From positions 28 to 64,027 of the forward strand of contig JBHLNY010000001.1 in NCBI GenBank assembly GCA_048941065.1: a stretch of 64,000 bases of DNA, in the 5' to 3' direction. A model generated the notes under the pieces. That model ran no database searches. It had not been told where the DNA came from and was given only the letters and a program-made list of their open reading frames with translations. The translations under genes were made by a program, and so were the position numbers. The stretch is from Promethearchaeota archaeon (lineage in GTDB: Archaea; Asgardarchaeota; Lokiarchaeia; Sigyniarchaeales; SOKP01). The number at the start of each line of letters is the position of its first letter. Within the stretch, counting starts at the first letter, position 1. Shown in pieces: positions 1-64,000 of the stretch.

Positions 1-628
1 TTATGTTAATATTTTTTGTAATCCCTGTTAAATTTTTAAATTTTTACTCGATAACTTATTTCTTTTTATTATTCTCTTCATTATACATTTTAATTTTCAT
101 TATAAACTTTGCAATTAACAGCACTTTCAGAAATAATGATTCATTTGAGATCTTTTTCAATACTAATTCTAAATTATCACATTTTAAGAGAAGTTTTATA
201 AAAATATTCTTTAAATTTTTAAATTTTTCAGAATTAGAGGGTTATAAGGAAGATAAACATCTTATTAAGTCTCTTACTATAATATATAATAATGCTAGAA
301 AAAAATTCCAAATTTTAGTTCAGTACAGACCTCCTCTTATGATTATCTGTTTGATTTCTTACTTTTCTTTTATATGGATTTATTTTTAAATTTCTTTTAA
401 TAAGATTGACTAAAATCTTCTATTTTCATTTACATCTAACGAGTTAATTTCAAAATTTTCAAGGATTAATATGATTTGAGTAAATTTTTGATAAAGAATT
501 AATTTTTATTTGAATTCTTGTAGTTATAGATTTTTAGAATGTATATAAATTAAGATATAAAATTTTAAATTTACGAATTTTTATTAAATTAATGAAGCTT
601 AATTATTTTTTAATGTGAAAAATAAGAG

Positions 629-1021
629 ATGGAGATTGAAAAAACAAGAGAGACCTCTTGGAAAATTCTTTTAAAAAATAAGGATCAAAACATAGAAATA
701 ACTTCAGTAGAAATTAGTGGTGAAGTTAGGATTATTAAGCTCGCTCTTCTAAATAAAGACCAATCAATAAGAGTTGAAATGAATAAAGACGAGTTTTTTA
801 ATTTTCTCTCTTTAATTTCGGCTTTTAAAGATGTAGTCATTGGAGAAGATTCATTTGTGATGGGTGAGGATTTAGATTTAATTGAAAGTACTCCCCAACA
901 AGAACAAGAGCCTAGCCCTATAAATACTGATATTTATCCAATTAATACCGAAAATTCGGAAAAAAATCTTGAGAATGAGGATACTGAAGAATTAAATCCT
1001 GAAGAATGGGATCCCTGGTAA
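629..1021 (+). CDS. hypothetical protein with acidic, Pro/Glu/Asn-rich C-terminal tail ending EEWDPW
   Basis: 130-aa ATG-initiated ORF. A compact N-terminal ~75 aa is followed by a low-complexity acidic tail. No family recognised. Confidence 0.45.
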   Translation: MEIEKTRETSWKILLKNKDQNIEITSVEISGEVRIIKLALLNKDQSIRVEMNKDEFFNFLSLISAFKDVVIGEDSFVMGEDLDLIESTPQQEQEPSPINTDIYPINTENSEKNLENEDTEELNPEEWDPW

Positions 1022-1030
1022 AGCTCGTAC

Positions 1031-1519
1031 TTATTCAATTCTTTCAATTTTAAATTCGCAATAGTTTAAATTTAAACCTTCAAGACAACATTCATTTTCA
1101 GAAACTGATACCCTATATAGAGCAAACTCTCCAAAACCTGTTAATAATCCTGTTATAAAATAACAAAAATATTTTGATTTATTTTCTAACTCTGTTGATA
1201 TATTATTATAAAGATGGATAACAATCAAATCTTCAGAAATAAGTTTAGGACTAAAAGATCCCCAACCTTGGTTACTTAAAATATTACAAAATTGATTAAC
1301 TAAATCTTCTAAAGATTTTGGCTTTAAATTTTCATCCCAATTTTGTATAAACGTCCAACCCGCCTTTTTACCAAGCCAAACTAATAGAGATTTTACACCC
1401 TCCCCATAAATTGATGAAAGAATGTCAACTATTTGTGGAGGAAAAAATACAAAACGATCATTAAATAATTCATATTTTCCCTTATTGTATTTTAATCCTT
1501 TCATTTTTAAAGTTCTCAT
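1031..1519 (-). CDS. V4R (4-vinyl reductase) domain protein, bet3/TRAPP-related small-molecule-binding fold
   Basis: The C-terminal pattern GWGSF...CYFITGLLTGFGE...VSVSENECCLEG...YCEFKI matches the V4R signature (C-x-f-x-x-G-x-x-x-G ... E-x-x-C ... C-x-F). Confidence 0.7.
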   Translation of the reverse strand: MRTLKMKGLKYNKGKYELFNDRFVFFPPQIVDILSSIYGEGVKSLLVWLGKKAGWTFIQNWDENLKPKSLEDLVNQFCNILSNQGWGSFSPKLISEDLIVIHLYNNISTELENKSKYFCYFITGLLTGFGEFALYRVSVSENECCLEGLNLNYCEFKIERIE

Positions 1520-1601
1520 AATAATTATCAGCTTTTTTTCTTATTTAATATTTTGTAAACTTATAAGACAAGATCTTTAAATAATTCTTTTAAGAACTAA
1601 T

Positions 1602-1907
1602 ATGGATATGTTTGAATTTAACTTAATATTATTTGAGATTTTTCTTTTCTTAAGTTTTTTTGTTTTAATTTTTATATATTCAGTTATATCAGCTGATCAA
1701 TTAGTTACACTAATGTCTTTTCTATTATTTTTAATTCTTCTAATTCCATTATATTCCTTATTAAAAAAGTTAGAATCATTAGTATATCTTAGTAATTTTA
1801 TTAATATCTCTTTTTTCGGTCTTCTCTTCTTTTATTCAAACTTAATAAATCTTTTCATTGGTATATGTTTATTTGTTGAGTTAATATATCTCTTTTTTTT
1901 CTCTTAG
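1602..1907 (+). CDS. small hydrophobic protein (about 3 predicted TM segments), hypothetical
   Basis: 101-aa ORF filling an otherwise empty 410-bp gap. It is very Phe/Leu/Ile-rich, which could also be a compositional artefact. Confidence 0.3.
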   Translation: MDMFEFNLILFEIFLFLSFFVLIFIYSVISADQLVTLMSFLLFLILLIPLYSLLKKLESLVYLSNFINISFFGLLFFYSNLINLFIGICLFVELIYLFFFS

Positions 1908-1929
1908 TAAGACTAAATTTTAATTGTAT

Positions 1930-3456
1930 CTATACAAAATTCAGTACATTTAGAAATGAGATTGAAAAAGTCAAAAAGTATACTACGTTCACAATTAAAA
2001 TTATAAAGAATTGCTTGATTTGATTAATAATTCTTAAAAAGTAATAAGAAGTAATCGAAATTGTAGATAATAAAGTCAAGAAAATAATGATTATATCTTT
2101 GAAATACTTCGAATTAAAGAATAGATTAAATGTGAAATTATTAGTCAATTCTATATTTTTAGTTAATAATATAAAAAAAGGAAGCATGCCCCCAATAACT
2201 CCTGTAATAATTGGCAGAAGAAATAAGAAAAAAAAGACTTTAAATTTTTCTCCTTTGATTATTATTTCTAATTTTTTTTCCAGTTTTTGATGTTTTGATA
2301 AAATTGTCAGAATTTCGAATATTTTTTCGGAAGAATAATACGCATTCTGTTTAATAAATTTCTCAATTGCATCTAAAATTATTCTAAAGCGTATAGAATT
2401 TAATTCAAATTTTAAATTTTTAATCATTTCTTGGAATGAACAAGAAATATTTAAAAGTAAAGAAATTTGATTTTTTAAAGGCTCTTTTATTATATTATAT
2501 AGATTTCTATTTTGAATATAAGATTTAAAGAAAGCATATTCTGGTGATATATTTCTAGCTAAATTATTAGCAAAACTTTTTAAAAAAAGGATAAATTCAT
2601 GAAATCTTTTTTTATCTAAATTTGAATATTCACCTAATAATCCTATTAAGAAATTATTTTGTTTTAGAAACTTTTTAAATAATAAATTTAGTATGAAAAG
2701 GAAGATAGCAATAAGAAATAATATTAAAATTTGATTAACTAATTGGAATAATAGAAGAAAGCATAATCCTATTGGAAAAAATAATCCAATAAAGAATATT
2801 ATACTTAATTTCGATTCTACCTCTCTTAAATAGATTTTAAATTTTTTTTCTAGTGTATTTTCATTAAAATCTTCAAATGTATACTCATTGTTGAAATTAT
2901 TGGTTAATAATTCATTTAAATAATTATTAAAATCTTCAGAAGGAGTTATAATTTTTATAAGTGCTTTTTCAGGTATTTCTCCTTCATGAATTTTTTTTAA
3001 AATTTTTTTAAAATTATCTGAAATTGGAAGATTATAATTTTTTATTAATTCTATGAAACTAACACAATAGTCAGATTTATTATTTAAGGATTTTTGAATT
3101 AAAGAAAAGTCGATTTTAATTATATAAAGCATAGCATTAATGACAGATTCTTCTTTACGGATTTCATTTAAAAGATAAACGCTAAATTTATAGGATAGAA
3201 TTAAAGAGAACAGAAATGAATAGAAGATAATAATCAAAAGATGAAATGATGAAAAAACGAATAAAGAAATTATAGAAAATCCAAATGAGATAAAGAATAT
3301 TGCAAAATTAGCTTTATAAATGTCATTTTCACTAATATCATAAATTTCATTATATATCCTTTTATATCTTTCACTTAATTCCTTAAATTTTAATTTGGGT
3401 AAAATTAGATTATGAAATTTTCTACAAATGTGGAGATACTTTTCAATGAGTTTCAT
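1930..3456 (-). CDS. polytopic membrane protein, FlaJ/TadC/PilC-like (T2SS-F type) platform candidate
   Basis: 508 aa with hydrophobic blocks alternating with soluble helical segments, in two halves. It is the last gene of an operon headed by a secretion-type ATPase. The call rests on context plus topology only. Confidence 0.5.
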   Translation of the reverse strand: MKLIEKYLHICRKFHNLILPKLKFKELSERYKRIYNEIYDISENDIYKANFAIFFISFGFSIISLFVFSSFHLLIIIFYSFLFSLILSYKFSVYLLNEIRKEESVINAMLYIIKIDFSLIQKSLNNKSDYCVSFIELIKNYNLPISDNFKKILKKIHEGEIPEKALIKIITPSEDFNNYLNELLTNNFNNEYTFEDFNENTLEKKFKIYLREVESKLSIIFFIGLFFPIGLCFLLLFQLVNQILILFLIAIFLFILNLLFKKFLKQNNFLIGLLGEYSNLDKKRFHEFILFLKSFANNLARNISPEYAFFKSYIQNRNLYNIIKEPLKNQISLLLNISCSFQEMIKNLKFELNSIRFRIILDAIEKFIKQNAYYSSEKIFEILTILSKHQKLEKKLEIIIKGEKFKVFFFLFLLPIITGVIGGMLPFFILLTKNIELTNNFTFNLFFNSKYFKDIIIIFLTLLSTISITSYYFLRIINQIKQFFIILIVNVVYFLTFSISFLNVLNFV

Positions 3457-3474
3457 AAGCTTAATTTTTTGATA

Positions 3475-3891
3475 TTAATCAATAAATTGAATTTTTATTC
3501 GATGTGAATTGAAAGAAACATTCAAGAGGTATGCTTTAGGTAAAAAATCATGAAAGAAGTAATAGCTAAAAATTTCTTCATAAAAGAGAATTATAGTTTG
3601 TTTTTCATTACTAATAATAAAATCAAATTTAGCATATTGATTATAAAAAGTTATATTTAAATTTGTTGGATATTCAACATATTTGAGATAATATTCTTCT
3701 GGGTTATCAATAATGTAAAGTATGGCTTGATCTATCTCATCAATAAAGGATGTGTAAATCTCTATATCTTTTTTTTCATTATTATTAAAATCTGCAAAAT
3801 CATCTAAAAAAGGACTAATTAAAGAAAAGAAAATTAATAAAGTGAAAATTCCAAAACCTATAATCAATGATTTTTCTAATAAATTTGTCAT
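3475..3891 (-). CDS. N-terminally membrane-anchored small protein (FlaF/FlaG- or pilin-like position in operon)
   Basis: 138 aa with a single N-terminal hydrophobic helix (LIIGFGIFTLLIFFSLI) and then a beta-rich soluble part. It lies between the ATPase and the platform gene. Confidence 0.4.
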   Translation of the reverse strand: MTNLLEKSLIIGFGIFTLLIFFSLISPFLDDFADFNNNEKKDIEIYTSFIDEIDQAILYIIDNPEEYYLKYVEYPTNLNITFYNQYAKFDFIISNEKQTIILFYEEIFSYYFFHDFLPKAYLLNVSFNSHRIKIQFID

Positions 3892-3907
3892 GTAATTAAT
3901 TTTAATT

Positions 3908-6094
3908 TTAAAAATTTAAACAACGATTCTTTTTCCATTTATTCCAAAAATTTTCAATTAGGTCATATGATTGAAAAGAATAAAAAGCTAGTTTATGGAA
4001 AAATTCAACTAATTCATGATTATCTATTTTTTTAATTTTAGACAGAGAAGTGAATATATTATTATATATTTTAATTACAAGGGAGAATTTTTCTTTATTT
4101 AAATCTTCATATTTTCTTAATTCATTAATTATTTCAGTTTCAAAAAGAGGGACTAGTAAATCCCATTTATTTAATTCTGGATTATATTGGAATATATTAT
4201 TGTACAATTTTTCCATTCCTAAATAATTGCTACCAAATTCAGAAATTGAGATAACTCTTCTTTGATTATAATCTTTACTCATTAAAATAACAAGATCTAA
4301 ATCATTCAAGCATGATTTACTGATTTTAAAATGATAAACAATACGATTTATTAATGAATCAATATCATTAGAATGGATTGTTTGAAAGCCTCTTAATCCA
4401 GCAGCAAGACAATGAAACATTGCTTCTGCCTCTTCTTTTGTCAAGATTTCACCTAAATATATAATATCTGGTGTTCTATGTAAAAGCGTTTTAATTTGAC
4501 TACTTTTAGAAAATTGTTCTTTTAGAGATGCATTATAAGAGTCAACTTTATATTTTAACTGATGTTTTCCAAAATCAAATTGATTTAAAGATTCTACTAT
4601 ATTTTCAACATATATCTTTCTAAATTCTTTAGGAGTCAATAAGTCTAACGCATTAATCAGGGTTGTTTTTCCACTATCAGTTATGCCGGTAACAGTTATA
4701 TTTCTTCTTCGTAAAATGTTAAAGTATATAAAACTAACCATTAAAGGGTTTAAAGTCCCATTTTTTAATAAATCTTGAATATTAAGAATGTTCTTATTCA
4801 ATTTTCTTATATCTAATGCGAAATTATTCAATTGAATAGGTTCAATATCTAAAGCAAATCTACAATAAAAAAATTTATTTTTTAATACAAGTTTTATACC
4901 TGGATTCATAAAATCTAGTCTTTGACCACTATAGAGTCTTAATAATGTCTTTATCCTTTCAATTTCTCGTAAATTAAAGTTTATATCTGTTCGACATCGT
5001 CCATATTTTTGGTGATTAATATAAATTTTATCATGCGGAGAATCTAAGAATATTTCTTCAATAAAATCATCAATTAACAAGGGAAAAATTTTTTCTAAAT
5101 TTAACCTATTTAGGGCTGAAATAAATGCTATCTTATATTTTTCAGTTTTTGAAAATTTGTATTTTTCATTAAGAATTCTTAAGGATTCTCTATTATAGAT
5201 ACTTATTAAATCTTCTAATGGAATGATTTGATTAAAATTGGTCAAGTTTAAGCTACTTGATACATCTTGGATAATTTTTTTGAAATAATTCTCTTTTGCA
5301 TTTGATTCGAATCTGTAGTGGACATTGTATTTTTTTTCAGCCTCAAATAAAATGTTGTAAATGTAAACCTGATAAAGGTCGTTTTGCCCAATATAATAAG
5401 TTTCAAGAGATTCCTTACTTTTTAATTTAGTATGTTGTTTAGTGTCTTGTTTTTTTAAAGATGTTTCGAGAGAATTAAAAAACAGTTTCTCATAAAAAGA
5501 AGAATCCTCTTGATATTTATTTTTTACATTTTTAAAGTTAAGATATAATTTTATAATTTTTAGACTATTTAAGATTTCAAAAATGTAATTTTCTATACTT
5601 TTTAGATAATTATAACAATTTTGGCAGAAATTATCATATATTTTAATTTTTTCTATAGAATAACTTCTTTTCAAAAAAAGATTATATACTAAAATTGGGT
5701 CATAATACTTGAAGCTAGGTATATTAACTAAAGAAAAATAATGTGGAAAGTTCTTGCATTTAAATTCTTGATAAATACATCTCTTTTTCCTAAGATCTTC
5801 AACTTTTTGATTTAATCTATTTATCTTATTTAATTTTTTGAAATACTCTAAAAATAAATCTAATTTGTCAGCGTTAATTAAGATTTCATTTTTTGAAATT
5901 AAAATTTGATCAAATTTTCGATTTTTATTAATAAATAAGCTTTTTAAAAAACAATTAATGCATTTTTTATTCTTATAGAAGTATTTCTCTTTCTCAGAAC
6001 ATTTTTTGCAATCAATAATTAAGAGTTTCTCTTTTTTACCTACTATACTATCTTTTTCATTAAAAAAGACTCGTTTTTTTAGATTTTGTACCAT
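3908..6094 (-). CDS. type II/IV secretion-family ATPase (FlaI/PilB/VirB11/TadA superfamily) with long N-terminal extension
   Basis: Walker A is GITDSGKTTLINAL. The Walker B/Asp box is TPDIIYLGEILTKEE. The His box is AAGLRGFQTIHSND. About 440 aa precede the ATPase core and include CKKCSEKEKYFYKNKKCINC (CxxC-x12-CxxC). Confidence 0.8.
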   Translation of the reverse strand: MVQNLKKRVFFNEKDSIVGKKEKLLIIDCKKCSEKEKYFYKNKKCINCFLKSLFINKNRKFDQILISKNEILINADKLDLFLEYFKKLNKINRLNQKVEDLRKKRCIYQEFKCKNFPHYFSLVNIPSFKYYDPILVYNLFLKRSYSIEKIKIYDNFCQNCYNYLKSIENYIFEILNSLKIIKLYLNFKNVKNKYQEDSSFYEKLFFNSLETSLKKQDTKQHTKLKSKESLETYYIGQNDLYQVYIYNILFEAEKKYNVHYRFESNAKENYFKKIIQDVSSSLNLTNFNQIIPLEDLISIYNRESLRILNEKYKFSKTEKYKIAFISALNRLNLEKIFPLLIDDFIEEIFLDSPHDKIYINHQKYGRCRTDINFNLREIERIKTLLRLYSGQRLDFMNPGIKLVLKNKFFYCRFALDIEPIQLNNFALDIRKLNKNILNIQDLLKNGTLNPLMVSFIYFNILRRRNITVTGITDSGKTTLINALDLLTPKEFRKIYVENIVESLNQFDFGKHQLKYKVDSYNASLKEQFSKSSQIKTLLHRTPDIIYLGEILTKEEAEAMFHCLAAGLRGFQTIHSNDIDSLINRIVYHFKISKSCLNDLDLVILMSKDYNQRRVISISEFGSNYLGMEKLYNNIFQYNPELNKWDLLVPLFETEIINELRKYEDLNKEKFSLVIKIYNNIFTSLSKIKKIDNHELVEFFHKLAFYSFQSYDLIENFWNKWKKNRCLNF

Positions 6095-6226
6095 TTAAAC
6101 TCTTTTTGAAATGAAAAAATTTAAATAACACGATTTTATTTATCCGTAGAAGTTTATGGATTAAATCTTGAATGAAAAAATTTATTTATTTTAAAAAATT
6201 CATATCCAAAAGTTAAGTGATTATTT

Positions 6227-7246
6227 ATGGGTCATCGCAAAAAGCACGCACCCAGACATGGGTCATTAGCATACCTTCCTAGAAAAAAGGCTTCACAGAT
6301 CAAGGGTAGAGTGAGACATTGGCTAGATAATTCAGAAGATATTAATTATCTTGGATTTGCTGGTTTTAAAGTAGGAATGACTCATATTACATATATTGAA
6401 GATCAAAGAAATAGTCCTTATTATGGAAAAGAAATAATGAAACCTGTGACTATTATTGAGGTTCCATCACTAATCCAAATAGGGATTAGAGTCTACAATG
6501 AAGATGAATATGGAAAATATATTTGTGGTGAATTATTCACCGATAACTTTAATAATTACTTAACGAGAAAAATTAATATCCCAAATACAGAAGGATATAA
6601 TTTTAAGAAGATTAAAAAAGAAATTTTGGGAAATTTAAATGATACTAGTGAAATCAGAGCAATATTTCAAAGTCAACCCAATAAGACGTCTTTACCGAGG
6701 AAAAAACCCGATATTATTGAAATTAAAATAAATTCAGTAAGTAATCCTAAAAAAGAGTTTGAATTCGCTTTAGAAAAATTAGGTAAAGAAATTAGAGCCC
6801 GAGACATACTAAGAGAGGGAGAATTAATTGATGTGATTAGTGTAACTAAAGGAAAGGGTTTTCAAGGTCCTGTAAAGAGATATGGTGTTAGAATTTTAAC
6901 AAGGAAAAATAGCAAAATTAGAAGAGCTGTAGCCTGTATTGGTCCTTGGCACCCTGCTAGAGTGCTCTATACTGTACCACGTGCTGGGCAAATGGGTTAT
7001 CATCAGAGGACTGAATATCATAAAAGAATTATGCTGTTAGGTGAAAATGAGGAAGAAATCAATCCAAAGGGAGGATTTATAAGATATGGCAAGATACAAG
7101 GAGATTATATATTGATTTTGGGATCAATTCCTGGACCAAAGAAAAGATTAATTAGAATAAGAAAAACCATCAGGCCATTAAAATCCTTCATTGTACAATC
7201 TCCAGAGATTACTTTTATTAGTCGAGAAAGTCACCAAAGAAGGTAA
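6227..7246 (+). CDS. rpl3: 50S ribosomal protein uL3
   Basis: The N-terminus MGHRKKHAPRHGSLAYLPRKKA and the KGKGFQGPVKRYG motif are typical of archaeal L3. The gene heads an L3-L4-L23 cluster. Confidence 0.95.
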   Translation: MGHRKKHAPRHGSLAYLPRKKASQIKGRVRHWLDNSEDINYLGFAGFKVGMTHITYIEDQRNSPYYGKEIMKPVTIIEVPSLIQIGIRVYNEDEYGKYICGELFTDNFNNYLTRKINIPNTEGYNFKKIKKEILGNLNDTSEIRAIFQSQPNKTSLPRKKPDIIEIKINSVSNPKKEFEFALEKLGKEIRARDILREGELIDVISVTKGKGFQGPVKRYGVRILTRKNSKIRRAVACIGPWHPARVLYTVPRAGQMGYHQRTEYHKRIMLLGENEEEINPKGGFIRYGKIQGDYILILGSIPGPKKRLIRIRKTIRPLKSFIVQSPEITFISRESHQRR

Positions 7247-7269
7247 AATTTGAATTATAGTGTGATTTT

Positions 7270-8058
7270 ATGGAAAAAAGTAATATATATAATTTAGATG
7301 GAAAAAAAAAAGGACTAGTCGATAAACCAAAGATATTTAATTTCAAACCTAGAAAAGATTTAATTCAAAAAGCAAGTGAGATCTCTCAAAGCAGAAAAAA
7401 ACAAATTCAAGGAAGAGATAAAGGTGCAGGATTAAAAAATGTTGCAGAAAGTTGGGGAACAGGACACGCTTTATCTAGAGCTCCAAGAATTAAAGGTTCT
7501 GGATTTATTACAGCAAGACAGGTGGGTAGAGTCCCCTTTGCTATAGGAGGTAGGCAGGCACATCCAATTAAAACAGAGAAAAATATAAAAAAAAAGATAA
7601 ATAAAAAGACTAAAAAGTTATCTATAATTTCTGCTATTTCTGCTTCCGGAGATATATCATGGGTCAAAAAAAGGGGTCATATAATAGATAATGTCCCAGA
7701 AATTCCTTTAGTTATTGATGATAAAGTACAATCAATTAAAAAAACAGCTACAATTTATTCAATTTTATGTAATTTAGGATTAAAAGAGGAATTACTTAAA
7801 AGTAAAAATAATAAAAAAATTAGAGCGGGTAAAGGAAAAAGAAGAGGACGTAAATATAAAAAGAAAAGAGGGATATTATTTGTAATTAAAGATGATTTTG
7901 GAATAAATAAAGCTCTAAGAAATATTCCAGGGATAGAAGTAATAAGATTTGAAAGCTTATCGATCGATGCTTTAGCACCTGGAGGGTTATCAGGTCGATT
8001 GGTATTATGGACACAATCTGCTTTTACAGCATTAAATAATTACGAGGTGTCAATTTAA
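7270..8058 (+). CDS. rpl4: 50S ribosomal protein uL4
   Basis: Its position is after rpl3. It carries the L4/L1e-type sequence (GRDKGAGLKNVAESWGTGHALSRAPRIKGSG...). Confidence 0.9.
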   Translation: MEKSNIYNLDGKKKGLVDKPKIFNFKPRKDLIQKASEISQSRKKQIQGRDKGAGLKNVAESWGTGHALSRAPRIKGSGFITARQVGRVPFAIGGRQAHPIKTEKNIKKKINKKTKKLSIISAISASGDISWVKKRGHIIDNVPEIPLVIDDKVQSIKKTATIYSILCNLGLKEELLKSKNNKKIRAGKGKRRGRKYKKKRGILFVIKDDFGINKALRNIPGIEVIRFESLSIDALAPGGLSGRLVLWTQSAFTALNNYEVSI

Positions 8059-8059
8059 G

Positions 8060-8323
8060 GTGGAGAGATTTTATAAAATTATTAAAAGACCATTAATCAC
8101 TGAAAAAACATTTGATTTAATTGAAAAAGAAAATAAACTAGTTTTTATTGTTGACCGATTATCAAATAAAAGTCAAATAAAAAAAGCGTTTGAAAAAATT
8201 CATAATGTAAAGGTAACTAAAGTAAATACTTTGATTACTATACAAGGAGAGAAAAAAGCATTTATTAAACTTCATCCCGATGACTCTGCTCAAGATATAG
8301 CAATTGATTTAGGGATTTTCTAA
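8060..8323 (+). CDS. rpl23: 50S ribosomal protein uL23
   Basis: 87 aa with a GTG start 2 nt after the rpl4 stop. The ITEKTFDLIEKENKLVFIVD...KVTKVNTL pattern is typical of L23. Confidence 0.9.
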   Translation: MERFYKIIKRPLITEKTFDLIEKENKLVFIVDRLSNKSQIKKAFEKIHNVKVTKVNTLITIQGEKKAFIKLHPDDSAQDIAIDLGIF

Positions 8324-9442
8324 TTTTAAGCTGTTTTTAAATATTTTTAAATTAAGAGTTGAGAATTCATTTGGATTTATAATTTTAATTTTCTTTAAAA
8401 GACTAATCTCTTTAATTTCTAATAGTTTATTATAATCTCTCTGATTTATTGTCAAAATATAGATGAAATATTTTAGATGATAATTTTCAATAATTTTTTG
8501 AATTAAATTGGTGTTTAGTGAAAGTAATACCAGAAGTAAGCACCATTGCTCTATAAAAATTAAATGTTTACTTAATCTTTTGAATTCGATTTGATTTTTT
8601 AATAAGTTGAGTTCAAGTTTAGTATTAAAATCTAGCAATGTTGAAAGTCTATTTTGATCTTCTGATAAAAACAAATCTTTTGAAGATTCTATGATATAAA
8701 AATGATCAGAGATCCCTATTCTCCATAATAGCTTGTATATTTCCTTTAACTTTACTCTTGATTTTTCTAATAAGGTTTCATCAAAAAAATGATTTATATT
8801 TTTTTCAATACTCTCTTTATCTTCTCCAAATTTGCTTTCTTCTACAAAATAAGCCATTATTTTTATATTATCACCAAAATCTAATTTAATATGAAAAATC
8901 AAAAAACCATTACGATCAAAATTATTAATTAAATTTAAAAAACAGTAAATAAAAGCACTTTTCTCTTCTATTCTATCCAAGTAAATTTTATAGAATGTCA
9001 GGCGTTTAGGATTTTTATTATCTTCAATCAAAATTGATTCTGAATCTTTCATTACTTTCAAATTAGAATCTCGATTGTTCAAAAATATAGAAATAAATTC
9101 TTTTTCTAAATTATCATTACGTAAAAATCTTATTGAAATCCTGCTCTTATTTAATCTTTCATAAATTATATTAAACAGCTTTCTAATTCTATCTTTTTCA
9201 ATATCCTCAAAATTTAGGATAATTATCTTTTTAATTTTTTCTTTAGGGTCAAATTGTATTGAGAAATATTTTATATATCTCTCAATTAAAAAATGGTTTA
9301 AAATAGAAAATAATGGATAAATGGTTTTTACTTCAAGGAAAGAAAAAGCTATGAATTTTTTGAGATTGCCTAAATTCTTATAAAAAATTAGGTTATTTTC
9401 AACTAGATATGATAATAATCCATATTTACCTTTTTTACCCAT
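8309..9442 (-). CDS. hypothetical protein (377 aa), no recognised domain
   Basis: Long uninterrupted ORF convergent with rpl23, overlapping it by 15 nt at the 3' ends. It is Lys/Ile/Leu/Asn-rich with no motifs recognised. Confidence 0.5.
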   Translation of the reverse strand: MGKKGKYGLLSYLVENNLIFYKNLGNLKKFIAFSFLEVKTIYPLFSILNHFLIERYIKYFSIQFDPKEKIKKIIILNFEDIEKDRIRKLFNIIYERLNKSRISIRFLRNDNLEKEFISIFLNNRDSNLKVMKDSESILIEDNKNPKRLTFYKIYLDRIEEKSAFIYCFLNLINNFDRNGFLIFHIKLDFGDNIKIMAYFVEESKFGEDKESIEKNINHFFDETLLEKSRVKLKEIYKLLWRIGISDHFYIIESSKDLFLSEDQNRLSTLLDFNTKLELNLLKNQIEFKRLSKHLIFIEQWCLLLVLLSLNTNLIQKIIENYHLKYFIYILTINQRDYNKLLEIKEISLLKKIKIINPNEFSTLNLKIFKNSLKLENP

Positions 9443-9680
9443 TTCGTTAATTATTTTAATATAAATTATAAAAACATAGACAATTTACAGTTTCTAATTT
9501 TGTTAAAAAACAATAAAGAAAACGCTATGTTAATTTTACCTTCCTAAAACCAATTATAATATCATAGATCAATATTTTAAATCCTGATAAAAATTCAAAT
9601 TTTACACTTAATTAAACCTACTTAAATTGAAAAATAAAACTTAAAATCAACATTAATTCTAGTATAAATTAACTCATAGT

Positions 9681-10961
9681 ATGTTTTTTGTGATAAAATT
9701 GCTAGAATCTATTAAAGAGTTTTTATCTAATTTAAATCCAGATATCATTATTCAAGCACCATCAAGAATTAACTTAATAAATCCCTTAGATGCTGTAGAG
9801 GGAGATTTCTGGATGCCTTCAGTTGCAATTAACGCAGAAAATGATCCATTATCAACATTTTTTTATATTAAGAAAATTAAAAATGAAAGCAGATTAAAAG
9901 TCTTTAATATAAGAGGAGTGCCTCAAAAGTATAATTTTGAGATAATAAGTGAAGAAATTCTTCATAAAAAAACAAAATATATTAAAAAAAAAATTTCTGG
10001 AAAATTTAAATTAATATATGCAAGCATTTATAAATTAATTGAAATAAACTCGTGTTTTAAAACAAAATTTTTTAATTCTAATATTGAAATTGGGTTAATT
10101 ACAACAATACCTAAACAAAGTGGATTAGGAGGAAGTGCTGCAATAATAATTGCTACTATCTATGGATTATCTATGTTTTTTAATTTGTATAATAATTTAG
10201 ATTGTTTAGCTGAGAATGAGATCCCCATCAATAGGGATACAATTGCAGAAATTGCTACAAAAATAGAAGATGAAGATTTACTAATCACTGCTGGCTATTC
10301 TGATAGATATGTAATAAGCAGGGGAGGGTTATGTTTTTGTTCTTATTATGGTAAATTGTATCACAAAGACCTTTCAATGGAACCTTTAGCTATTTACGAT
10401 AGAATCGATAAAGTATATAAGATAGATGATTTGCCAATAGTTTTGTGCTTTTCTGGAGTGGTTCATGAAAGTGGTGATGTTCATGGCAGATTAAGGGAAC
10501 TTTATCTTCAAAAAGATTCTATAATTTTGAGTGAATATTACAATTTAGCCGAAATATCTTGGAAATCGCGATTTGCTCTAATGAAACACGATTGGAAAGA
10601 ATTAGGTGAATATTTTAAACAAAACACCAAAATTATGAATCATATTATGAAATATGCTGGTTTTAGATATGGTATTGGATTAGCAAACAATATTTTAATA
10701 AAAATCATTGAAGAACACCCTGATGTCTATGCTGCTAAATTAACTGGCGCTGGTGGTGGTGGTTCTGTTTTTGCATTGGTAGATCCGGATAAAACATATA
10801 CAATTTTAGAATATTGGAAAAAAAGATTAATTGAAATTATTGAAAATAAGGATAAATTTTCCTCTATTTTCCCTAATTACCCTTTCGATATAATGTTGAA
10901 ACTTAGAAATGCAAAGTTTTATAAAATAACAATTGATGTCAAAGGTGTGAAAAAGTTATAA
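9681..10961 (+). CDS. GHMP-family kinase (substrate unknown)
   Basis: GHMP motif II is PKQSGLGGSAAIIIATIYGL and motif III is KLTGAGGGGSVFALV. Confidence 0.8.
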   Translation: MFFVIKLLESIKEFLSNLNPDIIIQAPSRINLINPLDAVEGDFWMPSVAINAENDPLSTFFYIKKIKNESRLKVFNIRGVPQKYNFEIISEEILHKKTKYIKKKISGKFKLIYASIYKLIEINSCFKTKFFNSNIEIGLITTIPKQSGLGGSAAIIIATIYGLSMFFNLYNNLDCLAENEIPINRDTIAEIATKIEDEDLLITAGYSDRYVISRGGLCFCSYYGKLYHKDLSMEPLAIYDRIDKVYKIDDLPIVLCFSGVVHESGDVHGRLRELYLQKDSIILSEYYNLAEISWKSRFALMKHDWKELGEYFKQNTKIMNHIMKYAGFRYGIGLANNILIKIIEEHPDVYAAKLTGAGGGGSVFALVDPDKTYTILEYWKKRLIEIIENKDKFSSIFPNYPFDIMLKLRNAKFYKITIDVKGVKKL

Positions 10962-11006
10962 TCTAATAAAAATAAATAATATATAAAATAATTCTCTGGA
11001 CTTATT

Positions 11007-11186
11007 ATGAGTAAATTCGAAAGATACAAAAAAAAAGCGGAGATATATATTGATCCGCATAAGCATTGCAAAAAGTGTGGTCAGATGATTGATGAAGGTT
11101 TAACTTTTTGCCCTGAGTGTTATAAAGAGATAAAGGAAAAGAAAAAAAAGAGGAGATTTAGACGAAAAAAAAAAGATAAAGAGTAA
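11007..11186 (+). CDS. small zinc-ribbon protein with basic tail (DUF2116-like), 59 aa, absent from ORF track
   Basis: My own translation is MSKFERYKKKAEIYIDPHKHCKKCGQMIDEGLTFCPECYKEIKEKKKKRRFRRKKKDKE. It has CxxC-x11-CxxC and a Lys/Arg-rich C-terminus, with ATG at 11007 and TAA at 11184-11186. Confidence 0.55.
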   Translation: MSKFERYKKKAEIYIDPHKHCKKCGQMIDEGLTFCPECYKEIKEKKKKRRFRRKKKDKE

Positions 11187-11219
11187 ATATATTATTAAAT
11201 TGATAGGAAGTAATTATGC

Positions 11220-12926
11220 TTAAATTTTTAATCTCCTTAATAGCCACTCTTTATCAATTAGGGTTAAAAAAGGTCCTAATCGGGGTCCAGATTTCTTTCC
11301 TAGGATAATGAAATAAATTGCTTCAAATAATTTTCTTGGTTGAATTTCTATATCATTGTTTGCTATACTGAAAATTTTATTCTGTATTAAATCTGGATTT
11401 AAATCTTCATTTTTTTCTATAAAATTTCTTAATAATCGTATACCTTGGGCTTGTTTATCATCTAATTTCTCTGTTATTTCAAAATCAACTTTATCAGGAA
11501 TTTCAAAGAGATTGACTTTATTTTTTAATTCTTCCCTTTTTTTTGGATCTTCCTCATTGTTAATAATTATTTTCACTTCTTTAATCCAATTTTTAGTTCT
11601 ATTTAACAAAAGTTCAAACTCTTTAATTGAAATCATTTTTTCCAAACTTTCCTTTTCTAATATAGATTTAACTTTATTGTATAGCTTTTTAATATCTAAT
11701 AAATTTTGTAACTGTGATAAAAAAATTAAAAGTTTTATTGGGATTCTAAAAGGTTTAACCTCTGGAATCAGATCTATCTTAGTCAGAGGATATACATATC
11801 GATAAAATTCTTGTTCCTCCTCATTACCACTATCTTCTAAAGAAAAGTAGATATTCTCCATCTTATCATAATAATCAAAATATTGAGGAATTTCCTCAAT
11901 TCTTAGGTCAATATGTTTCAACGGGTTAGTTCTTAAGATTAACATTCGATATATTTCAGGATCGGCAATTTCTAGATACTTTTTCGGGGTAAATACTATT
12001 CCTTTTGAAGTTCCCATATCTTGCTCTCCTAATCTCAACCATTCATATGGTACTTTTACTGGTCCAATATAACCAAATATTTGTTGGCATAATTCTAAAC
12101 CTGTATCGTATGCTCCTCCTTTTACACTATGATCTTTACCAGCTGGTTCACATGTAGTACTATAAATAGCCCATTTTGCTGGCCAATCTACACGCCAATT
12201 TAGCTTTAATCTCCCACTATATATGGATAATTCACCCTTATATCCACAAGCGGAACAAAAGTAAGATACTTTTTGCTCTTTTTTAAAGAATTCTAATACT
12301 CTATTGGGTTTAATAGATCCATCCATTTCTAAATGTTGGATTCTATTACATTTCTCACAAATTGCCATTACAGGCATCCAATTTTCCTGCATTTTAATAA
12401 AAGCCAACTTTTTTTCTTCATCCAAAGTTGGTAAAATGTATTTCCTTAATATTTTTTTAATCTTATCAGTGTTTTCTAAGGAAATTCTAATTTTTTCTTG
12501 CATTTCTTCAGTTTTATACAATTCATGAGTCCATACTATTTCTGTTTTTATCCCAAAATCATCAAATGTAAAAATTAATTCATTACCAAAATGATGAGCA
12601 TAACTTTCACATCCACACTCTTTAAATGGACATGGTATTAAAGAAAAAGGCTTTCCCTTGTTCTTTTCTTGAAATTCACTATCAATATAAGCAGGAAACC
12701 TTTTAGCGGCGTCCAGACTATCAATAAATAAGAAAAACTCTACATTTTTACCTTCTTTCTCAAAGATTCTTCTTAATGCATCGCAAATTATAATTTCTCT
12801 TAAAATTCCAATATGAATATGTCCAGAAGGGGTTTTTCCAGTAGCTAATGTTATTTTGGATTCATTTCTTGCTAAGATTTTGTCAACAATTTCTTCTAAC
12901 CAATGAATATAAAATCTTTCACTCAA
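11220..12926 (-). CDS. lysK: lysine--tRNA ligase, class I (archaeal type)
   Basis: The HIGH-type motif is TPSGHIHIGILRE and the KMSKS-equivalent is DMGTSKG. The overall N-terminal pattern is that of class I LysRS. Confidence 0.9.
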   Translation of the reverse strand: MSERFYIHWLEEIVDKILARNESKITLATGKTPSGHIHIGILREIIICDALRRIFEKEGKNVEFFLFIDSLDAAKRFPAYIDSEFQEKNKGKPFSLIPCPFKECGCESYAHHFGNELIFTFDDFGIKTEIVWTHELYKTEEMQEKIRISLENTDKIKKILRKYILPTLDEEKKLAFIKMQENWMPVMAICEKCNRIQHLEMDGSIKPNRVLEFFKKEQKVSYFCSACGYKGELSIYSGRLKLNWRVDWPAKWAIYSTTCEPAGKDHSVKGGAYDTGLELCQQIFGYIGPVKVPYEWLRLGEQDMGTSKGIVFTPKKYLEIADPEIYRMLILRTNPLKHIDLRIEEIPQYFDYYDKMENIYFSLEDSGNEEEQEFYRYVYPLTKIDLIPEVKPFRIPIKLLIFLSQLQNLLDIKKLYNKVKSILEKESLEKMISIKEFELLLNRTKNWIKEVKIIINNEEDPKKREELKNKVNLFEIPDKVDFEITEKLDDKQAQGIRLLRNFIEKNEDLNPDLIQNKIFSIANNDIEIQPRKLFEAIYFIILGKKSGPRLGPFLTLIDKEWLLRRLKI

Positions 12927-13013
12927 AATCTTGTCACTCTATCGCTAATTCTTTATTTAATTAATGATTACATTTATTTATCATTTTTTATTTTAGATAT
13001 TTGTGAATTCATT

Positions 13014-14840
13014 ATGAGGATTGCTGTTCTAAATAAAGATCGATGTAAACCAGATAAATGTAGTCCTTTTGGAGCAAAACCTTGTATTAAATATTGCCCC
13101 AGAGTAAGAACTGGAGATATGACAATTGTATTAAGTCAAGATGGAAAAAATGTTGAAATTGCAGAAAACCTTTGTACTGGATGTGGAATCTGCATTAAAA
13201 AATGTCCCTTTAATGCTATAAGTATTGTTAATCTTCCTGATCCATTAAGAAATCAAATGACTTATCGATATGGACCAGATCAGTTTTCTCTATTTAGAAT
13301 GGCTATTCCTAAAAAGGGAAAAGTTTTAGGTTTGATTGGACAAAATGGAATAGGTAAAAGTACAATGCTAAAAATATTGTCAGGAGATCTAAAGTTAAAT
13401 CTTGGGAGATTTGGTGAGGAAACTCCCGATGATGATGATGTAATTAATTTTTTCAAGGGATCTGAGCTCCAACAATACTTTATTGATATTAAAGAAAAAA
13501 AAGCTAGTATTGTACTTAAACCACAAGATATTACAATAATACCAAAGTATGTGTCTGGCAAGGTTTTTGATTTATTAAAAAAAAATGATAGAGAAGATAA
13601 ACTGGATGAGATAGCAGATCAATTAAATTTAAATGAAATTATGGATCGTGATATTGATGTATTATCTGGCGGCGAATTACAAAGAGTAGCAATTACTGCT
13701 GCCTACTTGAAAGATGGAGATATATATCTTATAGATGAACCAAGCTCTTACTTAGACGTTAGCGAAAGGATTAATATGGCTAAGTTAATTAGATCACTAA
13801 CTGAGAAAAATAAAACTATTGTCGTTGTCGAACATGATTTAGCGATTTTAGATTATTTAAGTGATTATATTTCTCTATTTTATGGTATTCCAAGTGTATA
13901 TGGGATAATTTCTCATCCTCAAGGAGTAAGGGTGGGTATAAATATATATCTTAATGGGTATATTAAAGATGAGAATCTAAGAATAAGAGATACACCTATT
14001 CAATTCCATGAACGCCCACCTCAAGATTCTTTATTTGATTCGGGTGATATAGTATTTTCATATAGTGATCTAAAAAAATCTTTGGGAAATTTTCATTTAT
14101 CTGTTTCCGGAAGTGAAATACACGCCGGCGAAATTATAGGGATATTAGGACCAAATGGGATCGGGAAATCAACATTTATAAATTTAATAGCTAATAAAAT
14201 TAAAGCTGATAATGAGGCTAGGAACATTAATGGAATTATCAATAATAATGAAGAACTAAAGGTATCTATTAAACCCCAATATATCAAAATGGATTTATCT
14301 ATTTTAATTGCTGATTTCATAAAGAAAATTAAATTAACTCCTCATCTAAGTGAAAGCTTTAAAAAGCGTGTAATTAATAATCTAAATCTTACCAGTATTA
14401 GTGAACGGTACATTTCTGAATTAAGTGGAGGAGAATTACAGAGAGTAGCAATTGCGAGTTGCCTTGTTACTGACGCTGATATTTATCTATTTGATGAGCC
14501 TTCCGCATTTTTGGATGTAGAAATGAGATTACAAGTGGCTCAACTATTGAGAAAATCAATTGAAGAGATTAAAAAAGCCGCATTTGTAGTAGAACATGAT
14601 ATAATTACTCAAGATTTTATTGCTGATTCTATCTTAGTTTTTGAAGGTACTCCTGGTTTGGAGGGAAGAGCACTAGTTCCTCAAAATTTAAGAGATGGTT
14701 TTAATCTTTTCTTAAAAATGATGGGGATAACTTTTAGGAGAGATTCAGTTACTAAAAGGCCTCGGGTAAATAAAGTAGGGAGTAATAAAGATGCTTATCA
14801 GAAAAAGATAAATGAATATTATTATATTCCAAAAAAATAG
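13014..14840 (+). CDS. abce1: ABCE1 / RNase L inhibitor-type ribosome recycling ATPase
   Basis: The N-terminal Fe-S domain has MRIAVLNKDRCKPDKC...CIKYCP and CTGCGICIKKCP. There are two ABC cassettes (GQNGIGKST, GPNGIGKST, two LSGGELQR signatures). The start is moved to ATG 13014; the track ORF begins upstream at 12903 in a hydrophobic leader that overlaps lysK. Confidence 0.95.
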   Translation: MRIAVLNKDRCKPDKCSPFGAKPCIKYCPRVRTGDMTIVLSQDGKNVEIAENLCTGCGICIKKCPFNAISIVNLPDPLRNQMTYRYGPDQFSLFRMAIPKKGKVLGLIGQNGIGKSTMLKILSGDLKLNLGRFGEETPDDDDVINFFKGSELQQYFIDIKEKKASIVLKPQDITIIPKYVSGKVFDLLKKNDREDKLDEIADQLNLNEIMDRDIDVLSGGELQRVAITAAYLKDGDIYLIDEPSSYLDVSERINMAKLIRSLTEKNKTIVVVEHDLAILDYLSDYISLFYGIPSVYGIISHPQGVRVGINIYLNGYIKDENLRIRDTPIQFHERPPQDSLFDSGDIVFSYSDLKKSLGNFHLSVSGSEIHAGEIIGILGPNGIGKSTFINLIANKIKADNEARNINGIINNNEELKVSIKPQYIKMDLSILIADFIKKIKLTPHLSESFKKRVINNLNLTSISERYISELSGGELQRVAIASCLVTDADIYLFDEPSAFLDVEMRLQVAQLLRKSIEEIKKAAFVVEHDIITQDFIADSILVFEGTPGLEGRALVPQNLRDGFNLFLKMMGITFRRDSVTKRPRVNKVGSNKDAYQKKINEYYYIPKK

Positions 14841-15155
14841 TTCTCTCAATTTAGACAATAATCTATTTTTTCCTAATTAGATCCTCTATATACCCCTATT
14901 TTTCCATTGGAAATTTTCAAAATGAATAGAATAAAAAATTAAAATAATCAATGTTTTAATAAATTCTTTTAAATATGATGAAATAATTTTATCTTGGGGG
15001 CCATATTAAAATATCTAATTGATTTTATCAAAAGAGCCAATTAAAAATATAATTTGCAGTGGAAATTTTGGAGTATATTATATTATTAATTTTTTATAAC
15101 TATGCTGATCAATTTTTCTTAAAAATTTTCAAATTAATTAAAAAAAAATAGTTTT

Positions 15156-15410
15156 TTAATCCTTGATTTTCCAAAAGATTAATGGTCTACCCCGTTTCCC
15201 GTCATTTCTTGAAAATTTCTCAACCATTTTTCTCTTTTGAAGTTTTAACAAGTTATCATAAATAGTTGTTCTAGGGGTTCTTAATTGGTTGACTAATTCC
15301 TTACGTGTTAAGGGTCCAGATCTAGCTAATGTTTTAATTAAATTATATTGAATAGGGGTAAAGAATTCTTTAGAATCAAGCATTTCTTTTATAAAAATCT
15401 CATTTGCCAT
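15156..15410 (-). CDS. small winged-helix transcriptional regulator (TrmB/MarR-like)
   Basis: 84 aa. The stretch LIKTLARSGPLTRKELVNQLRTPRTTIYDNLLKLQKRKMV...GRPLIFWKI shows an HTH plus wing pattern. Confidence 0.6.
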   Translation of the reverse strand: MANEIFIKEMLDSKEFFTPIQYNLIKTLARSGPLTRKELVNQLRTPRTTIYDNLLKLQKRKMVEKFSRNDGKRGRPLIFWKIKD

Positions 15411-15624
15411 AATATTTTCCTCTACATATTTTAAATTTTAAGTTCGACAATTTTTCGACATTTTAAACTTTAAAGAGAGAATTAAGATCTTAAGTAAATA
15501 TATAATTTTGTCATATATAAGTATGCTTATTTATGCATTATTATCATCAATAAGCACTAAAATTTATAAAGGAATATTATTAATTTGTAATTATAAATCA
15601 TGATTTTTTCTTAAAAGTACAAGA

Positions 15625-15996
15625 ATGACCGAAACTACAAGAACTACTGTTACTCTAAATAAAAGTTATATGAATTTAATCGAAGAACTAGTAGACGTTT
15701 TTGGAGCTACAAAAGCTCAAGTAATTGCTAATATAGTAGAACATTTTTTTAATGATAGTAAAAATGATCCTCTATTAGAAAAATTAAGGGCAAGAAAAAG
15801 AAAAGAAAAATTACCTGAAGAAATTGATCTTAATAATCGAATAAAGAATTATTTAAAAAGGGCAGATAAAATACCATTTGAAATATTTATCGAACATTTG
15901 AAATTGGATTCTGATTTTGTTATTAACCATTTAAATGAGTGGGGAAAAAAGTATAACTTTATGTTAATTGATAACAAAGTAACAAAAGTCGAATAA
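15625..15996 (+). CDS. hypothetical protein with N-terminal ribbon-helix-helix (CopG/Arc-like) pattern
   Basis: TVTLNKSYMNLIEELVDVFGATKAQVIANIVEHFF fits beta-helix-helix. The gene is divergent from the wHTH gene. Confidence 0.45.
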   Translation: MTETTRTTVTLNKSYMNLIEELVDVFGATKAQVIANIVEHFFNDSKNDPLLEKLRARKRKEKLPEEIDLNNRIKNYLKRADKIPFEIFIEHLKLDSDFVINHLNEWGKKYNFMLIDNKVTKVE

Positions 15997-16026
15997 TATT
16001 CTTGAAAATCTTTATTAAGTAAATAA

Positions 16027-16230
16027 CTACCCATTAATCATTTCTAAAAAATTGTCTGCTAGACCTTGAACCCAATCAAGCATTCCTGTTATTATTCCGA
16101 CAATTATGAAAAATATGAATAAAGCAAAACCAATTAATAGAGCATATTCTACTAAATTTCCACCAAATTCGTCAAAAAAGAGTTCTTTAGTTTTAGTAAC
16201 AAATTTTCTAAGAAATTTCCAAAGGTGCAT
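16027..16230 (-). CDS. Flp/Fap (Tad-type, type IVb-like) pilin candidate
   Basis: 67 aa. FFDEFGGNLVEYALLIGFALFIFFIIVGII matches the Flp prepilin motif G/XXXXEY followed by a hydrophobic helix (compare bacterial ...DESGATAIEYGLIVALIAVVIV). Confidence 0.6.
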   Translation of the reverse strand: MHLWKFLRKFVTKTKELFFDEFGGNLVEYALLIGFALFIFFIIVGIITGMLDWVQGLADNFLEMING

Positions 16231-16304
16231 AACTACTTTTAATTTAAATACATTTTTTTAAACTAAACCAATTCTTTAGCAAAACAAAAATTAAATTGGG
16301 AGGA

Positions 16305-16718
16305 TTAAGATTTCAAAATCATAAGAATTGTATTAAGTTCTTCCTCAGTAGCTTTATTTCTTGGGATTTTAATGCTAAATCTTTTATCATCCAAACTTCT
16401 TGGAATAATATGAACATGGATATGTTTTATAACTTGACCCGCAGCTTCATAATTATTTTGAAGAACATTATATCCATCCATTTTTAATTTATTATGAATT
16501 AGAATAGCAATTTGTTTAACAGTTTTAAATAGCTCAATGAGTTCTAAATCAGGTATATCTTCTAAATTTCCATAATGACTTTTAGGTATTACTATCGTAT
16601 GTCCTTTTGAAATAGGAGAGGTATCTAAAAAAGCTAGATTTAAGTTATTTTCAAATATAATTTTGGATGGAATTTCTTTATCAATTATTTTACAAAAAAT
16701 ACAGTTTTTATCTTTCAT
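16305..16718 (-). CDS. HIT-family (histidine triad) nucleotide hydrolase/transferase
   Basis: The CIFCKI N-terminus and the histidine triad HIHVHIIPR are present. Confidence 0.9.
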   Translation of the reverse strand: MKDKNCIFCKIIDKEIPSKIIFENNLNLAFLDTSPISKGHTIVIPKSHYGNLEDIPDLELIELFKTVKQIAILIHNKLKMDGYNVLQNNYEAAGQVIKHIHVHIIPRSLDDKRFSIKIPRNKATEEELNTILMILKS

Positions 16719-16840
16719 ATTTTTATAAACACTTTATATCATATATATGATTTACATGATTTAAATTAAGATTTAAAAAATCCATACTCAGTTTTATCAT
16801 ATTAAATTATAAAAATTTTTCATATTATTCTTTTAAAATA

Positions 16841-17665
16841 ATGAAAAATATGTTTCTCGAAGAAATAAAAGATATTTTTGAAAAGAATTTAGCTCCAAAA
16901 TTATTTAGGTTAAATTCTGAGATATATGGTTTGCAGTATGGGGAAAAAAATAGGAATAAAATGATAAAGAGAGTTATGCTCACAATTGATCTAAGTTTAG
17001 AAGCGATACACTTTGCTTTAAAAAATAAAATCAACTTATTAATATCTCACCATGGTTTAATTAACAATCCAATTAAATATTTTAATCAAAATCTAATAAA
17101 CAAATTATCTCTACTTTCTAAATTTCCGATCTCGATATTTGTATTAAATTCATCGTTTATTGCAGCAGAAGGTGGGATATCGGACACAATTTTAGAAGCA
17201 CTATATCTAAAATTAGAAAGTACTTTCGATATAAAAACTGAAAATGGAGTTGAAGTTCCCATAGGAAGGATTTGTTTACCAAAGAATTACCCTAATCAAA
17301 ATAATCCCTTAATATTGGAAGATCTAATTAAAAGATTAAAAAATAACTTGAATTTACGAGTTGTTTCTTATGTAGGTGATTTAAAAAAGGAAATTAAAAA
17401 AATCTGTATTGTTGGAGGAGAAATATCGACTAAAAAGTTTTTAAGAAAAGCATTAAACATTGGATGTGATTGTTATATTACCGGACGATTTAACTATTTT
17501 GATGCAGTTTTTGCAAGGGATGTTGGGTTAAACTTGTTAGAAACATCACATTATAAGAATGAATTCATTGCGTTGCAAAAATTATGTAATATATTAAGTT
17601 TAGAATTTCCTTATGTTGAATTTATTTTGTTTGATTCCAAGGATCCATATAAAACTTATTTCTAA
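16841..17665 (+). CDS. NIF3-family dinuclear-metal protein (GTP cyclohydrolase 1 type 2 homolog)
   Basis: It has an NIF3-like layout: LISHHGLI near the N-terminus and ETSHYKNE near the C-terminus. The length is 274 aa. Confidence 0.75.
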   Translation: MKNMFLEEIKDIFEKNLAPKLFRLNSEIYGLQYGEKNRNKMIKRVMLTIDLSLEAIHFALKNKINLLISHHGLINNPIKYFNQNLINKLSLLSKFPISIFVLNSSFIAAEGGISDTILEALYLKLESTFDIKTENGVEVPIGRICLPKNYPNQNNPLILEDLIKRLKNNLNLRVVSYVGDLKKEIKKICIVGGEISTKKFLRKALNIGCDCYITGRFNYFDAVFARDVGLNLLETSHYKNEFIALQKLCNILSLEFPYVEFILFDSKDPYKTYF

Positions 17666-17788
17666 AAAAAGATTAAAAGAAATGTTAATAAATTCAAAAA
17701 TAAAATTTAAATTGTTTTTTAGTATTAATTCATATAATTTAAACTTAAATTATACTTCATAAAAAGAAATATAACCTGTGCTCAAACT

Positions 17789-18370
17789 ATGCCTATTTTG
17801 GAATATAATGGTAAAAAACCAATAATAAGCCCGAATAGCTATGTATCACCAATGGCAACGCTAATTGGAGAAGTAAAAGTCGATAATAATGCAATAATAT
17901 GGCCCGGTTCAATCTTACGTGCTGAAAATTCACCAATAACGATTGGTGAATATACTACAATCTTTAATGGTGTAATGATGCTCACACGCACACAAAGAAG
18001 TTCAATCAACATTGGCAGATATTGTATTATAGAAACAGGAGTTACACTCCTAGGTTGTTTTTTAGAAGATTATGTTCAAATAATGGAAGGATCCTTACTT
18101 TATGAAGAAGTATCAATCGGTGAAGGAGTAATAATATTAAACAATAGCCAAGTACCACCTGGCTTAACAGTTCCTGCTAGAGCAGTAATGAAAGGGAACC
18201 CTGTTGAAACTATTAGAGAACAATCTCGCAATGATGTCTTGAAACAAAAAGAAAGAGCAGAAAATTACTCTCAATTATTTATTAAAATAAAAGAACATCT
18301 TCCAAATGCTCAAGAATATTTATTAACTCTGCCAGATTTTATTAAAATCTTATTAAAAAGAGAAAATTAG
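17789..18370 (+). CDS. gamma-carbonic-anhydrase-like / hexapeptide-repeat (LbH) protein
   Basis: The typical N-terminus is present (PIISPNSYVSPMATLIGEVKVDNNAIIWPGSILRAENSPITIGEYTTI), followed by left-handed beta-helix repeats. Confidence 0.8.
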   Translation: MPILEYNGKKPIISPNSYVSPMATLIGEVKVDNNAIIWPGSILRAENSPITIGEYTTIFNGVMMLTRTQRSSINIGRYCIIETGVTLLGCFLEDYVQIMEGSLLYEEVSIGEGVIILNNSQVPPGLTVPARAVMKGNPVETIREQSRNDVLKQKERAENYSQLFIKIKEHLPNAQEYLLTLPDFIKILLKREN

Positions 18371-18395
18371 AAATAAAATAAAAAATTATTTAAAT

Positions 18396-19283
18396 TTAAG
18401 CTATTATATTAAGCTTATTTATTAGTTCTTTATATCTCGAACGGAGAGTAACTTCAGTTACTCCAACTAGATTAGCAATTTCTTTTTGCGAGATTTTTTT
18501 GTCTTTTCTTTTACAAACTAAGTATAGTGCTCCTGCACATAAACCTTTAGGATCTTTACCACTTGTAGAAAACTTGGATGTAAATGATTGTAATAGTTTA
18601 ATTGTTGTTTTTTCAGCATCAGCATCCAATTCTAACTCTGCTATAAATCTGGGAATAAGAGATATGGGATCTGTTGATGGAGCTTTTAAATTTAATTCTC
18701 TAATTAAGGTTCTATAACATCTTCTTACATTTTTAGCATTCACAGAAGTTTGATCTAATATCTCTTGCAGAGTTCTAGGGATTTTTCTTTCTCTACAAGC
18801 AAAATACAAACACGCGGCAACCATACCATTAATAGATCTTCCTCGAAGTAATTTCCTTTTGAAAGCTTCTATATATAAACGGATAGCAGCTTTCTTAACA
18901 TGGTTTGGTAAGTTAAGATTACTTCCAATCCTTTTTAACTCGGTGGTTGCTATTAACATATTTCTTTTATCCCATGTCATTCGAGAGTTCCATTTTGCAG
19001 CTCTCTTTAAATCGGGGCTTTTAATATTAGTTTTATCTATAATTGTACTTAAACCCATATCAGGTAATAAAATTGATATTGGTGATCCTGTTCTTTCTCT
19101 CATTTCTTTTTCTTGTTTAGTAAAAGCTCTTTTACCACTATGAGAAATATCTACAATTCTCTCACTTATAACTAAACCACATTGACCACAGACGATCTCT
19201 CCCTTTTCTTGAATTGAGATAGGCTTACCCCCACATTCGGGGCATGAATTTATAAAATTACTTAAATCTGATTTAACTTCCAT
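18396..19283 (-). CDS. tfb: transcription initiation factor IIB (TFB)
   Basis: There is an N-terminal Zn ribbon CPECGG...CGQCGLV and two cyclin-fold repeats (RGRSINGMVAACLYFACR..., KDPKGLCAGALYLVCK...). Confidence 0.95.
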   Translation of the reverse strand: MEVKSDLSNFINSCPECGGKPISIQEKGEIVCGQCGLVISERIVDISHSGKRAFTKQEKEMRERTGSPISILLPDMGLSTIIDKTNIKSPDLKRAAKWNSRMTWDKRNMLIATTELKRIGSNLNLPNHVKKAAIRLYIEAFKRKLLRGRSINGMVAACLYFACRERKIPRTLQEILDQTSVNAKNVRRCYRTLIRELNLKAPSTDPISLIPRFIAELELDADAEKTTIKLLQSFTSKFSTSGKDPKGLCAGALYLVCKRKDKKISQKEIANLVGVTEVTLRSRYKELINKLNIIA

Positions 19284-19581
19284 TTAATAAACCTCTTATT
19301 AATTTTTAAATTAAATATAAAACATTTTCTAATATATTGAGAAATTACGATGGAATATTAACCCGTGTAAACCAAAAAAATCTGAAATAAAATCTGAAAA
19401 ATTATTGTGTGACTGATTTCAATAATATTCTCCAGTGCAAATATATTAAATATAGTTAAAATATTTAAATGTTTCGCTCAATTAAAAGAACGTGTTAACA
19501 AATTAATTAATGATAAATTCTAACGTTTTTATTACTCATTTTTAATTGTTTTTAGACTCTATAATATTTTATTTTAGGGAT

Positions 19582-20199
19582 TTAATAATTTATAAAATAG
19601 GGAAGGAAGGTTGTAAACCCAAAAAATATTATCTCTACTGTTGCTGCAACTAAATTAAGAACATGTCTTCTAGGGTTACCCACGACACGATTACTATTAA
19701 TTAAATAATAGATGCTTAAAATTAAATGTAAAAATGCAATAAACGAGAAAAAGGCAATTAGAGGATGGATAGAACTACTTAAAAATTCAATATTAATTCT
19801 AGATTCTGCCGGAATAATACGTTTAAGTAATTCAAAGAGAACAAAAATAAATCCATCTGGAAATTTATTTGAAATCCAAATCAAAAAATATATTAAATGG
19901 TTAAACAAAATTCCAAAAGCTAAAAACAAAAAAGTTATCCCTAATATCAAACGTACATTTTTAAGTTGCTCTTCCTCATCTTTAATGCCTTTGGCTCTTT
20001 GTTGAAGATGTATTCCTCTTAATCGTAATAAAGTTAGTGCTCCTATAATTAATAGTGTAAATATAAGAATATATTTTAAATATATAAAAATTGATTGAAG
20101 AAAAGAGTCGAAAATTTCAAATAACTCTTTAATGTTTACATCCATTTCAGTTTCGACTTTTCTTTTTCGAGTATCAAATTTATTTAATTTAATATCCAA
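19582..20199 (-). CDS. hypothetical membrane protein
   Basis: 205 aa with about 4 hydrophobic segments. No motif recognised. Confidence 0.4.
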   Translation of the reverse strand: MDIKLNKFDTRKRKVETEMDVNIKELFEIFDSFLQSIFIYLKYILIFTLLIIGALTLLRLRGIHLQQRAKGIKDEEEQLKNVRLILGITFLFLAFGILFNHLIYFLIWISNKFPDGFIFVLFELLKRIIPAESRINIEFLSSSIHPLIAFFSFIAFLHLILSIYYLINSNRVVGNPRRHVLNLVAATVEIIFFGFTTFLPYFINY

Positions 20200-20306
20200 T
20201 TTTGAATATTTAAAGTCTGAAAATAAATGAAGTAGGAACTATTGAAGAAATTAATCAATTAAATGTCTTTTCTATTCTAATTTGTAAACAAATTGTAATT
20301 TACAAA

Positions 20307-20747
20307 TTAAGTTATTTTTTCACATTCTTCATTTACAATTTTCATGGTTGTATTGAAATCTTGCCACCAATCTTGTCCTTGTTGTGCTACTAACATCGGG
20401 TCTCTCTTACGAGAGTCAAGACATCTTATTTCATCCTTTTGACCTTTGATTTTGTCTTTCCAAATTTCAGAAATGATACCTTGTAGATTTATTTTAACTT
20501 TTTTGATTAATTCTTCATATGAAACGGACACATCTTCGATTTTTTGAAGTTTTTGTAGTTGTTCAAATTTTACTTTTTCTTTTGCACGATTCAAATCACC
20601 GCAACCAATTTTTATAGAAAATGGCACTTCTTTTCCCCATTTGCAAAATTTTTGAATTTCACATATTGTACAATAACTTTCAAAACTAATATTATAGTCT
20701 TCCAAACCGATTATTGAATAATTTAAAATTTTAGGCATTGATATCAC
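20307..20747 (-). CDS. hypothetical protein (Cys-containing N-terminus, Trp-rich C-terminus)
   Basis: 146-aa ORF. It contains CTICEIQKFC and GCGD elements. No family recognised. Confidence 0.4.
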   Translation of the reverse strand: MISMPKILNYSIIGLEDYNISFESYCTICEIQKFCKWGKEVPFSIKIGCGDLNRAKEKVKFEQLQKLQKIEDVSVSYEELIKKVKINLQGIISEIWKDKIKGQKDEIRCLDSRKRDPMLVAQQGQDWWQDFNTTMKIVNEECEKIT

Positions 20748-20889
20748 TTATCTTCCTTATATTAACAATATATTACTATTTTAATTTTAAAATTTGGTTC
20801 ATAAAATTTTTTAAATGGTTTTAACTAAATTTAATTGTTCAAACTTGCTCTTTAACGATTTAATTAAAATTCAAAAACGTTCTCTCAAT

Positions 20890-20963
20890 GGGAGAGTGGC
20901 TTAGCCTGGTATAGCGCACGGCTGATAACCGTGAGGTCGGGGGTTCGAAGCCCCCCTTTCCCA
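20890..20963 (+). tRNA. tRNA-Ile (anticodon GAT), no intron, no encoded CCA
   Basis: Hand-folded cloverleaf. The acceptor stem is GGGAGAG/CTTTCCC with one G-U pair. The anticodon stem is CACGG/CCGTG with loop CTGATAA. The T arm is GGGGG-TTCGAAG-CCCCC. The discriminator is A. Confidence 0.9.
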
Positions 20964-21038
20964 TTATTATAGTTGACGATTAGTTCAAAATATTTACCAT
21001 TATCTTTTTAATCAACAATCCCTATTATTAAATTATAA

Positions 21039-21632
21039 ATGAAAACAATCATTATCTCTGGAACCCCTGGTTGTGGAAAAACATCTGTCTCGAAGAAAAT
21101 AGCTAAAAGATTAAATGCAAAAGTAATTTCATTAAACAAATTAGCTATCTCGAAGCATCTATCACTAGAATATGATAACTATAGAGAAACTTATATTGTT
21201 GAAATAAAAAGCTTAGTACCTATTCTAAAGAAGCAAATTGAAAGAATTAAGAAAGAAAAACCAGATTTTTTGATTATAGAGGGTCACTTTTCTGATATAG
21301 TGCCAGAAAGCTATATTAATTATGTATTTATATTAAGGTGTGATCCTGATGAATTAAAAAAAAGATTGGAAAAAAAAGATTATAAAGTCAAGAAAATTCG
21401 AGAAAATATTCAAGCAGAGATTTTAGGAAATTGTGTTAATTATTTTATTCAAAAAAGAATTAAAAAACCTCTATTTGAAATAGATACAACTAATCTAAGT
21501 ATTGAAACTATAGCAAAAATTATAATAGAAATTTTAGTTAAAAATGAAAATGCTGATAATTATAAGGTTGGAAATATCGATTGGTTAGAAAAAATTTTTC
21601 AAGAAAATCGTCTTAAGGAATTTTTTGATTAA
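21039..21632 (+). CDS. adenylate kinase-like NTPase, AK6/Fap7 homolog (small-subunit rRNA maturation)
   Basis: It has the P-loop IIISGTPGCGKTS, a length of about 190 aa, and an archaeal Fap7-like layout. Confidence 0.75.
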   Translation: MKTIIISGTPGCGKTSVSKKIAKRLNAKVISLNKLAISKHLSLEYDNYRETYIVEIKSLVPILKKQIERIKKEKPDFLIIEGHFSDIVPESYINYVFILRCDPDELKKRLEKKDYKVKKIRENIQAEILGNCVNYFIQKRIKKPLFEIDTTNLSIETIAKIIIEILVKNENADNYKVGNIDWLEKIFQENRLKEFFD

Positions 21633-21681
21633 AAATTCAAAATTCTGAGGTGAATATTGTATACAATATGAAATAATTGAT

Positions 21682-23310
21682 ATGGATGCACTTGGAAGGA
21701 TAGGAAAACTAAGATTAATGAAAAAAGAGATGATAACACCCAATTTATTTCCTGTAGTTCATCCAGTTAAAAATCTAATCGCAGCTTCAGATCTAATTAA
21801 AATGGGTGCTCAATGCATTTTTACTAACGCTTATATCATTTATCAAAATAAGGAAATAAAAGAACGAATTTTAAAAGAGGGAATTCACCGGTACTTGAAT
21901 TTTAATGGTATAGTTGCTACTGATAGTGGTGCATTTCAACAATATATTTACAATAATGATGAATTAGATATTAGTGCTGATGAAATCGAGAATTTCCAAG
22001 AAAAATTGAATACAGACTTTGCTGTTATTTTAGATATCCCTGTTCAATTATCAGATAACTTTGAAATGGCTAAAAATAAAGTCTTAACAACTATAGAACG
22101 TGCAAGACAAAACATTATTCGCAGAAGAAACAAAAATTGTCACTGGTTTGGGCCTATCCATGGTGCTAAATATTTAGATTTAATTAAATTTAGTGCTAAA
22201 GAAATGAGTAAATTAAATTTTGATATATTTGCAATTGGAGGTCTGGTAAAAGCATTCTTAAACTATAGATTTGATATTGTACTTCAAAACTTATTAATTG
22301 TAAAGGAAAATATCATTCCTAATAAGCCATTACATATGTTTGGACTAGGTTTACCTCAATTTTTTTCATTAGCTGTGGCATGTGGGTGTGATTTAATGGA
22401 TTCTGCTGCCTATATTTTATATGCTAAAGAAGAACGATATTTCACTCTTTCAACAGGAACAAAAACTCTTGAGGAATTATATGAATTTCCTTGCCACTGT
22501 CCTATTTGTAGTAAGTATGGACCTCAAGAAATGAAATCATTTAATGAAGAATTGAAAATTAGATTATTAGCAAAACACAATTTATACATTTCTTTTTCTG
22601 AATTAAAAACAATTAGACAAGCTATAAGGGATGGCAATTTATGGGAACTCGTTGAACTTAGAATAAGAAATCACCCTAATCTTGTTAATGCTGTCAAATT
22701 AATAAAAAATCATAGACCTTTATTTGAAATTCATGAAAAGATTTACAAAAGCCATGGTAGATTATATACATCAAATGAGGCTTTAAATAGACCTTTAATT
22801 TATAGATATGAAAAAAGACTTTTAGCGAACTATCGTGTTCCAAAAGATGTAAAATATCTAATTATTTTGCCTGAATTAGATACCAAGGCCAATAGTTCCA
22901 CAACAATACAGAAATTGCTGGAAAAAGTTAATAATAATAAAATTATACAAAGAGAATTAATTCATATCGTATTCAGTTCTGAATTTTATGGGCTAATTCC
23001 TCTTGAATTAATTGAATCTTTTCCTATGGGACAATATGAATCAATTCTATCATCCGGGATAAATGATTTAATTCACTCTAATTCAATACATAAGGTAGAA
23101 CGGTTCTTTGATAAGAATTATAAATATTATAATAAATGTGCTGTGTTAATCCCTGAAAATTATATTAATCAATTCAATGAAGTAATTAATTTTCCTGAGG
23201 ATAATATAATTTATAACTTAATTCCGGTTTTAAAATCTAAGTTTAGTGAAAATTTCTCTGTATTTAAGAATTTAAAAGAGCTTTTGGTGTTTTTCACTAA
23301 TGGTAATTAA
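21682..23310 (+). CDS. tgtA: archaeosine tRNA-guanine transglycosylase (ArcTGT family)
   Basis: It has the TIM-barrel TGT motifs ITPNLFPVVHP and ATDSGAFQ, and the zinc site CHCPIC...H. The C-terminal extension has no obvious PUA motif. Confidence 0.85.
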   Translation: MDALGRIGKLRLMKKEMITPNLFPVVHPVKNLIAASDLIKMGAQCIFTNAYIIYQNKEIKERILKEGIHRYLNFNGIVATDSGAFQQYIYNNDELDISADEIENFQEKLNTDFAVILDIPVQLSDNFEMAKNKVLTTIERARQNIIRRRNKNCHWFGPIHGAKYLDLIKFSAKEMSKLNFDIFAIGGLVKAFLNYRFDIVLQNLLIVKENIIPNKPLHMFGLGLPQFFSLAVACGCDLMDSAAYILYAKEERYFTLSTGTKTLEELYEFPCHCPICSKYGPQEMKSFNEELKIRLLAKHNLYISFSELKTIRQAIRDGNLWELVELRIRNHPNLVNAVKLIKNHRPLFEIHEKIYKSHGRLYTSNEALNRPLIYRYEKRLLANYRVPKDVKYLIILPELDTKANSSTTIQKLLEKVNNNKIIQRELIHIVFSSEFYGLIPLELIESFPMGQYESILSSGINDLIHSNSIHKVERFFDKNYKYYNKCAVLIPENYINQFNEVINFPEDNIIYNLIPVLKSKFSENFSVFKNLKELLVFFTNGN

Positions 23311-23312
23311 AA

Positions 23313-23747
23313 ATGAGGACTTTAGATAAAATTTATGCCTTTGGCCATGAGAATATTCTCTGTTCTCATAAGACGACAATAGAAATTACTAAAGATAAGG
23401 ATCTCACTAAAAAAGGAAGTTGTATCATTGGTATTAAAGCTTCAAAAGCTTGCATTGATTTGGATCCCAAACTAAAAGAAAATATAATAAATGAAAATAA
23501 GATTAAAGTCACCTTTAAAGTAGGAAACTTAAAAGACTCCTTTTATGGTTTTGGTCATAAATCTTTAAGATTATTGAACAAAAAAGATATAGTTTTTCGT
23601 AAAAGCAATTATATTTGCGACAGAACAATTTTAATTAATTGTACAAAATCGTCAAATGAATTAAATCGGGAATTAGTTGAAAACTTAAAGGACTCTAGGA
23701 AAAAATTTTCAATTATATTCGAGATAAATGATTTTAATGGGTGCTAA
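23313..23747 (+). CDS. DUF371-like protein
   Basis: The N-terminus IYAFGHENILCSHKTTIEITKDKDLTKKGSCIIGIKA resembles the archaeal DUF371 signature. The gene starts 2 nt after tgtA. Confidence 0.55.
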   Translation: MRTLDKIYAFGHENILCSHKTTIEITKDKDLTKKGSCIIGIKASKACIDLDPKLKENIINENKIKVTFKVGNLKDSFYGFGHKSLRLLNKKDIVFRKSNYICDRTILINCTKSSNELNRELVENLKDSRKKFSIIFEINDFNGC

Positions 23748-24888
23748 TCTAGTAAAAGAAATAAAATATTTAAAAGTAAAGAAAGCAGAAGGGCAGAAAG
23801 CTCTTGATTTAATAAAAGTAAATTTTAAAAAATATTCTGTAGTTAACCAGAAATATAAAATTCTATATAAAGATGAATTTATCTTTTTTCCATTAGAAAA
23901 AAGTAAAGATTTAGCAGAGAGAGTATTAAGCTCTATTGGAAATAAAATTGATGTTGAAATTATTTCTAAAATTGGCATAATAAATGAAAATTACAAATTA
24001 AACTCTCTCCAAGATGCTCTAAAAGGCAAAATCCCTGATGAATATCAAGGATTAATTCCAAAATCATACGATCTAATAGGAAGTATTGCGATTATTGAAT
24101 TTGATAAAAGTGAATATATAGAAAAACAGACATTAATTAACTATAAAAAAGAAATCGCTAGAGCAATAACAATAGTTAATAAAAAGATAATCTCCGTTTA
24201 TGAAAAGAAAAGTGAAATTATGGGAACTTATAGATTAAGAGAATTCGATCTATTATATGGTAAGGGCAATTCAGAAACGATTTATAAAGAAAATAATTGT
24301 ACTTACAAACTTGATGTTAAAAAAACGTATTTTACTCCAAGGCTTATTTATGAACGTAGGCGAGTTACCTTTAGTGATATAAAAGAAAACGAACAAATTG
24401 TTGATATGTTTGCCGGTGTAGGCTCTTTTTCAATCCAATTAGGAAAAAATCATAATGTAAGGATTTATGCTTTTGATGTTAATCCAGATGCCTATAATTA
24501 CCTTAAAGAAAATATCAAAATAAATAAACTTAAAGGAGAAGTTATTGCATATAATATAAACGTTAAAGATCTTCTTAACCCTTTTAATAAATTAGGGAAA
24601 TCACTACAAGGTAAATTAGATAGAATAATAATGAATTTACCAGAAAGGTCAATCGATTTTGTTGATGTAGCCTGCTTTTTAATGAAAAAATCCGGGGGAA
24701 TTTTACATTTTTATCAGTTCTCTGAAAAGCCAAATCCAATAGAAAGAACTATAGAACTCTTGAATAAAAAATTAAATAATTTTGACTGGGTTATCGAAAA
24801 AATACTACTCTCCAAAATTGTAAAATCCTATTCTCCTAAAGCAGAGTTAATTGTAGTAGATTTATTGATAAAATATTCGAAATTTTAA
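23728..24888 (+). CDS. trm5: Trm5/Tyw2-family SAM-dependent tRNA methyltransferase (m1G37-type)
   Basis: The SAM motif is VDMFAGVGSFSI and the catalytic motif is NLPE(R). It overlaps the preceding gene by 20 nt. An alternative ATG lies at 23737. Confidence 0.8.
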   Translation: MILMGANLVKEIKYLKVKKAEGQKALDLIKVNFKKYSVVNQKYKILYKDEFIFFPLEKSKDLAERVLSSIGNKIDVEIISKIGIINENYKLNSLQDALKGKIPDEYQGLIPKSYDLIGSIAIIEFDKSEYIEKQTLINYKKEIARAITIVNKKIISVYEKKSEIMGTYRLREFDLLYGKGNSETIYKENNCTYKLDVKKTYFTPRLIYERRRVTFSDIKENEQIVDMFAGVGSFSIQLGKNHNVRIYAFDVNPDAYNYLKENIKINKLKGEVIAYNINVKDLLNPFNKLGKSLQGKLDRIIMNLPERSIDFVDVACFLMKKSGGILHFYQFSEKPNPIERTIELLNKKLNNFDWVIEKILLSKIVKSYSPKAELIVVDLLIKYSKF

Positions 24889-24929
24889 ACTGAAGCTTTT
24901 AATCTGAACATTTTTTGAATAAGCAAAAG

Positions 24930-25034
24930 CGGGCCTAGCAGGATTCGAACCTGCGACTTTCGGATTAGAAGTCCGACGCCCTATCCATACTAGACTAACT
25001 AAGGCGGTTAGTTAATTTGCTAGGCTATAGGCCC
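24930..25034 (-). tRNA. tRNA-Arg (anticodon TCT) with ~30-nt intron in the D-loop
   Basis: The minus-strand sequence GGGCCTATAGCCTA[GCAAATTAACTAACCGCCTTAGTTAGTCTA]GTATGGATAGGGCGTCGGACTTCTAATCCGAAAGTCGCAGGTTCGAATCCTGCTAGGCCCG folds into a cloverleaf only after the bracketed segment (about 24991-25020) is removed. Confidence 0.8.
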
Positions 25035-25310
25035 TTGAGTTATGACATCTATTTTTATTTTATGATATTTTATAAAATAAAAGGTTTAAACTTTATTATA
25101 AATCCTTACAAGTTTTTAAATATTAAGAAATTAGATAGAATTAAGCATTCTCAACTTTTAAATCTATGTCAGATAAGATTAGCTAAATATTTTTTATAAA
25201 TTAATAAATTATTAATAGATTTTTTTTAATAAATTACTAACTTAAATTATATTTAAGATATATAATGATTATATATGTCTGATTTGGTAGTATAAAAGAA
25301 GGTTTCAAAG

Positions 25311-26033
25311 GTGCTAAAGAAAAAGCTTTTTTTACATCAAAACATACCTTATTCATTCAATTGGAATAAAATTCATCATAAAGATAAATATTATCAAATC
25401 ACGATTAATCGAGAAGAACTGAATCGACTTAAGGTGCATTTTAAAAATGTATCTGATGGACTTATACCTAATAAATTATTTAATTCTCCAGATCTTCCGA
25501 GAGTTTCTCAATTTAAAATTAGTGGTATAAAACCAGCTTTTTTAAGAAGTTTTAGTAAAACATTAATTCGTTATGGTAAAATAGAACGTTTTGATTCTAA
25601 TTCAAAATTACCCAAATATGCTCAAAAAGTTTTTGAAAATTATAAAGAAAATGGATTTAGAGGAGATCCTGGACATGAACCCATTTTAAAAAACATTTTA
25701 ATTAAAGATAAAAACTCAGTAGCAATAGAAGTCCCTATTTGGAAAGAAGAAAAAAATAAAACCATAACAGGTCATATTGATTTAATCCAAATTGAAAAAA
25801 GCACCATTAAAGTAATTGATTATAAACCAGAAGGAAAATTTTTGCTCTCTTTACCACAAGTAGCAATGTATGGTTTTTTATTAAAGTCTAGATTAAATAT
25901 AAAGAATATAAAATGTATATCTTTTAATAAGGAAGAAGCATGGGAATACTCCCCAAAAATATTATTGGAGGACGTTAAAGAATATCTAATTTCTCATCAT
26001 ATTAATAAAAGACCATGGGAAGGATTCATTTAG
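25311..26033 (+). CDS. PD-(D/E)xK nuclease-fold protein (Cas4/RecB-like core), hypothetical
   Basis: GTG start. ITGHIDLIQIEKSTIKVIDYKPEGK fits the D...(D/E)xK restriction-endonuclease-like core. Confidence 0.45.
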   Translation: MLKKKLFLHQNIPYSFNWNKIHHKDKYYQITINREELNRLKVHFKNVSDGLIPNKLFNSPDLPRVSQFKISGIKPAFLRSFSKTLIRYGKIERFDSNSKLPKYAQKVFENYKENGFRGDPGHEPILKNILIKDKNSVAIEVPIWKEEKNKTITGHIDLIQIEKSTIKVIDYKPEGKFLLSLPQVAMYGFLLKSRLNIKNIKCISFNKEEAWEYSPKILLEDVKEYLISHHINKRPWEGFI

Positions 26034-26039
26034 AATCTT

Positions 26040-26318
26040 CTATTTAGTTTTAATTTCCTTTTTTTTTGTTGGTCCAGGTTCTTCTCTAGGTTTCAAATAC
26101 CCCTTAAAAACAAAAAAACATAAAATTAGGCCAACAAATTCAGTAGCAATACCAAGAAAAGTAATAATTGTACCATTATATCCTAGATACCTTAAAACTA
26201 ATGCACAACCTAAACCAGAAAATGCCAATATAAATAATATAAATCCTTTTATGATTTCTGGGAAGGAATCTTTAATATATCCTAGTTCCTTTTTGATCCA
26301 AGTAAAAAATGAGGACAT
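26040..26318 (-). CDS. small membrane protein (2 TM) with basic C-terminus
   Basis: 92-aa ORF with two clear hydrophobic helices and a PGPTKKKEIKTK tail. Confidence 0.4.
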   Translation of the reverse strand: MSSFFTWIKKELGYIKDSFPEIIKGFILFILAFSGLGCALVLRYLGYNGTIITFLGIATEFVGLILCFFVFKGYLKPREEPGPTKKKEIKTK

Positions 26319-26465
26319 AAAATGATTCTACTTCTAGATAATTTTAAATTAATTAAATAAATATCATTTTAATATCTTTGTTATTTTCAAGAAATAAATT
26401 TGAATATCTCAATTCAGAAGTAATTCTAATGGAAATTGGATGGAACATAATTTTTGGGAACTCCT

Positions 26466-28664
26466 TTATTTACTTTTGAATTTTGAATATAATGCTTTAT
26501 CTAACAATTTACCTATTCTTTGAGCAATTTGCTTACTAACCTCATATCTTTCACCATCAAGCAAATTTCTCTTTGCTTCTGTGGTAGGTTTACTACCTAA
26601 TCTTCTAAACAAGACTTTTTCTGTTATTTCATTCACTATATCTTTAATTTTTTCATAATCAGGTAAATTTATATTGGGATTAAAGCTTTTGATTTTCTCT
26701 ATTGCAAAATGGAAAAATTGACTAATTAGATGGATTGGATCACCTTTTAATTCACTATGAAGTTTAATATTATCCGTAGCGATTTTCATATCTTTTTCTT
26801 GCCAATATAACTGATTTGGATTAATACCTGGACTATTTATTCTCATAAGTGAGCTTGTAATTCTCCGTTCTATCCAATTTAACGTGCTTATTTCTTGTTT
26901 TTCACGTATTTCCTTCTTTTTTTCTTCTTTTTCTTTTTCTTTAGATTCTATAATTTTTTCTACTTTTAATTTACGCTTTTCTTCAAATTTTTCAAACCTT
27001 TTAACAATATCATATCCTATACAGTAAGATATTGGTGAGATTAAATCTGATTTTAACTTTAATGGTAATATCCCCGTATATATTTGACTATTTTTATCTT
27101 TTAATTCCGAAATCCCCTCTTTTAAAGGAATATCCATCAAACGTGCCAATATAAAACCATTAACTATAAATGGTTGATTATCTGCATTAAATACTATAAC
27201 TAATTCTTCTTGAATTTTATTTATTCTTTCAATTATTAATTCTTCTAATTTGACCTTAACCCATTCTTCAGAATCAGTGGTTCCAAAAATCTTTCTTAAA
27301 GCTAAAAGAATTAATGTTTTATCATTTGAAATTTTAAGATATAACTCAATTATCCTGCTAAGTTGTCTTAGTATTTTTGACATTAAATAAAAAAACACAT
27401 CTTTGACTAATTTGTTCATAACATCGTCAAAATCTAACACAAATTGGATTTGAGCATAATTTTTTAACTTTAGTCCATTTATAAATACCTTCTCAATAAC
27501 TTCTTTTTTTCTTTGATCATTCGGATTTATAATATCATGTTTTTTTATATTATATCTAACCATATTTTTCTTTGCTTCCTCAGATACTGCGTTATCTATG
27601 TTCATAAGGTATAAGACATTGTAAATCCCATATCTATTTAACATATAGATTAAATCATTAAAACTACATTCATTAAGACTCTGCAGAAAATAAATGAAAT
27701 CATTTGGATTTGTCTTTAATTGTTTATATAACTCAGACTTTAAAAAATCTAAAATTTTTTGTTCAAATTGGTCATAATTAATCCTTTCTTTTAGTGCTCT
27801 TTCTATTCTTTTTATCAATTCTATTTTTAAAAAGTTTGCTTCCTTAAAGATTTTTAACCCGGGAATAGAAATAGGGAAACGATCCAAATTAAATTCAAAT
27901 ATTTTTCGCTTTATCATCCTAACTGGCATTGCTTGTACCTGAAGTTCTTTATAAGACTTAAATTCGAAGTCTCTTCGGATTTTTTCAATCATTCGTCTTA
28001 ATGTTGCTAACTCAATAAATTTGTCTTCTTTTTCTTGTCGTTCTATTTTTTTTTCTATTTCTAATGATAAATCCTTGAAAGCTGAGCTTTCTTCTAAGAT
28101 TTCTCGTTTAACTTCATCGGTTAATCCTATTAAATCACCAATTAAATCGTAAAAGTAAAAAGGAGGATAATTTAATATGATTTCTAATAATTCTTGCTCA
28201 ATTTGATTTTCTATATCATTCAGTATCTGCTTTCTTTGAAAATCTAAAAGTGTTGATTTTCTTTCTTCGATTAGAAACGATATAAATTTATTTTCTAAAT
28301 CAATTCTCTTATTAAGTATGTTTACTTCTAAATTAAATGAATTTTTTAATAAAGAATCAACCTCTTCTATCAAAATATCTTTTTCTAATTGTTCTAACTT
28401 TTTAGCAGATTCAAATGAAAATTGATTTTGATTTAGATTTTCTTTAACTCTAATACCTAAACTATGATAAATATGAATTGTAGCTGTAGCAACTAATAAA
28501 TCCTTGAAAGTGGATTTTTGACTTGTTAATTCAAATATTTTCTGCTTATCAGCATCTCTCTTAAAATGGGAAATTATTAAATCAACAGTTTGAAAAAATC
28601 TAAATGTGCTTTCTATAGCTGTTGTCTTCCTTTTAATCCCACTAATCATAATTCCTTTATCCAC
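26466..28664 (-). CDS. large orphan protein (732 aa; 727 aa if started at ATG 28649), predicted mostly helical/coiled
   Basis: Long clean ORF. The internal ATG at 28649 forms an ATGA overlap with the stop of the upstream 768-aa gene. There is a Lys/Glu-rich segment KEKEKEEKKKEIREKQE. No enzymatic motifs recognised. Confidence 0.6.
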   Translation of the reverse strand: MDKGIMISGIKRKTTAIESTFRFFQTVDLIISHFKRDADKQKIFELTSQKSTFKDLLVATATIHIYHSLGIRVKENLNQNQFSFESAKKLEQLEKDILIEEVDSLLKNSFNLEVNILNKRIDLENKFISFLIEERKSTLLDFQRKQILNDIENQIEQELLEIILNYPPFYFYDLIGDLIGLTDEVKREILEESSAFKDLSLEIEKKIERQEKEDKFIELATLRRMIEKIRRDFEFKSYKELQVQAMPVRMIKRKIFEFNLDRFPISIPGLKIFKEANFLKIELIKRIERALKERINYDQFEQKILDFLKSELYKQLKTNPNDFIYFLQSLNECSFNDLIYMLNRYGIYNVLYLMNIDNAVSEEAKKNMVRYNIKKHDIINPNDQRKKEVIEKVFINGLKLKNYAQIQFVLDFDDVMNKLVKDVFFYLMSKILRQLSRIIELYLKISNDKTLILLALRKIFGTTDSEEWVKVKLEELIIERINKIQEELVIVFNADNQPFIVNGFILARLMDIPLKEGISELKDKNSQIYTGILPLKLKSDLISPISYCIGYDIVKRFEKFEEKRKLKVEKIIESKEKEKEEKKKEIREKQEISTLNWIERRITSSLMRINSPGINPNQLYWQEKDMKIATDNIKLHSELKGDPIHLISQFFHFAIEKIKSFNPNINLPDYEKIKDIVNEITEKVLFRRLGSKPTTEAKRNLLDGERYEVSKQIAQRIGKLLDKALYSKFKSK

Positions 28665-30952
28665 TCCCTATATACTTCTTTAAAATTATCTGCCAATTCA
28701 AATCTGGAATTATCATGCCAAAACTTGAAGTTTAACACATGAAAAAGCTCTCCCTTAAATAATTCTTTTTCTTCATTTGTTAAAGAGTGTTTCAAGATTA
28801 AATTTATTGGTCTAGGGATTAATTTTGAGAAGTATTTTAGATTTATTTCTTTAATATAATCATAAAAGGTGTCCTCACCATTTATGCTAAAAAAGTTTAT
28901 TGGAACTAGTTCTTCTAATTGATAATTTGAAATATTTATTTCTTGTTTAATTTTTTCTTTAACATAATTTGGAAAAACTGTACTGATATCTATACTAAGA
29001 GCATAGTGTTTATAAAATTCAAGTAGTAAATTCTTTTCTTCAATATTAGATATTTGAGCAATATATATATCTAGAAATTCTAGAAAATGATCAAACTTTT
29101 GTTCTTTCATTTCTCTATCTTCAAAATAACTAATGAAATCATAGAATGTCTCTTCTAAACTCCAATCTTTTTTTTCTTCTAATTTAAAGAATCTTTTTGC
29201 ATAATCATTTACCCATTCTAATATATAAAATTTCCAGACCAAATCAATTCCGCCTATCCGTTTTTCTAAGAATCGATGAAACCTAGTAGCAAAGGTAACT
29301 GGATCTGCTATTTCTTTATCAGGTTCCTCTTTAATAAACCGGTTAATCGTGGTATATCTAAGAATATAGCTTAATAGATAATCCAATTCATATGGAAAAT
29401 TCTTAAATTTCTCTATATGCTCTCGTATAATATTAAAATTGTCATCCATTTGTATTTCTACAAAAGACACTAGATCTCCTATGTTTATTTTTATTTTATT
29501 GAAAAAAATTTCAATACTTGAATTAATTAATCTTTTAAATTCTCTTATTACATTTTCTTCATTAAATTTAAGATCCCTTAATAAAACCATTGGGTTAATT
29601 TCAATTTGGTTAAATATATACTCTTTAAATTGTTCTATTAAGTTCTGCCCAAAAGTTTTCGCTGGTTTTTGTTCTTTTTCAAACTTCTGCTTTAAAATAT
29701 TTGTTAAATTAATAAGTAAGGATTTTAACCGACGACGAGAAAGATATCTTGGAATTGAGTCTTTAACTAAATTAATACTAATCTTAATAATTTCCGAAAA
29801 ATAATTGAATACAGAACTTAACTCTATTGCTCTTAAATTTTCTTTCGGAATTATTGATTGATTAATCAAAGTAATAGCTAAATTACATATATCTTCAAAA
29901 TTTTCACTTTCAAATTTTGCTTTATTCGCAATAAATTGTTTATATTTATTTAATAATCCAGATAAGTTCCCAGTCTCTCCAGTAGTCAGAAAAGAATTAG
30001 AATATTCAATAAATTTATTCATATATCTTTCTAAATCAATTAAAATTTTGGCTATAAAGGAAATTAACCATTTTGCTGAGCATTGTTCTTTAACGTCTTT
30101 TAATTTTTCTTTAATATAGTTGATAATAAATAATACAATTTTATCTTGAGATTCATCTATTGTTCCAGTATTTGCTAAGTTTATTAGATTTGCTCCAAGT
30201 TTTAATGTGTTATCCACAATAAAATTAGCACTGGGTTCCGATATGGAATATTTGAGATGATCTATGGCTTCCTGCCCCTCAAAAGCGGTTTTTATTCTCT
30301 CAAACTTAGAATTATAGAAATTAATCTCAAATGGTCTTTTATACCATGATATCTCAACATCTGACTTGATCTTTCCATAAGTATTTAACAATTCTTTTTC
30401 TGTAGGAAGTGAAACACTTAATCCAATTAATTTCTTATTCCATTTATCTTCCACTAATTCTCCGAAGAGTCTTTTGCTAAATCTACTAGCAAATCTTTTA
30501 TATATCAGTTCTCTATCGTGACTTTTTAATTCAGGTCGATCTGTAAATTCTTCTACTTCAAAAAATAATTTACTTATATTATTTATGGATTCATTAGATT
30601 TATGCACATCTAAATATCCTGTATCTGGTTTCAATGCCAGTAATAAACTTTCGCATTCCTTATATTTGCCAGGTATGAAGATCATTGATTTTGGGTAAAT
30701 ATTAAGTTGAGCACTTTTTTCATCAAAATTATATAACTCAAATTCGATACTAAATACTTCTGATCCCGTATAATCTCTTAAAATTGCATTGTACATTCTT
30801 AAAAATTTTATTACTTCTTGGGAAAGAATATTCACTTTTTGTCTTGTTAATTTTCCAGGACCAATTACATCTCCGACAATGAGGTCACTTGGAGAAGAAT
30901 ATCCAAAAATTAATGAAAACTGATAATTAATTGATTCTCTTGTAGTTATCAT
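28646..30952 (-). CDS. large orphan protein (768 aa) with longin-like N-terminal ~115 aa and long helical remainder
   Basis: Long clean ORF. The N-terminus reads as beta-beta-alpha-beta-beta-beta-alpha by eye (YQFSLIFGY / LIVGDVIG / QKVNILSQEVIKFLRMYNAIL / EVFSIEFE / AQLNIYPK / MIFIPG / ECESLLLAL). No catalytic motifs were seen. Confidence 0.6.
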   Translation of the reverse strand: MITTRESINYQFSLIFGYSSPSDLIVGDVIGPGKLTRQKVNILSQEVIKFLRMYNAILRDYTGSEVFSIEFELYNFDEKSAQLNIYPKSMIFIPGKYKECESLLLALKPDTGYLDVHKSNESINNISKLFFEVEEFTDRPELKSHDRELIYKRFASRFSKRLFGELVEDKWNKKLIGLSVSLPTEKELLNTYGKIKSDVEISWYKRPFEINFYNSKFERIKTAFEGQEAIDHLKYSISEPSANFIVDNTLKLGANLINLANTGTIDESQDKIVLFIINYIKEKLKDVKEQCSAKWLISFIAKILIDLERYMNKFIEYSNSFLTTGETGNLSGLLNKYKQFIANKAKFESENFEDICNLAITLINQSIIPKENLRAIELSSVFNYFSEIIKISINLVKDSIPRYLSRRRLKSLLINLTNILKQKFEKEQKPAKTFGQNLIEQFKEYIFNQIEINPMVLLRDLKFNEENVIREFKRLINSSIEIFFNKIKINIGDLVSFVEIQMDDNFNIIREHIEKFKNFPYELDYLLSYILRYTTINRFIKEEPDKEIADPVTFATRFHRFLEKRIGGIDLVWKFYILEWVNDYAKRFFKLEEKKDWSLEETFYDFISYFEDREMKEQKFDHFLEFLDIYIAQISNIEEKNLLLEFYKHYALSIDISTVFPNYVKEKIKQEINISNYQLEELVPINFFSINGEDTFYDYIKEINLKYFSKLIPRPINLILKHSLTNEEKELFKGELFHVLNFKFWHDNSRFELADNFKEVYREWIKEL

Positions 30953-31093
30953 AATCCAATTTAATTACAAATCTTATTTCTTCGATTAATAAATCATAAT
31001 GGTTATAATTCTTACTGAAAATGTAAAAAATTTAGCTATTGTTTTTAATATTTTTAAGTTTATATAATACTAAATAAATTAATTTTATAAAAA

Positions 31094-31103
31094 TTTATAT
31101 ATA
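31094..31103 (+). promoter_or_regulatory. TATA-box-like element TTTATATATA upstream of the coiled-coil ORF
   Basis: It lies in the divergent intergenic region. The reading frame of the downstream gene opens at 31121, about 20-30 nt downstream. Confidence 0.3.
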
Positions 31104-31270
31104 GTATTCTGAAAAAGTAGATAAAGGGAAAAAAACTGTCAGAAATACTTCTTAATCAACTTATACAGAAATTAGACGAGGTAATTTTAGGAAGAAGGGA
31201 TATTTTATCTGAGATTGAAAAATTAAAGGATTCAATAGAAAAAGTTCGAGATATCGGAAAAAAAGAATCA

Positions 31271-31807
31271 ATGATACAAATAACCGATGCCGTAAATGAA
31301 ATTAACAGTTTTATGTCAAACTCTACTAGTGTTTTATTTGATCTTAACAATAATATAAAGAACTTACAGAGTTTAGTTATTTCTCTCTTTAATCTTTTTG
31401 ATACAATTTTAAATAAATTAAATGCATTGAATATTAATAAAATTCATGAATCTTTTGCTACAGGCGAAGCTAAAATTTTATCATCTACTAGATATGAGAA
31501 CCATCTTTCTAATCCTATTAGATCTCCGTTTGAACAAAAATCAGCAGATTCTAAACACAAAATAAATATAAGTGGAGAATATGATTTTAATTTAATTATG
31601 TCTGCTGCAAAATCAAATAATCCTGCAGTGGAAATCGCTATGATGCTTGAAAAATTAAGAATTAAGTTACAAAAAGAAAATCCATTAAACCCTATATTAT
31701 TTGAATTAAGTATGGAATCAAGAAGACTTCAATCTTTAGGAAATATACCACTTAATGAGCATAATCTGCTTATCTTAATAGAGAAAATACAAAAATGGAT
31801 CGAATAA
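31271..31807 (+). CDS. coiled-coil protein, hypothetical (frame open upstream to 31121)
   Basis: 178 aa from the first ATG. The 50 in-frame codons upstream (IKGKKLSEILLNQLIQKLDEVILGRRDILSEIEKLKDSIEKVRDIGKKES) look like genuine coiled coil but contain no ATG/GTG/TTG. Confidence 0.5.
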   Translation: MIQITDAVNEINSFMSNSTSVLFDLNNNIKNLQSLVISLFNLFDTILNKLNALNINKIHESFATGEAKILSSTRYENHLSNPIRSPFEQKSADSKHKINISGEYDFNLIMSAAKSNNPAVEIAMMLEKLRIKLQKENPLNPILFELSMESRRLQSLGNIPLNEHNLLILIEKIQKWIE

Positions 31808-31930
31808 AAATTAAACATTATAAATTTTTATTTCAGTTAAATTTATTCTTAAAGAAAATAAATAAATAAATAGAATTTAATTAATTCTATATGAGAATAA
31901 TCTATATAATTAAAAGATTAATTCAAAAGG

Positions 31931-32344
31931 TGTGTACTTATACAATTTGGATCAGATTTAGGTATTAACCATGAAGATATCGAGAAAATAAGTCCTCAAA
32001 TCACATTTATAACTTCTAATGCAGATATAGAAGCAATTGCACTCGTAAGTGTTGAGGGATATCAGATTGCTTTCTCTGCGTTGCCCCAATACCATGTTGA
32101 TGGTGATCAATTTTGTGGACTTGCTAGTGCTTTATTAATGACAGGAAGATCAACAATTCAGACTTTATTTCAAGAAGATATCAGCGAAATAATTGTAAGG
32201 GCTGAAAATGGATATATTGTAGTTACTAATGCAGGACGTTTAGTGATTGTATGTGCTGGAACTATTATAGATACCCTAATGAAAACCGTAAAAGTAATGC
32301 GAATCGCAGCAAATAATCTCTATAAGATTTTTGAGGGTCGTTAA
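31931..32344 (+). CDS. Roadblock/LC7 (MglB-like) domain protein
   Basis: The core VEGYQIAFSALPQYHVDGDQFCGLASALLMTGRSTIQTLF...IIVRAENGYIVVTNAGRLVIVCAG is a typical Robl_LC7 pattern. I extended the start from the track's TTG 32081 to in-frame GTG 31931 to recover a full ~137-aa domain. Confidence 0.75.
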   Translation, partial: CVLIQFGSDLGINHEDIEKISPQITFITSNADIEAIALVSVEGYQIAFSALPQYHVDGDQFCGLASALLMTGRSTIQTLFQEDISEIIVRAENGYIVVTNAGRLVIVCAGTIIDTLMKTVKVMRIAANNLYKIFEGR

Positions 32345-32690
32345 AGGTTAAAGTGTCTTTATTTCACCTTTTTACATTTCTGTAAAATGTCTCTATTTTT
32401 TAAACAGTAATTTTTGGAATAATTAACTTTTTATTTATTAAAGGATATACAAACTATTAATCATTTTATTTATAATATGGTTTAATTTTATGGCAACTGG
32501 AAAATATAATTTTTGGCAGTGGCCTTGGTCTCAGTAGTAAGACTCATCACATTGGCTTAAACCATATTTTATTTTTCTCTTTTACTTATTTTCCATTTCT
32601 TTTAATTAGTAAATTCTTTCCTACAAATGTGCATTAATAATATTGATATCCAATATAGTAATGAGACACATAAAGTAAATTAATAAAAAA

Positions 32691-34106
32691 TTGGTTATAG
32701 AAATGGTTAATTATTATAATTCAAGAATTCTGTTGCAACCAAATGAAATACCTAAGGAATGGGTAAATATTTTACCAGACTTACCCTCTCCTATGACGCC
32801 CTTAGTGAATCCAATGGATGGGAAACCAGCACCACCAGAACTAGCATTAGCAATATTTCCAAAAGAATGTGTTATGCAAGAGATATCTCAAGAGCCATTA
32901 ATTCCTATCCCTAAGGATTTAAGGGAAATTTTCGCAAGGACTTATAGACCAACTCCTCTCCATCGGGCTTTAGGATTAGAGAAAGAATTGGGAATAGAAG
33001 GTGATGACGTAAAAATTTTTTATAAAAATGAATCTGTCTCACCTACGGGATCTCATAAACCAAATACGGCAATAACGCAAGCCTACTATGCAAAAAAAGA
33101 TGGTCTTGAAGAGTTGGTCACTGAAACTGGAGCGGGACAATGGGGCTCAGGACTTGCTTACGGATGTAATTTGTTTAATTTAAAATGTACAGTATATATG
33201 GTAAGAGTAAGTTTTTTACAGAAACCTGGTAGAAAGATTTTAATGAAAACCTTTAATGCAGATGTTCATGCTAGTCCTTCTAGATTTACTGAATCTGGTA
33301 AGACTTTTTTGAAAGAAGATCCAGAACATCCTGGAAGTTTAGGAATAGCTATTTCTGAAGCAGTTGAACATAGTCTTAGAAGTGACAAAATAAGATACTC
33401 TTTGGGAAGTGTTGTAAATTTTGTACTTTTACATCAGACAATTATAGGACAGGAAACGAAAGTTCAATTAGCGAAAGCTGGTGTTGAAAAACCTGACATA
33501 ATAATTGGTTGTATGGGAGGAGGCTCTAACTTTGCCGGATTAATGATTCCTTTTGTAAGAGATAAACTCCATGGTATCCTTCCAGACGTAGAAATTATTG
33601 GAGTGGAACCAAGAGCCTGTCCAAGTGTTTGTAAAGGTGAATATCGATGGGATTTTGGAGATACTTCAATGAAAGGACCGATTGTAAAAATGCACACTTT
33701 AGGCCATACGTTTGTACCCAGTCCGATTCACGCAGGAGGATTAAGATATCATGGGATGGCACCTATAATTTCGATCTTATATAAAAATAAAGTCATTTTA
33801 GCATCAATGCATCATCAAACTGAGATTATTAAATCAGGTCTTTTATTTGCCAATGCTGAAGGAATTCTCCCTGCCCCTGAAACTGCACATGCCGTAAAAG
33901 AAGCAATAGATCAAGCATTAAAAGCCAAAAATGATCAAGAAAAAAAGACTATTGTCTTCAATTTTAGTGGTCATGGCTTTTTTGATTTATTAGCGTATAA
34001 ATTATATATGACAGGAGATTTAGAAGATTACGAATTACCAACCGAAGAAATCCAAAAAGCACTATCATCAGAAGAAATGCCAAAAATTAATGAATCTCAA
34101 TTTTAA
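32691..34106 (+). CDS. trpB: tryptophan synthase beta-chain-like PLP enzyme, TrpB2 type
   Basis: The PLP-lysine motif is PTGSHKPNTA. It has the GGGSNFAG loop and the TrpB2-type N-terminal extension (EIPKEWVNILPDLP). It starts at TTG 32691 or ATG 32703. Confidence 0.9.
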   Translation: MVIEMVNYYNSRILLQPNEIPKEWVNILPDLPSPMTPLVNPMDGKPAPPELALAIFPKECVMQEISQEPLIPIPKDLREIFARTYRPTPLHRALGLEKELGIEGDDVKIFYKNESVSPTGSHKPNTAITQAYYAKKDGLEELVTETGAGQWGSGLAYGCNLFNLKCTVYMVRVSFLQKPGRKILMKTFNADVHASPSRFTESGKTFLKEDPEHPGSLGIAISEAVEHSLRSDKIRYSLGSVVNFVLLHQTIIGQETKVQLAKAGVEKPDIIIGCMGGGSNFAGLMIPFVRDKLHGILPDVEIIGVEPRACPSVCKGEYRWDFGDTSMKGPIVKMHTLGHTFVPSPIHAGGLRYHGMAPIISILYKNKVILASMHHQTEIIKSGLLFANAEGILPAPETAHAVKEAIDQALKAKNDQEKKTIVFNFSGHGFFDLLAYKLYMTGDLEDYELPTEEIQKALSSEEMPKINESQF

Positions 34107-34143
34107 ATTATAGATTTCTATTTTAAATTATAGATTTCTATTA

Positions 34144-34153
34144 TTTTTTTTTT
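34144..34153 (+). terminator. oligo-T tract (T10) downstream of trpB2
   Basis: Archaeal transcription typically terminates at oligo-T. The tract lies 38 nt after the stop codon. Confidence 0.4.
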
Positions 34154-34236
34154 AAAATAATGTTATTTTACTTTTTAAGAAAATCTTAAAATGAAAGAAT
34201 CCTTTCAATATTCAAATTTTAAGAGATTGGTAATTA

Positions 34237-35244
34237 TTGAATGTATTTTCGATAATAATTTTATGTTTTTTCTATTTATACAGCTTATTTCTATTATACA
34301 TAACCTTTTTAGCAAAAAGTAAAGGAGAAAGAGGGGCATTCATTAATAATTTGGTAAATGCAATAGTTTTGACAGTATCAATTACGATTAATTTAGGTAT
34401 CATATTTTTTTTAAATACACCTAGCAATGAATTCATTATTTTTCCATTTGATTTTTTAATGATAATTTTCCTTATTGTATTTTATCCTATATTTTCTCTT
34501 TTGATTTTACGTGAAAAAAAAAAAAATAGGGATGGGAAAGAAATAGAAAGACGCCTTAAATCAAAACAATCTAATGAATTACCGTTAAAGTATGATGTTT
34601 ATAGAAAATTGACTCATTTAGTTGTTTTAGGTATAATTTTTTCTTATTTTACACTTGGATTTTATATTAATGGAGGTATAATGTTTTTTACTCAGAATTT
34701 GGTTTTATTCTTGGTAGGAATCTCTTTAATAGGTTTATTAACTGCTGAATTTATAAGAATCCTAAATCCCAAAATTTATCCATTGAAGCCAGTTAATCAA
34801 ATATTACGAGAAAATGAATTACATATGAGATTTGGGCCTCATATTTCTATGAGTATAGGATGTTTTTCAATAATTCTTTTATATGGACTAATTCAACCAA
34901 TAGGACCCGTAATAATTTGTACATCCATGACAATGTCAATTTTTGGAGATATGGCATCAAACTTAATTGGTAGAGTAAAAGGAAAAAGTATTATCCGCAA
35001 TACAAACAAAACTTATGAAGGCCTATTCGCAGGAATAATAATATCATTAATTTCGGGCATTATAATGTTAATATTATTAAGAAATTTTTATAGAACAAGC
35101 ATTCTTGGATTTTTCTTAATTCCAATATTAGGCGCATTGATTATTGGTGGGATAGATTACATTGATTTAGAAATTGATGATAATTTAACTTTTAATTTCA
35201 CTTTATCAACGATATTATTTTTTGTTTCATTTCTTATTACATAA
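34237..35244 (+). CDS. polyprenol/dolichol kinase-family (CTP-dependent, cytidylyltransferase-superfamily) membrane protein
   Basis: It is polytopic. The C-terminal motif FGDMASNLIGRVKGK...NKTYEGLFAGIII resembles the dolichol/phytol kinase signature GD..A..vG...G......KS.EG. Confidence 0.55.
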   Translation: MNVFSIIILCFFYLYSLFLLYITFLAKSKGERGAFINNLVNAIVLTVSITINLGIIFFLNTPSNEFIIFPFDFLMIIFLIVFYPIFSLLILREKKKNRDGKEIERRLKSKQSNELPLKYDVYRKLTHLVVLGIIFSYFTLGFYINGGIMFFTQNLVLFLVGISLIGLLTAEFIRILNPKIYPLKPVNQILRENELHMRFGPHISMSIGCFSIILLYGLIQPIGPVIICTSMTMSIFGDMASNLIGRVKGKSIIRNTNKTYEGLFAGIIISLISGIIMLILLRNFYRTSILGFFLIPILGALIIGGIDYIDLEIDDNLTFNFTLSTILFFVSFLIT

Positions 35245-35283
35245 CAATTTACCATAAGTTTTTCAATAAAAGTATTTTAACTA

Positions 35284-35793
35284 ATGAAAATGTTAGAAGA
35301 AAAATTAAAAATTGATAAAATTTCTAAAGGAACTGTTATTGACCATATTGATGCTGGTTATGCCTTAACTATTCTTAATCTTACCGGATTAGATGAATCT
35401 AAAAATTTAATGACTATAGGTGTTAATGTATCTTCTAAAAAATACCAAACAAAGGATATTATAAAAATTGAGAATGTTTTTTTAAATGAAACTCAAATGC
35501 AGCAAATTTCAATTCTTTCACCGAATGCAACAATTTCATTGATTGAAAATTTTAAAGTAATTGAAAAGAAAAAAGTTCAAACACCAAAAATTATTAAAAA
35601 ATTAATTCTATGCATTAATCAGACTTGTATTTCCAATTCAGGCGAGCCAATTGATTCTGAATTTTTGGTATTGGAAGAGAAACCTTTAAAATTGCAATGT
35701 ATATACTGTGAACGCATATATAAGTTAGAAGAAATTGTTTTTACTTCTAAGGAAAAAAAAGAAAAAAAAGTAAAGCAAAGAATTCAACTATAA
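35284..35793 (+). CDS. pyrI: aspartate carbamoyltransferase regulatory chain PyrI
   Basis: It has the KISKGTVIDHIDAGYALTILNL allosteric-domain motif and the C-terminal zinc domain CINQTCIS...CIYCE. Confidence 0.85.
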   Translation: MKMLEEKLKIDKISKGTVIDHIDAGYALTILNLTGLDESKNLMTIGVNVSSKKYQTKDIIKIENVFLNETQMQQISILSPNATISLIENFKVIEKKKVQTPKIIKKLILCINQTCISNSGEPIDSEFLVLEEKPLKLQCIYCERIYKLEEIVFTSKEKKEKKVKQRIQL

Positions 35794-35809
35794 TAAAAAT
35801 ATAAAGGCA

Positions 35810-36247
35810 TTATAAAAATAATTCAAGGATCGAAGAAAATAGAAAAAATTTTAATATTGTATGAATAGTCACCCCAACAATCATAAATAAAAAGAAAAAT
35901 ATTCCTATTCCCGGTTTTAAAATATTTTTCCATGTCCACTCTTCCTTATCATATTCATATTTTAATATAAAAAAGCTAACAATGAAGGGAAATAAAAACC
36001 ACCAAAATAACATCCACAAAAATAAAAACCATCCAATAAAACCAAATACAAATCTTCCTATTAACGCACTTAATGCACCAGTTGCTGCTCTTATCCAATA
36101 TAACTTTGTCTCTTTCTCAAGTCGAAGTTCAATAGGTTTTAATGTAGTCTTTTTTGGCGTAATATCTTGTTTCTGTAATTCTCTCTTCTTATCTCTTATT
36201 AATTTCCTTCTTTTCTTTCGAATATCGACTTTTTTATGTTTAGCCAT
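35810..36247 (-). CDS. membrane protein with basic N-terminus, hypothetical
   Basis: The start is set at the internal ATG (MAKHKKVDIRKKRRK...), discarding a 20-aa Ile-rich leader. It has 3-4 hydrophobic segments. Confidence 0.4.
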   Translation of the reverse strand: MAKHKKVDIRKKRRKLIRDKKRELQKQDITPKKTTLKPIELRLEKETKLYWIRAATGALSALIGRFVFGFIGWFLFLWMLFWWFLFPFIVSFFILKYEYDKEEWTWKNILKPGIGIFFFLFMIVGVTIHTILKFFLFSSILELFL

Positions 36248-36317
36248 GTTATTATTATAAATAATTATTATTATAAAAATCATTATATATAATGATAAAG
36301 AAAACAACAGACGGAAA

Positions 36318-38384
36318 ATGATAAGAACTGTAAAAGGATTTTCGAATTTTGATGTATATGCTATTGTAAAAGAATTAGATTTAGTTTTATCAAATGGTGC
36401 GATATCTAATGTTTATGAAATTGAAAATTTATTGGTATTAAAAATTAATACACAACAAGGTAAAAAAAATTTAATTATTGAAGAAGATTCTCGGATTAAT
36501 TTAACTGAGTATAAATATCCTGTTCCTAAATATCCAAGTCAATATACAATGTCTTTAAGAAAATTCTTAAAAAATAGACAGATTATTAAAATTTATCAAC
36601 ATAAATTTGATAGAATCATTATTATTGAATTGAGCAATATCGATACCAAGCCATGGAAGTTTGTGATTGAGCTCTTCAATAAGGGGAATTTCTTGTTATT
36701 AAACGAAAATAACATAATCAAAATTGCTAAAAAGTATAAAAGATACAGGGATCGAAATATTTTGGCTAACAAAGAATATATCTTTCCTAAATCACGAGGA
36801 TTTAACTTTTTAACTATAAATAAAGAAGAATTTAAAGTCTTAATGAAATCAAATAAAAGTGTAGAATTAGTTAGGTATTTAGCGAGAAATGTTAACATTG
36901 GCGGGTTTTATAGTGAAGAAATATGTTATAGAGCAGGAATAGATAAAAATTTAATTGGAGTGGATTTAACTGAGGATGATTTAGAGAAATTATATAAATC
37001 ATTTAAAAAATTACGGAATGATTTGCTCTTTGGGACCATAGATGCTCAAATCGTTTTCGATGATAATGGTATTGAGATATCGATTATTCCATTCGAGTTA
37101 AAAATCTTTAAAGATAATAAAAAAAAGAGATTTGACTCTTTTAACAAAGCTTCCGATAATTTTTACTCGAAATTAGATGCGAAAAAATTAATAACTCCCA
37201 ATAATCAGAAAATTGTTGAACAAATTAAAGCTCTAGAAAAAATCTTGAAGAATCAACAAGATTATTTAAAAGAACTTAAAGAAAAAAAGCAGAAATACTA
37301 TAAACATGGAGATTTCATTTATTCTAATTTCAATATTTTAGAAAAATTAGTTGAAATAATCCAAAATGCAAGAAAAAAAGGATATGTTTGGGAAGAAATT
37401 AATAACAAACTACAGAAAGCTAAAATGGAAGATATGAAGGGAATAGAAATTTTTGAGAAGTTAATACCAACAACTAAACAAATGCTTATTATGATCAATG
37501 GTGATGAAGTTTTTTTAGATTTGAATAAAAGCATTGGTGAAAATTCAAATCTAATTTACTCTAAAGGAAAAAAAGCCGACAAAAAGATAAAGGGTACTAT
37601 AACTGCAATTGAAAAAACAAAAGAAAAAATTGGAAACTTAGAACTTGAGAAGGAATCTATGGAAGTGGGAATTGATTTCTTTATTAAAAAACCAAAATTA
37701 AAATGGTATGAGAAATTCAGATGGTTTATCTCATCAAATGGATTTCTAGTAATTGGAGGAAGAGACGCCTCATCTAATGAAGTAATTTTTAAGAAGTATA
37801 TTGATACTAACGATCTAATCTTCCATACAAACTTCCCTGGATCGCCTTTAACAGTTGTAAAAAATCCAAAAAAAAAAGAAGTTCCTGAAATAACTCTTAA
37901 TGAAACGGCTAACTTTGTCGTAAGTTATTCACGGGCATGGAAAGAAAATTGGATTATAGCTGATGCTTTTTATGTAAATTCCACACAAGTCTCAAAAAGT
38001 CCACCAACGGGAGAATTTTTACCTAAAGGGTCTTTTATCATTTCAGGAAAAAAGAATTTCATTAAAAATGCAAAAACTGAGCTTGCAATAGGATTAAACT
38101 TTATAGAACTTAGTTCTAAATCAGAAGAAAAAGATGAAATTCTTTACCCTAAATTAATATGCGGGCCATTATCAGCAATTCAGAAGCATACGAATAATAT
38201 TATTATAATAATTCCATCAAAATCAGATGGTTTGAAAAAGGGGAAATTAGCTCAGGAGATAAAAACCTACTTTATCAATCACATTGATAACAATTTTAAA
38301 AAATGGGTTAAATTATTAACTATCGATGAAATACTCCTTTATCTACCTAATGGACTTTCATCGATTAAATCCGATTCTTCTTAA
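36318..38384 (+). CDS. NFACT-family protein (Rqc2/NEMF/FbpA homolog, ribosome quality control)
   Basis: It has an NFACT-N-like N-terminus, a central coiled coil, and an NFACT-R/DUF814-like segment (GFLVIGGRDASSNEVIFKKYIDTNDLIFHTNFPGSPLTVVKN). Confidence 0.85.
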   Translation: MIRTVKGFSNFDVYAIVKELDLVLSNGAISNVYEIENLLVLKINTQQGKKNLIIEEDSRINLTEYKYPVPKYPSQYTMSLRKFLKNRQIIKIYQHKFDRIIIIELSNIDTKPWKFVIELFNKGNFLLLNENNIIKIAKKYKRYRDRNILANKEYIFPKSRGFNFLTINKEEFKVLMKSNKSVELVRYLARNVNIGGFYSEEICYRAGIDKNLIGVDLTEDDLEKLYKSFKKLRNDLLFGTIDAQIVFDDNGIEISIIPFELKIFKDNKKKRFDSFNKASDNFYSKLDAKKLITPNNQKIVEQIKALEKILKNQQDYLKELKEKKQKYYKHGDFIYSNFNILEKLVEIIQNARKKGYVWEEINNKLQKAKMEDMKGIEIFEKLIPTTKQMLIMINGDEVFLDLNKSIGENSNLIYSKGKKADKKIKGTITAIEKTKEKIGNLELEKESMEVGIDFFIKKPKLKWYEKFRWFISSNGFLVIGGRDASSNEVIFKKYIDTNDLIFHTNFPGSPLTVVKNPKKKEVPEITLNETANFVVSYSRAWKENWIIADAFYVNSTQVSKSPPTGEFLPKGSFIISGKKNFIKNAKTELAIGLNFIELSSKSEEKDEILYPKLICGPLSAIQKHTNNIIIIIPSKSDGLKKGKLAQEIKTYFINHIDNNFKKWVKLLTIDEILLYLPNGLSSIKSDSS

Positions 38385-39113
38385 ATCAATCCACTGTTTC
38401 ACTTTTGGAATATTTTTATAATTATCAAATAAAATACCATCAATTCCTAAATTTATCAAGGATTTTATAATTTTTATTGGATTTTCATAGCCGAGAAAGT
38501 CCCATGATATAGATAAAATTTCATTTTTATGACAGATTTTAATAAATTCAGATGTAACAAAACTTGATCTTAAACTAATTATTTCTGGTTTGAAAATTAG
38601 CTTCTTTTCTTGCTTTAAGAAATCTCTAAGAGTAAATTTTTTAGCTTTAGTAATGTTATAACATATCCTAGTTTTGGGCAAATCTTCTTTTAATAATTTT
38701 AGAATGTGCAGATCTCGCCCACTAAAAATACATTCTTCTATTAAATTTCCTTGTTTAACTATTTTTATGATCTTATTGTGTAGATTTTCTTCTTTTAGTT
38801 CTATCATAAATTTACTTTTTCTACTTAGTAAGGTTAAAACTTCGGAGAGTAAAGGAATTTGATTTTGACATAATTTTGTTCTTAAAAGTTTAAGCTCATC
38901 GTAATTACAATCTCCTAATAGCCCTGATCCATTAGTGGTTCTATCTAATGTAGAATCATGCATAATAACTAATTTTCCATCTTTAGTCTTCCGTACATCT
39001 AATTCAAGGTAGTTTGCCCCATATTCTATAGCTTTCTCAAAAGCATTGATTGTGTTTTCATCAAAGTTCGTTCTTGTTCCTCTATGCCCAATATAAAGGA
39101 ATTCAGATTTCAT
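38358..39113 (-). CDS. glycerophosphodiester phosphodiesterase (GDPD family)
   Basis: It has the motifs IGHRGTR...ENTINAFEKAIEYGANYLELDVRKTKDGKLVIMHDSTLDRTTNGSG. The 3' end overlaps the convergent NFACT gene by 27 nt. Confidence 0.85.
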   Translation of the reverse strand: MKSEFLYIGHRGTRTNFDENTINAFEKAIEYGANYLELDVRKTKDGKLVIMHDSTLDRTTNGSGLLGDCNYDELKLLRTKLCQNQIPLLSEVLTLLSRKSKFMIELKEENLHNKIIKIVKQGNLIEECIFSGRDLHILKLLKEDLPKTRICYNITKAKKFTLRDFLKQEKKLIFKPEIISLRSSFVTSEFIKICHKNEILSISWDFLGYENPIKIIKSLINLGIDGILFDNYKNIPKVKQWIDLRRIGFNR

Positions 39114-39149
39114 TATTGTAATAATATTTAAAAATTTAGCTGTATATCT

Positions 39150-39566
39150 TTAAATCTCTTGTATTAAATATAAATAAATTAATATAAATAAAAGTCCTAT
39201 GAGAGTTAAAATAAAAACCCATGGATTTAGAATGGATTGGCCTAAAGATAAAACTATAAGTAGTAAAATTTCTTTCCAATTTACAGGCTTCCCTACTAAT
39301 TCTTTATAATTTCCAATACTAATCATCATAAAGAAAAAAAATAATAGTATTGCACCAGTTTTAATAATTACATCTATTATATCCCATAATATATTTCTAC
39401 CCTCAAAAATTGTTATAATCTCTATATTAAAAAAAATTGATATGGTAAGAAATATACCTCCTAATATTACTGAAATAATCACTGATCTATATGCAAATTT
39501 CTCATCAATACCTTGTTTAGCTTTAGAATTTGCTTTTTTATCTGTGTGTTTAGAAATATTTGACAT
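39150..39566 (-). CDS. hypothetical membrane protein (about 4 TM)
   Basis: 138-aa hydrophobic ORF starting 1 nt after the upstream gene's stop, so it is probably co-transcribed. Confidence 0.4.
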   Translation of the reverse strand: MSNISKHTDKKANSKAKQGIDEKFAYRSVIISVILGGIFLTISIFFNIEIITIFEGRNILWDIIDVIIKTGAILLFFFFMMISIGNYKELVGKPVNWKEILLLIVLSLGQSILNPWVFILTLIGLLFILIYLYLIQEI

Positions 39567-39567
39567 T

Positions 39568-40362
39568 TTATCGGCGATACCTTTCCATAGTTCCTTTTAA
39601 TTTAAATATCCTATATATATAAAATCCATATAAAATTCCAACAAGACTAAAAATTGTTATTGAAAAAATAAAAGCTGTAAGTTTCCAGAAACCTAATTCA
39701 ATTCTGGGAGGCGTTTTTATATTTATAAGAAAAATGCTACTTTTTTTTATTCCTTCAGGATAAATGGGGGTGTTTCCATACGTTATATTGAAAGCAAAGG
39801 CATCATCATATTTCAGATAGACATCCTCCTCAACTCCTTGAGGATTATCAATAGGAATGGAAAATTCATAAGTGGCAGTTTCACTTACCAGCTTTGCAGC
39901 TCCATTGCCATTGGATATAGAATCAATTATAAAAACACCATTATTTATTAAATAATCAAAATAATCAAACTCATCATCATATATATCAGAAAACTGAATA
40001 ATCTTTGCATCAACAAAATCTCCTATATCTTCAGAAGAACTATTTGAAATTAAAATCCCTACAAATTCAGTTGTTCTATTCACGACTCCAGCTAAATCAA
40101 TTTGGACTGCAATAAATAATTTTGTTCCACTCTCCATGACCCATAATTCAATTGGTAAATCTGTTAAGTTTGTTTGAATATTAGAAGCATCCTTCCATTC
40201 ATTTTCAATTGAATCAATCTGACCATCAATAGTAGGGGCACTCCCAAATTTAGGATCAATTTCTTCTGACGCACCATGACTTGGAAATGTGAAAAAAGCG
40301 GAAATTGAGATTATGTTGATAATAAATATACATAATAAAATTTTAAAAATTAATTTCCTCAA
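39568..40362 (-). CDS. exported protein with N-terminal signal/anchor and C-terminal TM anchor (possible CBM9/DOMON-like beta domain)
   Basis: It has an N-terminal hydrophobic leader ending ...PSHGASEE. APTIDGQIDSIENEWKDAS resembles carbohydrate-binding/DOMON openings. The C-terminal TM is FWKLTAFIFSITIFSLVGILYGFYIY. Confidence 0.4.
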   Translation of the reverse strand: MRKLIFKILLCIFIINIISISAFFTFPSHGASEEIDPKFGSAPTIDGQIDSIENEWKDASNIQTNLTDLPIELWVMESGTKLFIAVQIDLAGVVNRTTEFVGILISNSSSEDIGDFVDAKIIQFSDIYDDEFDYFDYLINNGVFIIDSISNGNGAAKLVSETATYEFSIPIDNPQGVEEDVYLKYDDAFAFNITYGNTPIYPEGIKKSSIFLINIKTPPRIELGFWKLTAFIFSITIFSLVGILYGFYIYRIFKLKGTMERYRR

Positions 40363-40540
40363 GATATTGTTATCACGTAATTATATTTTAATCTATTATC
40401 CTTTTAATTAAATATTAAAATTGAAAATTTAATTTAATATTTTTTCTTTGCTTTGTTCAAAAAAATAATATTGAGTCAGAAGAAAGTCTTATCCAAAATT
40501 ATCATTATGAAATTATAAAAGCAAATTTTAAATTATTGAA

Positions 40541-40993
40541 CTATACTAAGTGATTTGGAAGGAGGATCATGCATTTAAACTTCCTTAAATAGGCGACAAT
40601 ATAATTTATTAAACGTTTTATTTCACGTTTTGCCTCGGAGGAATTATTACTATTATAATCCGCAAATGATTTAGGCCCTATGGCTATTAAAGCCCCAGAT
40701 AAATCCTTCTCTCTCTTTATTAAAAACCAAAATGGTTTTTTTTTTTCATTATCCTTAACCATCAAAAGCATCCACGGATTATACGTCCAATCGTCTTTCT
40801 CTGGTCCCGATACATTTTCAATTGCTTTATTAGTAAAATAATTTTTAGTCATTTTTACTGTTTTAGAGAGAGCATTAAAATAACTTCTTTTTATTTTTAA
40901 ATATCCGCCACCAAAATAAGTCTTAGCATCAAATAATTCGACTTCTCTATTTGTCCCGTCAGAGAATTTTAATGAAATTTTCCAATGGCTCAT
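40541..40993 (-). CDS. hypothetical protein (150 aa)
   Basis: Last ORF of a four-gene minus-strand operon. No motif recognised. Confidence 0.4.
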   Translation of the reverse strand: MSHWKISLKFSDGTNREVELFDAKTYFGGGYLKIKRSYFNALSKTVKMTKNYFTNKAIENVSGPEKDDWTYNPWMLLMVKDNEKKKPFWFLIKREKDLSGALIAIGPKSFADYNSNNSSEAKREIKRLINYIVAYLRKFKCMILLPNHLV

Positions 40994-40995
40994 AA

Positions 40996-41436
40996 TTAAG
41001 GCTTTTTAATTGTTTTTAAGCTAATTTCTTCTAATTTTATTTCTTTAAATCTACTTTTAATTTTATCTATAGATGTTTTTAAATCTTCACTTTTCTTTTC
41101 AGAAAAATTCAGGTTTAAATAACATTCATATAAAAGCTCCTTTTCTTTTAATAAAAAACCAGATGTATGAATAATTTGAAAATTATGAAGAATTTTTGAA
41201 AGTACTTCAAAAATATCATTAGATACATTTAAACCGCTTAAACTCAGTTTAATAATTTTCTCTTTATTTATAGGATAAATGGTTAATTTAGTAAAGTTTT
41301 CGAAATTTGATTGGATTATTAATAAAAATGAGCAGGTATCAATATTTTTAATATCTAATAAAGATAAATTAATTGATATATCTGATATATCCCTAATGCG
41401 CTTAATATAGGCAGTAGTTAGGTTAGTATTCTTCAT
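40996..41436 (-). CDS. hypothetical protein (146 aa), possibly ACT-like fold
   Basis: Co-directional and closely spaced after the Pop5 gene. A beta-alpha-beta-beta-alpha-beta-like alternation was judged by eye only. Confidence 0.35.
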   Translation of the reverse strand: MKNTNLTTAYIKRIRDISDISINLSLLDIKNIDTCSFLLIIQSNFENFTKLTIYPINKEKIIKLSLSGLNVSNDIFEVLSKILHNFQIIHTSGFLLKEKELLYECYLNLNFSEKKSEDLKTSIDKIKSRFKEIKLEEISLKTIKKP

Positions 41437-41461
41437 AATTGTAGTTTCACTATAAGTATCT

Positions 41462-41809
41462 CTATGTTCTTTTATTTTTATTCATTATTAATTTTTTTAT
41501 TCTAATCATTGATTTTATTGTTCCAGAAGTTTTTAAAGGAGAAAATATTACCCTCTTTCCACTAATTTGAGATACTAAGCTTAAAGCTGAAATTATATTA
41601 TATTTAGTTTGATGAGAACACCTAATTATTCCATAACCCTTTTCTAAATTTAATTCTATCAACCATAAACCAATTTTATTAGCTTCTTTCATCCCAAAAT
41701 ATCGCCAAATTGAATGCCAAATAGCATTTATGATCTCTTTCTGTTCAAATACTATATCTTGTTCTCTTATTATTTTAAATAAAATATATCTTTGCCGCTC
41801 TTTTTTCAC
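41462..41809 (-). CDS. rnp2: RNase P protein component 2 (Pop5/Rpp14 family)
   Basis: RQRYILFKI...GYGIIRCSHQT...LKTSGTIKS is the Pop5 pattern. The GTG start overlaps the upstream stop by 1 nt. Confidence 0.8.
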   Translation of the reverse strand: MKKERQRYILFKIIREQDIVFEQKEIINAIWHSIWRYFGMKEANKIGLWLIELNLEKGYGIIRCSHQTKYNIISALSLVSQISGKRVIFSPLKTSGTIKSMIRIKKLIMNKNKRT

Positions 41810-42531
41810 TATTTCAATTCTCCTCTTCTAATTAATCTAATCCCTGATTCAGTGATATTGTCTTTCTTTCTATTTTGAATTCTTTCTATAAGTAATTTGG
41901 GATTATCTATAAATCCTTTTTTTATTTTATTCAATGGAATATCTAAAAGTGAATGACATATACTTAAAAGAGATTTAGGATGTCTCAAATCATATAAATC
42001 ATCAAAATTTCCACTTATTATAAAATTTGCGTTCAATTTAAGAGCTAATTGGATAAATTTATATAAATTTCTAAAATTTTTTGATTGAAGTGCCTTATTA
42101 CTAGTCATTATTGGCGCTAAGGAAAACTCTATGAAGGAATTATTTTGTTTTGTCAAAGAAATTATTCCAGCTGTAAGTGTTTTTAATATATTCTCGTCAG
42201 AAAAAGATATAATATCCACACGAGAATCTCTTGCAGCATTAATTTGAATATCTTTATCTATAGATTCAATTGAAAGAATAAAAGGAAAATTATTAAAGTC
42301 CTTCATTCTGCTTTTAAAATCACTTAAACTAACTGGTTTTAAATTAAATCGATAGTATATATTTAGATTGGTTTGCTGTTCAATTTTTCCTCTTAACTCT
42401 GCCGATATTTGACTTTTTACTGTCTCTAAAATTAAATTTTTAATGCCCAATACTTTGCAGAATTCCAATTTTTTGTTTAATTCATCAATATTTTCAAAAT
42501 TTACTTTTAATCTAGATTCAAAATAGGACAA
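41809..42531 (-). CDS. rnp3: RNase P protein component 3 (Rpp30 family)
   Basis: 240 aa. The p30 TIM-barrel pattern includes AARDSRVDIISF and IEFSLAPI. The gene is adjacent to the Pop5 gene. Confidence 0.8.
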   Translation of the reverse strand: MSYFESRLKVNFENIDELNKKLEFCKVLGIKNLILETVKSQISAELRGKIEQQTNLNIYYRFNLKPVSLSDFKSRMKDFNNFPFILSIESIDKDIQINAARDSRVDIISFSDENILKTLTAGIISLTKQNNSFIEFSLAPIMTSNKALQSKNFRNLYKFIQLALKLNANFIISGNFDDLYDLRHPKSLLSICHSLLDIPLNKIKKGFIDNPKLLIERIQNRKKDNITESGIRLIRRGELK

Positions 42532-42658
42532 TAAAATAAAAACCTCTAATTTAACAATTAGATTTTATAACAATGCTTCAAGAATTGAAAGAATAAATAT
42601 AATAAAAAGATTTTATTATAATTAAACATTTAAATTGATATCTTTTTGAAAATTTTAA

Positions 42659-43957
42659 GTGATACTCTTGGTTAAAAGAAGGAGTCTCTCAGAAATCAAA
42701 AAAAAAATTAATAGTGGAACAGCAATAGTAATAACTGTTCAAGAATTAATAGATCAAATAAATGAAGGGCAAAAAGTACAATTTGACGATATAGATGTTG
42801 TAACAACAGCTACCAAAGGTCTAATGAGTGGAATAATGGGTGTTTTTTCTTTTCGACTTTCTCCACCAAAAACTTTAAGAAAATTTACAGAAGTTTATAT
42901 AAATGGAATTCCGGCTTACCCAGGACCGTGTCCAAATGAATATTTAGGGATAGTAGATTTAATTGTGTATGGAACAACACAAAGCAGTACTCAAGAAAAT
43001 TATTGTGGGGGTTCTCTTTTCAGAGAACTAGTAGAGGGGAAATCTGTAGAAATTGATGCAAGAAGCAGTGAAGGTGAAAAGATTCAAAAAGAAATATCTT
43101 TAGAGGATATGCAATTTGCTAAATTAATGGGAACAAGACAAGCTATAAAAAATTATAATGCAATGATTAACTGTGAACCTTATAAGGTAGATACTATCTT
43201 TTCATGTTTATCTTTTGAGCCTAATAAAACTGAACTCACTTTTTCTGGTTGTGGTGCATTAAATCCTTTCGAAAATGATCCAGAATTCCAGACTCTCGGT
43301 GTAGGGTCACCTATCTTAGTTAATGGTAAAAGAGGATATCTAATAGGTCCAGGAACTCGAAATTATATAGCTAAGCCAAATATGATGACAATTACACCTA
43401 TGATGGGAATGAAACCCGAATATATGGGTGCTTTTAAAACATCCTACGGATTAGAACCAATCTGTAGTATTGCAGTACCCATACCAATCTTAACTGAAAA
43501 AATCTTTAAAAATATCATAAAGTCTGATAATGAAGTTGTTTTAACTATTTTAAATCTTGTAGGTAGGGAAAAGGTTGGTGAGATTACTTATGGTGATGTA
43601 TGGGACAATAATTTTCTTATGAAATTTAATCCATCTGTTTGTATTAAGTGTGATAAGTGTGATGTCATAAATAATTGTCCCACAAGCGCATTTATTATCA
43701 ATAATGGCCTAATCACTGCAATAGACCGTTCTCGTTGTTTTAATTGTGGAAATTGTGTTCGTTTATGCCCAGATGCATTTAATTTGGATTTAAAGTCAAT
43801 TAAGTTTGAAGATCGTGATATACCAGTTGTTTTAAGACAATCAGATAGATATGGAGCAATAAAATTGGCTGAACAATTAAAATATATGATTCTTAAAGGA
43901 GATTTTCCCTTAGAAAAACCAACTGGCGAATTAGATTTTGCTGAAAGTGTAAAATAG
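42659..43957 (+). CDS. COG1900/DUF39-family homocysteine-biosynthesis (aspartate-semialdehyde sulfurtransferase-type) protein fused to 2x[4Fe-4S] ferredoxin domain
   Basis: The N-terminal pattern is TAIVITVQEL...DVVTTATKGLMSG. The C-terminus has CIKCDKCDVINNCP and CFNCGNCVRLCP. GTG start. Confidence 0.75.
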   Translation: MILLVKRRSLSEIKKKINSGTAIVITVQELIDQINEGQKVQFDDIDVVTTATKGLMSGIMGVFSFRLSPPKTLRKFTEVYINGIPAYPGPCPNEYLGIVDLIVYGTTQSSTQENYCGGSLFRELVEGKSVEIDARSSEGEKIQKEISLEDMQFAKLMGTRQAIKNYNAMINCEPYKVDTIFSCLSFEPNKTELTFSGCGALNPFENDPEFQTLGVGSPILVNGKRGYLIGPGTRNYIAKPNMMTITPMMGMKPEYMGAFKTSYGLEPICSIAVPIPILTEKIFKNIIKSDNEVVLTILNLVGREKVGEITYGDVWDNNFLMKFNPSVCIKCDKCDVINNCPTSAFIINNGLITAIDRSRCFNCGNCVRLCPDAFNLDLKSIKFEDRDIPVVLRQSDRYGAIKLAEQLKYMILKGDFPLEKPTGELDFAESVK

Positions 43958-43984
43958 TAAATTATATGTTAATATTGATTTTAT

Positions 43985-44428
43985 ATGGTTGTTCTGAAAT
44001 TAGAAAATTTTGATCAAATTGGAATAGTAGTAAAAGATATTAAAAAATCTTCTAAATATTTTGAGGGGTTATTAAATTTTAAACAAAAATTAAATCTAGT
44101 GGAACAAACTAATACTGTATTTTATAAGGGAAAAGAAGCTACATTTAAAATGAAAAAAATCATGCAAAATTTCGGGGGAAAACAATTTGAAATTATTGAA
44201 TTAATAGAATCAAAAGGGGATCATTTATATTCAGAATTTCTTAAAGAGGGGTATGAAGGGCTACATCATTTAGGCACTTATATAAAAAACCCAAATCAAT
44301 TTATTGAGCATTTCGAAACTGAATATAACATTAGTGTTATTCAAACTGGTAAATTTGGGAAAGTAAGATTTGATTATTTAAATACCAAAGAAATCCTTGG
44401 TTTTTATTTAGAATTAATTTCTTTTTAA
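43985..44428 (+). CDS. VOC/glyoxalase-family protein (methylmalonyl-CoA epimerase-like)
   Basis: It has FDQIGIVVKDIKKSSKYFEGLL and a later HHLG motif. The size is 147 aa. Confidence 0.7.
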   Translation: MVVLKLENFDQIGIVVKDIKKSSKYFEGLLNFKQKLNLVEQTNTVFYKGKEATFKMKKIMQNFGGKQFEIIELIESKGDHLYSEFLKEGYEGLHHLGTYIKNPNQFIEHFETEYNISVIQTGKFGKVRFDYLNTKEILGFYLELISF

Positions 44429-44498
44429 TCTTCCAATTTTCTTTTACATATTTGAAGTTTTACCAAAATTTATTTTTCATTTTTAATAACTTTTCAAT

Positions 44499-46235
44499 AT
44501 GTCTAAACAAACATTAAATGGTGGGGATTTAGTCGTTAAATGCCTTTTAAAAGAAGGTATTTCCAAAATATTTGGAATTGTTGGTGGGGAATTATCAAGA
44601 ATATATGATGCTATAGAACGATGGGGACGTGAAGAAGGTATAGATACTGTAATGGTAAGACATGAACAGGGAGCAGGACATATGGCTGATGCATGGGCAA
44701 GAGCAACTGGGGAAATTGGTGTGTGTATGGGTACTGCTGGACCGGGGGTAACTCATTTAGTACCTGCAATTGCTGCAGCAAATGCCGATTCGATTCCCTT
44801 GTTAGTTATTGGCGCTCAAATTGCTAGAATGTTCGATGATACAGGAATTTTACAAGGTGGACTTGATCAAATGGCTTTAATGAAACCAATAACAAAATTA
44901 CAAATTTCTGTAGAACATCCATATGAAATACCACATGCGATACAAAAATGCATCAAAACGGCTATGTCTGGAAGGAGAGGCCCAGTTTTTCTTGAATTGA
45001 GAGAAACAGCATTAGTGAGAAATGCCAGTGAAGAAGATATGAAGAAAATCATAGATCCAGAAAAATATAGGCCTAATGATCGACCTGCGGGTAATCCAGA
45101 AGTTATTAAAAGGGCTGTTAATGTTTTAAGAGCAGCAAAAAAGCCTATAATCATAGCAGGAGGGGGAGTAAATGCTTCAGAAGGTTATAATGATTTACAA
45201 AAATTGTCTGAAACTTACAAGATGCCTACAGCAACATCTTTTAACGGTATAGGTACCATTGGAAAAGATAAAAAAACATTTATTGGATCCAAATTAACCG
45301 CTAGCGCCTATAGAAGGGCTGCATTTGAAGCTGATGTAGTTTTATCCCTTGGATGTAGATGGGGGTATCCTTTACTTTATGGTGCTTTACCAATTTGGAA
45401 TCAAGATCAAAAAATAATTCAAGTTGATATCGATCCAAAAGAAATAGGTAAAAATAGACCGGTTGAAGTAAGTATCATTGGAGATGCTAAAGTTGTTATC
45501 CAACAACTATTAATGGAGATGGAAGAAAATCTTCCTAAAGAAAAAATTACTGAATGGTCTGATTGGAATGACTATTTACAAGAAATCAGAAAAAATGATG
45601 ATTTACAAATTCAGAAAATGTTAAAATCAGAAAAATTACCTATGAAACCACATAGACTCGCATTTGAAGTGTTAGATTTTATCCCCCCTGATACTCAAAT
45701 AGTAATTGATGGTGGGGATATATTTGTATTCACATTGGATCTTATCAATCATAAAAATCGTCCTCCCAGAAGTTTTTATCGTTCTGTATCAATGGGTCAC
45801 TTAGGAACAGGAATCCCTTATGCTATTGGTGCTAAAATGGCAAAACCAGATAAGCTTGTAGTATGTATAACTGGAGATGGAAGCTTTATGTTTACCGTAC
45901 AAGAATTAGAAACTGCTGTAAGATTAAATCTCCCCATAATCGTAGTAATTGCAAATAATTGTGCTTGGGGCATGATAAAAAGTTATCAAAGAAATAACCT
46001 CCTAAAAAGGTATTGTGATGTTGATTTTCCACTTATTAATTACGCCGAAATTGCGAAAGGTTTTGGATGTTATGCTGAGAAAGTATTAAAACCAGAAGAT
46101 ATTAAACCTGCTTTACAACGTGCTATCAATTCTAAAAAACCAGCTGTCCTTGATGTAGATATTGCTTTTGAAACGCCCCCAGCAATGAAGTTACTTGGTC
46201 TCTATAAGAAGAATAAAGGATTATTTGGAAATTAA
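44499..46235 (+). CDS. thiamine-diphosphate enzyme, acetolactate synthase large-subunit-like
   Basis: The N-terminal Pyr domain is VRHEQGAGHMADAWARATGEIGVCMGTAGPGVTHLVPAIAAANADSIPLLVIGAQ. The C-terminal ThDP motif is GDGSFMF...NN. Confidence 0.9.
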   Translation: MSKQTLNGGDLVVKCLLKEGISKIFGIVGGELSRIYDAIERWGREEGIDTVMVRHEQGAGHMADAWARATGEIGVCMGTAGPGVTHLVPAIAAANADSIPLLVIGAQIARMFDDTGILQGGLDQMALMKPITKLQISVEHPYEIPHAIQKCIKTAMSGRRGPVFLELRETALVRNASEEDMKKIIDPEKYRPNDRPAGNPEVIKRAVNVLRAAKKPIIIAGGGVNASEGYNDLQKLSETYKMPTATSFNGIGTIGKDKKTFIGSKLTASAYRRAAFEADVVLSLGCRWGYPLLYGALPIWNQDQKIIQVDIDPKEIGKNRPVEVSIIGDAKVVIQQLLMEMEENLPKEKITEWSDWNDYLQEIRKNDDLQIQKMLKSEKLPMKPHRLAFEVLDFIPPDTQIVIDGGDIFVFTLDLINHKNRPPRSFYRSVSMGHLGTGIPYAIGAKMAKPDKLVVCITGDGSFMFTVQELETAVRLNLPIIVVIANNCAWGMIKSYQRNNLLKRYCDVDFPLINYAEIAKGFGCYAEKVLKPEDIKPALQRAINSKKPAVLDVDIAFETPPAMKLLGLYKKNKGLFGN

Positions 46236-46279
46236 GAAATAGTATTTTAGATTAATATACTTAATTTGAGGGAAATTAT

Positions 46280-47077
46280 ATGGAGAATGAAAATTTTTTA
46301 GAAGGGAAAGTAGCTCTAGTTACAGGAGCGGGTGCTGGATTTGGTCGGGAAATGGCCATTGCTTTTGCAAGTAAAGGAGCAAATTTAGTATTAAACGATA
46401 TCAATTTAAAAAGTATAAAAGAAACTCGTGATATTGTTCTAAAATCTTATGATGTAGATATATTATTAGCACAAGCAGATATTTCTGAAGTTGAAGCGGT
46501 AAATCTCATGAGTAAAAATGTTTTTGAGAAATTCAAAAACGTTTTTTTATTAGTGAATAATGCTGGAATAAGAGGAGGTACTTCTTCTCTTAAGACTAAA
46601 ATGGAAGACTATAAAAGAGTTATGGATGTAAATTTAATGGGTAGCTGGAATGTAGCAAAAATCTTTAGCAAAAGGATGAAAAAGCAGAAATTTAAACCAA
46701 TTGCGGGAAAGATTATTAATATCACATCATGTGCGGGAACTGAATGTGGCCTAAATCCATTTATTGGAATATATAGCGTAAGTAAAGCAGCTCTAATTGC
46801 CTTTACCAAATTATGGGCACTTGAATTAGGTTCTAGAAACATCACAGTTAATGCAATTTGTCCAGGGATCTTTCTTACTCCAATATACGATAATGATCCA
46901 AACCTAATAAGGGAGTGGATAAAATTGAGAAATATAAAACTTCCCATAAATAGAATTGGAGAAGCTAAACAAGTTGCGGATGTTGCCTTATTTTTAGCTT
47001 CCTCTGCTGCAGATTACATTACAGGGCAGAATATCATTTTAGACGGTGGAATGACTATCAGTATAAATAAATTGTAA
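46280..47077 (+). CDS. short-chain dehydrogenase/reductase (SDR)
   Basis: It has the cofactor-binding motif TGAGAGFG, then NNAG, and the catalytic motif YSVSK. Confidence 0.9.
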   Translation: MENENFLEGKVALVTGAGAGFGREMAIAFASKGANLVLNDINLKSIKETRDIVLKSYDVDILLAQADISEVEAVNLMSKNVFEKFKNVFLLVNNAGIRGGTSSLKTKMEDYKRVMDVNLMGSWNVAKIFSKRMKKQKFKPIAGKIINITSCAGTECGLNPFIGIYSVSKAALIAFTKLWALELGSRNITVNAICPGIFLTPIYDNDPNLIREWIKLRNIKLPINRIGEAKQVADVALFLASSAADYITGQNIILDGGMTISINKL

Positions 47078-47117
47078 TATAGAATTCTGATTAATATAAC
47101 TTAAATTTTCTCTTTTC

Positions 47118-47126
47118 TTTTTTTTT
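47118..47126 (+). terminator. oligo-T tract (T9) downstream of SDR gene
   Basis: It lies 41 nt after the stop, in a convergent intergenic region. Confidence 0.35.
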
Positions 47127-47375
47127 GGATTCAACACCTTAGTATTCATTTTCGCTTTCTTATTAATCCATATTTCTTAAATATTTTCTTTAAGATTTTT
47201 AACGAAAACAAGGTTTTTTTCTTATTCTAAAGATATTAATCTTTTTTTAACTCTTTTTCCAATTTAGAAATCTAAAAGGATATTAATATATTAACTTTAT
47301 CCAAATATTAAATTCAGAGAATGATAAGTATTAACAAAAAAGTAATTTAAAAAAGAAAGAAATCTGAATTTTTGA

Positions 47376-47960
47376 TTATTTTCCACGACCTTTGTTTGCA
47401 CTAATGCTAGGTCGGGTTTTTTCAGATCCCCATCCTTTTCTATGTAAACCTCTTGCTCTCTTTCCTGCAGAAGTTAATCCCCGAGTCACTCTTTTTGTAT
47501 TCTGAGGTTCAGAAATCCAATTTATTTTTGGATCTGATTTGATTACTGGATGGTGAGGATCAACTAATATAACCTCGTAATACCAGTGTTTTCCATCAGA
47601 GTAGACTTTATAACTATTCAAAACTTCCATATTCGGGTATTTACGTTGAACACGTTCTTCTGCAATCCATTGCAGATTTTTACCAGTAGTATATTTTGAA
47701 ACACCCATCGCTCGAGGTTTTCTACCTCGTTTAGGTCGTGTTTTGTGCATTCCACCCTTTCTTATCCTTGCTCTTATTATAGCATATCCTTGTTTTGCTT
47801 TATAGCCTAATGTTCTTGCACGATGAATTTTAGTAGGTTTTTCCACTCTCTGAATAGATTTACCTTTCCGATATTCAATTCCACGATTCCAATGGGGTGT
47901 TTTATATCCTTTTTTATGTTCCTCAAAAGTATCTTTTACATAACTATATCCAGACTTCAA
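47376..47960 (-). CDS. rpl15e: 50S ribosomal protein eL15
   Basis: 194 aa and highly basic. ARTLGYKAKQGYAIIRARIRKGG and the overall L15e pattern are present. Confidence 0.95.
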   Translation of the reverse strand: MKSGYSYVKDTFEEHKKGYKTPHWNRGIEYRKGKSIQRVEKPTKIHRARTLGYKAKQGYAIIRARIRKGGMHKTRPKRGRKPRAMGVSKYTTGKNLQWIAEERVQRKYPNMEVLNSYKVYSDGKHWYYEVILVDPHHPVIKSDPKINWISEPQNTKRVTRGLTSAGKRARGLHRKGWGSEKTRPSISANKGRGK

Positions 47961-48158
47961 CTTTCAAAACACTCTTGATTTAATATAACTTAAAAAATTC
48001 ATGAAAATTAATTAATTTTTTTATTTCTCTATCCTATTAAAATTTATTTTGTTAGGATTTTATATCTTTATTTAACTAATGTAAGAATAATTTTAATACT
48101 TTAAACATATTATTTTAATCACCACATGCTTAAAGGTATAGTTATCAGAGGAAATTAA

Positions 48159-48647
48159 TTGTCAGATAAAGAAATAAAAAGAAATAAACCACATAAAAAA
48201 GCAAAAATAAAAGATAATAATGGGTTAGAAATTTCATATGATAAAAATGAATTAGCTGAGTATTTTCCCCATTTAATATCAGAAGTCTCTATAAGTAAAA
48301 AGGCATTAAAAATTGATTCAGTAAAATTTAACATCCAAAATTCAAATGATTATTATCCAGAAGAACTATATAACCCAAAAGCAATTGATTTTATAAGAAG
48401 ATGTACTAATGATGAAGAAGCCATTGAGATCTTAAATTATCTATTAAGAAGAAAAGAATTATCTAATGATGAATATAAATTACTTAAAAGCCAAATATTA
48501 CAAAAAGAGGGTTTAACAAATTTAATCGAGGAGCATGGAGGCTTCAAAAAGCCGGGCTATTATGAAAGAAAGTTTAGAAATTTTACCCAACAGAAAAAAA
48601 ATGAAAAACAAAGAACGACCGAGAGAAGTAAAACCAAAAAAAATTAA
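48159..48647 (+). CDS. conserved archaeal hypothetical protein (DUF2095-like)
   Basis: TTG start. NPKAIDFIRRCTNDEEAIEILNYLLRRKELSNDEYKLLKSQI...GGFKKPGYYERKF resembles DUF2095. This recollection was not verified. Confidence 0.45.
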   Translation: MSDKEIKRNKPHKKAKIKDNNGLEISYDKNELAEYFPHLISEVSISKKALKIDSVKFNIQNSNDYYPEELYNPKAIDFIRRCTNDEEAIEILNYLLRRKELSNDEYKLLKSQILQKEGLTNLIEEHGGFKKPGYYERKFRNFTQQKKNEKQRTTERSKTKKN

Positions 48648-48692
48648 ATTAGGCTAAGAACTATTAGAATTATAACGTTAATTTCAGATTAT

Positions 48693-48774
48693 GAGAAGAA
48701 AAATGATGATCTTATGACAAACAGAACTACTGCTCATAGTGATGATTCTTGTCGCCCCAATCTGATTTTTTCTC
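48693..48774 (+). ncRNA. candidate C/D box sRNA (2'-O-methylation guide)
   Basis: The C box is ATGATGA (48703-48709). A degenerate D' box CAGA (48722-48725) follows after 12 nt. The C' box is GTGATGA (48739-48745) and the D box is CTGA (48762-48765). The flanks GAGAAGAAAA / TTTTTTCTC can form a terminal stem. It sits in a convergent intergenic gap. Confidence 0.4.
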
Positions 48775-48795
48775 TGACTTCTTAAATTAATTCTT

Positions 48796-49050
48796 TTAAA
48801 AATCGTTTTCTATTTCTTTTTTGAATTTAATTCCTTTTTCTGTTAAATAATGTTCTTCTTTAATCTTTTTAATCAGTTTTAAATCTAATAAAACCGGTAT
48901 TCTTCCCTTAATACATGCAATTGGCAAACCAGAAAACAACTTAATTGTTTCATAATTCTTTGCTCCTTTATCAATTGCTAGTAATATCTCAATCCCCATA
49001 TATCCTAAGAGATATTTTAAGTCATCATAAGATTCTACTTCATTAGACAT
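48796..49050 (-). CDS. small winged-helix protein
   Basis: 84 aa. GIEILLAIDKGAKNYETIKLFSGLPIACIKGRIPVLLDLKLIKKIKEEHYLTEKG has a wHTH pattern. The gene is immediately downstream of the longin-like gene. Confidence 0.5.
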   Translation of the reverse strand: MSNEVESYDDLKYLLGYMGIEILLAIDKGAKNYETIKLFSGLPIACIKGRIPVLLDLKLIKKIKEEHYLTEKGIKFKKEIENDF

Positions 49051-49088
49051 GCTTCATCCTGAATTGAAAAATTTTTTTGAATTATCTT

Positions 49089-50219
49089 TTAAGTATTTTT
49101 TTTAGATTCTTTTGGTAATAATTTTCTCATCCATTCTGGAAAGGCAGTAGTTATGCGTAGATTTGTTTTTAAAACAACATACCTCTCATTATTGTAATTT
49201 AATTCTTCGATGATATCATACTCCTTCAAATATTCTATATTTTCCATGAGATAATCAAGAGACTTTTTAGATACTAATTTGGGTAATTCATCTCTTGAAA
49301 TTAACCCATTACGCAATTCAGAAAGAATATTATACTTTTTAGAATCTGCCATTATTTGAAATAATCTATAGGAATCTTTTTTTAACTCTTCCTCTTCCTT
49401 TTTTTCATATTCACTGAAATATTCCTGAACTTTTGGAAGTAATAAATCAATCAATTCTGGTTTGTCATCGATATACTCTATAACACTATCAGGTGGAATT
49501 CTTTCAGCTTTTATTTCTTTTAATAAAAGTACATACTTTTCGACTAAACCAATTTGATTTATAATGATAATTTGCTTCTCATCTAATGTACCGATTATTT
49601 CTTCAAAAACTTTATGAGGAGAATTTTCAATAAACCATTCTCTTAGTTGTTCTAGTTCTACAGGACCTTTTGAGAGTTTTTCTAAAGTTTTATATATATG
49701 ATTATCACTTATTAGAATTGCTATCTTTTCTTCTTCAGTTTTTTCTCGTGTCTCATCCATTACTGCCCTGTACAAGTTCTTTACTCCAGCTTTAATTAAG
49801 CCATTGTTTTTCAGAATTAATTCTACATCTTCCTCATGATATTCTTTCTCGTTAATATAAAAACCTGTAAAAATCTCCTCATTTGATTGAAACCTCTCTG
49901 AAAAGTCTGTACATAGATTTGCTATAATTTCCTCATTTGCTGGTTTAATTTGCTGCTCAAGAATTACTGAGAACATTAGCATTTCTTTATTACCTCGAGC
50001 CCAATCTGAATGAATTTCAAAATAATAATTCAATGATTTTAAATTTTCAAAAGAATGTGTGAAAAAGCCTTCATTAAATTGCTGGTCCATAATATTTGCT
50101 ATTTTGACCTCTAATTCCTTCGCTAATATATCCTTCGGGTATGAATAAAATACTAAAGGTCCAATTTTGCGGTGAAAATATGATAAGGCTACGGTTGTTT
50201 TCAAATAACGAATCTCCAC
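49089..50219 (-). CDS. hypothetical protein: longin-like N-terminal domain plus two winged-helix-like modules
   Basis: The N-terminus VALSYFHRKIGPLVFYSYPKD...FFTHSF...LNYYFEIHSDWARGNKEMLMFSVIL reads as beta-beta-alpha-beta-beta-beta-alpha. The C-terminal half has two HTH-plus-wing-like segments. Confidence 0.5.
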   Translation of the reverse strand: MEIRYLKTTVALSYFHRKIGPLVFYSYPKDILAKELEVKIANIMDQQFNEGFFTHSFENLKSLNYYFEIHSDWARGNKEMLMFSVILEQQIKPANEEIIANLCTDFSERFQSNEEIFTGFYINEKEYHEEDVELILKNNGLIKAGVKNLYRAVMDETREKTEEEKIAILISDNHIYKTLEKLSKGPVELEQLREWFIENSPHKVFEEIIGTLDEKQIIIINQIGLVEKYVLLLKEIKAERIPPDSVIEYIDDKPELIDLLLPKVQEYFSEYEKKEEEELKKDSYRLFQIMADSKKYNILSELRNGLISRDELPKLVSKKSLDYLMENIEYLKEYDIIEELNYNNERYVVLKTNLRITTAFPEWMRKLLPKESKKNT

Positions 50220-50423
50220 AGATATTTTATCTTTTTACAAACAATACTGTTATTTTTAGGTATGATATCTTAAAATAAATTAATGATTAAAGATTATATA
50301 TTCTTAAAGATAAATAAATTTATCTTATTTAAACATCTATTAACAATAGTTTAGTATTAAAATGAATCAATTTATTATATTGATTGATTTTCTAAATTAT
50401 AAAGGAAATTTCTACTTAACATT

Positions 50424-51167
50424 ATGATCAATAATAGAATTAAATTAATTGGATTTGATTTAGACGATTGTCTTTTTGATTCAACCGGACTTTCTGACAG
50501 AGCTAGAATTAAGGGAATTGATGCTATGATTAATTTAGGATTAGATATTGATAGAGATGGAGCAATTGTAAAAATCCAAGAGATTGTAAAAGAATATGGA
50601 TCAAACTTTTCTAAACATTATAATTACTTTATTCGAAGATTAAATGAATTTGAAAACTATAGAATCTCCAGCAATGTTAAATATAAATATATAGCTGCTG
50701 CGGTAATAGCATACCATCAAGAAAAAATTGATTCTATAAAATTATATGAAGATGTAAAACCTTGCTTGAAAAGATTAAGAAAAATGGGGATTAAAACGGC
50801 AATAATAAGTGATGGTATCCCCATAAAACAATATGAAAAAATTTTAAGACTTAAAATTGATAAGTTAATAGACTTGGTTGTAATCTCAGATGAAATCGGC
50901 ATTAAAAAACCAAACCCTAAATTATTTAATTACTGTTTAAAAAAATTTGGACTTAAGGGTTCAGATACAATTTATATAGGAGATCGAATTGATAAAGATA
51001 TTATTCCTGCTCGTTTAAATCATATTTTCAGTGTCTATATTCATCGGGGAGGTAAATATGATACTTATAAACTAGATAAAAATAATTCTACTAGATATAA
51101 AGCTGATTATGAAATATCAAATTTAAATGAAATATTTGGGATATTAATAGAAATTAATAAAAAATAG
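50424..51167 (+). CDS. HAD-superfamily hydrolase
   Basis: Motif I is FDLDDCLFDS, motif II is ISDG and motif IV is GDRIDKDI. Confidence 0.85.
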   Translation: MINNRIKLIGFDLDDCLFDSTGLSDRARIKGIDAMINLGLDIDRDGAIVKIQEIVKEYGSNFSKHYNYFIRRLNEFENYRISSNVKYKYIAAAVIAYHQEKIDSIKLYEDVKPCLKRLRKMGIKTAIISDGIPIKQYEKILRLKIDKLIDLVVISDEIGIKKPNPKLFNYCLKKFGLKGSDTIYIGDRIDKDIIPARLNHIFSVYIHRGGKYDTYKLDKNNSTRYKADYEISNLNEIFGILIEINKK

Positions 51168-51189
51168 ATTTTTAAATAAAAGTAAGATT

Positions 51190-52008
51190 ATGAAAATTGC
51201 TTGTATTCAACCCAAAATATTTCAAGATAGAAGAAACTGTTATTACGAGGTAGAAGATCTATTAAAAGTTTTATTAGAAGAAACTAATAAATGTGATGTC
51301 ATATGCTTACCAGAAAGATGGATTCCAGTTTATAGCGATTCTTCTAAAAACTTTCAAAAAGAAAGAGGAGATGATTATTCATTTATCAAGTATTTAGCAA
51401 ATGAATACGGTATAAATGTTTTATCAGGAGGAATATGGGAAAAACGTGATAATCCAAAAAAATTGGTAATTACATGCTATTTTTTTAATGAGAATGGTGA
51501 AGAAGTAGGGCGTCAGGATAAAATTCATCTCTATTCTTATGAACGAAAGCAATTTGAACCTGGAAATGAATTAAATATATTTAAATTAAAAAATTTACAT
51601 AATTTTGCAATTCTCATTTGCTTTGATATGGCTTTTTTTGAAACTCCTAGATTGGCTGCTGAGAATGGTGCTGACTTTTTACTCTCTCCTACTCAGATAA
51701 GACAGGAAGGAATGGATAATTGGAATACTTATTTGAAAGCACGTTCTCTTGAAAATAGAATACCAGTTGCAGCTTGTAATACTTTTGGGACTTTTTTTAG
51801 AAAAAAATTTTTAGGGAATAGTAAAATAATCTCCTTTATTAAAGGAAATATTTCACCAGCTAAGCTTAAGATAGTTGAAGGACCTAATGATTCGAATGGA
51901 TATATCTTTGATGATATTGATTTAGATTTTCCAAGAAAATTAAGAAAAATTCGACTAAAAGAAAAAATTGAGAAAAATAAAATTATAGTGAAAAATGTAA
52001 ATAGCTAA
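51190..52008 (+). CDS. carbon-nitrogen hydrolase (nitrilase superfamily)
   Basis: The Glu-Lys-Cys triad context is CLPERW ... K ... ILICFDMAF. Confidence 0.85.
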   Translation: MKIACIQPKIFQDRRNCYYEVEDLLKVLLEETNKCDVICLPERWIPVYSDSSKNFQKERGDDYSFIKYLANEYGINVLSGGIWEKRDNPKKLVITCYFFNENGEEVGRQDKIHLYSYERKQFEPGNELNIFKLKNLHNFAILICFDMAFFETPRLAAENGADFLLSPTQIRQEGMDNWNTYLKARSLENRIPVAACNTFGTFFRKKFLGNSKIISFIKGNISPAKLKIVEGPNDSNGYIFDDIDLDFPRKLRKIRLKEKIEKNKIIVKNVNS

Positions 52009-52105
52009 GTTGCTTAATTTATATACGATTCTAAAAATTATTAATTTTTGTTATCTTATACAACATTGTTTTAATGATGCAACTAAGTTTTAGAGTTGTT
52101 TAAAT

Positions 52106-53047
52106 TTGGATATGAAGATTATGCTATGCGGGCTTGAAGATGCAGGAAAAACGTCAATTTTACTAGTCTTAGATAAGAAATTTAGTCTCTTAACTTCAGT
52201 TGCCCCTACTATAAAGGCTAAGAGAACTTCACATACTAATAAACTATTAGGTATTTCAATCACACGTTGGGATTTAGGTGGTCAAAAAAGTTTTAGAAAG
52301 ATATATATTGACAATAAAAGTAAATATTTTACCGAAATGCGTTCAATCTTTTACGTAATTGATATACAAAGTAAAGATAAATTTACTGAAGCTCTATCTT
52401 ATCTTAAAGATATTATAAATATTATTTCACATAACCCTCCTGAAAATTTTCAACTATTAATCCTTTTTCATAAATATGATCCAGATATAAAAAATAAAAA
52501 AGAAATTTTAGATAATTTAAGCTTTTTAGAGAAAAAAATAAATTCACTAATTAAAAAATTAAATTTCTCTGTTTATAGAACTTCGATCTATGATGATTCT
52601 TCTTTACTAAAAGCATTTTCAGATGGAGTATTTACTGCTACTGAGAAATCAAAATTGCTCCAATCTTTATTAAGAGATTACATGAGTAAAACATATACTA
52701 GTTCTACTCTACTTTTGGATCAAAATTGTTTTATAATCGCAAGTAGAGCTACTGATGATGCATACCAGGGAATATGCGAAGCAATTGCTCCCAGATTAAC
52801 AAATGCATTAGAAAAATTAGAAGAATGGGATATTGATACAAAAGATATTATCACAAATATAGAATTTCCTCAAAATAATGTAGAAGATTCTAGAGAGGGC
52901 ATAATTTTTTTAAGAAAATTAGAAATAAACAATGATAGATTATATCTTATTGCACTTTGCTTAAACAAAAGGATACAGAAAAAATCCTATGATTATCTAC
53001 CAATATTAGCTAAAAATCTAAAGAATTTATTAGAAAGTTTTGAATAA
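52106..53047 (+). CDS. Rag/Gtr1-family small GTPase with C-terminal roadblock-like domain
   Basis: G1 is GLEDAGKTS and G3 is WDLGGQ. G4 is HKYD (Rag-type HKxD rather than NKxD). The G5 region YRTSIYDDSSLLKAFS parallels RagA TSIWDETLYKAWS. The C-terminal ~120 aa aligns by eye with the Rag C-terminal roadblock domain. It starts at TTG 52106 or ATG 52112. Confidence 0.85.
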   Translation: MDMKIMLCGLEDAGKTSILLVLDKKFSLLTSVAPTIKAKRTSHTNKLLGISITRWDLGGQKSFRKIYIDNKSKYFTEMRSIFYVIDIQSKDKFTEALSYLKDIINIISHNPPENFQLLILFHKYDPDIKNKKEILDNLSFLEKKINSLIKKLNFSVYRTSIYDDSSLLKAFSDGVFTATEKSKLLQSLLRDYMSKTYTSSTLLLDQNCFIIASRATDDAYQGICEAIAPRLTNALEKLEEWDIDTKDIITNIEFPQNNVEDSREGIIFLRKLEINNDRLYLIALCLNKRIQKKSYDYLPILAKNLKNLLESFE

Positions 53048-53112
53048 AATTACCAACATTTGTAAAAAATCTCTACTTCGATTGAAAAAAAATTTTAAAT
53101 TTACTTTTAATC

Positions 53113-53133
53113 ACCCCACCCTGTGGGTGGGGT
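53113..53133 (+). promoter_or_regulatory. perfect GC-rich hairpin ACCCCACCC-TGT-GGGTGGGGT abutting a TATA-like box
   Basis: It has a 9-bp stem (7 G-C pairs) and a 3-nt loop in an otherwise AT-rich 136-bp spacer. TTTATATA follows at 53133-53140, about 43 nt upstream of the Orc1/Cdc6 ATG. Confidence 0.4.
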
Positions 53134-53183
53134 TTATATATGTATTCATAAATATAAAGTAAAAATACAAATTAATAACAAAA

Positions 53184-54374
53184 ATGATTGTTGATTCAGA
53201 AAGTTATAATGAATATGTTGGACCAAAAGCTATATTTGATCCAAATTACATCCCCCCTCAACTATTATATAGAGAAAAAGAAGTACAATCATTATATTCT
53301 ATTTTAGATGATTCAATAGCAGATCGATTTTGTCTTAATATAATATATCAAGGAATTCAAGGAATCGGGAAAAAAGTTGTTGTCAATAAAGTATTAAAGG
53401 ATTTATTAGCTAAAAATAAGGAATTAGTAAATATTCATAAAATTTGTATTGATTGCAAAGAAAAAAATCTAGAGGATTTAATTTTTTCAATATTAACTGA
53501 ATTAAATCGCTTTTCAAGTTTTAACATCGATTTTAATTCAATTTTAAATTCAAAAATCTCTCATTTGTGGAATATCATTAAATTAGCATGTAAAAAAGTT
53601 AATAGTGGTCTCTTTTTTTTATTCTATAATATAGAATCTTTGAAGCCTGATGTCTTTAAGAAGTTCTTACAATTTGGGAAAGAATCAAATATTACATTAA
53701 TTTCTACGGTAAATACAATTTTGAAGCCTTCGACTTTAGATTTGTTATCCGAATTTGATTTCAAAAAAAAATTAAACTTTTTTACTTATAATGAACTTTA
53801 TTCAATTCTTAAACAGAGAGTATCTCTTACGTTTACTCATGAAATTGATAAAGAGTTAATAAGATATATTACAGATCTAATTTGTGAATATTATGTGCCA
53901 GTACCAGGAAAAGGTATTGACATTTTAAGAGATACCTATCCATTGCTAATAGAAAAGAAAAATTTCAAAAATTATGAAATAATTGATATATGTCAGAATG
54001 AATTCGATTCAATTCAAGTTACGGATGAATTTTGTATTTTAAATTATGTTTCTGAAGAAAATCTTTTAACAATAATATTTTTAGATAATCTCTCTAACTA
54101 CTTCTTAAAAAAGCTGAACCTTTATATCTCTTTGGAAGAACTGAATGAAATTTATGATATTTCTTGTGAATCTTTAGAATATAAAAAGAATCTGAATGAA
54201 TTTAATGAATTAATTAAAAGATTGCTTAGTTTTGGAATTTTAAGTGGTTCAAAAAGAAATCCTTCCAAAAAGAAATCTTATTTATTAAATAATGCTTCAA
54301 ATTTTGAATCTTTCTTTATGGTATTGAACCCCAAACAACTAAAAGCGATAGTAGATGCAATATTTAATAAATAG
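53184..54374 (+). CDS. cdc6: Orc1/Cdc6-family AAA+ protein, divergent paralog with degenerate nucleotide-site motifs
   Basis: It has the characteristic opening FDPNYIPPQLLYREKEVQSLYSIL...NIIYQGIQGIGKK and FFTYNELYSILKQRV. Walker A ends GKK instead of GKT. Walker B is FYNIE instead of LDE. The sensor-2 region is GKGIDILR instead of GDAR(R)A.DLLR. Confidence 0.7.
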   Translation: MIVDSESYNEYVGPKAIFDPNYIPPQLLYREKEVQSLYSILDDSIADRFCLNIIYQGIQGIGKKVVVNKVLKDLLAKNKELVNIHKICIDCKEKNLEDLIFSILTELNRFSSFNIDFNSILNSKISHLWNIIKLACKKVNSGLFFLFYNIESLKPDVFKKFLQFGKESNITLISTVNTILKPSTLDLLSEFDFKKKLNFFTYNELYSILKQRVSLTFTHEIDKELIRYITDLICEYYVPVPGKGIDILRDTYPLLIEKKNFKNYEIIDICQNEFDSIQVTDEFCILNYVSEENLLTIIFLDNLSNYFLKKLNLYISLEELNEIYDISCESLEYKKNLNEFNELIKRLLSFGILSGSKRNPSKKKSYLLNNASNFESFFMVLNPKQLKAIVDAIFNK

Positions 54375-54530
54375 AATTAATATTTTCCTTTTAAAAAAAC
54401 TAATTTTACACATTTATTATTTATATAAATTGAAAGAATCAATCAGATTTTTTTTTTTATGATGTCTAATATATATAAAGATGCAATTACTCTATCTTTT
54501 TAATAATAAACGAAGAATTGGAGATCTAAG

Positions 54531-57500
54531 TTGACATATATTAAAAAAATCTCTATGACTGGTTTTAAATCGTTTGGAGAGCGAACAGTAACTATCAAAT
54601 TTTCAAGTGGTTTTACATGTATTGTCGGGCCAAATGGTGCAGGTAAATCTAATATCATAGATGCATTATGTTTTGCTTTGGGCAGATTAAGTAAGAAGAC
54701 TATGAGAGCAAAAAGTCTGGAAGACCTTATTTTTGCTGGTGCGAAAGGAAAAAATCCCTCAACTCGTGCTTCTGTGACAATGTATTTTGACAATTCAGAA
54801 AATGTTTTTCCTGGAGGTACTGACACATTCGAAATAACACGGACTATAAAAAGAGGTGGCGGTGGAGGATATAAAATGAATGGTAAAAAAGTAACTCGTC
54901 AACAAATACTAAATGCTTTAGCAGCAGCCAATGTGGATCCAGATGGTAGTAATCAATTTGTTCTTCAAGGTAAAATAGTTGAATTAACTCATATGAATGC
55001 AGAAGAAAGAAGGATTTTCATTGAGGAATTAATTGGACTTCAAAAATATGACGAAATGAAAGATTCTACCTTAAAAGAGTTAGAAAAAGCAGAAAGAGAT
55101 TTAGGTCAGTTTGAGGCAATTTTTAAAGAGGTTTCTGCTCAGCTTAAAAAAGTTGAAAAGGAAAAAAATGATGCTTTAGCTTGGAAAGAATTAGACCAAC
55201 AAATTAATTTTCTAAATTCACAATTAATTGCTTTAAAAATTTCAAAATTACGAGAAGAAGAAGATGAATTAGACAAAAAAATTGAAGCATCTTCAAAAAT
55301 TATTGAAGAATTAAAAGAAAAGATCTCTAGACAAGAAGATGTTCTGAAACAAGAATCTTTAGTTATGGAAAACATTCAAAAAACGATTACTGAGAAAGAA
55401 AAGGAAAGAGAAGAAATAAATGAAAATATCACAAATTTAAAAACACAATTATCTTCAAGTCAAACAACTTTAGATTTAGCTAAAAAATCAATAGATAAGA
55501 CAACACAAGAAATAAAAAATTTAGAAAATTTGCTAATGGTTCTTGAGGAAGGACAAACTTATGATTCTCTAATACAAGATGTATCAAGTCAAATTTCTGA
55601 ATGTGATAATCATCTAGAGGCTGCTAAAAAAGAAATTGAAAAAAGACAGCAAAATCAATCAGAGTTTGATATTAAAATTAAAAATAGCGAGGATGAAAAA
55701 TCCCAATTTAATTCTGAAATTTCAAAAGTACAACAAGATATTTCCTCAAATAATACTCAAATAAAGCTTCTTAGAGAAAGTATAAAGAAGAATGAAGATA
55801 AAAAAATTAAACTAGAAGCTGAATTGAATAAATTGAAGCAAGAAGCTGAAAGCATAGATGAAGCTATTGTTGAAACAAAAAAGACTGAGAAACAAATAAG
55901 AAAAAGAATTGAAGATTTAAAAGCAAAAATTAATGAAGAAAATCAAAAACAAAAAGAATTGGAAACTAACATTAATACTGTTCAAGAGGAAAAGAATCAA
56001 TTAAATTCAAAATTAGCTCTCTTACAATCTACATTATCTTCATTGAATACCGAAATAAGCATGAATAGAAGTACTATACAAGATTTAAATGGTAAAAAAA
56101 CTTCTATTGAGAATAAAATTAGAGATTTAAGTAAAGGTAAAGATACAGAAGAGGTCGTAAAAGCCTTATTGAAGGAAAATGAAAACATCAACAAACAATT
56201 GAGTGAATTTAAAGCAGATTTAAAGAAAGAAAACTCAGGATTCAGAAGTAATGAACAGAATCTAGAATTATTAAACATGAAAAAATATTCATTTGATTCA
56301 GAAATTCATGATAATAATGCAAAAATAGATAATCTTAATACAGAACTAAAAATTTTCAAAAAAGAATTTACTAAATTAGAACGTGAAAAAGGTAATTTAG
56401 AACAACAAATTAAAACATTAAATAGTGATCTATCAAACATAAATAAAGATACAGAAAATTTCAATTTTAAAAGCCAGAATGTTCAAAGACGTTTAGAAGA
56501 ACTTTCAAAGGAAAGAGGTAATTTATTAGAAAAAATTGAAACTTCTGAAGAAGAATATGAAAAAAATACAAGAGATATTACTGGAATTCTTCAAATCTTA
56601 AATATGCTTACCCAAAATATTAATATCTCAGTCGAATCAATAAAAAGTAACATTCAATTATCAAATGCAGAAGCAATTGAAACCTCAGCTGAAGATTTCA
56701 AAAAGTTTGTATTAGATCTTGTAGATATTATGAAAAGCGTTGAAGGGATTGGTATTGATAAGGATCAATCCTCTGAAATGTCAAGTATGCTAAATTCTAT
56801 TCTACGAACTTTAAAAATGTTTACTGATAATGCTGATGCAACAATTGATCAATTAATTAATAAAGTAAAAGAATCTGCTGATATAGAAGTACAAGAATCC
56901 ACCGCGACATTTGATAGTTTTGTGCAAGATTTAATGGAAATTCTTGAAAATGTCTATATTTCATTAAGAAAATTAACTATGTCAAAAAGTCAAGATCTGT
57001 ACAAACAATTAGAAGACATCTCTGAAAATATTAAATCACAGAGTGATGATTTTAATGATTCTGAGAAAAAATTGTCAGAATTAAGTATTCAAAAAAAACA
57101 TTATTCTGAAACTTTATCAACACTAACAAGAAGACTTGAAGAAATTAATGAAAGAAATAATGAATTAAATAAAAGAATTAAAAATTCTGAAGAAGAAATT
57201 GAAGATAGATACAAAGTAGTTAAAGAAAAACAAAATGAAATTGAAACCTTAGAAATTGAGATAAAAAAATCCAAAGAGCTGAAAGATGCTTATTGGGAAA
57301 AGTTAACAAACATTCAAGATAATATTGAAAAAAAACAAAATGAATTAGAAGACTTAAGACTAAAACTTCAAGAGTTGCATGGAATCCAAAATCTATTTGA
57401 AAATATTACTGAGATTGAGGAGGATATAGGAAAATTAAACAATGTTATTGAAGAAAAGAAAAATTCAATTATTAATACAGAAGAAAACATAAATCAGATC

Positions 57501-58985
57501 CAAGCTGAACAAAAAACGCTAGAAAGCAAAATTGAAGCTCTAATTTCAGAAAAAGAAGAATTTTGGGGAAAAACAGAAAGTTTGAGAGTAGAAATAGACA
57601 AAGAAAATGGTGTTTTAGAAGAGACAATGGATCGATTAAGAGCACTTGAAAATGTAATGAGAATTATTAGTTCTATTGAAGATATTAAGAAAGAAAATAT
57701 TGATGCTAACAACAATATTGAACTATGTCTAACTAATATAGAAAAACTCAATTCTCAAGTAGATGAAATTCAAAAAAATGTTGATCAAAAGCAACAAGTT
57801 ATAGATTCTTTGAGAAATGAAAAAACTAAAGAAGTAGAATTACAAAAAAAAGCTCAGAAAGAATTAAATAAATTAAATAAAGATTTACAGAAATACCAAC
57901 GTCAATTAAATGAGCTTACCAAAAATAGGGAAAGAGAACTAAAAATTATAGAATTAAATCAAGATATTAAGGATACGGAAAAACAAATAGAATCTATCAT
58001 AGAAGAATTAGGAAAATTTGAAGTTCAATTAAATAATGAAAATGAGAAAAAAGATGTAAAGCAAAAAGAAATTGATGAATTCAATCAAAAAAAGGATGAA
58101 TCATGGAATAAGCAAAAGCAGTATCAAAAAATCTTAAATGATTTAAAATCAGATCTCTCTATGGAAAATTCTAAAATCAACAATTATGAATCTAAAAAGA
58201 TAATTTGTAATGATCAAATTGAGACATTATTCCAGAGATCTAAAGAATATGGGTCACTTCCTACTGTTACTGAGGGTTTAACAGAAGCAGAGTTACAAGC
58301 GGATATAGGGGAAGTGACAACGAAGAAAAAAGCGCTTGAACCTGTCAATTTAAAAGCTATTGAACAATATGATGCAGTAAAAGAGAGATTTGATGAAATT
58401 GATATGCGAAGACAGACTATACAACGGGAACGCAAGTCCATTTTAGATGCAATAGATAAAATTGAACTTGAAAAAACAAGAACTTTCATGAAAGCGTATC
58501 ATGAAATAAATCGGGAGTTCAGCAGAATTTTTCAGAAGCTTAGTCCTGGTGGATCGGCTAAGATGATCTTAGATCGCCCTGATAAACCCTTCGAAGGAGG
58601 AATTAGTATCGAAGCTCGTCCTCGTGGGAAGAAAATTTCGAGTTTAGAAATTCTTAGTGGGGGAGAAAAAACCTTAGTCGCTTTATCTTTCATTTTTGCT
58701 GTTCAAGAATTCTATCCTGCTCCATTCTATGTTATGGATGAAATTGATGCTGCACTTGACGGTCCTAATGTGCATAGAGTCAGTATGGTTATAAAAGAAT
58801 TTGCATCACAAGCTCAATTTATGGTGATAAGCCATCGTGAGGAAAATATCGTTAATGCAGATAGAATCTATGGTGTTTCAATGCAACAGAGTGGGATTAC
58901 TGATATCTTTAGTGTTGATTTAGAAGAAGAGGCCAAAAGGCTTTTAGAACTTGAGGATATTGAACCAACTATAACAGAAAATTAA
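54531..58985 (+). CDS. smc: SMC (structural maintenance of chromosomes) ATPase, unusually long, non-canonical central region
   Basis: TTG start. The N-terminal head is MTYIKKISMTGFKSFGE...GPNGAGKSNIIDALCFALG. The C-terminal head has LSGGEKTLVALSFIFA and YVMDEIDAALD. About 1100 aa of coiled coil lie between them. It is followed by scpA and scpB. Confidence 0.9.
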   Translation: MTYIKKISMTGFKSFGERTVTIKFSSGFTCIVGPNGAGKSNIIDALCFALGRLSKKTMRAKSLEDLIFAGAKGKNPSTRASVTMYFDNSENVFPGGTDTFEITRTIKRGGGGGYKMNGKKVTRQQILNALAAANVDPDGSNQFVLQGKIVELTHMNAEERRIFIEELIGLQKYDEMKDSTLKELEKAERDLGQFEAIFKEVSAQLKKVEKEKNDALAWKELDQQINFLNSQLIALKISKLREEEDELDKKIEASSKIIEELKEKISRQEDVLKQESLVMENIQKTITEKEKEREEINENITNLKTQLSSSQTTLDLAKKSIDKTTQEIKNLENLLMVLEEGQTYDSLIQDVSSQISECDNHLEAAKKEIEKRQQNQSEFDIKIKNSEDEKSQFNSEISKVQQDISSNNTQIKLLRESIKKNEDKKIKLEAELNKLKQEAESIDEAIVETKKTEKQIRKRIEDLKAKINEENQKQKELETNINTVQEEKNQLNSKLALLQSTLSSLNTEISMNRSTIQDLNGKKTSIENKIRDLSKGKDTEEVVKALLKENENINKQLSEFKADLKKENSGFRSNEQNLELLNMKKYSFDSEIHDNNAKIDNLNTELKIFKKEFTKLEREKGNLEQQIKTLNSDLSNINKDTENFNFKSQNVQRRLEELSKERGNLLEKIETSEEEYEKNTRDITGILQILNMLTQNINISVESIKSNIQLSNAEAIETSAEDFKKFVLDLVDIMKSVEGIGIDKDQSSEMSSMLNSILRTLKMFTDNADATIDQLINKVKESADIEVQESTATFDSFVQDLMEILENVYISLRKLTMSKSQDLYKQLEDISENIKSQSDDFNDSEKKLSELSIQKKHYSETLSTLTRRLEEINERNNELNKRIKNSEEEIEDRYKVVKEKQNEIETLEIEIKKSKELKDAYWEKLTNIQDNIEKKQNELEDLRLKLQELHGIQNLFENITEIEEDIGKLNNVIEEKKNSIINTEENINQIQAEQKTLESKIEALISEKEEFWGKTESLRVEIDKENGVLEETMDRLRALENVMRIISSIEDIKKENIDANNNIELCLTNIEKLNSQVDEIQKNVDQKQQVIDSLRNEKTKEVELQKKAQKELNKLNKDLQKYQRQLNELTKNRERELKIIELNQDIKDTEKQIESIIEELGKFEVQLNNENEKKDVKQKEIDEFNQKKDESWNKQKQYQKILNDLKSDLSMENSKINNYESKKIICNDQIETLFQRSKEYGSLPTVTEGLTEAELQADIGEVTTKKKALEPVNLKAIEQYDAVKERFDEIDMRRQTIQRERKSILDAIDKIELEKTRTFMKAYHEINREFSRIFQKLSPGGSAKMILDRPDKPFEGGISIEARPRGKKISSLEILSGGEKTLVALSFIFAVQEFYPAPFYVMDEIDAALDGPNVHRVSMVIKEFASQAQFMVISHREENIVNADRIYGVSMQQSGITDIFSVDLEEEAKRLLELEDIEPTITEN

Positions 58986-59016
58986 TATAAGATCATTAAT
59001 AAATAAATGAGCAAAA

Positions 59017-60009
59017 ATGTCAGAAGAAGAAGAATCAATAAAACCATATGATTTTCCCAACTGGACAGTAAAGGAATTAAGGGAATTTGCTGATAAGAAT
59101 AACATAAAAATTCCAACAAAGTCTAAGAAAAAAGAAATTATTGAATTACTAGATAAAATAGTATCTCATCCTGAATTTGTTGATAGATCTCAAGAACCAG
59201 AAGAACTTGAAGTAGAACTGGTTGCTGAGTTTGAAGAAGAAGATCTTGCTTTGTTAAGAAAGGAAAAAACAGAGTTAAAATTTTGGCAAAAGCCACCTTT
59301 TTCAAGCCTATTAGATCCTGAATTAGCAAAAGAATCAGAAATCGCATTTTATGATTTAGCTAGCCTGGTAGACAAATTCTTTGATAATATGCTTCATGAG
59401 GAATTAATCAATTATAAAATATCAGGTATTGCTCTTAAAACATCAGCAAGTTTACATCATTATAAAATTTCGAGTATAATCAGAGAAGAAGAACAAATAC
59501 AGAAAATGGAAGAATTACGAAAATTTAGAGAAAGACATGGTAGATCGATTCCAAAAACATTACCACAGCCAATACAACCTAAAATGCAAATTGCTACAAA
59601 AGAAGAGTTGTTTGATGCTATGAGATCTGCAATTATAGAGGTCATGCAGAATAAGGAAAAGATAAGAAGGAGACAAATTAGAAAAGAAGAATTAAAACAA
59701 CAAAGAATACAAATGAAATCTAAAGCACAGCTCCCTAAGGAACTTCTAAAACATATCAGTGGAAGAGAACAAACGATTGAAGAATTACATGAATCATGGT
59801 ATAATCGTATAAAAGCAACTACTAATCTAAATAATAAACCAACTAGTTTTTTTGACTTAACAGAAATTATAAAAACTGAAGAAGAAAGCGATTTAGGCAG
59901 AAAATTTTCATTAGTAAGGATGTTTTTAGCTTTAATGTTTTTATCCACTGGAAATAAATTGTCTTTATCTCAAGATGAAGATTTTAGCGATATCTCAGTA
60001 ATGATTTGA
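59017..60009 (+). CDS. scpA: ScpA (kleisin) with N-terminal SAP/HeH-like extension
   Basis: The kleisin N-terminal WHD region is FYDLASLVDKFFDNML...ISGIALKTSASLHHYK. The C-terminal WHD is LVRMFLALMFLSTGNKLSLSQDEDFSDISV. The N-terminus has WTVKELREFADKNNIKIPTKSKKKEIIELLDKI. Confidence 0.8.
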   Translation: MSEEEESIKPYDFPNWTVKELREFADKNNIKIPTKSKKKEIIELLDKIVSHPEFVDRSQEPEELEVELVAEFEEEDLALLRKEKTELKFWQKPPFSSLLDPELAKESEIAFYDLASLVDKFFDNMLHEELINYKISGIALKTSASLHHYKISSIIREEEQIQKMEELRKFRERHGRSIPKTLPQPIQPKMQIATKEELFDAMRSAIIEVMQNKEKIRRRQIRKEELKQQRIQMKSKAQLPKELLKHISGREQTIEELHESWYNRIKATTNLNNKPTSFFDLTEIIKTEEESDLGRKFSLVRMFLALMFLSTGNKLSLSQDEDFSDISVMI

Positions 60010-60044
60010 TCAATATACAAAAAATTTAAAGGTTGTAAGTAATC

Positions 60045-60866
60045 ATGAATGAGTCTGAAAAAAATTTAGATCAAAATTCAGAAAAGGACCTTGATGAAAA
60101 TTTAGAAGAAAATTCTAAAGAATATGATGATGGTACAATGAGGAATGATACCAGAATTGAAAAAAATAATGAAGATTTCGAGGAACCTTCTGAAAACAAT
60201 ATTATTCAAGATGTAGAAGAAAGTGCTGCTGTAGGTTCTATTGAAGAAAAAGTAGAGTCAATTAATAAAGAACAAACTATTCACAGGGAAGAATTGGATG
60301 AAGAATTATTAAAAAAGCAAGTAAGAGAATTCCATCGAAATTTAATTGAGGCTTCTTTATATGCTGCTGGTAGACCTTTGACTATCGAAGAGATATCAAC
60401 TAAATTAGAATTACCTAAAAAAGAAGTGGAAGAATTGACTAATGAAATAGCTTTTGATTATTTAGAACGCTCCTCGGCATTAATAATAGCCCAAATAGGG
60501 GATAGATATCAAATGCAGATTAAACCTGAATACACAGAAAAAGTCTCTAAATTTGCTAAAGGTGGAGCCATTGCTGAACGCTATTTAAGGACATTAACCT
60601 TGATTGCACTAAAGCAACCAATATTAAAATCAACAGTAGTAAAGTTAAGAGGTACTGGAGCTTATGAACATGTAAAATATCTTGTAGATAATGGATTTAT
60701 AAATGCAGTAAAAAAAGGGCGATCTCAAGAATTAACTACTACTGATAAATATGCTGATATGTTTGGGTTACCTAAAAATATACCTCAATTAAAAAAGGCT
60801 ATGATCGCCCAGCTAGGAGTCGAGGAAATAAGAAAAAGTGAGCAACCAGATGAAAATGAAGAATAA
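60045..60866 (+). CDS. scpB: ScpB (kite subunit) with ~90-aa acidic N-terminal extension
   Basis: IEASLYAAGRPLTIEEIS...YLRTLTLIALKQPILKSTVVKLRGTGAYEHVKYLVDNGFI is the tandem-WHD ScpB pattern. Confidence 0.85.
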   Translation: MNESEKNLDQNSEKDLDENLEENSKEYDDGTMRNDTRIEKNNEDFEEPSENNIIQDVEESAAVGSIEEKVESINKEQTIHREELDEELLKKQVREFHRNLIEASLYAAGRPLTIEEISTKLELPKKEVEELTNEIAFDYLERSSALIIAQIGDRYQMQIKPEYTEKVSKFAKGGAIAERYLRTLTLIALKQPILKSTVVKLRGTGAYEHVKYLVDNGFINAVKKGRSQELTTTDKYADMFGLPKNIPQLKKAMIAQLGVEEIRKSEQPDENEE

Positions 60867-60892
60867 AAATAGTTAATATATAATAATTTATC

Positions 60893-63493
60893 TTATTTAA
60901 AAATATAAATTGAAAGGTTTAGCTCTTTAACTTCTTGCATTAAGTTTGGCTTTTCTTTTATATAACTCTCCATTGATTTTTCAATTATCTCTAAATTATC
61001 TATTCTAATTGTACTTTTAATATCTTGTTTCAAAAATTCAATGTTTTTTAACAAATTCGCTTCAATTATGATGATTACTTTTGAAACTTCTTGATTTAAC
61101 GGTATTTGAAGTTGTGATTTATTCATTCTTAGAATTTTAATGATCTCAATACCTAATTTCCCTTTTTCAGCTAACTCTTCTGATATACCTTCATAATATA
61201 TAGGCCATTTCTCTAAATGAATAGATTTTATATTTACAAAGTTTTTAAAAAGAATTGAATATATTTCTTCTGAAATAAATGGCATTATAACCGAAGAAAT
61301 TTTTAATAATTGGTAAAAAAGATTTAATGCATTTTTCAGAGAAATTTCTCTTGTCTGTTGATCTTCAGAATAAAACTTATGCTTTATGGCTTCAATATAG
61401 TTATCGCAAAGATCATTCCAGAAGAAAGATCGTAAAAACATTGTGGCTCCATGCCAATTGTAAACATTAAAATAATTAGCAATCATCTCTAACTTTTTAT
61501 TAAACTCTGAGAAAAAGAAACAATCTATTGGAGATAAATCCTTAGGATCAATATTTAGGTTATTAATCTCAATTTTTTTTAAATTTAAGAATAAAAATCT
61601 ATAAGCGTTCCATATTTTAGTTATAAATCTGGAAGCACCAACTAATTGTTCATATCTTATCCCATACTTTTTATTGAATTTGTCTTCTGGAAGCTTTTTC
61701 CTCTCCTTTAAGATATTTTCAAAAGGAACTGGTTGTTTAGATTGAAGATTGATCCAAGAAAATTCTAATGGATAATCATCACCTAGTGAGCCCATAGCGG
61801 CCCAATATCTAGTAGCATCAGCTCCGAAATCAGGGATAACCTCATCTGGTGACACAGAATTTCCAAGACTCTTAGACATATGACGACCATCTGGACCAGC
61901 AACCATTCCGTTTATCATTACCTCGTAAAATGGAGATTTTCCAGTTAATTTTTTACATCGAAATAAGGTATAAAAGAGCCACGTTCGGATAATCTCATAC
62001 CCTTGAGGTCGATGAACTTTAGCATTTAAATAAGTTTTTTCATAAAAGACTTTATCTTCTTCCCATTTTGCTATTTCTAATGGAGTTATGCTCGAATCAA
62101 TCCAACAATCGCAAATATCTTTCTCTCCTATAATTTTATTGCTCTTACAATTAGGACATTGTTCAACAGGGGCTGAGACTTTCACTGGGTCTAAAGGCAA
62201 AGACTCTTTTTCTGGAGGTATAATTTCACCGCAATCTTTACAATACCAAAATGGTATAGGAGTACCAAAAACTCGTTGACGAGAAATTACCCAATTCCAA
62301 TCTAAACCTTCAGCCCAATCAAGTAATCTTTGTTTTTGTTTTTCTGGATACCATCTCATCTTTTCTGCTGAGTTAATAATCTCCTGAGTAAAATCTTTAA
62401 CATTAATAAACCACTGATAAACTGGTAAATATTCAATAGGTTTACGGCAAGATGGTCGTTCAGTATGAACAATTATACTATGTTTAAAATCTTCTATTTT
62501 CTCAATTAGTCCCATTTTATCAAGATCTTCGACAATTTGCTCTCTAGCTTCCATTATCGTTAAACCTTGATATTTAGAGTTTTCATTCATATGGCCATCT
62601 TCAGTAAATATTTGGATCTCTTCTAAATTATATTCAATTTTCCATTTAATATCCATCTCATCTCCATATGTGCAAACGTAGACAACACCAGTGCCAAAAT
62701 TCATATCAACTGTGCTATCCATATAAACTCGAACAGTACGATTCGTAAAAGGGATTTCTATTTCAGCAGCAGATAGATCATAATAACGCTCGTCATTTGG
62801 ATGAACCATTATAGCAACACATGCTTCCATATATTCTGGACGTGTTGTAGCTATCGTGATATATTCATCTTCTCTACCTACAATTGGCAATTTTAAATAC
62901 CATAATTTTCCTTCCTCTTCCTGATATCCTACTTCTGCTTTAGCTACAGAAGTTTCGCAATTAACACAAAAATGAGTTGGGAATTTTTCTCGATATAGCC
63001 ATCCTTTTTCATAAAAATAAAGAAGAGATAATTGAACTTTATACTTATAATCATCATTCATAGTACGATATGTATAATCCCAATCAGAAGAATATCCTAA
63101 CTCCTCAAATTGTCTTCTCATATTTATGATACTATTATTAACCCATTCAACACATTTTTCTAGGAATTCATCGCGTTGATGTTGAGATATTCCATATTGT
63201 CTTTGTACAGCTAATTCAACAGGAAGACCATGACAATCGAAACCCTGTGGGAAATAAACATTATCACCTTTCATCTTATGATACCTTGCGACAAAATCGA
63301 TCCATGAATGATTTAAAATATGCCCCATGTGAAGATCTCCACTTACAAAAGGAGGAGGTGTATCAATAGAAAATATCTCACCCTTTTGATTGAGATCAAA
63401 TGCATAGATCCTTTCATCTTTCCAATATTTTATCCATTTTTTTTGGACTTCGTTAAAATGAAAGCGTTTTGGATATATTGTTCCTTGTGCCAT
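60893..63493 (-). CDS. valS: valine--tRNA ligase
   Basis: The class I motifs are PPPFVSGDLHMGHI (HIGH) and RHMSKSLGN (KMSKS). The length is 866 aa. The editing-domain region and the Cys-rich CPNC/CKDC segments are typical of archaeal ValRS. Confidence 0.9.
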   Translation of the reverse strand: MAQGTIYPKRFHFNEVQKKWIKYWKDERIYAFDLNQKGEIFSIDTPPPFVSGDLHMGHILNHSWIDFVARYHKMKGDNVYFPQGFDCHGLPVELAVQRQYGISQHQRDEFLEKCVEWVNNSIINMRRQFEELGYSSDWDYTYRTMNDDYKYKVQLSLLYFYEKGWLYREKFPTHFCVNCETSVAKAEVGYQEEEGKLWYLKLPIVGREDEYITIATTRPEYMEACVAIMVHPNDERYYDLSAAEIEIPFTNRTVRVYMDSTVDMNFGTGVVYVCTYGDEMDIKWKIEYNLEEIQIFTEDGHMNENSKYQGLTIMEAREQIVEDLDKMGLIEKIEDFKHSIIVHTERPSCRKPIEYLPVYQWFINVKDFTQEIINSAEKMRWYPEKQKQRLLDWAEGLDWNWVISRQRVFGTPIPFWYCKDCGEIIPPEKESLPLDPVKVSAPVEQCPNCKSNKIIGEKDICDCWIDSSITPLEIAKWEEDKVFYEKTYLNAKVHRPQGYEIIRTWLFYTLFRCKKLTGKSPFYEVMINGMVAGPDGRHMSKSLGNSVSPDEVIPDFGADATRYWAAMGSLGDDYPLEFSWINLQSKQPVPFENILKERKKLPEDKFNKKYGIRYEQLVGASRFITKIWNAYRFLFLNLKKIEINNLNIDPKDLSPIDCFFFSEFNKKLEMIANYFNVYNWHGATMFLRSFFWNDLCDNYIEAIKHKFYSEDQQTREISLKNALNLFYQLLKISSVIMPFISEEIYSILFKNFVNIKSIHLEKWPIYYEGISEELAEKGKLGIEIIKILRMNKSQLQIPLNQEVSKVIIIIEANLLKNIEFLKQDIKSTIRIDNLEIIEKSMESYIKEKPNLMQEVKELNLSIYIFK

Positions 63494-63616
63494 TTTAAAC
63501 TCTACTTAGAAGATTATTTAATATAAAAATGTATAATATTTGATAAATTTATAAGATATATTCAAATCTAAACTCTCATTATACAGTTCTTATTATTATA
63601 AATCGAAAATAATTAA

Positions 63617-63718
63617 TGGACCTGACGGGAATTGAACCCGTGACCTCTTGAATGCGAATCTTGTAATTAAGCATTATGCTGAATTAGATCAAGCGATCTT
63701 CCACTGATCTACAGGCCC
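63617..63718 (-). tRNA. tRNA-Ala (anticodon CGC) with ~30-nt intron on the 5' side of the anticodon loop/stem
   Basis: The minus-strand sequence GGGCCTGTAGATCAGTGGAAGATCGCTTGA[TCTAATTCAGCATAATGCTTAATTACAAGA]TTCGCATTCAAGAGGTCACGGGTTCAATTCCCGTCAGGTCCA forms a cloverleaf once the bracket (about 63659-63688) is removed. The G3:U70 Ala identity pair is present. Confidence 0.8.
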
Positions 63719-63802
63719 AAACCAAATTTATAAATTTTTATATATTAAAAATTAGAATATCTAAAATTCTTTATGATTTTCCTAAGTTTTCAAAAAAAGA
63801 GA

Positions 63803-64000
63803 TTAATACTCAGTTCGAGCAATTATATCATCCTGAGCGGTTTTAGATAATTCACTGAAGAGGACAGGATAACCAGCAATTCTTACAACTAAACCAGGGT
63901 ATTTCTCAGGACTCTTTTGTGCATCACATAGTGTATCTTTACCAATTACGTTAAATTGAATATGATATCCACCATTTAATTGAAAAAATGTACGTATAAC
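63803..64000 (-). CDS. glycyl radical enzyme (pyruvate formate-lyase family), C-terminal fragment running off the window
   Basis: My own translation is ...GGYHIQFNVIGKDTLCDAQKSPEKYPGLVVRIAGYPVLFSELSKTAQDDIIARTEY*. It contains the glycyl-radical motif R-[IV]-x-G-Y and the typical C-terminal ..Q.DII.RT. Confidence 0.8.
   Translation of the reverse strand, partial: VIRTFFQLNGGYHIQFNVIGKDTLCDAQKSPEKYPGLVVRIAGYPVLFSELSKTAQDDIIARTEY

Follow-up and report, generated by a model that had tools for sequence, protein, structure and literature searches.

The window analysed here, a 64,000-nucleotide stretch of DNA, carries two long overlapping genes on its minus strand, which we call A and B:

28646..30952, minus strand: gene A, 768 aa, with an ATG start and a TGA stop at 28646-28648; a member of an Asgard-restricted family
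26466..28649, minus strand: gene B, 727 aa from the ATG at 28649; all-helical in its AF2 model and unrelated to A
28646..28649, minus strand: ATGA stop/start overlap of A and B, from the junction sequence

Two long overlapping open reading frames (768 and 732 aa) had been predicted at this position, and both are real: at about 25.5% G+C, a 768-codon open frame would arise by chance with a probability of about 4e-31. Reading the junction directly (...GAA TTA TGA) bore out the proposed start of gene B as well, with its ATG (28649-28647) overlapping the stop codon of gene A (TGA, 28648-28646) as ATGA. A purine box, AAAGGA, lies at 28653-28658, within the last codons of gene A. An alternative GTG start would extend gene B to 26466..28664 (minus strand), yielding the 732-aa product. 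Both proteins are rich in Lys, Glu, Ile and Leu (together 42% of the residues in A and 46% in B), contain 2-3 Cys each and are mostly helical in their AF2 models, as anticipated, and sequence comparison found no similarity between them.

Conservation of the A-B pair

The two proteins had originally been described as orphans, i.e., as lacking relatives, a description that did not survive database searching. A word-indexed search returned 295 relatives of A and 357 of B, and all the named ones belong to Asgard archaea; an exhaustive profile search of 1.84e9 representatives yielded only 98 clusters, with all the named clusters again Asgard. The family is therefore Asgard-wide, and A and B remain adjacent in at least five Asgard lineages (Loki-, Thor-, Jord- and Freyarchaeia and a divergent clade, X).

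Across 77 Lokiarchaeial species loci, the spacing at the A/B junction was -4 nt (ATGA) in 62, -7 in 4, -1 in 1 and +2 in 8, such that all but two outliers (75/77) fell within -7 to +2 nt. Outside Lokiarchaeia, the gap measured 3 nt in Jordarchaeia, 4 and 37 nt in Thorarchaeia, 4 nt in Freyarchaeia and 1 nt in clade X, and in each of these lineages the gene 3' of A is a homologue of B (hmmsearch E 1e-31 to 1e-44). Since the flanking genes in these four lineages are entirely unlike, it is the pair, and not its neighbourhood, that is conserved. Within Lokiarchaeia the pair is single-copy and lies in vertically inherited housekeeping synteny, while the Hel loci carry A with no B within 4-10 kb. 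The junction spacing and the adjacency across lineages thus support the view of A and B as coupled partners. Judging by gene order, the two are almost certainly obligate partners, and from these genetic data we infer a physical, stoichiometric A:B complex.

Architecture of proteins A and B

The following segments could be delineated within the two proteins:

30428..30952, minus strand: A residues 1-175, a conserved N-terminal domain predicted to be of alpha/beta type (alignments; propensity; AF2 pLDDT <50)
30158..30427, minus strand: A residues 176-265, a second conserved segment (invariant columns; pLDDT <50)
28853..30157, minus strand: A residues 266-700, a helical-bundle core (AF2 pLDDT mostly 75-95; almost wholly helical by DSSP)
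28649..28852, minus strand: A residues 701-768, a small conserved beta/alpha C-terminal domain (LKYFSKLIPRP...NFKEVYREW)
26838..27035, minus strand: B residues 539-604, one long helix rich in Lys and Glu (sequence; AF2 DSSP, H539-604)
26790..26888, minus strand: B residues 588-620, where conservation of the protein peaks (STLNWIERRITSSLMRINSPGINPNQLYWQEKD; invariant columns)

Neither protein had a significant match in Pfam, in NCBIfam, in the PDB (searched by sequence and by profile) or in Foldseek (PDB, viral). The pair fits no known protein family among those searched and, on the best reading, constitutes a new Asgard-specific family. Given the empty Pfam, NCBIfam and PDB sequence searches, neither protein has a recognisable catalytic motif; as originally noted, no Walker or metal motif is present. 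Neither contains a hydrophobic segment.

Two sets of conserved motifs occupy the first 265 residues of A, a region modelled at pLDDT <50 from a shallow alignment. Residues 1-175 share the family-wide motifs T-x-E-x-I, I-x-G, G-x3-G-x-G, LRDYxGxEL-S-EF-L, LPxSM--IPG, E[VI]EE, RPEL, F--RF and KW, and residues 176-265 the invariant alignment columns PTEKE, HLKYSISEPSANF and NTGTIDESQ. This stretch is dense in conserved polar residues (T4, D60, E70, E132-E135, R157, K170-W171, N261-E267) and could be a catalytic or ligand-binding module missed by the tools used. Beyond it, residues 270-700 were modelled as helical at a pLDDT of around 90, and the core (266-700) matched nothing beyond generic helices or de novo bundles in Foldseek and the PDB profile search, with no match significant. 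In Thor-, Jord- and Freyarchaeia, an inserted coiled coil of some 100 aa precedes the C-terminal domain of A.

Protein B was modelled by AF2 as an all-helical series of bundles with one long helix (mean pLDDT 73) and without any beta strand; its residues 20-190 are likewise helical (pLDDT 65-88). Within the most conserved block, L614, W616 and D620 are retained in distant homologues.

The first 115 residues of A had been proposed to follow the order beta-beta-alpha-beta-beta-beta-alpha, as in a longin domain. This order is compatible with a crude propensity analysis and with the low-confidence AF2 model, but it is not diagnostic, and both place an extra helix at the N-terminus (about residues 5-11 by propensity, 5-16 in the model). 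Over residues 1-175, propensity gives a helix and two strands, then a long helix followed by about three strands and two further helices. For comparison, longin domains run b-b-a-b-b-b-a-a and roadblock domains a-b-b-a-b-b-b-a, both around a five-stranded antiparallel sheet sandwiched by helices.

Genomic surroundings of the pair

Several neighbouring genes bear on the interpretation of the pair:

26040..26318, minus strand: C92, located 147 nt downstream of B; 92 aa, two predicted transmembrane (TM) helices, basic tail
25311-26033, strand opposite A-B: D240, PD-(D/E)XK nuclease-like, convergent (weak PDDEXK/Cas4 signals)
31271..31807, plus strand: 178-aa ORF between A and the Roadblock gene, found in its own subclade only (context)
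31940..32344, plus strand: Roadblock/LC7 gene, divergent neighbour in Lokiarchaeia (Pfam E 9e-9; context)

C92 follows B in every Lokiarchaeial locus that reaches past B, and in two loci (L058/L059) A, B and C92 are inverted in place as a single block. It is a possible third member of the unit; the 147 nt of AT-rich DNA that separate it from B could hold a promoter of its own. Hel and clade X loci also encode a 2-TM protein in the equivalent downstream position, non-homologous to C92, and the small 2-TM proteins of Loki, Hel and clade X show no detectable mutual homology. The Thor, Jord and Frey loci examined have no downstream 2-TM protein.

The pair had also been described as divergent from a Roadblock/LC7 gene. 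That gene is real, but the immediate neighbour of A in this window is the 178-aa ORF, with Roadblock next; homologues of the ORF occur only in L005-L007, L048 and L069 among the Lokiarchaeial loci compared. Roadblock is the divergent neighbour of A in nearly all of 79 Lokiarchaeial loci, with 84-99% identity in comparisons that give 50-77% for A, and the adjacency is broken by the inversion in L058/L059. Synteny extends over the entire region in Lokiarchaeia (PALP, a 335-aa membrane protein, D240), so the adjacency amounts to a single evolutionary event, and the Roadblock neighbour is no more than part of a syntenic block shared across Lokiarchaeia. Elsewhere, a Roadblock gene lies 7 kb upstream of A-B in Jordarchaeia and an Arf-like GTPase gene 3.5 kb downstream in Freyarchaeia, while the Hel loci, the clade X locus and two Thor loci have neither kind of gene within 10 kb of A. 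A survey of Asgard genomes thus upheld the linkage of A with B, but the linkage to roadblock or GTPase genes is not conserved across lineages outside the Lokiarchaeial block synteny.

The Gtr1/RagA-type GTPase gene noted 21 kb away (52106-53047) was confirmed (E 5e-28). In L001/L003 it lies about 6 kb past the end of B, and its distance in this window reflects rearrangement. Unrelated housekeeping genes always separate it from B, and it is not operonic with the pair.

Candidate roles and comparison with known systems

The reading we prefer, to which we assign a probability of about 40%, is that A and B together form a non-enzymatic helical scaffold or adaptor, specific to Asgard archaea and not described before, which in Loki, Hel and clade X would sit at the membrane with the 2-TM protein. 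The two proteins would be co-translated from one mRNA via stop/start coupling and hence, we propose, be made in about equal amounts. A would contribute its predicted N-terminal alpha/beta module, a body of some 430 residues folded as a helical bundle, and the small C-terminal domain; B would add a series of linked helical bundles and its long Lys/Glu-rich helix. The complex would work on the cytoplasmic side of the membrane, alongside the downstream two-TM protein, in Lokiarchaeia and, by analogy, in the Hel and clade X lineages. The scaffold role is inferred from this architecture, and the downstream protein possibly mediates membrane association.

The original prediction favoured a heterodimeric GTPase regulator. 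In a softened form of that model, the N-terminal ~170 aa of A would form a roadblock/longin platform that pairs with the free Roadblock protein or a second A, and A-B would act as a regulator or effector of a Rag/Arf-type GTPase. Speaking for it are the predicted order of elements in A, compatible with either fold, the conserved Roadblock neighbour in Lokiarchaeia, the nearby genes in Jord and Frey, and the known use of roadblock and longin domains as GTPase platforms in Asgard archaea (PMC10933270). However, loose gene proximity is weak evidence, since each Loki genome has some 37 genes of the Rab-like kind and 38 for roadblock proteins, and the GTPase genes of MK-D1 generally lie outside operons with regulators (PMC10933270). 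Moreover, none of 27 diverse A N-terminal domains matched the relevant Pfam families at E<=10 (these included PF13774 Longin, PF03259 Robl_LC7, folliculin, NPR2, Mon1, uDENN and the Fuzzy-type longin), the PDB profile search gave nothing relevant, and NCBIfam gave nothing. Alignment of the A N-terminus with the neighbouring Roadblock profile by hhalign reached a probability of 0.2%, in a test of low power according to its positive controls, and with longin and roadblock sequences at most 0.4%, where cross-family positive controls failed as well.

The expected architecture is likewise missing. In the longin GAP complexes (folliculin, GATOR1, CSW), each subunit has a longin domain and their symmetric pairing forms the catalytic pocket; a GP motif ends the loop ahead of strand 2, beside the catalytic arginine finger (PMC12290439). 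With no beta strand in its model, B offers no longin domain to pair, and no GP motif is conserved family-wide ahead of the putative strand 2 of A, as placed by propensity only (the loop reads SSPSD here and QSGQNDE, TGKEN, TTSQD or SIGE in relatives). The sole near-invariant Arg of A 1-175, R157, falls in a predicted helix. In longin GAP and DENN-type proteins the longin domain is followed by an alpha/beta domain resembling DENN, and tri-longin-domain RabGEFs (Mon1-Ccz1, BLOC-3, Inturned-Fuzzy) have three consecutive longin domains per subunit. No DENN-like domain follows the A N-terminus, and A has at most one candidate alpha/beta domain and B none; because the A body is a helical bundle and B all-helical, neither the paired-longin nor the DENN/tri-longin architecture is present. 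An architecture like that of Mon1-Ccz1, FLCN-FNIP, C9orf72-SMCR8 or Nprl2-Nprl3 is thus contradicted, and the link to GTPase regulation finds no backing in profiles, motifs or gene order across lineages. Nothing we found refutes the longin/GTPase-regulator identity outright; with several defining features failing, it is weakened, and we regard the roadblock/longin platform as unlikely.

The remaining readings strike us as less probable still. B, and perhaps A, could be a vinculin/alpha-catenin-type linker whose helical bundles bind Asgard actin and a membrane anchor: alpha-E-catenin and vinculin make up B's top five Foldseek PDB matches, HMP-1 is also listed, and a small membrane protein gene lies downstream. 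Yet nothing superposes significantly (E 0.09-0.8, probability <=0.15, TM-score 0.08-0.15, rmsd 33-44 A), B has no sequence signal, and genes for actin, profilin or gelsolin are absent from the surroundings of A-B, making this role quite improbable. Somewhat more doubtful again is a nucleic-acid- or chromosome-associated complex acting with D240, which flanks the A-B unit in every Lokiarchaeial locus reaching far enough; B is basic here (pI 9.0), and the Jord operon ends with a 114-aa Zn-ribbon and winged-helix-like protein. However, D240, on the opposite strand, is left behind when A-B-C92 inverts and is absent from the Thor, Jord, Frey, Hel and X loci, the pI of B ranges from 4.9 to 7.9 in other genomes, and Pfam and NCBIfam detected no DNA-binding domain in A or B. 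Close to refuted is the idea that A and B form pores or remodel membranes as a two-component alpha-helical pair of the ClyA/XaxAB/Hbl type. Toxins of this kind have adjacent genes, as A and B do; XaxB, AhlB and SmhB appear among the Foldseek matches of A, and Hbl-L1 was the second-best match of a diverse A profile against PDB sequences (E 0.011). None of these matches is significant (E 0.38-1.8, TM 0.07-0.13 and rmsd above 30 A for the structural ones); they rank beside de novo designed helical bundles, and so reflect generic long helices. Moreover, A and B lack hydrophobic segments, and their single-copy, vertically inherited setting is unlike that of toxins.

Compared with known systems, A-B resembles FLCN-FNIP, Nprl2-Nprl3, C9orf72-SMCR8 and Mon1-Ccz1 in comprising two large non-identical subunits made as a pair, in that A may begin with an alpha/beta domain of longin- or roadblock-compatible order, and in its lineage, where Rag/Arf-like GTPases and roadblock proteins abound. 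It differs from these heterodimers in that B lacks the N-terminal alpha/beta domain needed for a paired-longin platform, in bodies built of helical bundles and not of DENN/tri-longin alpha/beta domains, and in having neither the GP motif nor profile similarity. With Roadblock/LC7 proteins (MglB, LAMTOR, Asgard RB), A shares the predicted helix, two strands, long helix, about three strands and helix, and in Lokiarchaeia a bona fide Roadblock gene diverges from it. Roadblock proteins are, however, stand-alone dimers or GTPase fusions of 100-160 aa, whereas A is a helical protein of 770-900 aa with a predicted N-terminal head and 0/27 PF03259 matches. The vinculin/alpha-catenin family is otherwise eukaryotic, and B differs from it in sequence, in superposition (TM about 0.1) and in the genes nearby; like its members, B is modelled as consecutive helical bundles over about 730-810 aa, and they are its best, if non-significant, structural neighbours.

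Conservation of the A-B pair

The locus comprises gene A, its partner B and two smaller genes, C92 and D240:

A: 28646..30952, minus strand, ORF of 768 aa with an ATG start
B: 26466..28664, minus strand, ORF of 732 aa from a GTG, or 727 aa from the ATG at 28649
C92: 26040-26318, same strand as B and 147 nt downstream of it, 92 aa, two predicted transmembrane (TM) helices and a basic tail
D240: 25311-26033, plus strand, 240 aa, weak PD-(D/E)XK / Cas4-like signals, convergent to C92

Read on the minus strand, the A/B junction runs ...GAA TTA TGA TTA GTG..., such that the ATG of B (28649-28647) overlaps the TGA stop of A (28648-28646) as ATGA, with a purine-rich AAAGGA 4-9 nt 5' of the junction. 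The coordinates and the ATGA overlap of the original prediction, which did not mention the minus strand, were therefore correct. Given the base composition of the window (G+C ~25-26% throughout; stop-codon probability 0.087 per codon), the chance of a 768-codon open frame is ~4e-31, and A and B are thus genes rather than chance ORFs.

We mapped nine window proteins onto 79 species-level Lokiarchaeial loci (GTDB representatives, from the closest 80 returned). Wherever a locus reached far enough, the gene order was Roadblock/LC7 gene (-), A (+), B (+), C92 (+) and D240 (-), with C92 following B in every Lokiarchaeial locus that continued past B. The spacing between the stop of A and the start of B was -4 nt in 62 of 77 Lokiarchaeial loci (ATGA, or ATAA, GTGA and TTGA variants), the others being -7 nt (4 loci), -1 nt (1), +2 nt (8) and outliers (2). 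In L058 (4590-13984) and L059 (7070-16455), A, B and C92 were inverted together in place, between D240 and the Roadblock gene with its neighbours PALP and P335, indicating that A-B-C92 behaves as a unit and need not stand divergent to Roadblock.

Beyond Lokiarchaeia the surroundings of A were wholly different, yet a B homologue was the next gene after A, identified by a profile of B in hmmsearch at E 1e-31 to 1e-44:

A-B pairs outside Lokiarchaeia (lineage and locus; length of A; length of B; gap between them)
Jord (L084); 881 aa; 788 aa; 3 nt
Thor (L086); 859 aa; 812 aa; 4 nt
Thor (L091); 877 aa; 802 aa; 37 nt
Frey (L089); 915 aa; 803 aa; 4 nt
Clade X (L090); 770 aa; 590 aa; 1 nt

No B was found in two Hel-type A loci within the 4-10 kb of sequence at hand. 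The junction spacing kept in Lokiarchaeia and the A-B adjacency kept across lineages (Loki, Jord, Thor, Frey and clade X) make a strong comparative case for A and B as stoichiometric partners, in agreement with the 1:1 partnership originally proposed. Charge complementarity (pI 5.9 for A, 9.0 for B) was considered as a sign of pairing and rejected, as it is not kept in other lineages. A mobile or defence element was rejected in view of housekeeping synteny and vertical inheritance.

Two records call for comment. In L043 (448-8328), ~3.2 kb with a minus-strand Roadblock copy lies between A and B, reflecting either rearrangement or misassembly. L056 (DATKTW010000128.1) is titled 'Candidatus Nanopelagicaceae bacterium', yet holds a full Lokiarchaeial locus (A 59%, Roadblock 85%, PALP 75%); mis-binning of the contig in a public MAG is the probable cause.

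Family range and predicted structure

The original prediction had described the two proteins as orphans, a label that did not survive a word-indexed search, which returned 295 relatives of A and 357 of B at E<=1e-3. The best 120 of each were 60-100% identical, almost constant in length, derived from Lokiarchaeial MAGs (NCBI 'Promethearchaeota') and labelled 'hypothetical protein' throughout, in many cases under consecutive locus tags; the window pair corresponds to ACFFA6_00155 and ACFFA6_00150 and belongs to a contig of 64,990 nt. When the A alignment was run exhaustively against 1.84 billion representatives as a HMMER profile, just 98 clusters matched at E<=1e-3. All named clusters among them were Asgard, namely Loki-, Hel-, Thor-, Jord- and Freyarchaeia and a divergent clade (clade X, labelled Hod- or Promethearchaeota by submitters), and no eukaryotic, bacterial or other archaeal protein was among the matches; at HMMER sensitivity, the A family is therefore Asgard-restricted.

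Searches of Pfam, NCBIfam and PDB sequences with A, B and the A N-terminal domain, as single sequences and as profiles (including distant homologues), gave nothing significant, and no description of the family turned up in the literature searched, leaving it without characterisation there and in all the libraries. The pair would be categorically new solely in having no detectable relative in any known family; we do not claim a new mechanism. A and B are not paralogues (blastp; hhalign probability 0.2%). The absence of catalytic motifs noted earlier by eye held up: a Walker A candidate in A (G27-x3-G31-P-G33-K34-L-T36; the G-x-G after strand 2 reads GPGK in the window protein) has the wrong spacing, with K34 variable (K/R/T/N/S) and missing in Thor; a candidate metal site in B (HxxH; H59, H62) loses H59 in Jord; and neither Pfam nor NCBIfam gave a match. 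Each protein contains 2-3 Cys residues.

AlphaFold2 (AF2) was given 45-sequence, Lokiarchaeia-only alignments (>=62% identity). The model of A (mean pLDDT 66.6) showed a confident helical bundle at residues 270-700 (pLDDT mostly 75-95), with residues 1-265 and 705-768 below 50; the low confidence of 1-265 can be attributed to this Lokiarchaeia-only input, in place of a diverse alignment. B was modelled as helical throughout (mean pLDDT 73), with residues 539-604 forming one uninterrupted Lys/Glu-rich helix of 66 residues. These models, and a K+E+I+L share of 42% in A and 46% in B, bear out the earlier description of helical proteins rich in these residues. The A proteins of Thor, Jord and Frey carry a coiled-coil insert of ~100 residues before the C-terminal domain. 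Foldseek found no match at E<=0.001 for A or B in the PDB, or for A in the viral library. The best matches (clusterin, ABC-exporter TM domains and XaxB/AhlB-type toxins for A; alpha-catenin and vinculin for B) all had a probability <=0.23, TM ~0.1 and rmsd >20 A, which is what generic long helices give.

The first ~175 residues of A are the best-conserved region of the family across classes, with the motifs T-x-E-x-I, I-x-G, G-x3-G-x-G, LRDYxGxEL-S-EF-L, LPxSM--IPG, LL-L--E-G-LD--K, E[VI]EE, RPEL, VL--F--RF and KW. The order of elements suggested both by propensity analysis of the alignment and by the AF2 secondary structure, itself of low confidence, was a short helix (~5-11), strands at ~12-18 and 24-31, then a long helix spanning 36-60, roughly three strands (64-75, 83-94 and 101-109) and helices at 120-137 and 143-170. 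The roadblock fold has the order a-b-b-a-b-b-b-a and the longin fold b-b-a-b-b-b-a-a. The predicted order is compatible with either, and equally with many other alpha/beta folds. None of 27 diverse A N-terminal domains matched the longin, roadblock, folliculin, NPR2, Mon1 or DENN Pfam families, even at E<=10; the domain profile found nothing relevant in the PDB and, in a word-indexed search for other architectures, only fragments of the same family. Compared by hhalign with individual longin and roadblock sequences (DYNLRB1, LAMTOR2, SEC22B, VAMP7, YKT6, AP2S1, TRAPPC2 and NPRL2) and a local Roadblock alignment, it scored <=0.4%, a result that says nothing, because positive controls between different longin families fail likewise.

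Roadblock, GTPase and membrane neighbours

The original prediction placed the pair in a GTPase-related context, for which the following features are relevant:

31271-31807, plus strand: 178-aa ORF between A and Roadblock, no family match
31922-32344 (first homologous codon 31940), plus strand: Roadblock/LC7 gene; copy in L001 at 9182-9590 (-)
52106-53047: Rag-type GTPase gene
53184-54374, plus strand: 396-aa protein directly 3' of the Rag-type gene, no Pfam match
1031-1519, minus strand: 162-aa protein with a sub-threshold V4R match (E 1e-4, 22.6 bits vs a cut-off of 31)

Both named genes were confirmed (Roadblock, PF03259, E 9e-9; Rag, Gtr1_RagA, E 5e-28). Roadblock is divergent from A and adjacent to it in Lokiarchaeia, as predicted; in the window, however, the 178-aa ORF intervenes, an ORF limited to the window's subclade (L005-L007, L048 and L069; 45-64% identity). 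Lokiarchaeial synteny spans the whole region, including a PLP enzyme, a 335-aa membrane protein and PyrI, and the adjacency to Roadblock thus counts as one inherited arrangement. Conserved co-occurrence of the pair with roadblock or GTPase genes, a survey of which had been suggested, was not kept outside Lokiarchaeia: no gene of either kind was present within 10 kb in Hel, clade X or either Thor locus, while Jord has a roadblock gene 7 kb away and Frey an Arf-like gene 3.5 kb away.

The 21 kb separating the pair from Rag proved to be the product of rearrangement. In L001 and L003, Rag starts ~6 kb past the end of B, with unrelated genes between them (DUF2095, a HAD hydrolase and a nitrilase-type hydrolase, as well as ribosomal protein L15e in L003), and in the window a larger rearrangement has taken this L15e-DUF2095-HAD-nitrilase-Rag block away from its place downstream of D240, leaving it ~21 kb off on the opposite side. 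A Lokiarchaeon genome is roughly 5 Mb. For one Lokiarchaeon, counts of about 37 Rab-like and 38 roadblock genes have been published, and the GTPase genes of MK-D1 generally lie outside operons with regulators (PMC10933270). With so many such genes in a genome of this size, a GTPase gene in the wider vicinity is unremarkable. Among ~55 window ORFs scanned against Pfam, one matched as a roadblock gene and another as a small GTPase; the other genes serve housekeeping functions (ribosomal proteins, aminoacyl-tRNA synthetases, ABCE1, TFB, tRNA-modification enzymes, RNase P subunits, NFACT and SMC/ScpB). Overall, the genomic linkage of A-B to Roadblock and Rag is weak.

The Roadblock gene itself presented an unusual start: across 78 loci its conserved N-terminus lacks a canonical start codon, the first codon being ATT (25), ATA (20, including window position 31940), ATC (8), TTG (15), ATG (6) or GTG (2). 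An AGGTG box is conserved 7-8 nt 5' of this codon in most loci, L001 has an in-frame TAG two codons upstream, and gene calling limited to ATG/GTG/TTG yields an 87-aa truncation (32081..32344). The conserved weak Ile start codon combined with a strong Shine-Dalgarno-like box suggests translational control. Roadblock is 84-99% identical across Lokiarchaeial species (L001-L083), as against only 50-80% for the orthologues of A, B, the Rag GTPase and the membrane protein, and is by this measure far more constrained than its neighbours. The gene for the 396-aa protein also follows Rag in L001 and L003, where it encodes 396-397 aa; as a Rag partner, this protein would a priori be preferred to A-B. 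The V4R superfamily, matched below threshold by the 162-aa protein, has been tied to TRAPPC3/Bet3 (PMC10933270).

A and B have no hydrophobic segments. C92 moves with them in the two inverted loci; non-homologous small two-TM proteins follow B in clade X and directly follow A in both Hel loci, and no such protein lies downstream in the Thor, Jord and Frey loci. A membrane connection through a small two-TM protein is thus suggestive, not strong. In Jord, two genes come after A-B on the same strand (L084, 15037-16622), one for a HEAT-repeat protein of 398 aa (weak Adaptin_N and Cnd1 matches) and one for a winged-helix-like protein of 114 aa with a zinc ribbon (CxxC...CxxC); both may be lineage-specific extra subunits.

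Readings of the pair and known longin complexes

The reading we favour, at a probability of roughly 0.4, is that A-B would form a new Asgard-specific, non-enzymatic, two-subunit helical scaffold, translationally coupled and possibly membrane-associated. A softened form of the original model, in which the pair serves as a GTPase platform, is unlikely: the element order of the A N-terminus would allow it, and the neighbouring Roadblock and Rag genes are real, set against their loose linkage to the pair. Its specific version stands at slightly longer odds still; here, the A N-terminus would be a cryptic roadblock/longin-type platform heterodimerising with the near-invariant Lokiarchaeial Roadblock, and the A-B body, tethered by the two-TM protein, an Asgard-specific scaffold at the membrane to recruit or regulate Rag/Arf-like GTPases.

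Other readings draw on the helical bodies or on the neighbourhood. A vinculin-like cytoskeletal linker, the lead given by the alpha-catenin and vinculin matches of B, is improbable, those matches being non-significant. We consider a nuclease- or chromosome-associated complex more doubtful again; D240, with its PD-(D/E)XK signals, keeps its position wherever the Lokiarchaeial locus reaches far enough, and lies outside the invertible A-B-C92 block. The ClyA/XaxB/Hbl lead, a ClyA-like pore former, is barely plausible, as the XaxB/AhlB-type matches are likewise non-significant. The remaining probability falls to none of the readings named here. The pair is large, single-copy, vertically inherited, found together in at least five Asgard lineages and unseen by every curated family library and the PDB fold search, and therefore offers structural and cell biology a clearly delimited target.

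The original prediction likened the pair to Mon1-Ccz1, FLCN-FNIP, C9orf72-SMCR8 and Nprl2-Nprl3. In longin GAP complexes, the catalytic pocket is formed by two symmetrically paired longin domains from different subunits, and a GP motif lies just before strand 2, beside the arginine finger (PMC12290439). Such complexes have a longin domain in both subunits, whereas B is predicted to have no alpha/beta domain at all; the bodies of the eukaryotic complexes are DENN or tri-longin, whereas that of A is modelled as a helical bundle; and the loop before putative strand 2 of A reads SSPSD, is variable across the family and has no conserved GP. Membership of A-B in the named eukaryotic complexes is, on these grounds, not supported. 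If the A N-terminal module is nevertheless a GTPase platform, it would bring a new architecture to the roadblock/longin story, and if it is not, A-B would still be a new Asgard-specific complex. Should the platform/scaffold reading prove true, prokaryotes would have in A-B a functional equivalent of Ragulator/GATOR-type assemblies, made of helical subunits unrelated to theirs.

Follow-up and report, generated by a model that had tools for sequence, protein, structure and literature searches.

Do the Rag-, roadblock-, longin- and winged-helix-type genes that lie dispersed over 27 kb of an Asgard archaeal genome belong to one nutrient-sensing module, or do they merely share a region? The source of the window (the whole 64,000-nt stretch analysed) is a Lokiarchaeal (Asgard) MAG of low GC content. 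An earlier note had listed five genes in it, namely a Rag/Gtr1-type GTPase, a stand-alone roadblock protein, two proteins with longin-like N-termini (768 and 376 aa) and a small winged-helix protein, as domain types of the eukaryotic Rag-Ragulator-GATOR/FLCN machinery. Four of the five are real, and the domain calls were mostly right; they fall into three gene units, each conserved on its own and scattered among housekeeping genes, and a single nutrient-sensing module is not seen (Table 1). The caution of the note that proximity is suggestive but not an operon was apt. A tally of eukaryote-like domain types in a 27-kb Asgard stretch says little, because paralog numbers are high and the regional synteny holds unrelated housekeeping genes equally well.

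Table 1. Genes of the window considered in this analysis, in order of position, with the evidence for each
Feature	Coordinates	Strand	Evidence or remark
732-aa protein	26466-28664	-	overlaps 768-aa gene
768-aa protein	28646-30952	-	AlphaFold2 helical core; overlaps 732-aa gene
Orphan coiled-coil-like ORF	31121-31807	+	178 aa from ATG 31271, between 768-aa and roadblock genes
Stand-alone Roadblock/LC7 protein, 134 aa	31940-32344	+	Robl_LC7, PDB 7f8m
Winged-helix protein, 84 aa	48796-49050	-	HTH_45 E 3e-5, conserved adjacency to longin gene
Longin-winged-helix protein, 376 aa	49089-50219	-	AlphaFold2, Foldseek, conservation
HAD-superfamily hydrolase	50424-51167	+	Pfam Hydrolase/HAD_2 E 7e-23
CN hydrolase	51190-52008	+	Pfam CN_hydrolase E 3e-30
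RagGtr-family small GTPase, 313 aa	52106-53047	+	Pfam Gtr1_RagA, PDB matches, G motifs

The Rag/Gtr1-type GTPase was readily confirmed by a Gtr1_RagA match of E 5e-28 (98.5 bits against a cut-off of 22), which exceeds the Arf match of the same protein (69.3 bits). Its best PDB sequence matches are 8yl2 and 8zla, two entries named 'GTP-binding protein' that are probably archaeal, followed by human RagA and yeast Gtr1; a literature search for the codes 8YL2, 8ZLA and 8YQG found no publication. The protein carries the G1 motif GLEDAGKT at residue 9, the G3 motif DLGGQ at residue 56 and a Rag-type G4 motif, HKYD, at residue 122 (HKxD where other GTPases have NKxD). The G domain is followed by a 97-aa C-terminal domain, which has no Pfam match and into which the 8yl2 alignment extends, to residue 233. 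ATG 52112 is an alternative start of the gene. Across the whole genome the Gtr1_RagA model gave 34 matches, about 11 of them strong; a search of the 65-kb contig for a second Rag as heterodimer partner found no other GTPase match, though a partner may be encoded elsewhere in the genome. The HAD and CN hydrolase genes lie between the longin and Rag genes on the same strand as the latter, with gaps of 22 nt (HAD-CN) and 97 nt (CN-Rag); both are genomic context and neither is a Rag-pathway domain type.

The stand-alone roadblock protein also holds, with corrected coordinates: its Robl_LC7 match (E 9e-9, 35.4 bits against a cut-off of 23) spans profile positions 9-88 of 91 and its best PDB match has an E of 7e-6. 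The gene starts at a non-canonical ATA, 7 nt after AGGTG, at the position where orthologs have ATT or TTG. Two other starts were rejected, TTG 32081, which leaves a truncated ORF, and GTG 31931, which is out of frame. Identity among orthologs is 84-95% within family f1 and 53-61% in its sister family (f2). The nearest GTPase gene lies 20 kb off, and the genome contains 12 Robl_LC7 matches in all.

The conserved neighbours of the roadblock gene are the overlapping 768- and 732-aa genes, which in 20 f1 loci are always together and beside it, in divergent orientation. Orthologs of the 768-aa protein keep a constant length (764-768 aa) at 62-90% identity, and orthologs of the pair in the sister family show 27-36% identity. 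The longin-like N-terminus proposed for the 768-aa protein appears unsupported by its AlphaFold2 model, in which residues 1-265 have a pLDDT of 26-52 and a high-confidence helical core occupies residues ~270-700; a Foldseek search of the PDB with this model gave no match better than E 0.14, and neither protein has Pfam or PDB sequence matches. Comparison by hhalign of the 768-aa N-terminus and the 732-aa protein with longin and roadblock profiles was negative, and is uninformative because the alignments were shallow and the positive control (the Rag C-terminal domain against roadblock) was negative too. The orphan coiled-coil-like ORF between the 768-aa and roadblock genes is outside the conserved gene set, with no tblastn match in 81 loci or in 25 genomes of the same genus.

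The 376-aa protein does combine a longin-like N-terminus with winged-helix modules, as the earlier note had it. The AlphaFold2 model is of moderate quality (mean pLDDT 68), with an N-terminal domain (residues ~9-112, pLDDT ~83) of bb-a-bbb-a longin topology and two winged helices after it (~162-231 and 276-350). Foldseek matches in the PDB below E 1e-3 were NPRL2 and a chain of the FLCN-FNIP2 complex (E 3e-4 to 9e-4); NPRL3 chains came next in the list (E 2e-3 to 1e-2), and a Lokiarchaeal longin was also matched, the top of the list spanning E 3e-4 to 6e-3. At the sequence level no Pfam family, including the NPR2, NPR3 and Folliculin models, was found at E <= 1, and PDB sequence searches with the protein and with its family profile gave no match. 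A longin-only profile reached human NPRL2 at E ~1, with G20-P21 of the family aligned to the NPRL2 GP motif. In 66 diverse relatives no columns other than G20, P21 and R75 (376-aa numbering) are invariant, and G20-P21 is also invariant in 44 diverse relatives; in the model this pair lies in the loop between strands 1 and 2, and R75 lies in the strand 4-5 loop, a placement that we take to be like those of NPRL2 R78 and FLCN R164.

In a set of more than 100 Lokiarchaeal MAGs the gene product keeps 60-95% identity, and its true start is probably TTG 50204, which gives 371 aa. The wider longin family comprises 336 representatives; among 66 members, 21 carry fusions to Arf/Ras/Gtr1 GTPase domains and 20 to PAS or histidine-kinase domains. 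The genome under study itself encodes two longin-GTPase fusions and, elsewhere, a paralog of the 376-aa protein with 42% identity. Such frequent fusion to small GTPase domains makes a putative GTPase-regulating role of the longin-winged-helix protein plausible. The 84-aa winged-helix gene lies 38 nt downstream on the same strand, and the two probably form a bicistronic operon. Its gene adjoins the longin gene in 76 of 80 loci; the winged-helix assignment itself is borderline (HTH_45 24.2 bits against a cut-off of 25.5).

The winged helices raise the question of whether the protein is mainly a transcription factor, in which the longin domain senses a ligand or partner while ArsR-like winged helices bind DNA and control the divergent HAD, the CN hydrolase and, where present, the Rag gene, with no GAP role toward a GTPase. 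The C-terminal half matches the ArsR/SmtB/HlyU repressors (Foldseek E ~1e-2, target TM 0.54-0.69, pLDDT 60-86), a homolog is named ArsR-family regulator in one database source, and the longin operon contains a second small winged-helix gene. The layout is that of a regulator and its target: a 204-bp gap separates the longin gene from the divergent HAD gene and is kept in family f1 and two sister-family genera, and the two genes are neighbours in all f1 loci that extend far enough in this direction and in 6 of 6 sister-family loci. On the other hand, in one sister-family genus (g10) the HAD gene is co-directional with the longin gene instead of divergent, invariance across the wider family is confined to residues of the longin domain, at the positions used by GAP longins, and the relatives are fused to GTPase domains, beyond DNA-binding domains. 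A mainly transcriptional role is considered quite improbable; it and a GTPase-coupled role are compatible with each other.

Whether the separate units belong together was addressed by synteny, in 80 loci of related species and, in addition, in a sister family. In the 80 loci an invariant order runs from SMC through Orc1-like, [Rag] and CN hydrolase to HAD, and on to the longin, 84-aa winged-helix and DUF2095 genes; the roadblock, 768-aa, 732-aa, 92-aa and 240-aa genes are always together. The region also carries L15e, RNase P subunits (Pop5, Rpp30), PyrI, PALP and NFACT. The candidate genes stay 1-25 kb apart across order-level divergence, and in many relatives (e.g., locus L001) all five are within ~12 kb. 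The sister family has the three units in changed relative positions, one genus of it (G170, G242) having the longin, 84-aa winged-helix and roadblock genes in tandem on one strand, followed by a 240-aa nuclease-like gene. The compact and retained arrangement fits some selection for proximity. Housekeeping neighbours (L15e, Pop5, Rpp30, PyrI, PALP, HAD, CN hydrolase, SMC) are nevertheless kept about as often as the candidate genes, in a comparison that is a count over 3-4 sister-family genera and not a formal test.

The Rag gene behaves differently from the other candidates. Orthologs occupy the site equivalent to that in the window in 30 of 65 species loci; in the other 35 the gene is absent from the site, a clean gap of 103-283 bp is left, and the longin-winged-helix gene is retained at 60-67% identity. 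Five genomes with a Rag-less site were checked: four have only paralog-level matches (36-40% identity), and the fifth has a Rag ortholog ~415 kb away from the longin gene. A late insertion of Rag in one sub-clade was considered and dropped in view of the sister-family genome G293, where a Rag-like gene at the equivalent place, beside the HAD and longin genes on the HAD side of the latter, groups with the clade of the window Rag in the Rag tree (UFBoot 99); its frame contains an in-frame stop. This ortholog suggests ancestral presence and repeated loss, so that Rag at this site is probably ancestral.

Co-occurrence across genomes, which the earlier note named among its refutation tests, gives a mixed picture: regional persistence and longin-GTPase fusions were found, but the Rag gene is off its site in more than half of the species loci and housekeeping genes persist about equally often. 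In this genome one Rag-roadblock pair within 21 kb was observed, against 0.69 expected under random placement (P = 0.51). Co-inheritance of the components beyond background synteny is not seen, given the absences at the Rag site, the sister-family shuffling and this P value.

These data bear directly on a true module, an archaeal proto-GATOR/Ragulator in which the neighbouring Rag would have the longin-winged-helix protein as its cognate GAP and the roadblock protein, perhaps with the 768/732-aa pair, as its dimeric platform, proximity being selected without an operon. The 12-kb arrangement in relatives, the presence of roadblock, longin-winged-helix and 768/732-aa genes in one region across two families (in tandem in the genus described above), the orthologous Rag of G293, the NPRL2/FLCN-like fold with its invariant GP and Arg, and the GTPase fusions of the longin relatives all speak for it. 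It is nevertheless judged unlikely: the longin-winged-helix and roadblock genes remain highly conserved where Rag is off its site and where, in four of the five genomes checked, no ortholog was found, the Rag frame of G293 is interrupted, housekeeping genes are about equally persistent, genome-wide GTPase-roadblock proximity is at chance, and the units switch places freely, inversions being recurrent. Additionally, general operon linkage was not found in Asgard archaea, where genes for small GTPases as a rule do not share operons with those for roadblock or longin proteins and where gene order is usually uninformative (PMC10933270).

At the other extreme, domain types that are common in Asgard archaea could have come together here by pure chance, each gene having its own role and no functional tie to the others. 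The many GTPase and roadblock copies of the genome, the random-placement P of ~0.5 and the failed longin call for the 768-aa protein are all in line with this, and winged helices are common in archaeal proteins. Fusions of longin to GTPase domains within the longin family, the Rag ortholog that two families share at this site, and the kept adjacencies (roadblock with 768/732-aa genes, longin-winged-helix with 84-aa winged-helix gene) indicate that at least pairwise relations are non-random, and coincidence is regarded as very improbable.

The reading that we favour, with rather more confidence than doubt, is that the five genes are three separately conserved units in a long and slowly reshuffled Lokiarchaeales syntenic region, and not one co-inherited Rag-Ragulator-GATOR-like system. 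The first would be the very conserved roadblock gene, with its presumably weak non-AUG start, divergent from the overlapping 768/732-aa pair of predicted helical proteins. The second would be the bicistron of an NPRL2/FLCN-type longin with two winged helices and the 84-aa protein, always beside the HAD gene, and the third one of about ten RagGtr-type paralogs, downstream of HAD and CN hydrolase, probably ancestral and often lost. In such an arrangement the longin-winged-helix protein may act on a small GTPase through the invariant GP loop and Arg75, in the manner of NPRL2 and FLCN, which are GAP longins with an arginine finger, and its signal output may pass through the winged helices by binding of DNA or of a partner; the GAP role of R75 is suggested by fold similarity, motif conservation and the assumed positions of NPRL2 R78 and FLCN R164. 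The neighbouring Rag, where present, would be a plausible but non-obligatory substrate, and in species that lack it other Rag paralogs would have to serve.

A bolder version would make the longin-winged-helix protein and the Rag two genes away a cognate GAP-GTPase pair that dates from the Lokiarchaeales ancestor, a prokaryotic forerunner of GATOR1-Rag signalling whose output is gene regulation through the winged helices and not TOR, with the highly conserved, weakly translated roadblock protein as a Ragulator-like platform. We consider this rather unlikely; if it were true, the repeated loss of Rag would mean that other Rag paralogs took over. The most useful result of the analysis is a strongly conserved NPRL2-like longin two genes from a Rag-type GTPase, of which it is a candidate regulator, and the natural Rag-less species provide a comparison group for this pairing.

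With regard to known systems, Rag-like and roadblock genes had already been described in Asgard archaea, as the earlier note said. The window Rag shares with RagA/Gtr1 and with the Asgard Rag-like GTPases (Tran et al., 2024, PMC10933270) a G domain best matched by Gtr1_RagA, the HKxD G4 motif and the layout of GTPase plus C-terminal domain; it differs from RagA/Gtr1 in being one of about ten paralogs with no adjacent second Rag for a heterodimer, and Asgard archaea are not known to have a TOR kinase pathway (Liu et al., bioRxiv 10.1101/2020.10.19.343400). The 134-aa roadblock protein is a bona fide Robl_LC7 protein of MglB/LAMTOR2 size. Unlike in MglA/MglB and Ragulator (LAMTOR), it has no GTPase neighbour, its conserved neighbour being the 768/732-aa helical pair, and no LAMTOR1-like anchor was identified.

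The closest eukaryotic counterparts of the 376-aa protein are the longin-domain GAP complexes for Rag/Arf, NPRL2/NPRL3 (GATOR1), FLCN/FNIP and SMCR8/C9orf72, with which its N-terminal domain shares the longin fold. The likeness to NPRL2 extends to the invariant Gly-Pro loop between strands 1 and 2, which aligns with the GP motif, and that to NPRL2/3 to the succession of a longin and winged-helix-type C-terminal domains. In contrast to these GAP longins, the 376-aa protein has no significant Pfam or PDB sequence match (best profile E ~1), no DENN domain, DEPDC5-like partner or TINI/INT region, and winged helices that resemble ArsR-type DNA binders; no obvious second longin subunit gene adjoins the 376-aa gene, the 42%-identical paralog being encoded elsewhere in the genome. 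Also related are the NPRL2-like longins (bioRxiv 10.1101/2020.10.19.343400) and the GP-motif/Arg-finger longins (PMC12290439) known in Asgard archaea, for which both studies pose the question of which GTPases they act on. Their reports of longin fusions to GTPase and two-component signalling domains recur among the relatives of the 376-aa protein; supplementary tables aside, neither mentions the longin plus two winged helices architecture, its near-universal presence and 60-95% identity in Lokiarchaeales, the operon with the 84-aa gene or the HAD/Rag neighbourhood. To that question the locus contributes a concrete, testable pairing: a Lokiarchaeal longin-winged-helix protein, near-universal and highly conserved, in which the GP loop and an Arg are invariant and which, in two families, is encoded beside orthologous RagGtr GTPases. 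All three protein types, the NPRL2-like longins, the Rag-like GTPases and the roadblock proteins, had been known from Asgard archaea, and the longin described here, which shares the GP motif and the conserved Arg with the Asgard longins of both studies, is another member.

The domain assignments proposed in the earlier note hold for four of its five candidate genes. The Rag-type GTPase is borne out by its Gtr1_RagA match, by its nearest solved sequences (8yl2 and 8zla, both named 'GTP-binding protein', then human RagA and yeast Gtr1) and by the motifs GLEDAGKT (G1), DLGGQ (G3) and HKYD (Rag-type G4); its 97-aa C-terminal tail, a putative roadblock fold, has no Pfam match. The stand-alone roadblock protein also keeps its identity, but the ORF first listed for it was truncated at the 5' end. 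Its reading frame is free of stops from 31922 onward, and the first ATG, GTG or TTG within it comes at 32081. In 20 orthologs (L001, L007, L017, L019, L021, L023, L026-L029, L033, L034, L045, L066, L069, L076-L078, L080 and L081) the start position carries mostly ATT, with TTG in distant relatives; ATA is seen in the window and in two others. A conserved AGGTG lies 7 nt upstream of the codon (window 31925-31945 and orthologs). This start-codon comparison sets the gene limits adopted in the table, and the resulting length agrees with the gene call in the relative L001. ORF finders restricted to ATG, GTG and TTG cut the gene short by 47 codons. Retention of such a weak start codon in many species suggests that translation of this very conserved gene is deliberately low or regulated.

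Candidate genes and neighbouring features in the window, with the database matches obtained
Feature	Position	Strand	Match or remark
240-aa gene, constant companion of the 768/732-aa pair	25311-26033	+	PDDEXK_1, E 1.4e-3
Overlapping 768/732-aa pair	26466-30952	-	conserved across the order
Coiled-coil-like orphan ORF between the 768-aa and roadblock genes	31121-31807	+	
Roadblock protein, 134 aa	31940-32344		Robl_LC7, 35.4 bits; PDB 7f8m
84-aa putative winged-helix protein	48796-49050		
376-aa longin-winged-helix protein	49089-50219	-	
RagGtr-type GTPase, 313 aa	52106-53047		Pfam Gtr1_RagA, E 5e-28, well above Arf

The longin-like N-terminus claimed for the 376-aa protein was confirmed by its AlphaFold2 model (44 homologs in the alignment; mean pLDDT 68, about 83 in the N-domain), in which a longin topology is followed by two predicted winged helices. 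Foldseek matched it at E <1e-3 to NPRL2 chains (9o5d_D, 9v0j_A, 7t3a_B, 7t3b_B and 9o5a_H) and to the FLCN-FNIP2 complex chain 6ulg_N, and at E 2e-3 to 6e-3 to NPRL3 (7t3b_C), an FLCN-complex chain (8dhb_J), a Lokiarchaeal longin (8yqg_B) and yeast SEA-complex chains (8adl_S and 9h4q_T), while the winged helices resemble ArsR/SmtB-type regulators. The GTG start listed for this protein is probably wrong (window 50204-50219, minus strand): the gene as called in the database has 371 aa, and relatives start at the equivalent of codon 6, a TTG with GTGGAG upstream. An intergenic region of 204 bp separates the longin gene from HAD. The 84-aa protein scores marginally below the cut-off for HTH_45.

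The assignment that was not confirmed is the longin-like N-terminus of the 768-aa protein, whose residues 1-265 were modelled by AlphaFold2 with a pLDDT of 26-52 and gave no fold match. Residues ~270-700 (about 430 residues) form a confident helical bundle (pLDDT ~90), and since nothing in the PDB matches it (best Foldseek fold match of the model, E 0.14) this core may constitute a new fold family. The protein is constant at 764-768 aa within the family, and its 732-aa partner reaches ~800 aa in some relatives. The PD-(D/E)XK nuclease signature of the 240-aa gene is weak and below the cut-off; G218, a sister-family genome, has this gene in duplicate. Neither tblastn against 81 related loci nor a comparison with 25 congeneric genomes gave any match to the orphan ORF.

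The 65-kb contig, nearly all of which is covered by the 64-kb window, belongs to a 3.5-Mb MAG of 410 contigs (completeness 89%; window GC ~26%) whose relatives are Lokiarchaeal ('Promethearchaeota') MAGs. The candidates are interleaved with ordinary genes, coding for TrpB-like, PyrI, NFACT, GDPD, the RNase P proteins Pop5 and Rpp30, a DUF39-type protein, an ALS-like enzyme, an SDR, L15e, a HAD hydrolase and a CN hydrolase. Genome-wide, the Gtr1_RagA model has 34 matches, of which ~11 are strong, and Robl_LC7 has 12. Random placement of the roadblock genes over the genome's actual contigs predicts 0.69 pairs of a strong Rag and a roadblock gene within 21 kb, against 1 observed (P = 0.51); Rag and roadblock genes are thus not clustered beyond chance in this genome.

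Gene order in the window's family was followed in 80 loci, each containing a homolog of the 376-aa protein (one per species, 60-87% identity), to which 31 window proteins were mapped. The order SMC, Orc1-like, Rag where present, CN hydrolase, HAD, longin, 84-aa winged helix and DUF2095 is invariant; the roadblock gene is always divergent from the 768/732 pair at ~0.4 kb, and a 92-aa gene and the 240-aa gene are never separated from that pair. A block of ~22 kb bounded by the 240-aa and SDR genes (window ~25300-47100) has either of two orientations in loci L001-L081: the window has orientation A, and orientation B (as in L001) brings all five candidates within 12 kb. In the tree, orientation alternates within at least four separate clades, so the inversion has recurred. 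In some cases L15e keeps its place when the block is inverted. Full-length orthologs of the longin-winged-helix protein were found in 68/68 sampled genomes of this family and 7/7 of the sister family. The Rag gene lies between the Orc1-like and CN hydrolase genes at 30 loci and is cleanly absent, leaving a gap of 103-283 bp, in 35 of 65 species. In four of five Rag-less genomes the best matches to the window's Rag (36-40% identity) are at paralog level, and the fifth has an ortholog ~415 kb away.

In the sister family, the roadblock-768/732 unit, the longin-84-aa unit beside HAD and the Rag gene are reordered relative to one another. In genus g10 the roadblock and longin genes are 3.6 kb apart with the 768/732 pair 16 kb away; g11 has the longin, 84-aa, roadblock and 240-aa genes as a tandem series, and its 768/732 pair adjoins SMC, 128 kb away; in g13 (genome G293) longin is divergent from HAD and a Rag-like gene follows HAD. 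The latter (L088, G293:C145 8780-9724) carries a single in-frame TAA, a sign of gene decay or else of an error in the assembly. A late insertion of Rag was considered and dropped because a maximum-likelihood tree with multi-genome paralogs unites in one clade (UFBoot 99) all orthologs at the site, the G293 gene and a gene of genome G005 located ~415 kb away from longin. Rag would then have occupied the HAD/longin site in the ancestor of the order and have been lost or moved repeatedly, the alternative being that orthologous genes were gained several times at the same place. The housekeeping neighbours HAD, CN hydrolase, L15e, Pop5, Rpp30, PyrI and PALP stay near longin in the sister family at roughly the same frequency as roadblock and 768/732; persistence near the longin gene is regional and not specific to the candidates. 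For the proposed Rag, roadblock, longin and winged-helix set, the neighbourhood persists and pairing of longin with Rag is credible, but there is neither a co-inherited module nor an enrichment beyond regional synteny.

Weaker matches to the longin-winged-helix protein (E 1e-6 to 1e-18), probably longin-only, occur in several other Asgard families, and the longin domain alone as query retrieved 336 cluster representatives. Among 66 diverse members, and again with 44 trimmed domains, G20, P21 and R75 are the sole invariant residues; 21/66 are fused to Arf/Ras/Gtr1-type GTPase domains and 20/66 to PAS or histidine-kinase domains. Human NPRL2 ranks second and third when the longin profile is compared with the PDB, at an E of only ~1, and the alignment coincides exactly with the NPRL2 GP motif. 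The window's own genome has further family members and encodes two longin-GTPase fusions: a longin-GTPase-PAS-histidine kinase protein (C241:4860-5219, 1127-aa frame), with PP in place of the GP motif, and a 352-aa protein (C225:4944-5186). Additionally, it has a 42%-identical longin paralog (C37:15042-15551), truncated at a contig end and with ARG replaced by ARA, and a 372-aa protein (C331:4510-5148), 7.7 kb from another Rag-like gene, whose C-terminal half is similar to that of the 376-aa protein, where the winged helices lie.

The longin-winged-helix protein would regulate one or more GTPases, probably as a GAP, with output through its winged helices. The neighbouring Rag, where present, is a reasonable substrate; it cannot be the sole one, given the many species in which the longin protein is retained and that Rag is missing. 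The family corresponds to the 'NPRL2-like longins' of Liu et al. (bioRxiv 10.1101/2020.10.19.343400) and to the Asgard longins with a GP motif and Arg finger of PMC12290439, whose GTPase partners that paper calls unknown. All component kinds have already been described in Asgard archaea, and the arrangement seen here agrees with the finding that small GTPase genes of Prometheoarchaeum generally lie outside operons with roadblock or longin genes (Tran et al., PMC10933270).

Follow-up and report, generated by a model that had tools for sequence, protein, structure and literature searches.

Rag GTPases, which dock on Ragulator/EGO and signal to TORC1, are central to nutrient sensing in eukaryotes, and their relatives in Asgard archaea bear on the origin of this eukaryotic switch. 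Asgard Rag-like GTPase-roadblock proteins, fusions of such proteins with longin domains, and longins of the GAP type have all been published already; the family treated here is known and has been crystallised from Lokiarchaeota (two Rag-like structures in the PDB), and nothing categorically new is reported in this respect. The first structure, LokiRagO (PDB 8yl2), is a GTP-bound, homo-tetrameric RagA-like small GTPase from the Asgard Lokiarchaeota, and the second, LokiRagM (PDB 8zla/9m28), is a monomeric Rag-like small GTPase from Lokiarchaeota. In MK-D1 (Promethearchaeum syntrophicum), GTPase-roadblock proteins are often annotated as 'Arf' while being structurally nearest to Rag, and occur as many paralogs (Tran et al. 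2024; PMC10933270); roadblock-mediated dimers have been predicted for Asgard proteins of this class (PMC10933270). In the published classification, eukaryotic sequences are nested among Asgard sequences in the RagGtr clade (bioRxiv 10.1101/2024.02.28.582541), and a group named ArfL, which lies near the Rag clade, is exclusively Asgard and separate from RagGtr. GAP-type longins (folliculin/NPRL2/SMCR8) are defined by a GP motif, at the loop or start of the longin domain's beta-2, together with a conserved arginine finger, and the question which GTPase family is acted on by the Asgard members was left open (PMC12290439).

The window (the whole 64-kb stretch of DNA that was analysed) contains an uninterrupted ORF on the forward strand at positions 52106..53047, with the stop codon at 53045-53047. 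Counted from TTG 52106 the ORF encodes 313 aa; an in-frame ATG at 52112, from which a product of 311 aa is read in public gene calls (100% identical), is the more likely start. The product is most probably (at a probability of roughly 0.8) a Rag/Gtr-like GTPase from an Asgard archaeon of Lokiarchaeia type (Promethearchaeota), built from a G domain and a roadblock tail and belonging to one lineage-restricted subfamily within a large Asgard expansion, and not the counterpart of either RagA/B or RagC/D. Among Pfam families, Gtr1_RagA (PF04670), the family named in a preliminary description of this DNA, was the top match (98.5 bits relative to a cut-off of 22 bits, E 5e-28, model positions 1-214 of 232), followed by Arf with 69.3 bits, a margin that is partly due to the Gtr1_RagA model covering the beginning of the C-terminal domain as well. 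When the protein was searched against the PDB with phmmer, the matches were 8yl2 (1.6e-30), 8zla (3e-24), RagA and Gtr1 (both ~1e-14) and Arf (~1e-10). LokiRagO, from the same archaeal class and with the same two domains, was thus the best match by sequence, and it was also the best by structure (E 1.9e-24, TM 0.67-0.72). It differs from the protein described here in sharing only 27% identity and in belonging to another subfamily; its ortholog in the same genome is a different gene, C401_3212_4177 (clade support 100/99). LokiRagM has a Rag-like architecture as well, but its overall superposition was poor (TM 0.41-0.44, rmsd ~15 Å), implying that its domains are arranged differently; the LokiRagM clade in our trees held no member from the genome under study. 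The MK-D1 proteins belong to the class to which this protein belongs. With eukaryotic RagA/B, Gtr1, RagC/D and Gtr2 it shares HKxD, TSI[WY]D, a long switch II and a C-terminal roadblock domain without a lipid anchor, and these proteins could be superposed on its model over their full length (TM 0.70-0.73), although identity is 18-20% and an adjacent gene for an A-type/C-type partner is absent at this locus.

The G domain (residues 1-176; 52106..52633, forward strand, as are all other features of this gene) was delimited by AF2 secondary structure and by alignment with RagA, Arf1 and Sar1. All of G1 to G5 were intact, and invariant across relatives. The G1 (P-loop) motif GLEDAGKT (residues 9-16; 52130..52153) and the G3 motif DLGGQ (residues 56-60; 52271..52285), both of which had been noted in the preliminary description, could be read directly; G9, G14, K15 and T16 of G1 and the switch-I threonine T35 (52208..52210) were invariant in the alignment of relatives (A1), and Q60 of G3 is equivalent in alignment to Q66 of RagA. 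At G4, HKYD (residues 122-125; 52469..52480) represents the Rag-type HKxD rather than the NKxD of Arf/Ras, as had been proposed, and H122, K123 and D125 were likewise invariant in A1. HKxD is common to RagA, RagC, Gtr1 and Gtr2 in the alignment (as HK[MV]D), whereas Arf1, Sar1 and the Arf-like protein of the same genome (C318) have NKxD. The G5 region TSIYD (residues 159-163; 52580..52594) matches TSIWD of RagA, and the likeness to RagA near G5 that had earlier been seen by eye was recovered by phmmer, which aligned YRTSIYDDSSLLKAFS with FRTSIWDETLYKAWS of RagA. The second by-eye pairing, LLLDQNCFIIAS with LLFERATFLVIS, was recovered by phmmer too, and by hhalign as well. The switch-II region is longer than in Arf. 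As beta-1 starts at about residue 2 in the AF2 secondary structure, the protein is without an N-terminal amphipathic helix, and a check of the sequence for lipidation sites found no Gly2 and no C-terminal Cys.

The 137 aa that follow (residues 177-313; 52634..53044) form a roadblock-fold domain according to the AF2 model of the GTPase (pLDDT 83.4, pTM 0.83) and Foldseek. Straight after the G domain, the model has the topology alpha-beta-beta-alpha-beta-beta-beta-alpha, with predicted elements alpha1 (180-196), beta1 (200-204), beta2 (210-215), alpha2 (218-240), beta3 (247-253), beta4 (264-274), beta5 (277-285) and alpha3 (288-312). The best full-length Foldseek matches of the model were all Rag-type proteins, with LokiRagO, RagA, Gtr1, RagC and Gtr2 aligned over 300-330 columns at TM 0.66-0.73; matches to Arf covered ~170 columns, corresponding to the G domain alone, at TM ~0.4. 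At the sequence level, a profile search of the PDB with the C-terminal domain alone gave nothing significant against Rag C-terminal domains (best E 0.1), a Pfam scan of this domain found nothing significant for Robl_LC7 either, and hhalign against the eukaryotic Rag C-terminal domains was weak (25% probability, 46 columns). Because these sequence-level tests were weak or not significant, the roadblock assignment rests on the predicted structure. The Rag-type C-terminal alignment of ~130 aa, made by eye in the earlier work, was accordingly recovered by sequence for its first ~45 residues, the remainder being covered by the predicted structure. Across 119 orthologs, which make up a highly conserved subfamily, the roadblock half was more tightly constrained than the G domain, alpha2, beta3 and beta4 being the most conserved elements; this pattern is consistent with a conserved protein interface.

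In the G-domain tree, a Rag-like superclade comprising the protein, its paralogs and the eukaryotic Rags was split from Arf/Sar with support of 99/97, and the full-length tree, which is informative for subfamily membership only, set this superclade apart with support of 95/95. The protein formed a subfamily of its own inside the superclade, the backbone between the Rag-like subfamilies was not resolved, and eukaryotic RagA/Gtr1 and RagC/Gtr2 clustered with another protein of the same genome, the paralog C211. The designation 'bona fide Rag' in the preliminary description was thus borne out for the architecture, a G domain with HKxD followed by a roadblock-fold tail, but not for a specific grouping with the eukaryotic Rags, where C211 is found instead; if a counterpart of the eukaryotic Rags is sought among the proteins of this genome, we point to C211 as a better candidate. 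The combination named as refuting in the preliminary description, placement within Arf/Sar or MglA by HMM and phylogeny together with a C-terminal domain unlike a roadblock, did not arise. The G-domain tree was considered as a decisive test, which was undercut by AU tests run on 171 G-domain columns: grouping of the subfamily with eukaryotic Rags was not rejected (p 0.70, with a likelihood above that of the free tree), and neither was its grouping with Arf/Sar (p 0.54). Since both groupings were retained, the G domain taken alone leaves the affinity of the subfamily unsettled.

Two other readings of the family assignment were weighed against these data. According to the first, the protein would be a GTPase of the Arf/Sar family (ArfR type) to which an unrelated extension has been added at the C-terminus. 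Arf/Sar and Asgard ArfR proteins share with it the G-domain fold and motifs of the form GLDxxGKT and WDxGGQ, the Pfam Arf score is 69 bits, Arf chains are found in the PDB at ~1e-10, and a grouping with Arf, Sar and C318 is not rejected by the G-domain AU test. This reading is nevertheless very improbable: an N-terminal amphipathic helix and NKxD are typical of Arf/Sar proteins, which lack a roadblock domain, and the protein described here has the opposite in each case (with HKYD at G4, and without Gly2); the true Arf-like protein of the genome, C318 (Arf, 117.7 bits), falls together with Arf1 and Sar1 and apart from the subfamily, with support of 97-99; and Arf structures match the G domain only. 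According to the second, the protein would belong to the Asgard-only ArfL group, so that its Rag-like architecture would exist without specific kinship to eukaryotic Rag/Gtr, and 'Rag' would describe its looks rather than its ancestry. The NCBI name of the orthologs ('ADP-ribosylation factor-like protein'), the rank of Arf as second-best Pfam family and the published position of ArfL apart from RagGtr fit this reading, as do the unresolved backbone, the clustering of eukaryotic Rags with C211 rather than with this protein, and the indecisive AU tests. We regard membership in ArfL as possible, if somewhat unlikely, given that constraining the protein to group with eukaryotic Rags raised the likelihood above that of the free tree, and that HKxD, the roadblock domain and the full-length structural matches to Rag proteins are all present.

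The preliminary description had taken the gene to be present as a single copy, which holds only within the 64-kb window: ten further strong paralogs of the Gtr1_RagA type were found in the genome, all on other contigs, and related genomes each contain 7-13 Rag-like paralogs. This corrects the premise from which homodimers, or a partner such as a stand-alone roadblock protein, had been deduced. No paralog adjoins the GTPase gene, and hence the neighbourhood gives no hint of a heterodimer such as the obligate one that A-type and C-type eukaryotic Rag subunits form through their roadblock domains. The stand-alone roadblock gene proposed as a source of the partner (31931-32344) was rejected as a candidate: it is 20 kb distant, and the genome has 12 genes of the Robl_LC7 type, this one included, none of which is linked with the GTPase. 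Moreover, position 31931, given as the start of that gene, is a TGT codon, the first canonical start not occurring before 32081. Close orthologs of the GTPase (at least 49% identity) were found in few genera of one family, and the subfamily spans 67-95% identity over dozens of MAGs.

Beyond the family, motifs, predicted fold, number of paralogs, distribution and gene context, which were established directly, a function can be proposed by analogy. With its complete G domain the protein is presumably active and would hydrolyse GTP, and it would most likely serve as a GTP/GDP switch, the analogy being with RagA-D, Gtr1/2 and LokiRagO. The roadblock domain may provide a platform for oligomerisation or docking, the partner being the protein itself, any of the ten paralogs, or regulators of the longin/roadblock type; dimerisation cannot be assumed, because of the two Lokiarchaeal relatives with solved structures one is a homotetramer and the other a monomer. 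Hydrolysis of GTP would be set in trans by a GAP with an arginine finger, perhaps one of the longin type.

A candidate for such a regulator is encoded near the GTPase gene. The divergently transcribed gene for a protein of 376 aa, here called unk376 (49089..50219, reverse strand), specifies a longin-like N-domain with a GP motif, and a C-terminal part that is helical with a wing-like hairpin. The GP motif (50157..50162, reverse strand; G20-P21 in the ORF, G19-P20 in the alignment of unk376 proteins, A2) is situated where predicted beta-2 begins in an AF2 model of low confidence (pLDDT 49.8, unreliable), and the arginine of the WARG motif (49995..49997, reverse strand; R75 in the ORF, R74 in A2) is a candidate arginine finger. 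Both were invariant in the 15 sequences of A2, and unk376 thus has the two features of the folliculin/NPRL2/SMCR8-type GAP longins. In folliculin (FLCN), R164 is the GAP finger for RagC (PMC9473554); the arginine of unk376 falls at position ~60 of the Pfam Folliculin model and FLCN R164 at ~61.

A Pfam scan of unk376 gave no match, and direct comparisons of unk376 alone with Pfam Folliculin (E 0.12, one of six members) and, by hhalign, with FLCN (E 0.17) were below significance. The N-domain of unk376 could be linked by hhalign to the N-domain that is fused to Rag-like GTPases in the paralogs (probability 84%, E 7.9e-6); the score of this pair was 37.5-38.7, compared with 12.2 for the reversed template and at most 17.6 for 30 column shuffles. 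The link was found by profile-profile comparison alone, BLASTP between unk376 and the Rag-fused N-domains being not significant. The Rag-fused N-domain in turn matched Pfam Folliculin in five of ten members (best E 1.2e-4, with a best score of 22.4 bits that is slightly below the cut-off of 23.3), and its top profile match in the PDB was 8yqg, a chain deposited as 'Longin domain'. The profiles therefore offer a lead by which the N-domain of unk376 may be connected to folliculin transitively, via the Rag-fused domain. When longin profiles were compared by hhalign with the single human FLCN sequence, both best local alignments fell at LARG (R164), without significance.

Between unk376 and the GTPase gene lie 1.9 kb and two unrelated genes, assigned by Pfam and synteny, for a HAD-family hydrolase (50424-51167, forward strand) and a CN-hydrolase/nitrilase-family protein (51190-52008, forward strand). 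Both are immediately upstream of the GTPase gene, run in the same direction and are part of a conserved block, unk376-HAD-CN-hydrolase-Orc1-like, in which the close orthologs of the GTPase occupy a variable slot. The unk376 gene was adjacent in 26 of 31 orthologs; at one locus (L060) only 75 nt separate unk376 from the GTPase gene, which has a different slot in the block there, and at another (L072) the GTPase gene is preceded, at 22 nt and in the same direction, by an unk376-like gene. Synteny seemed at first to be strong evidence for a partnership with unk376, and was undercut by blocks that lack the GTPase: the block is complete without any Rag-like gene in three genera (g2, g4 and g5), and in a fourth (g3) the slot is filled by an unrelated gene. 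Since several genera have the block but no GTPase in it, its synteny is independent of the GTPase, and the partnership is only a lead. In addition, unk376 was found in all 13 genera sampled, compared with the few that have close GTPase orthologs, and at seven of eight intermediate subfamily loci there was no longin within 4 kb.

What the locus offers here is a concrete, tentative GTPase-longin pair, in which unk376 would be an arginine-finger GAP of the folliculin/NPRL2 type and its winged-helix-like C-terminus an output domain. The homology to the Rag-fused N-domain with its Folliculin matches, the invariant GP and arginine aligned to the position of FLCN R164, and the adjacency in most orthologs, including the close placements, speak for such a pair; we nonetheless consider it unlikely in view of the GTPase-less blocks, the wider distribution of unk376, the intervening genes, the longin-free intermediate loci, the insignificant direct folliculin matches and the unreliable model, and unk376 is no more than a candidate regulator of the GTPase. 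A further reading, by which the GP/Arg longin-winged-helix protein of the block and the subfamily of Rag-like GTPases constitute a minimal archaeal Rag-GAP pair, with Arg75 as the finger that would turn the GTPase off, as folliculin does for RagC, and the winged helix directed to DNA or another output, is improbable; if true, it would answer the question of which GTPase family is targeted by the GAP-type longins of Asgard archaea.

Possible signals flanking the GTPase gene were read from the sequence. A TATA-like TTTATATA (52019..52026, forward strand), ~85 nt 5' of ATG 52112 and directly past the stop codon of the CN-hydrolase gene, is possibly a promoter of its own for the GTPase gene. On the 3' side of the stop codon, a GC-rich hairpin (CACCCCACCC-TGT-GGGTGGGGT; 53113..53135, forward strand) possibly represents a terminator or a stability element.

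The gene at 52106..53047 (+) encodes a genuine Rag-like GTPase of an already known family, and is not single-copy. Lokiarchaeum Rag-like GTPases with fused roadblock and longin domains have been in print since 2016 (PMC4917890), Rag-like GTPase-RB and longin-GTPase-RB architectures have been described with AF2 dimer models in MK-D1 (PMC10933270), and eukaryotic sequences are nested among Asgard ones in the RagGtr clade (bioRxiv 10.1101/2024.02.28.582541). Crystal structures are already available for two Lokiarchaeal Rag-like GTPases (Foldseek/PDB). The window (contig C11) is AT-rich (GC 22-32%) and belongs to a 3.5 Mb MAG of 410 contigs (89% complete, 6.8% contamination). The open reading frame specifies 313 aa counted from a TTG, and an in-frame ATG two codons further on (52112) yields the 311-aa product of the public gene calls. 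All motifs listed in the preliminary description were found in the sequence: G1 (GLEDAGKT, residues 9-16), switch I (T35), G3 (DLGGQ, residues 56-60), G4 (HKYD, residues 122-125) and G5 (TSIYD, residues 159-163), all of them invariant or nearly so among relatives. In an alignment with RagA, RagC, Gtr1, Gtr2, Arf1 and Sar1 (six reference sequences checked end to end against PDB chains), G4 was of the Rag type (HKxD), the segment between DxxGQ and beta-4 was 4-5 residues longer than in Arf, and the N-terminal helix and Gly2 were both absent. The Pfam comparison proposed earlier returned Gtr1_RagA as the top family (98.5 bits, E 5e-28), followed by Arf (69.3), SRPRB, Ras and Roc; NCBIfam gave the generic small_GTP domain only, under its cut-off. 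Top PDB sequence matches were 8yl2 (E 1.6e-30) and 8zla (E 3e-24), both deposited as 'GTP-binding protein', followed by RagA and Gtr1 (~1e-14) and then Arf (~1e-10). The alignments to RagA previously made by eye were recovered by phmmer against PDB sequences, with LLLDQNCFIIAS of the GTPase aligned to RagA LLFERATFLVIS where the C-terminal domain begins.

An AlphaFold2 model of the GTPase, with a 26-sequence alignment as input, was confident (pLDDT 83.4, pTM 0.83). Past the G domain, elements follow in the order alpha (180-196), beta, beta, alpha (218-240), beta, beta, beta, alpha (288-312), and the predicted topology of the C-terminal domain is roadblock/LC7. Foldseek comparison with the PDB gave full-length matches (300-330 columns, TM 0.66-0.73) to 8yl2 (listed as 'Homo Tetrameric RagA-like small GTPase from Asgard Lokiarchaeota (LokiRagO)'), RagA, Gtr1 of S. 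pombe and S. cerevisiae, RagC and Gtr2, whereas Arf matched over the G domain alone (~170 columns, TM ~0.4), and LokiRagM (8zla/9m28, 'monomeric Rag-like small GTPase LokiRagM') gave a significant match but a poor whole superposition (TM 0.41-0.44). The roadblock assignment draws on the predicted structure and these full-length matches because the C-terminal domain alone had no significant sequence match: a Pfam scan of its 137 residues gave nothing meaningful, and the sole PDB match to a profile of 12 subfamily members was 8yl2 (E 0.1). In hhalign comparisons with four eukaryotic Rag C-terminal domains, alpha1-beta1-beta2 were in register (25% probability, pairwise E 8e-4). Among 119 orthologs, conservation was higher in the C-terminal domain (mean column entropy 0.54) than in the G domain (0.76), with peaks in alpha2, beta3 and beta4, the interface elements of roadblock dimers, a pattern that is compatible with a conserved protein interface but does not prove one.

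The gene had been described as a single copy, a claim that did not survive a whole-genome PF04670 search, which produced 34 matches, including 10 strong ones (72-95 bits) besides the GTPase itself. The identical 10 paralogs were recovered by phmmer with its G domain (E 1e-15 to 1e-31), and same-family relatives had 7-13 matches per genome. By Pfam profile and length, the paralogs (named here by contig) fall into four architectures: GTPase plus C-terminal domain (302-321 aa; C401, C400, C151, C331 and C211), the same two domains preceded by an N-domain (402-500 aa; C111, C91 and C404), a variant that has a coiled-coil tail (C115), and the G domain alone (C366). The stand-alone roadblock gene proposed as a possible partner is nothing special either, being one of 12 in the genome that exceed the Pfam cut-off for Robl_LC7. 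In its open frame (31922-32344 (+); 35 bits on 32009-32251), the first in-frame ATG, GTG or TTG comes at 32081, by which point the domain match has already run for 24 codons; either translation begins at a non-canonical codon such as the ATA at 31940, or the gene is frameshifted or a pseudogene.

Phylogenies were computed from 74 sequences, comprising the GTPase, 3 orthologs, 11 own-genome paralogs, 42 representatives (50% clustering of an exhaustive search), 2 partial PDB sequences, 6 eukaryotic references and, as outgroup, nine other small GTPases of the same genome. In the G-domain tree (171 columns, LG+C20 PMSF), the Rag-like superclade (99/97) stood apart from Arf1, Sar1 and the Arf-like C318 (99/88), but AU tests left an Arf/Sar grouping unrejected: p was 0.70 for the subfamily of the GTPase (95/95) with eukaryotic Rags and 0.54 for the same subfamily with Arf/Sar/C318, neither being rejected. 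The sister of RagA/Gtr1 plus RagC/Gtr2 was the genome's own C211 (24923-25831 (+) of its contig, 302 aa), at 92/93. The full-length tree (301 columns) recovered the Rag-like superclade (95/95), the 13-member subfamily (97/96) and eukaryotic Rags with C211 (96/90), C211 forming a long branch, and its backbone between subfamilies had no resolution. At E <= 1e-6, C211 had exclusively Rag-type PDB matches, whereas the GTPase also matched Arf. The protein described as a 'bona fide Rag/Gtr1-type GTPase' was correctly recognised as Rag-like (Pfam, full-length Foldseek), but eukaryotic Rags group with C211 instead, which is the better candidate for their counterpart in this genome. The ortholog of LokiRagO was C401, not the GTPase studied here, in both trees. 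In published work, an Asgard-only 'ArfL' group is kept apart from 'RagGtr' and placed near Rag; the present subfamily may fall under either label. C318 (14003-14899 (+) of its contig, 298 aa; Pfam Arf 117.7 bits) has an N-terminal helix, Gly2 and a ~130-aa C-terminal extension, and is probably an ArfR-type protein because it grouped with human Arf1 and Sar1 (97-99 support).

Close homologs of the GTPase (227, 67-95% identical) came from Promethearchaeota/Lokiarchaeia MAGs, and most carry the name 'ADP-ribosylation factor-like protein', which is misleading for this Rag-like family. Orthologs at least 67% identical (database records and loci L028-L055) bear the NCBI labels Thorarchaeota, Odinarchaeota, Hodarchaeota, Hermodarchaeota or Lokiarchaeota, some at least of which must be unreliable. 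The exhaustive search gave 1380 clusters at E <= 1e-3; in a phylum-wide sample of 151 genomes, matches of at least 400 bits were confined to the window's genus (5/5) and one genome of another genus. Among species representatives, identity fell from 86% to 49% over about 31 loci, followed by members at 30-39%. Orthologs share the block order DUF2095 / wHTH(-) / unk376(-) / HAD(+) / CN-hydrolase(+) / Rag-like(+) / Orc1-like(+). The slot of the GTPase was compared between genera at loci L108-L115 (G065, G030, G147, G135, G144, G040 and G159), and its flanks were conserved in all loci compared. The slot is variable, since the block occurs without the GTPase (genera g2, g4 and g5, with the Orc1-like gene 60-120 nt past CN-hydrolase), with an unrelated gene of ~250 aa (g3), or with a Rag-like gene (g1, g54 and part of g6). 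A TATA-like TTTATATA lies at 52019-52026, immediately 3' of the CN-hydrolase stop and ~85 nt 5' of the GTPase ATG, and a perfect GC hairpin (53113-53135) separates the stop codon of the GTPase from the Orc1-like gene's TATA-like box.

The neighbouring unk376 (49089-50219 (-)) had no Pfam match and a poor AF2 model (pLDDT 49.8), with the N-terminal pattern beta-beta-alpha-beta-beta-alpha; a GP where the predicted beta-2 begins and an Arg in WARG are both invariant. On profile comparison its N-domain is homologous to that fused to C111/C91-type Rag-like paralogs (hhalign probability 84%, E 7.9e-6, 100 columns; score 37.5-38.7, versus 12.2 for the reversed template and at most 17.6 for 30 column shuffles). 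The GTPase-fused N-domain matched Pfam Folliculin in 5/10 members (best E 1.2e-4, 22.4 bits, slightly under the 23.3 cut-off), its top PDB profile match being 8yqg ('Longin domain', E 0.021). Folliculin model position 60-61 corresponds alike to FLCN R164, C111 R108 and the unk376 Arg; this FLCN residue provides the catalytic finger towards RagC (PMC9473554), and the GAP-type longin signature, GP plus Arg finger, is known in Asgard longins, with the partner GTPase left as a question (PMC12290439). Specific partnership between unk376 and the GTPase nevertheless appears unlikely. In its favour, the GTPase of L060 occupies another position in this block, only 75 nt away from unk376, and that of L072 is preceded at 22 nt by a co-directional unk376-like gene, but the block with unk376 persists where the GTPase is absent (g2, g4, g5), unk376 was found in 13/13 genera sampled, 7/8 intermediate subfamily loci had no longin within 4 kb, and direct matches of unk376 to Pfam Folliculin and FLCN were below significance. 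The unk376 N-domain also has a stand-alone paralog of 174 aa in the genome (C37:15042-15565 (+); 152 bits to the N-domain HMM), with GP present and xRG absent.

At L027 (G008:C89:66000-80000), three Rag-like genes within ~10 kb encode proteins of 500 aa (-), 321 aa (+; orthologous to LokiRagO) and 487 aa (+). This trio is seen repeatedly across the family; its counterpart in the window's genome is spread over contigs C91, C401 and C111. Both long genes of the trio have an N-terminal GP-motif longin domain; the C111-type has the 'ARG' arginine and matches Pfam Folliculin, while in the C91-type the arginine is absent, a split that recalls FLCN/FNIP or NPRL2/NPRL3. Two adjoining genes of ~350 aa (C210:6689-9013 (-)) encode a GP-motif longin domain (50-63 bits to longin HMMs) fused to a non-Rag small GTPase, and the one included in the trees (C210_7973_9013) was placed with the Ras-like outgroup.
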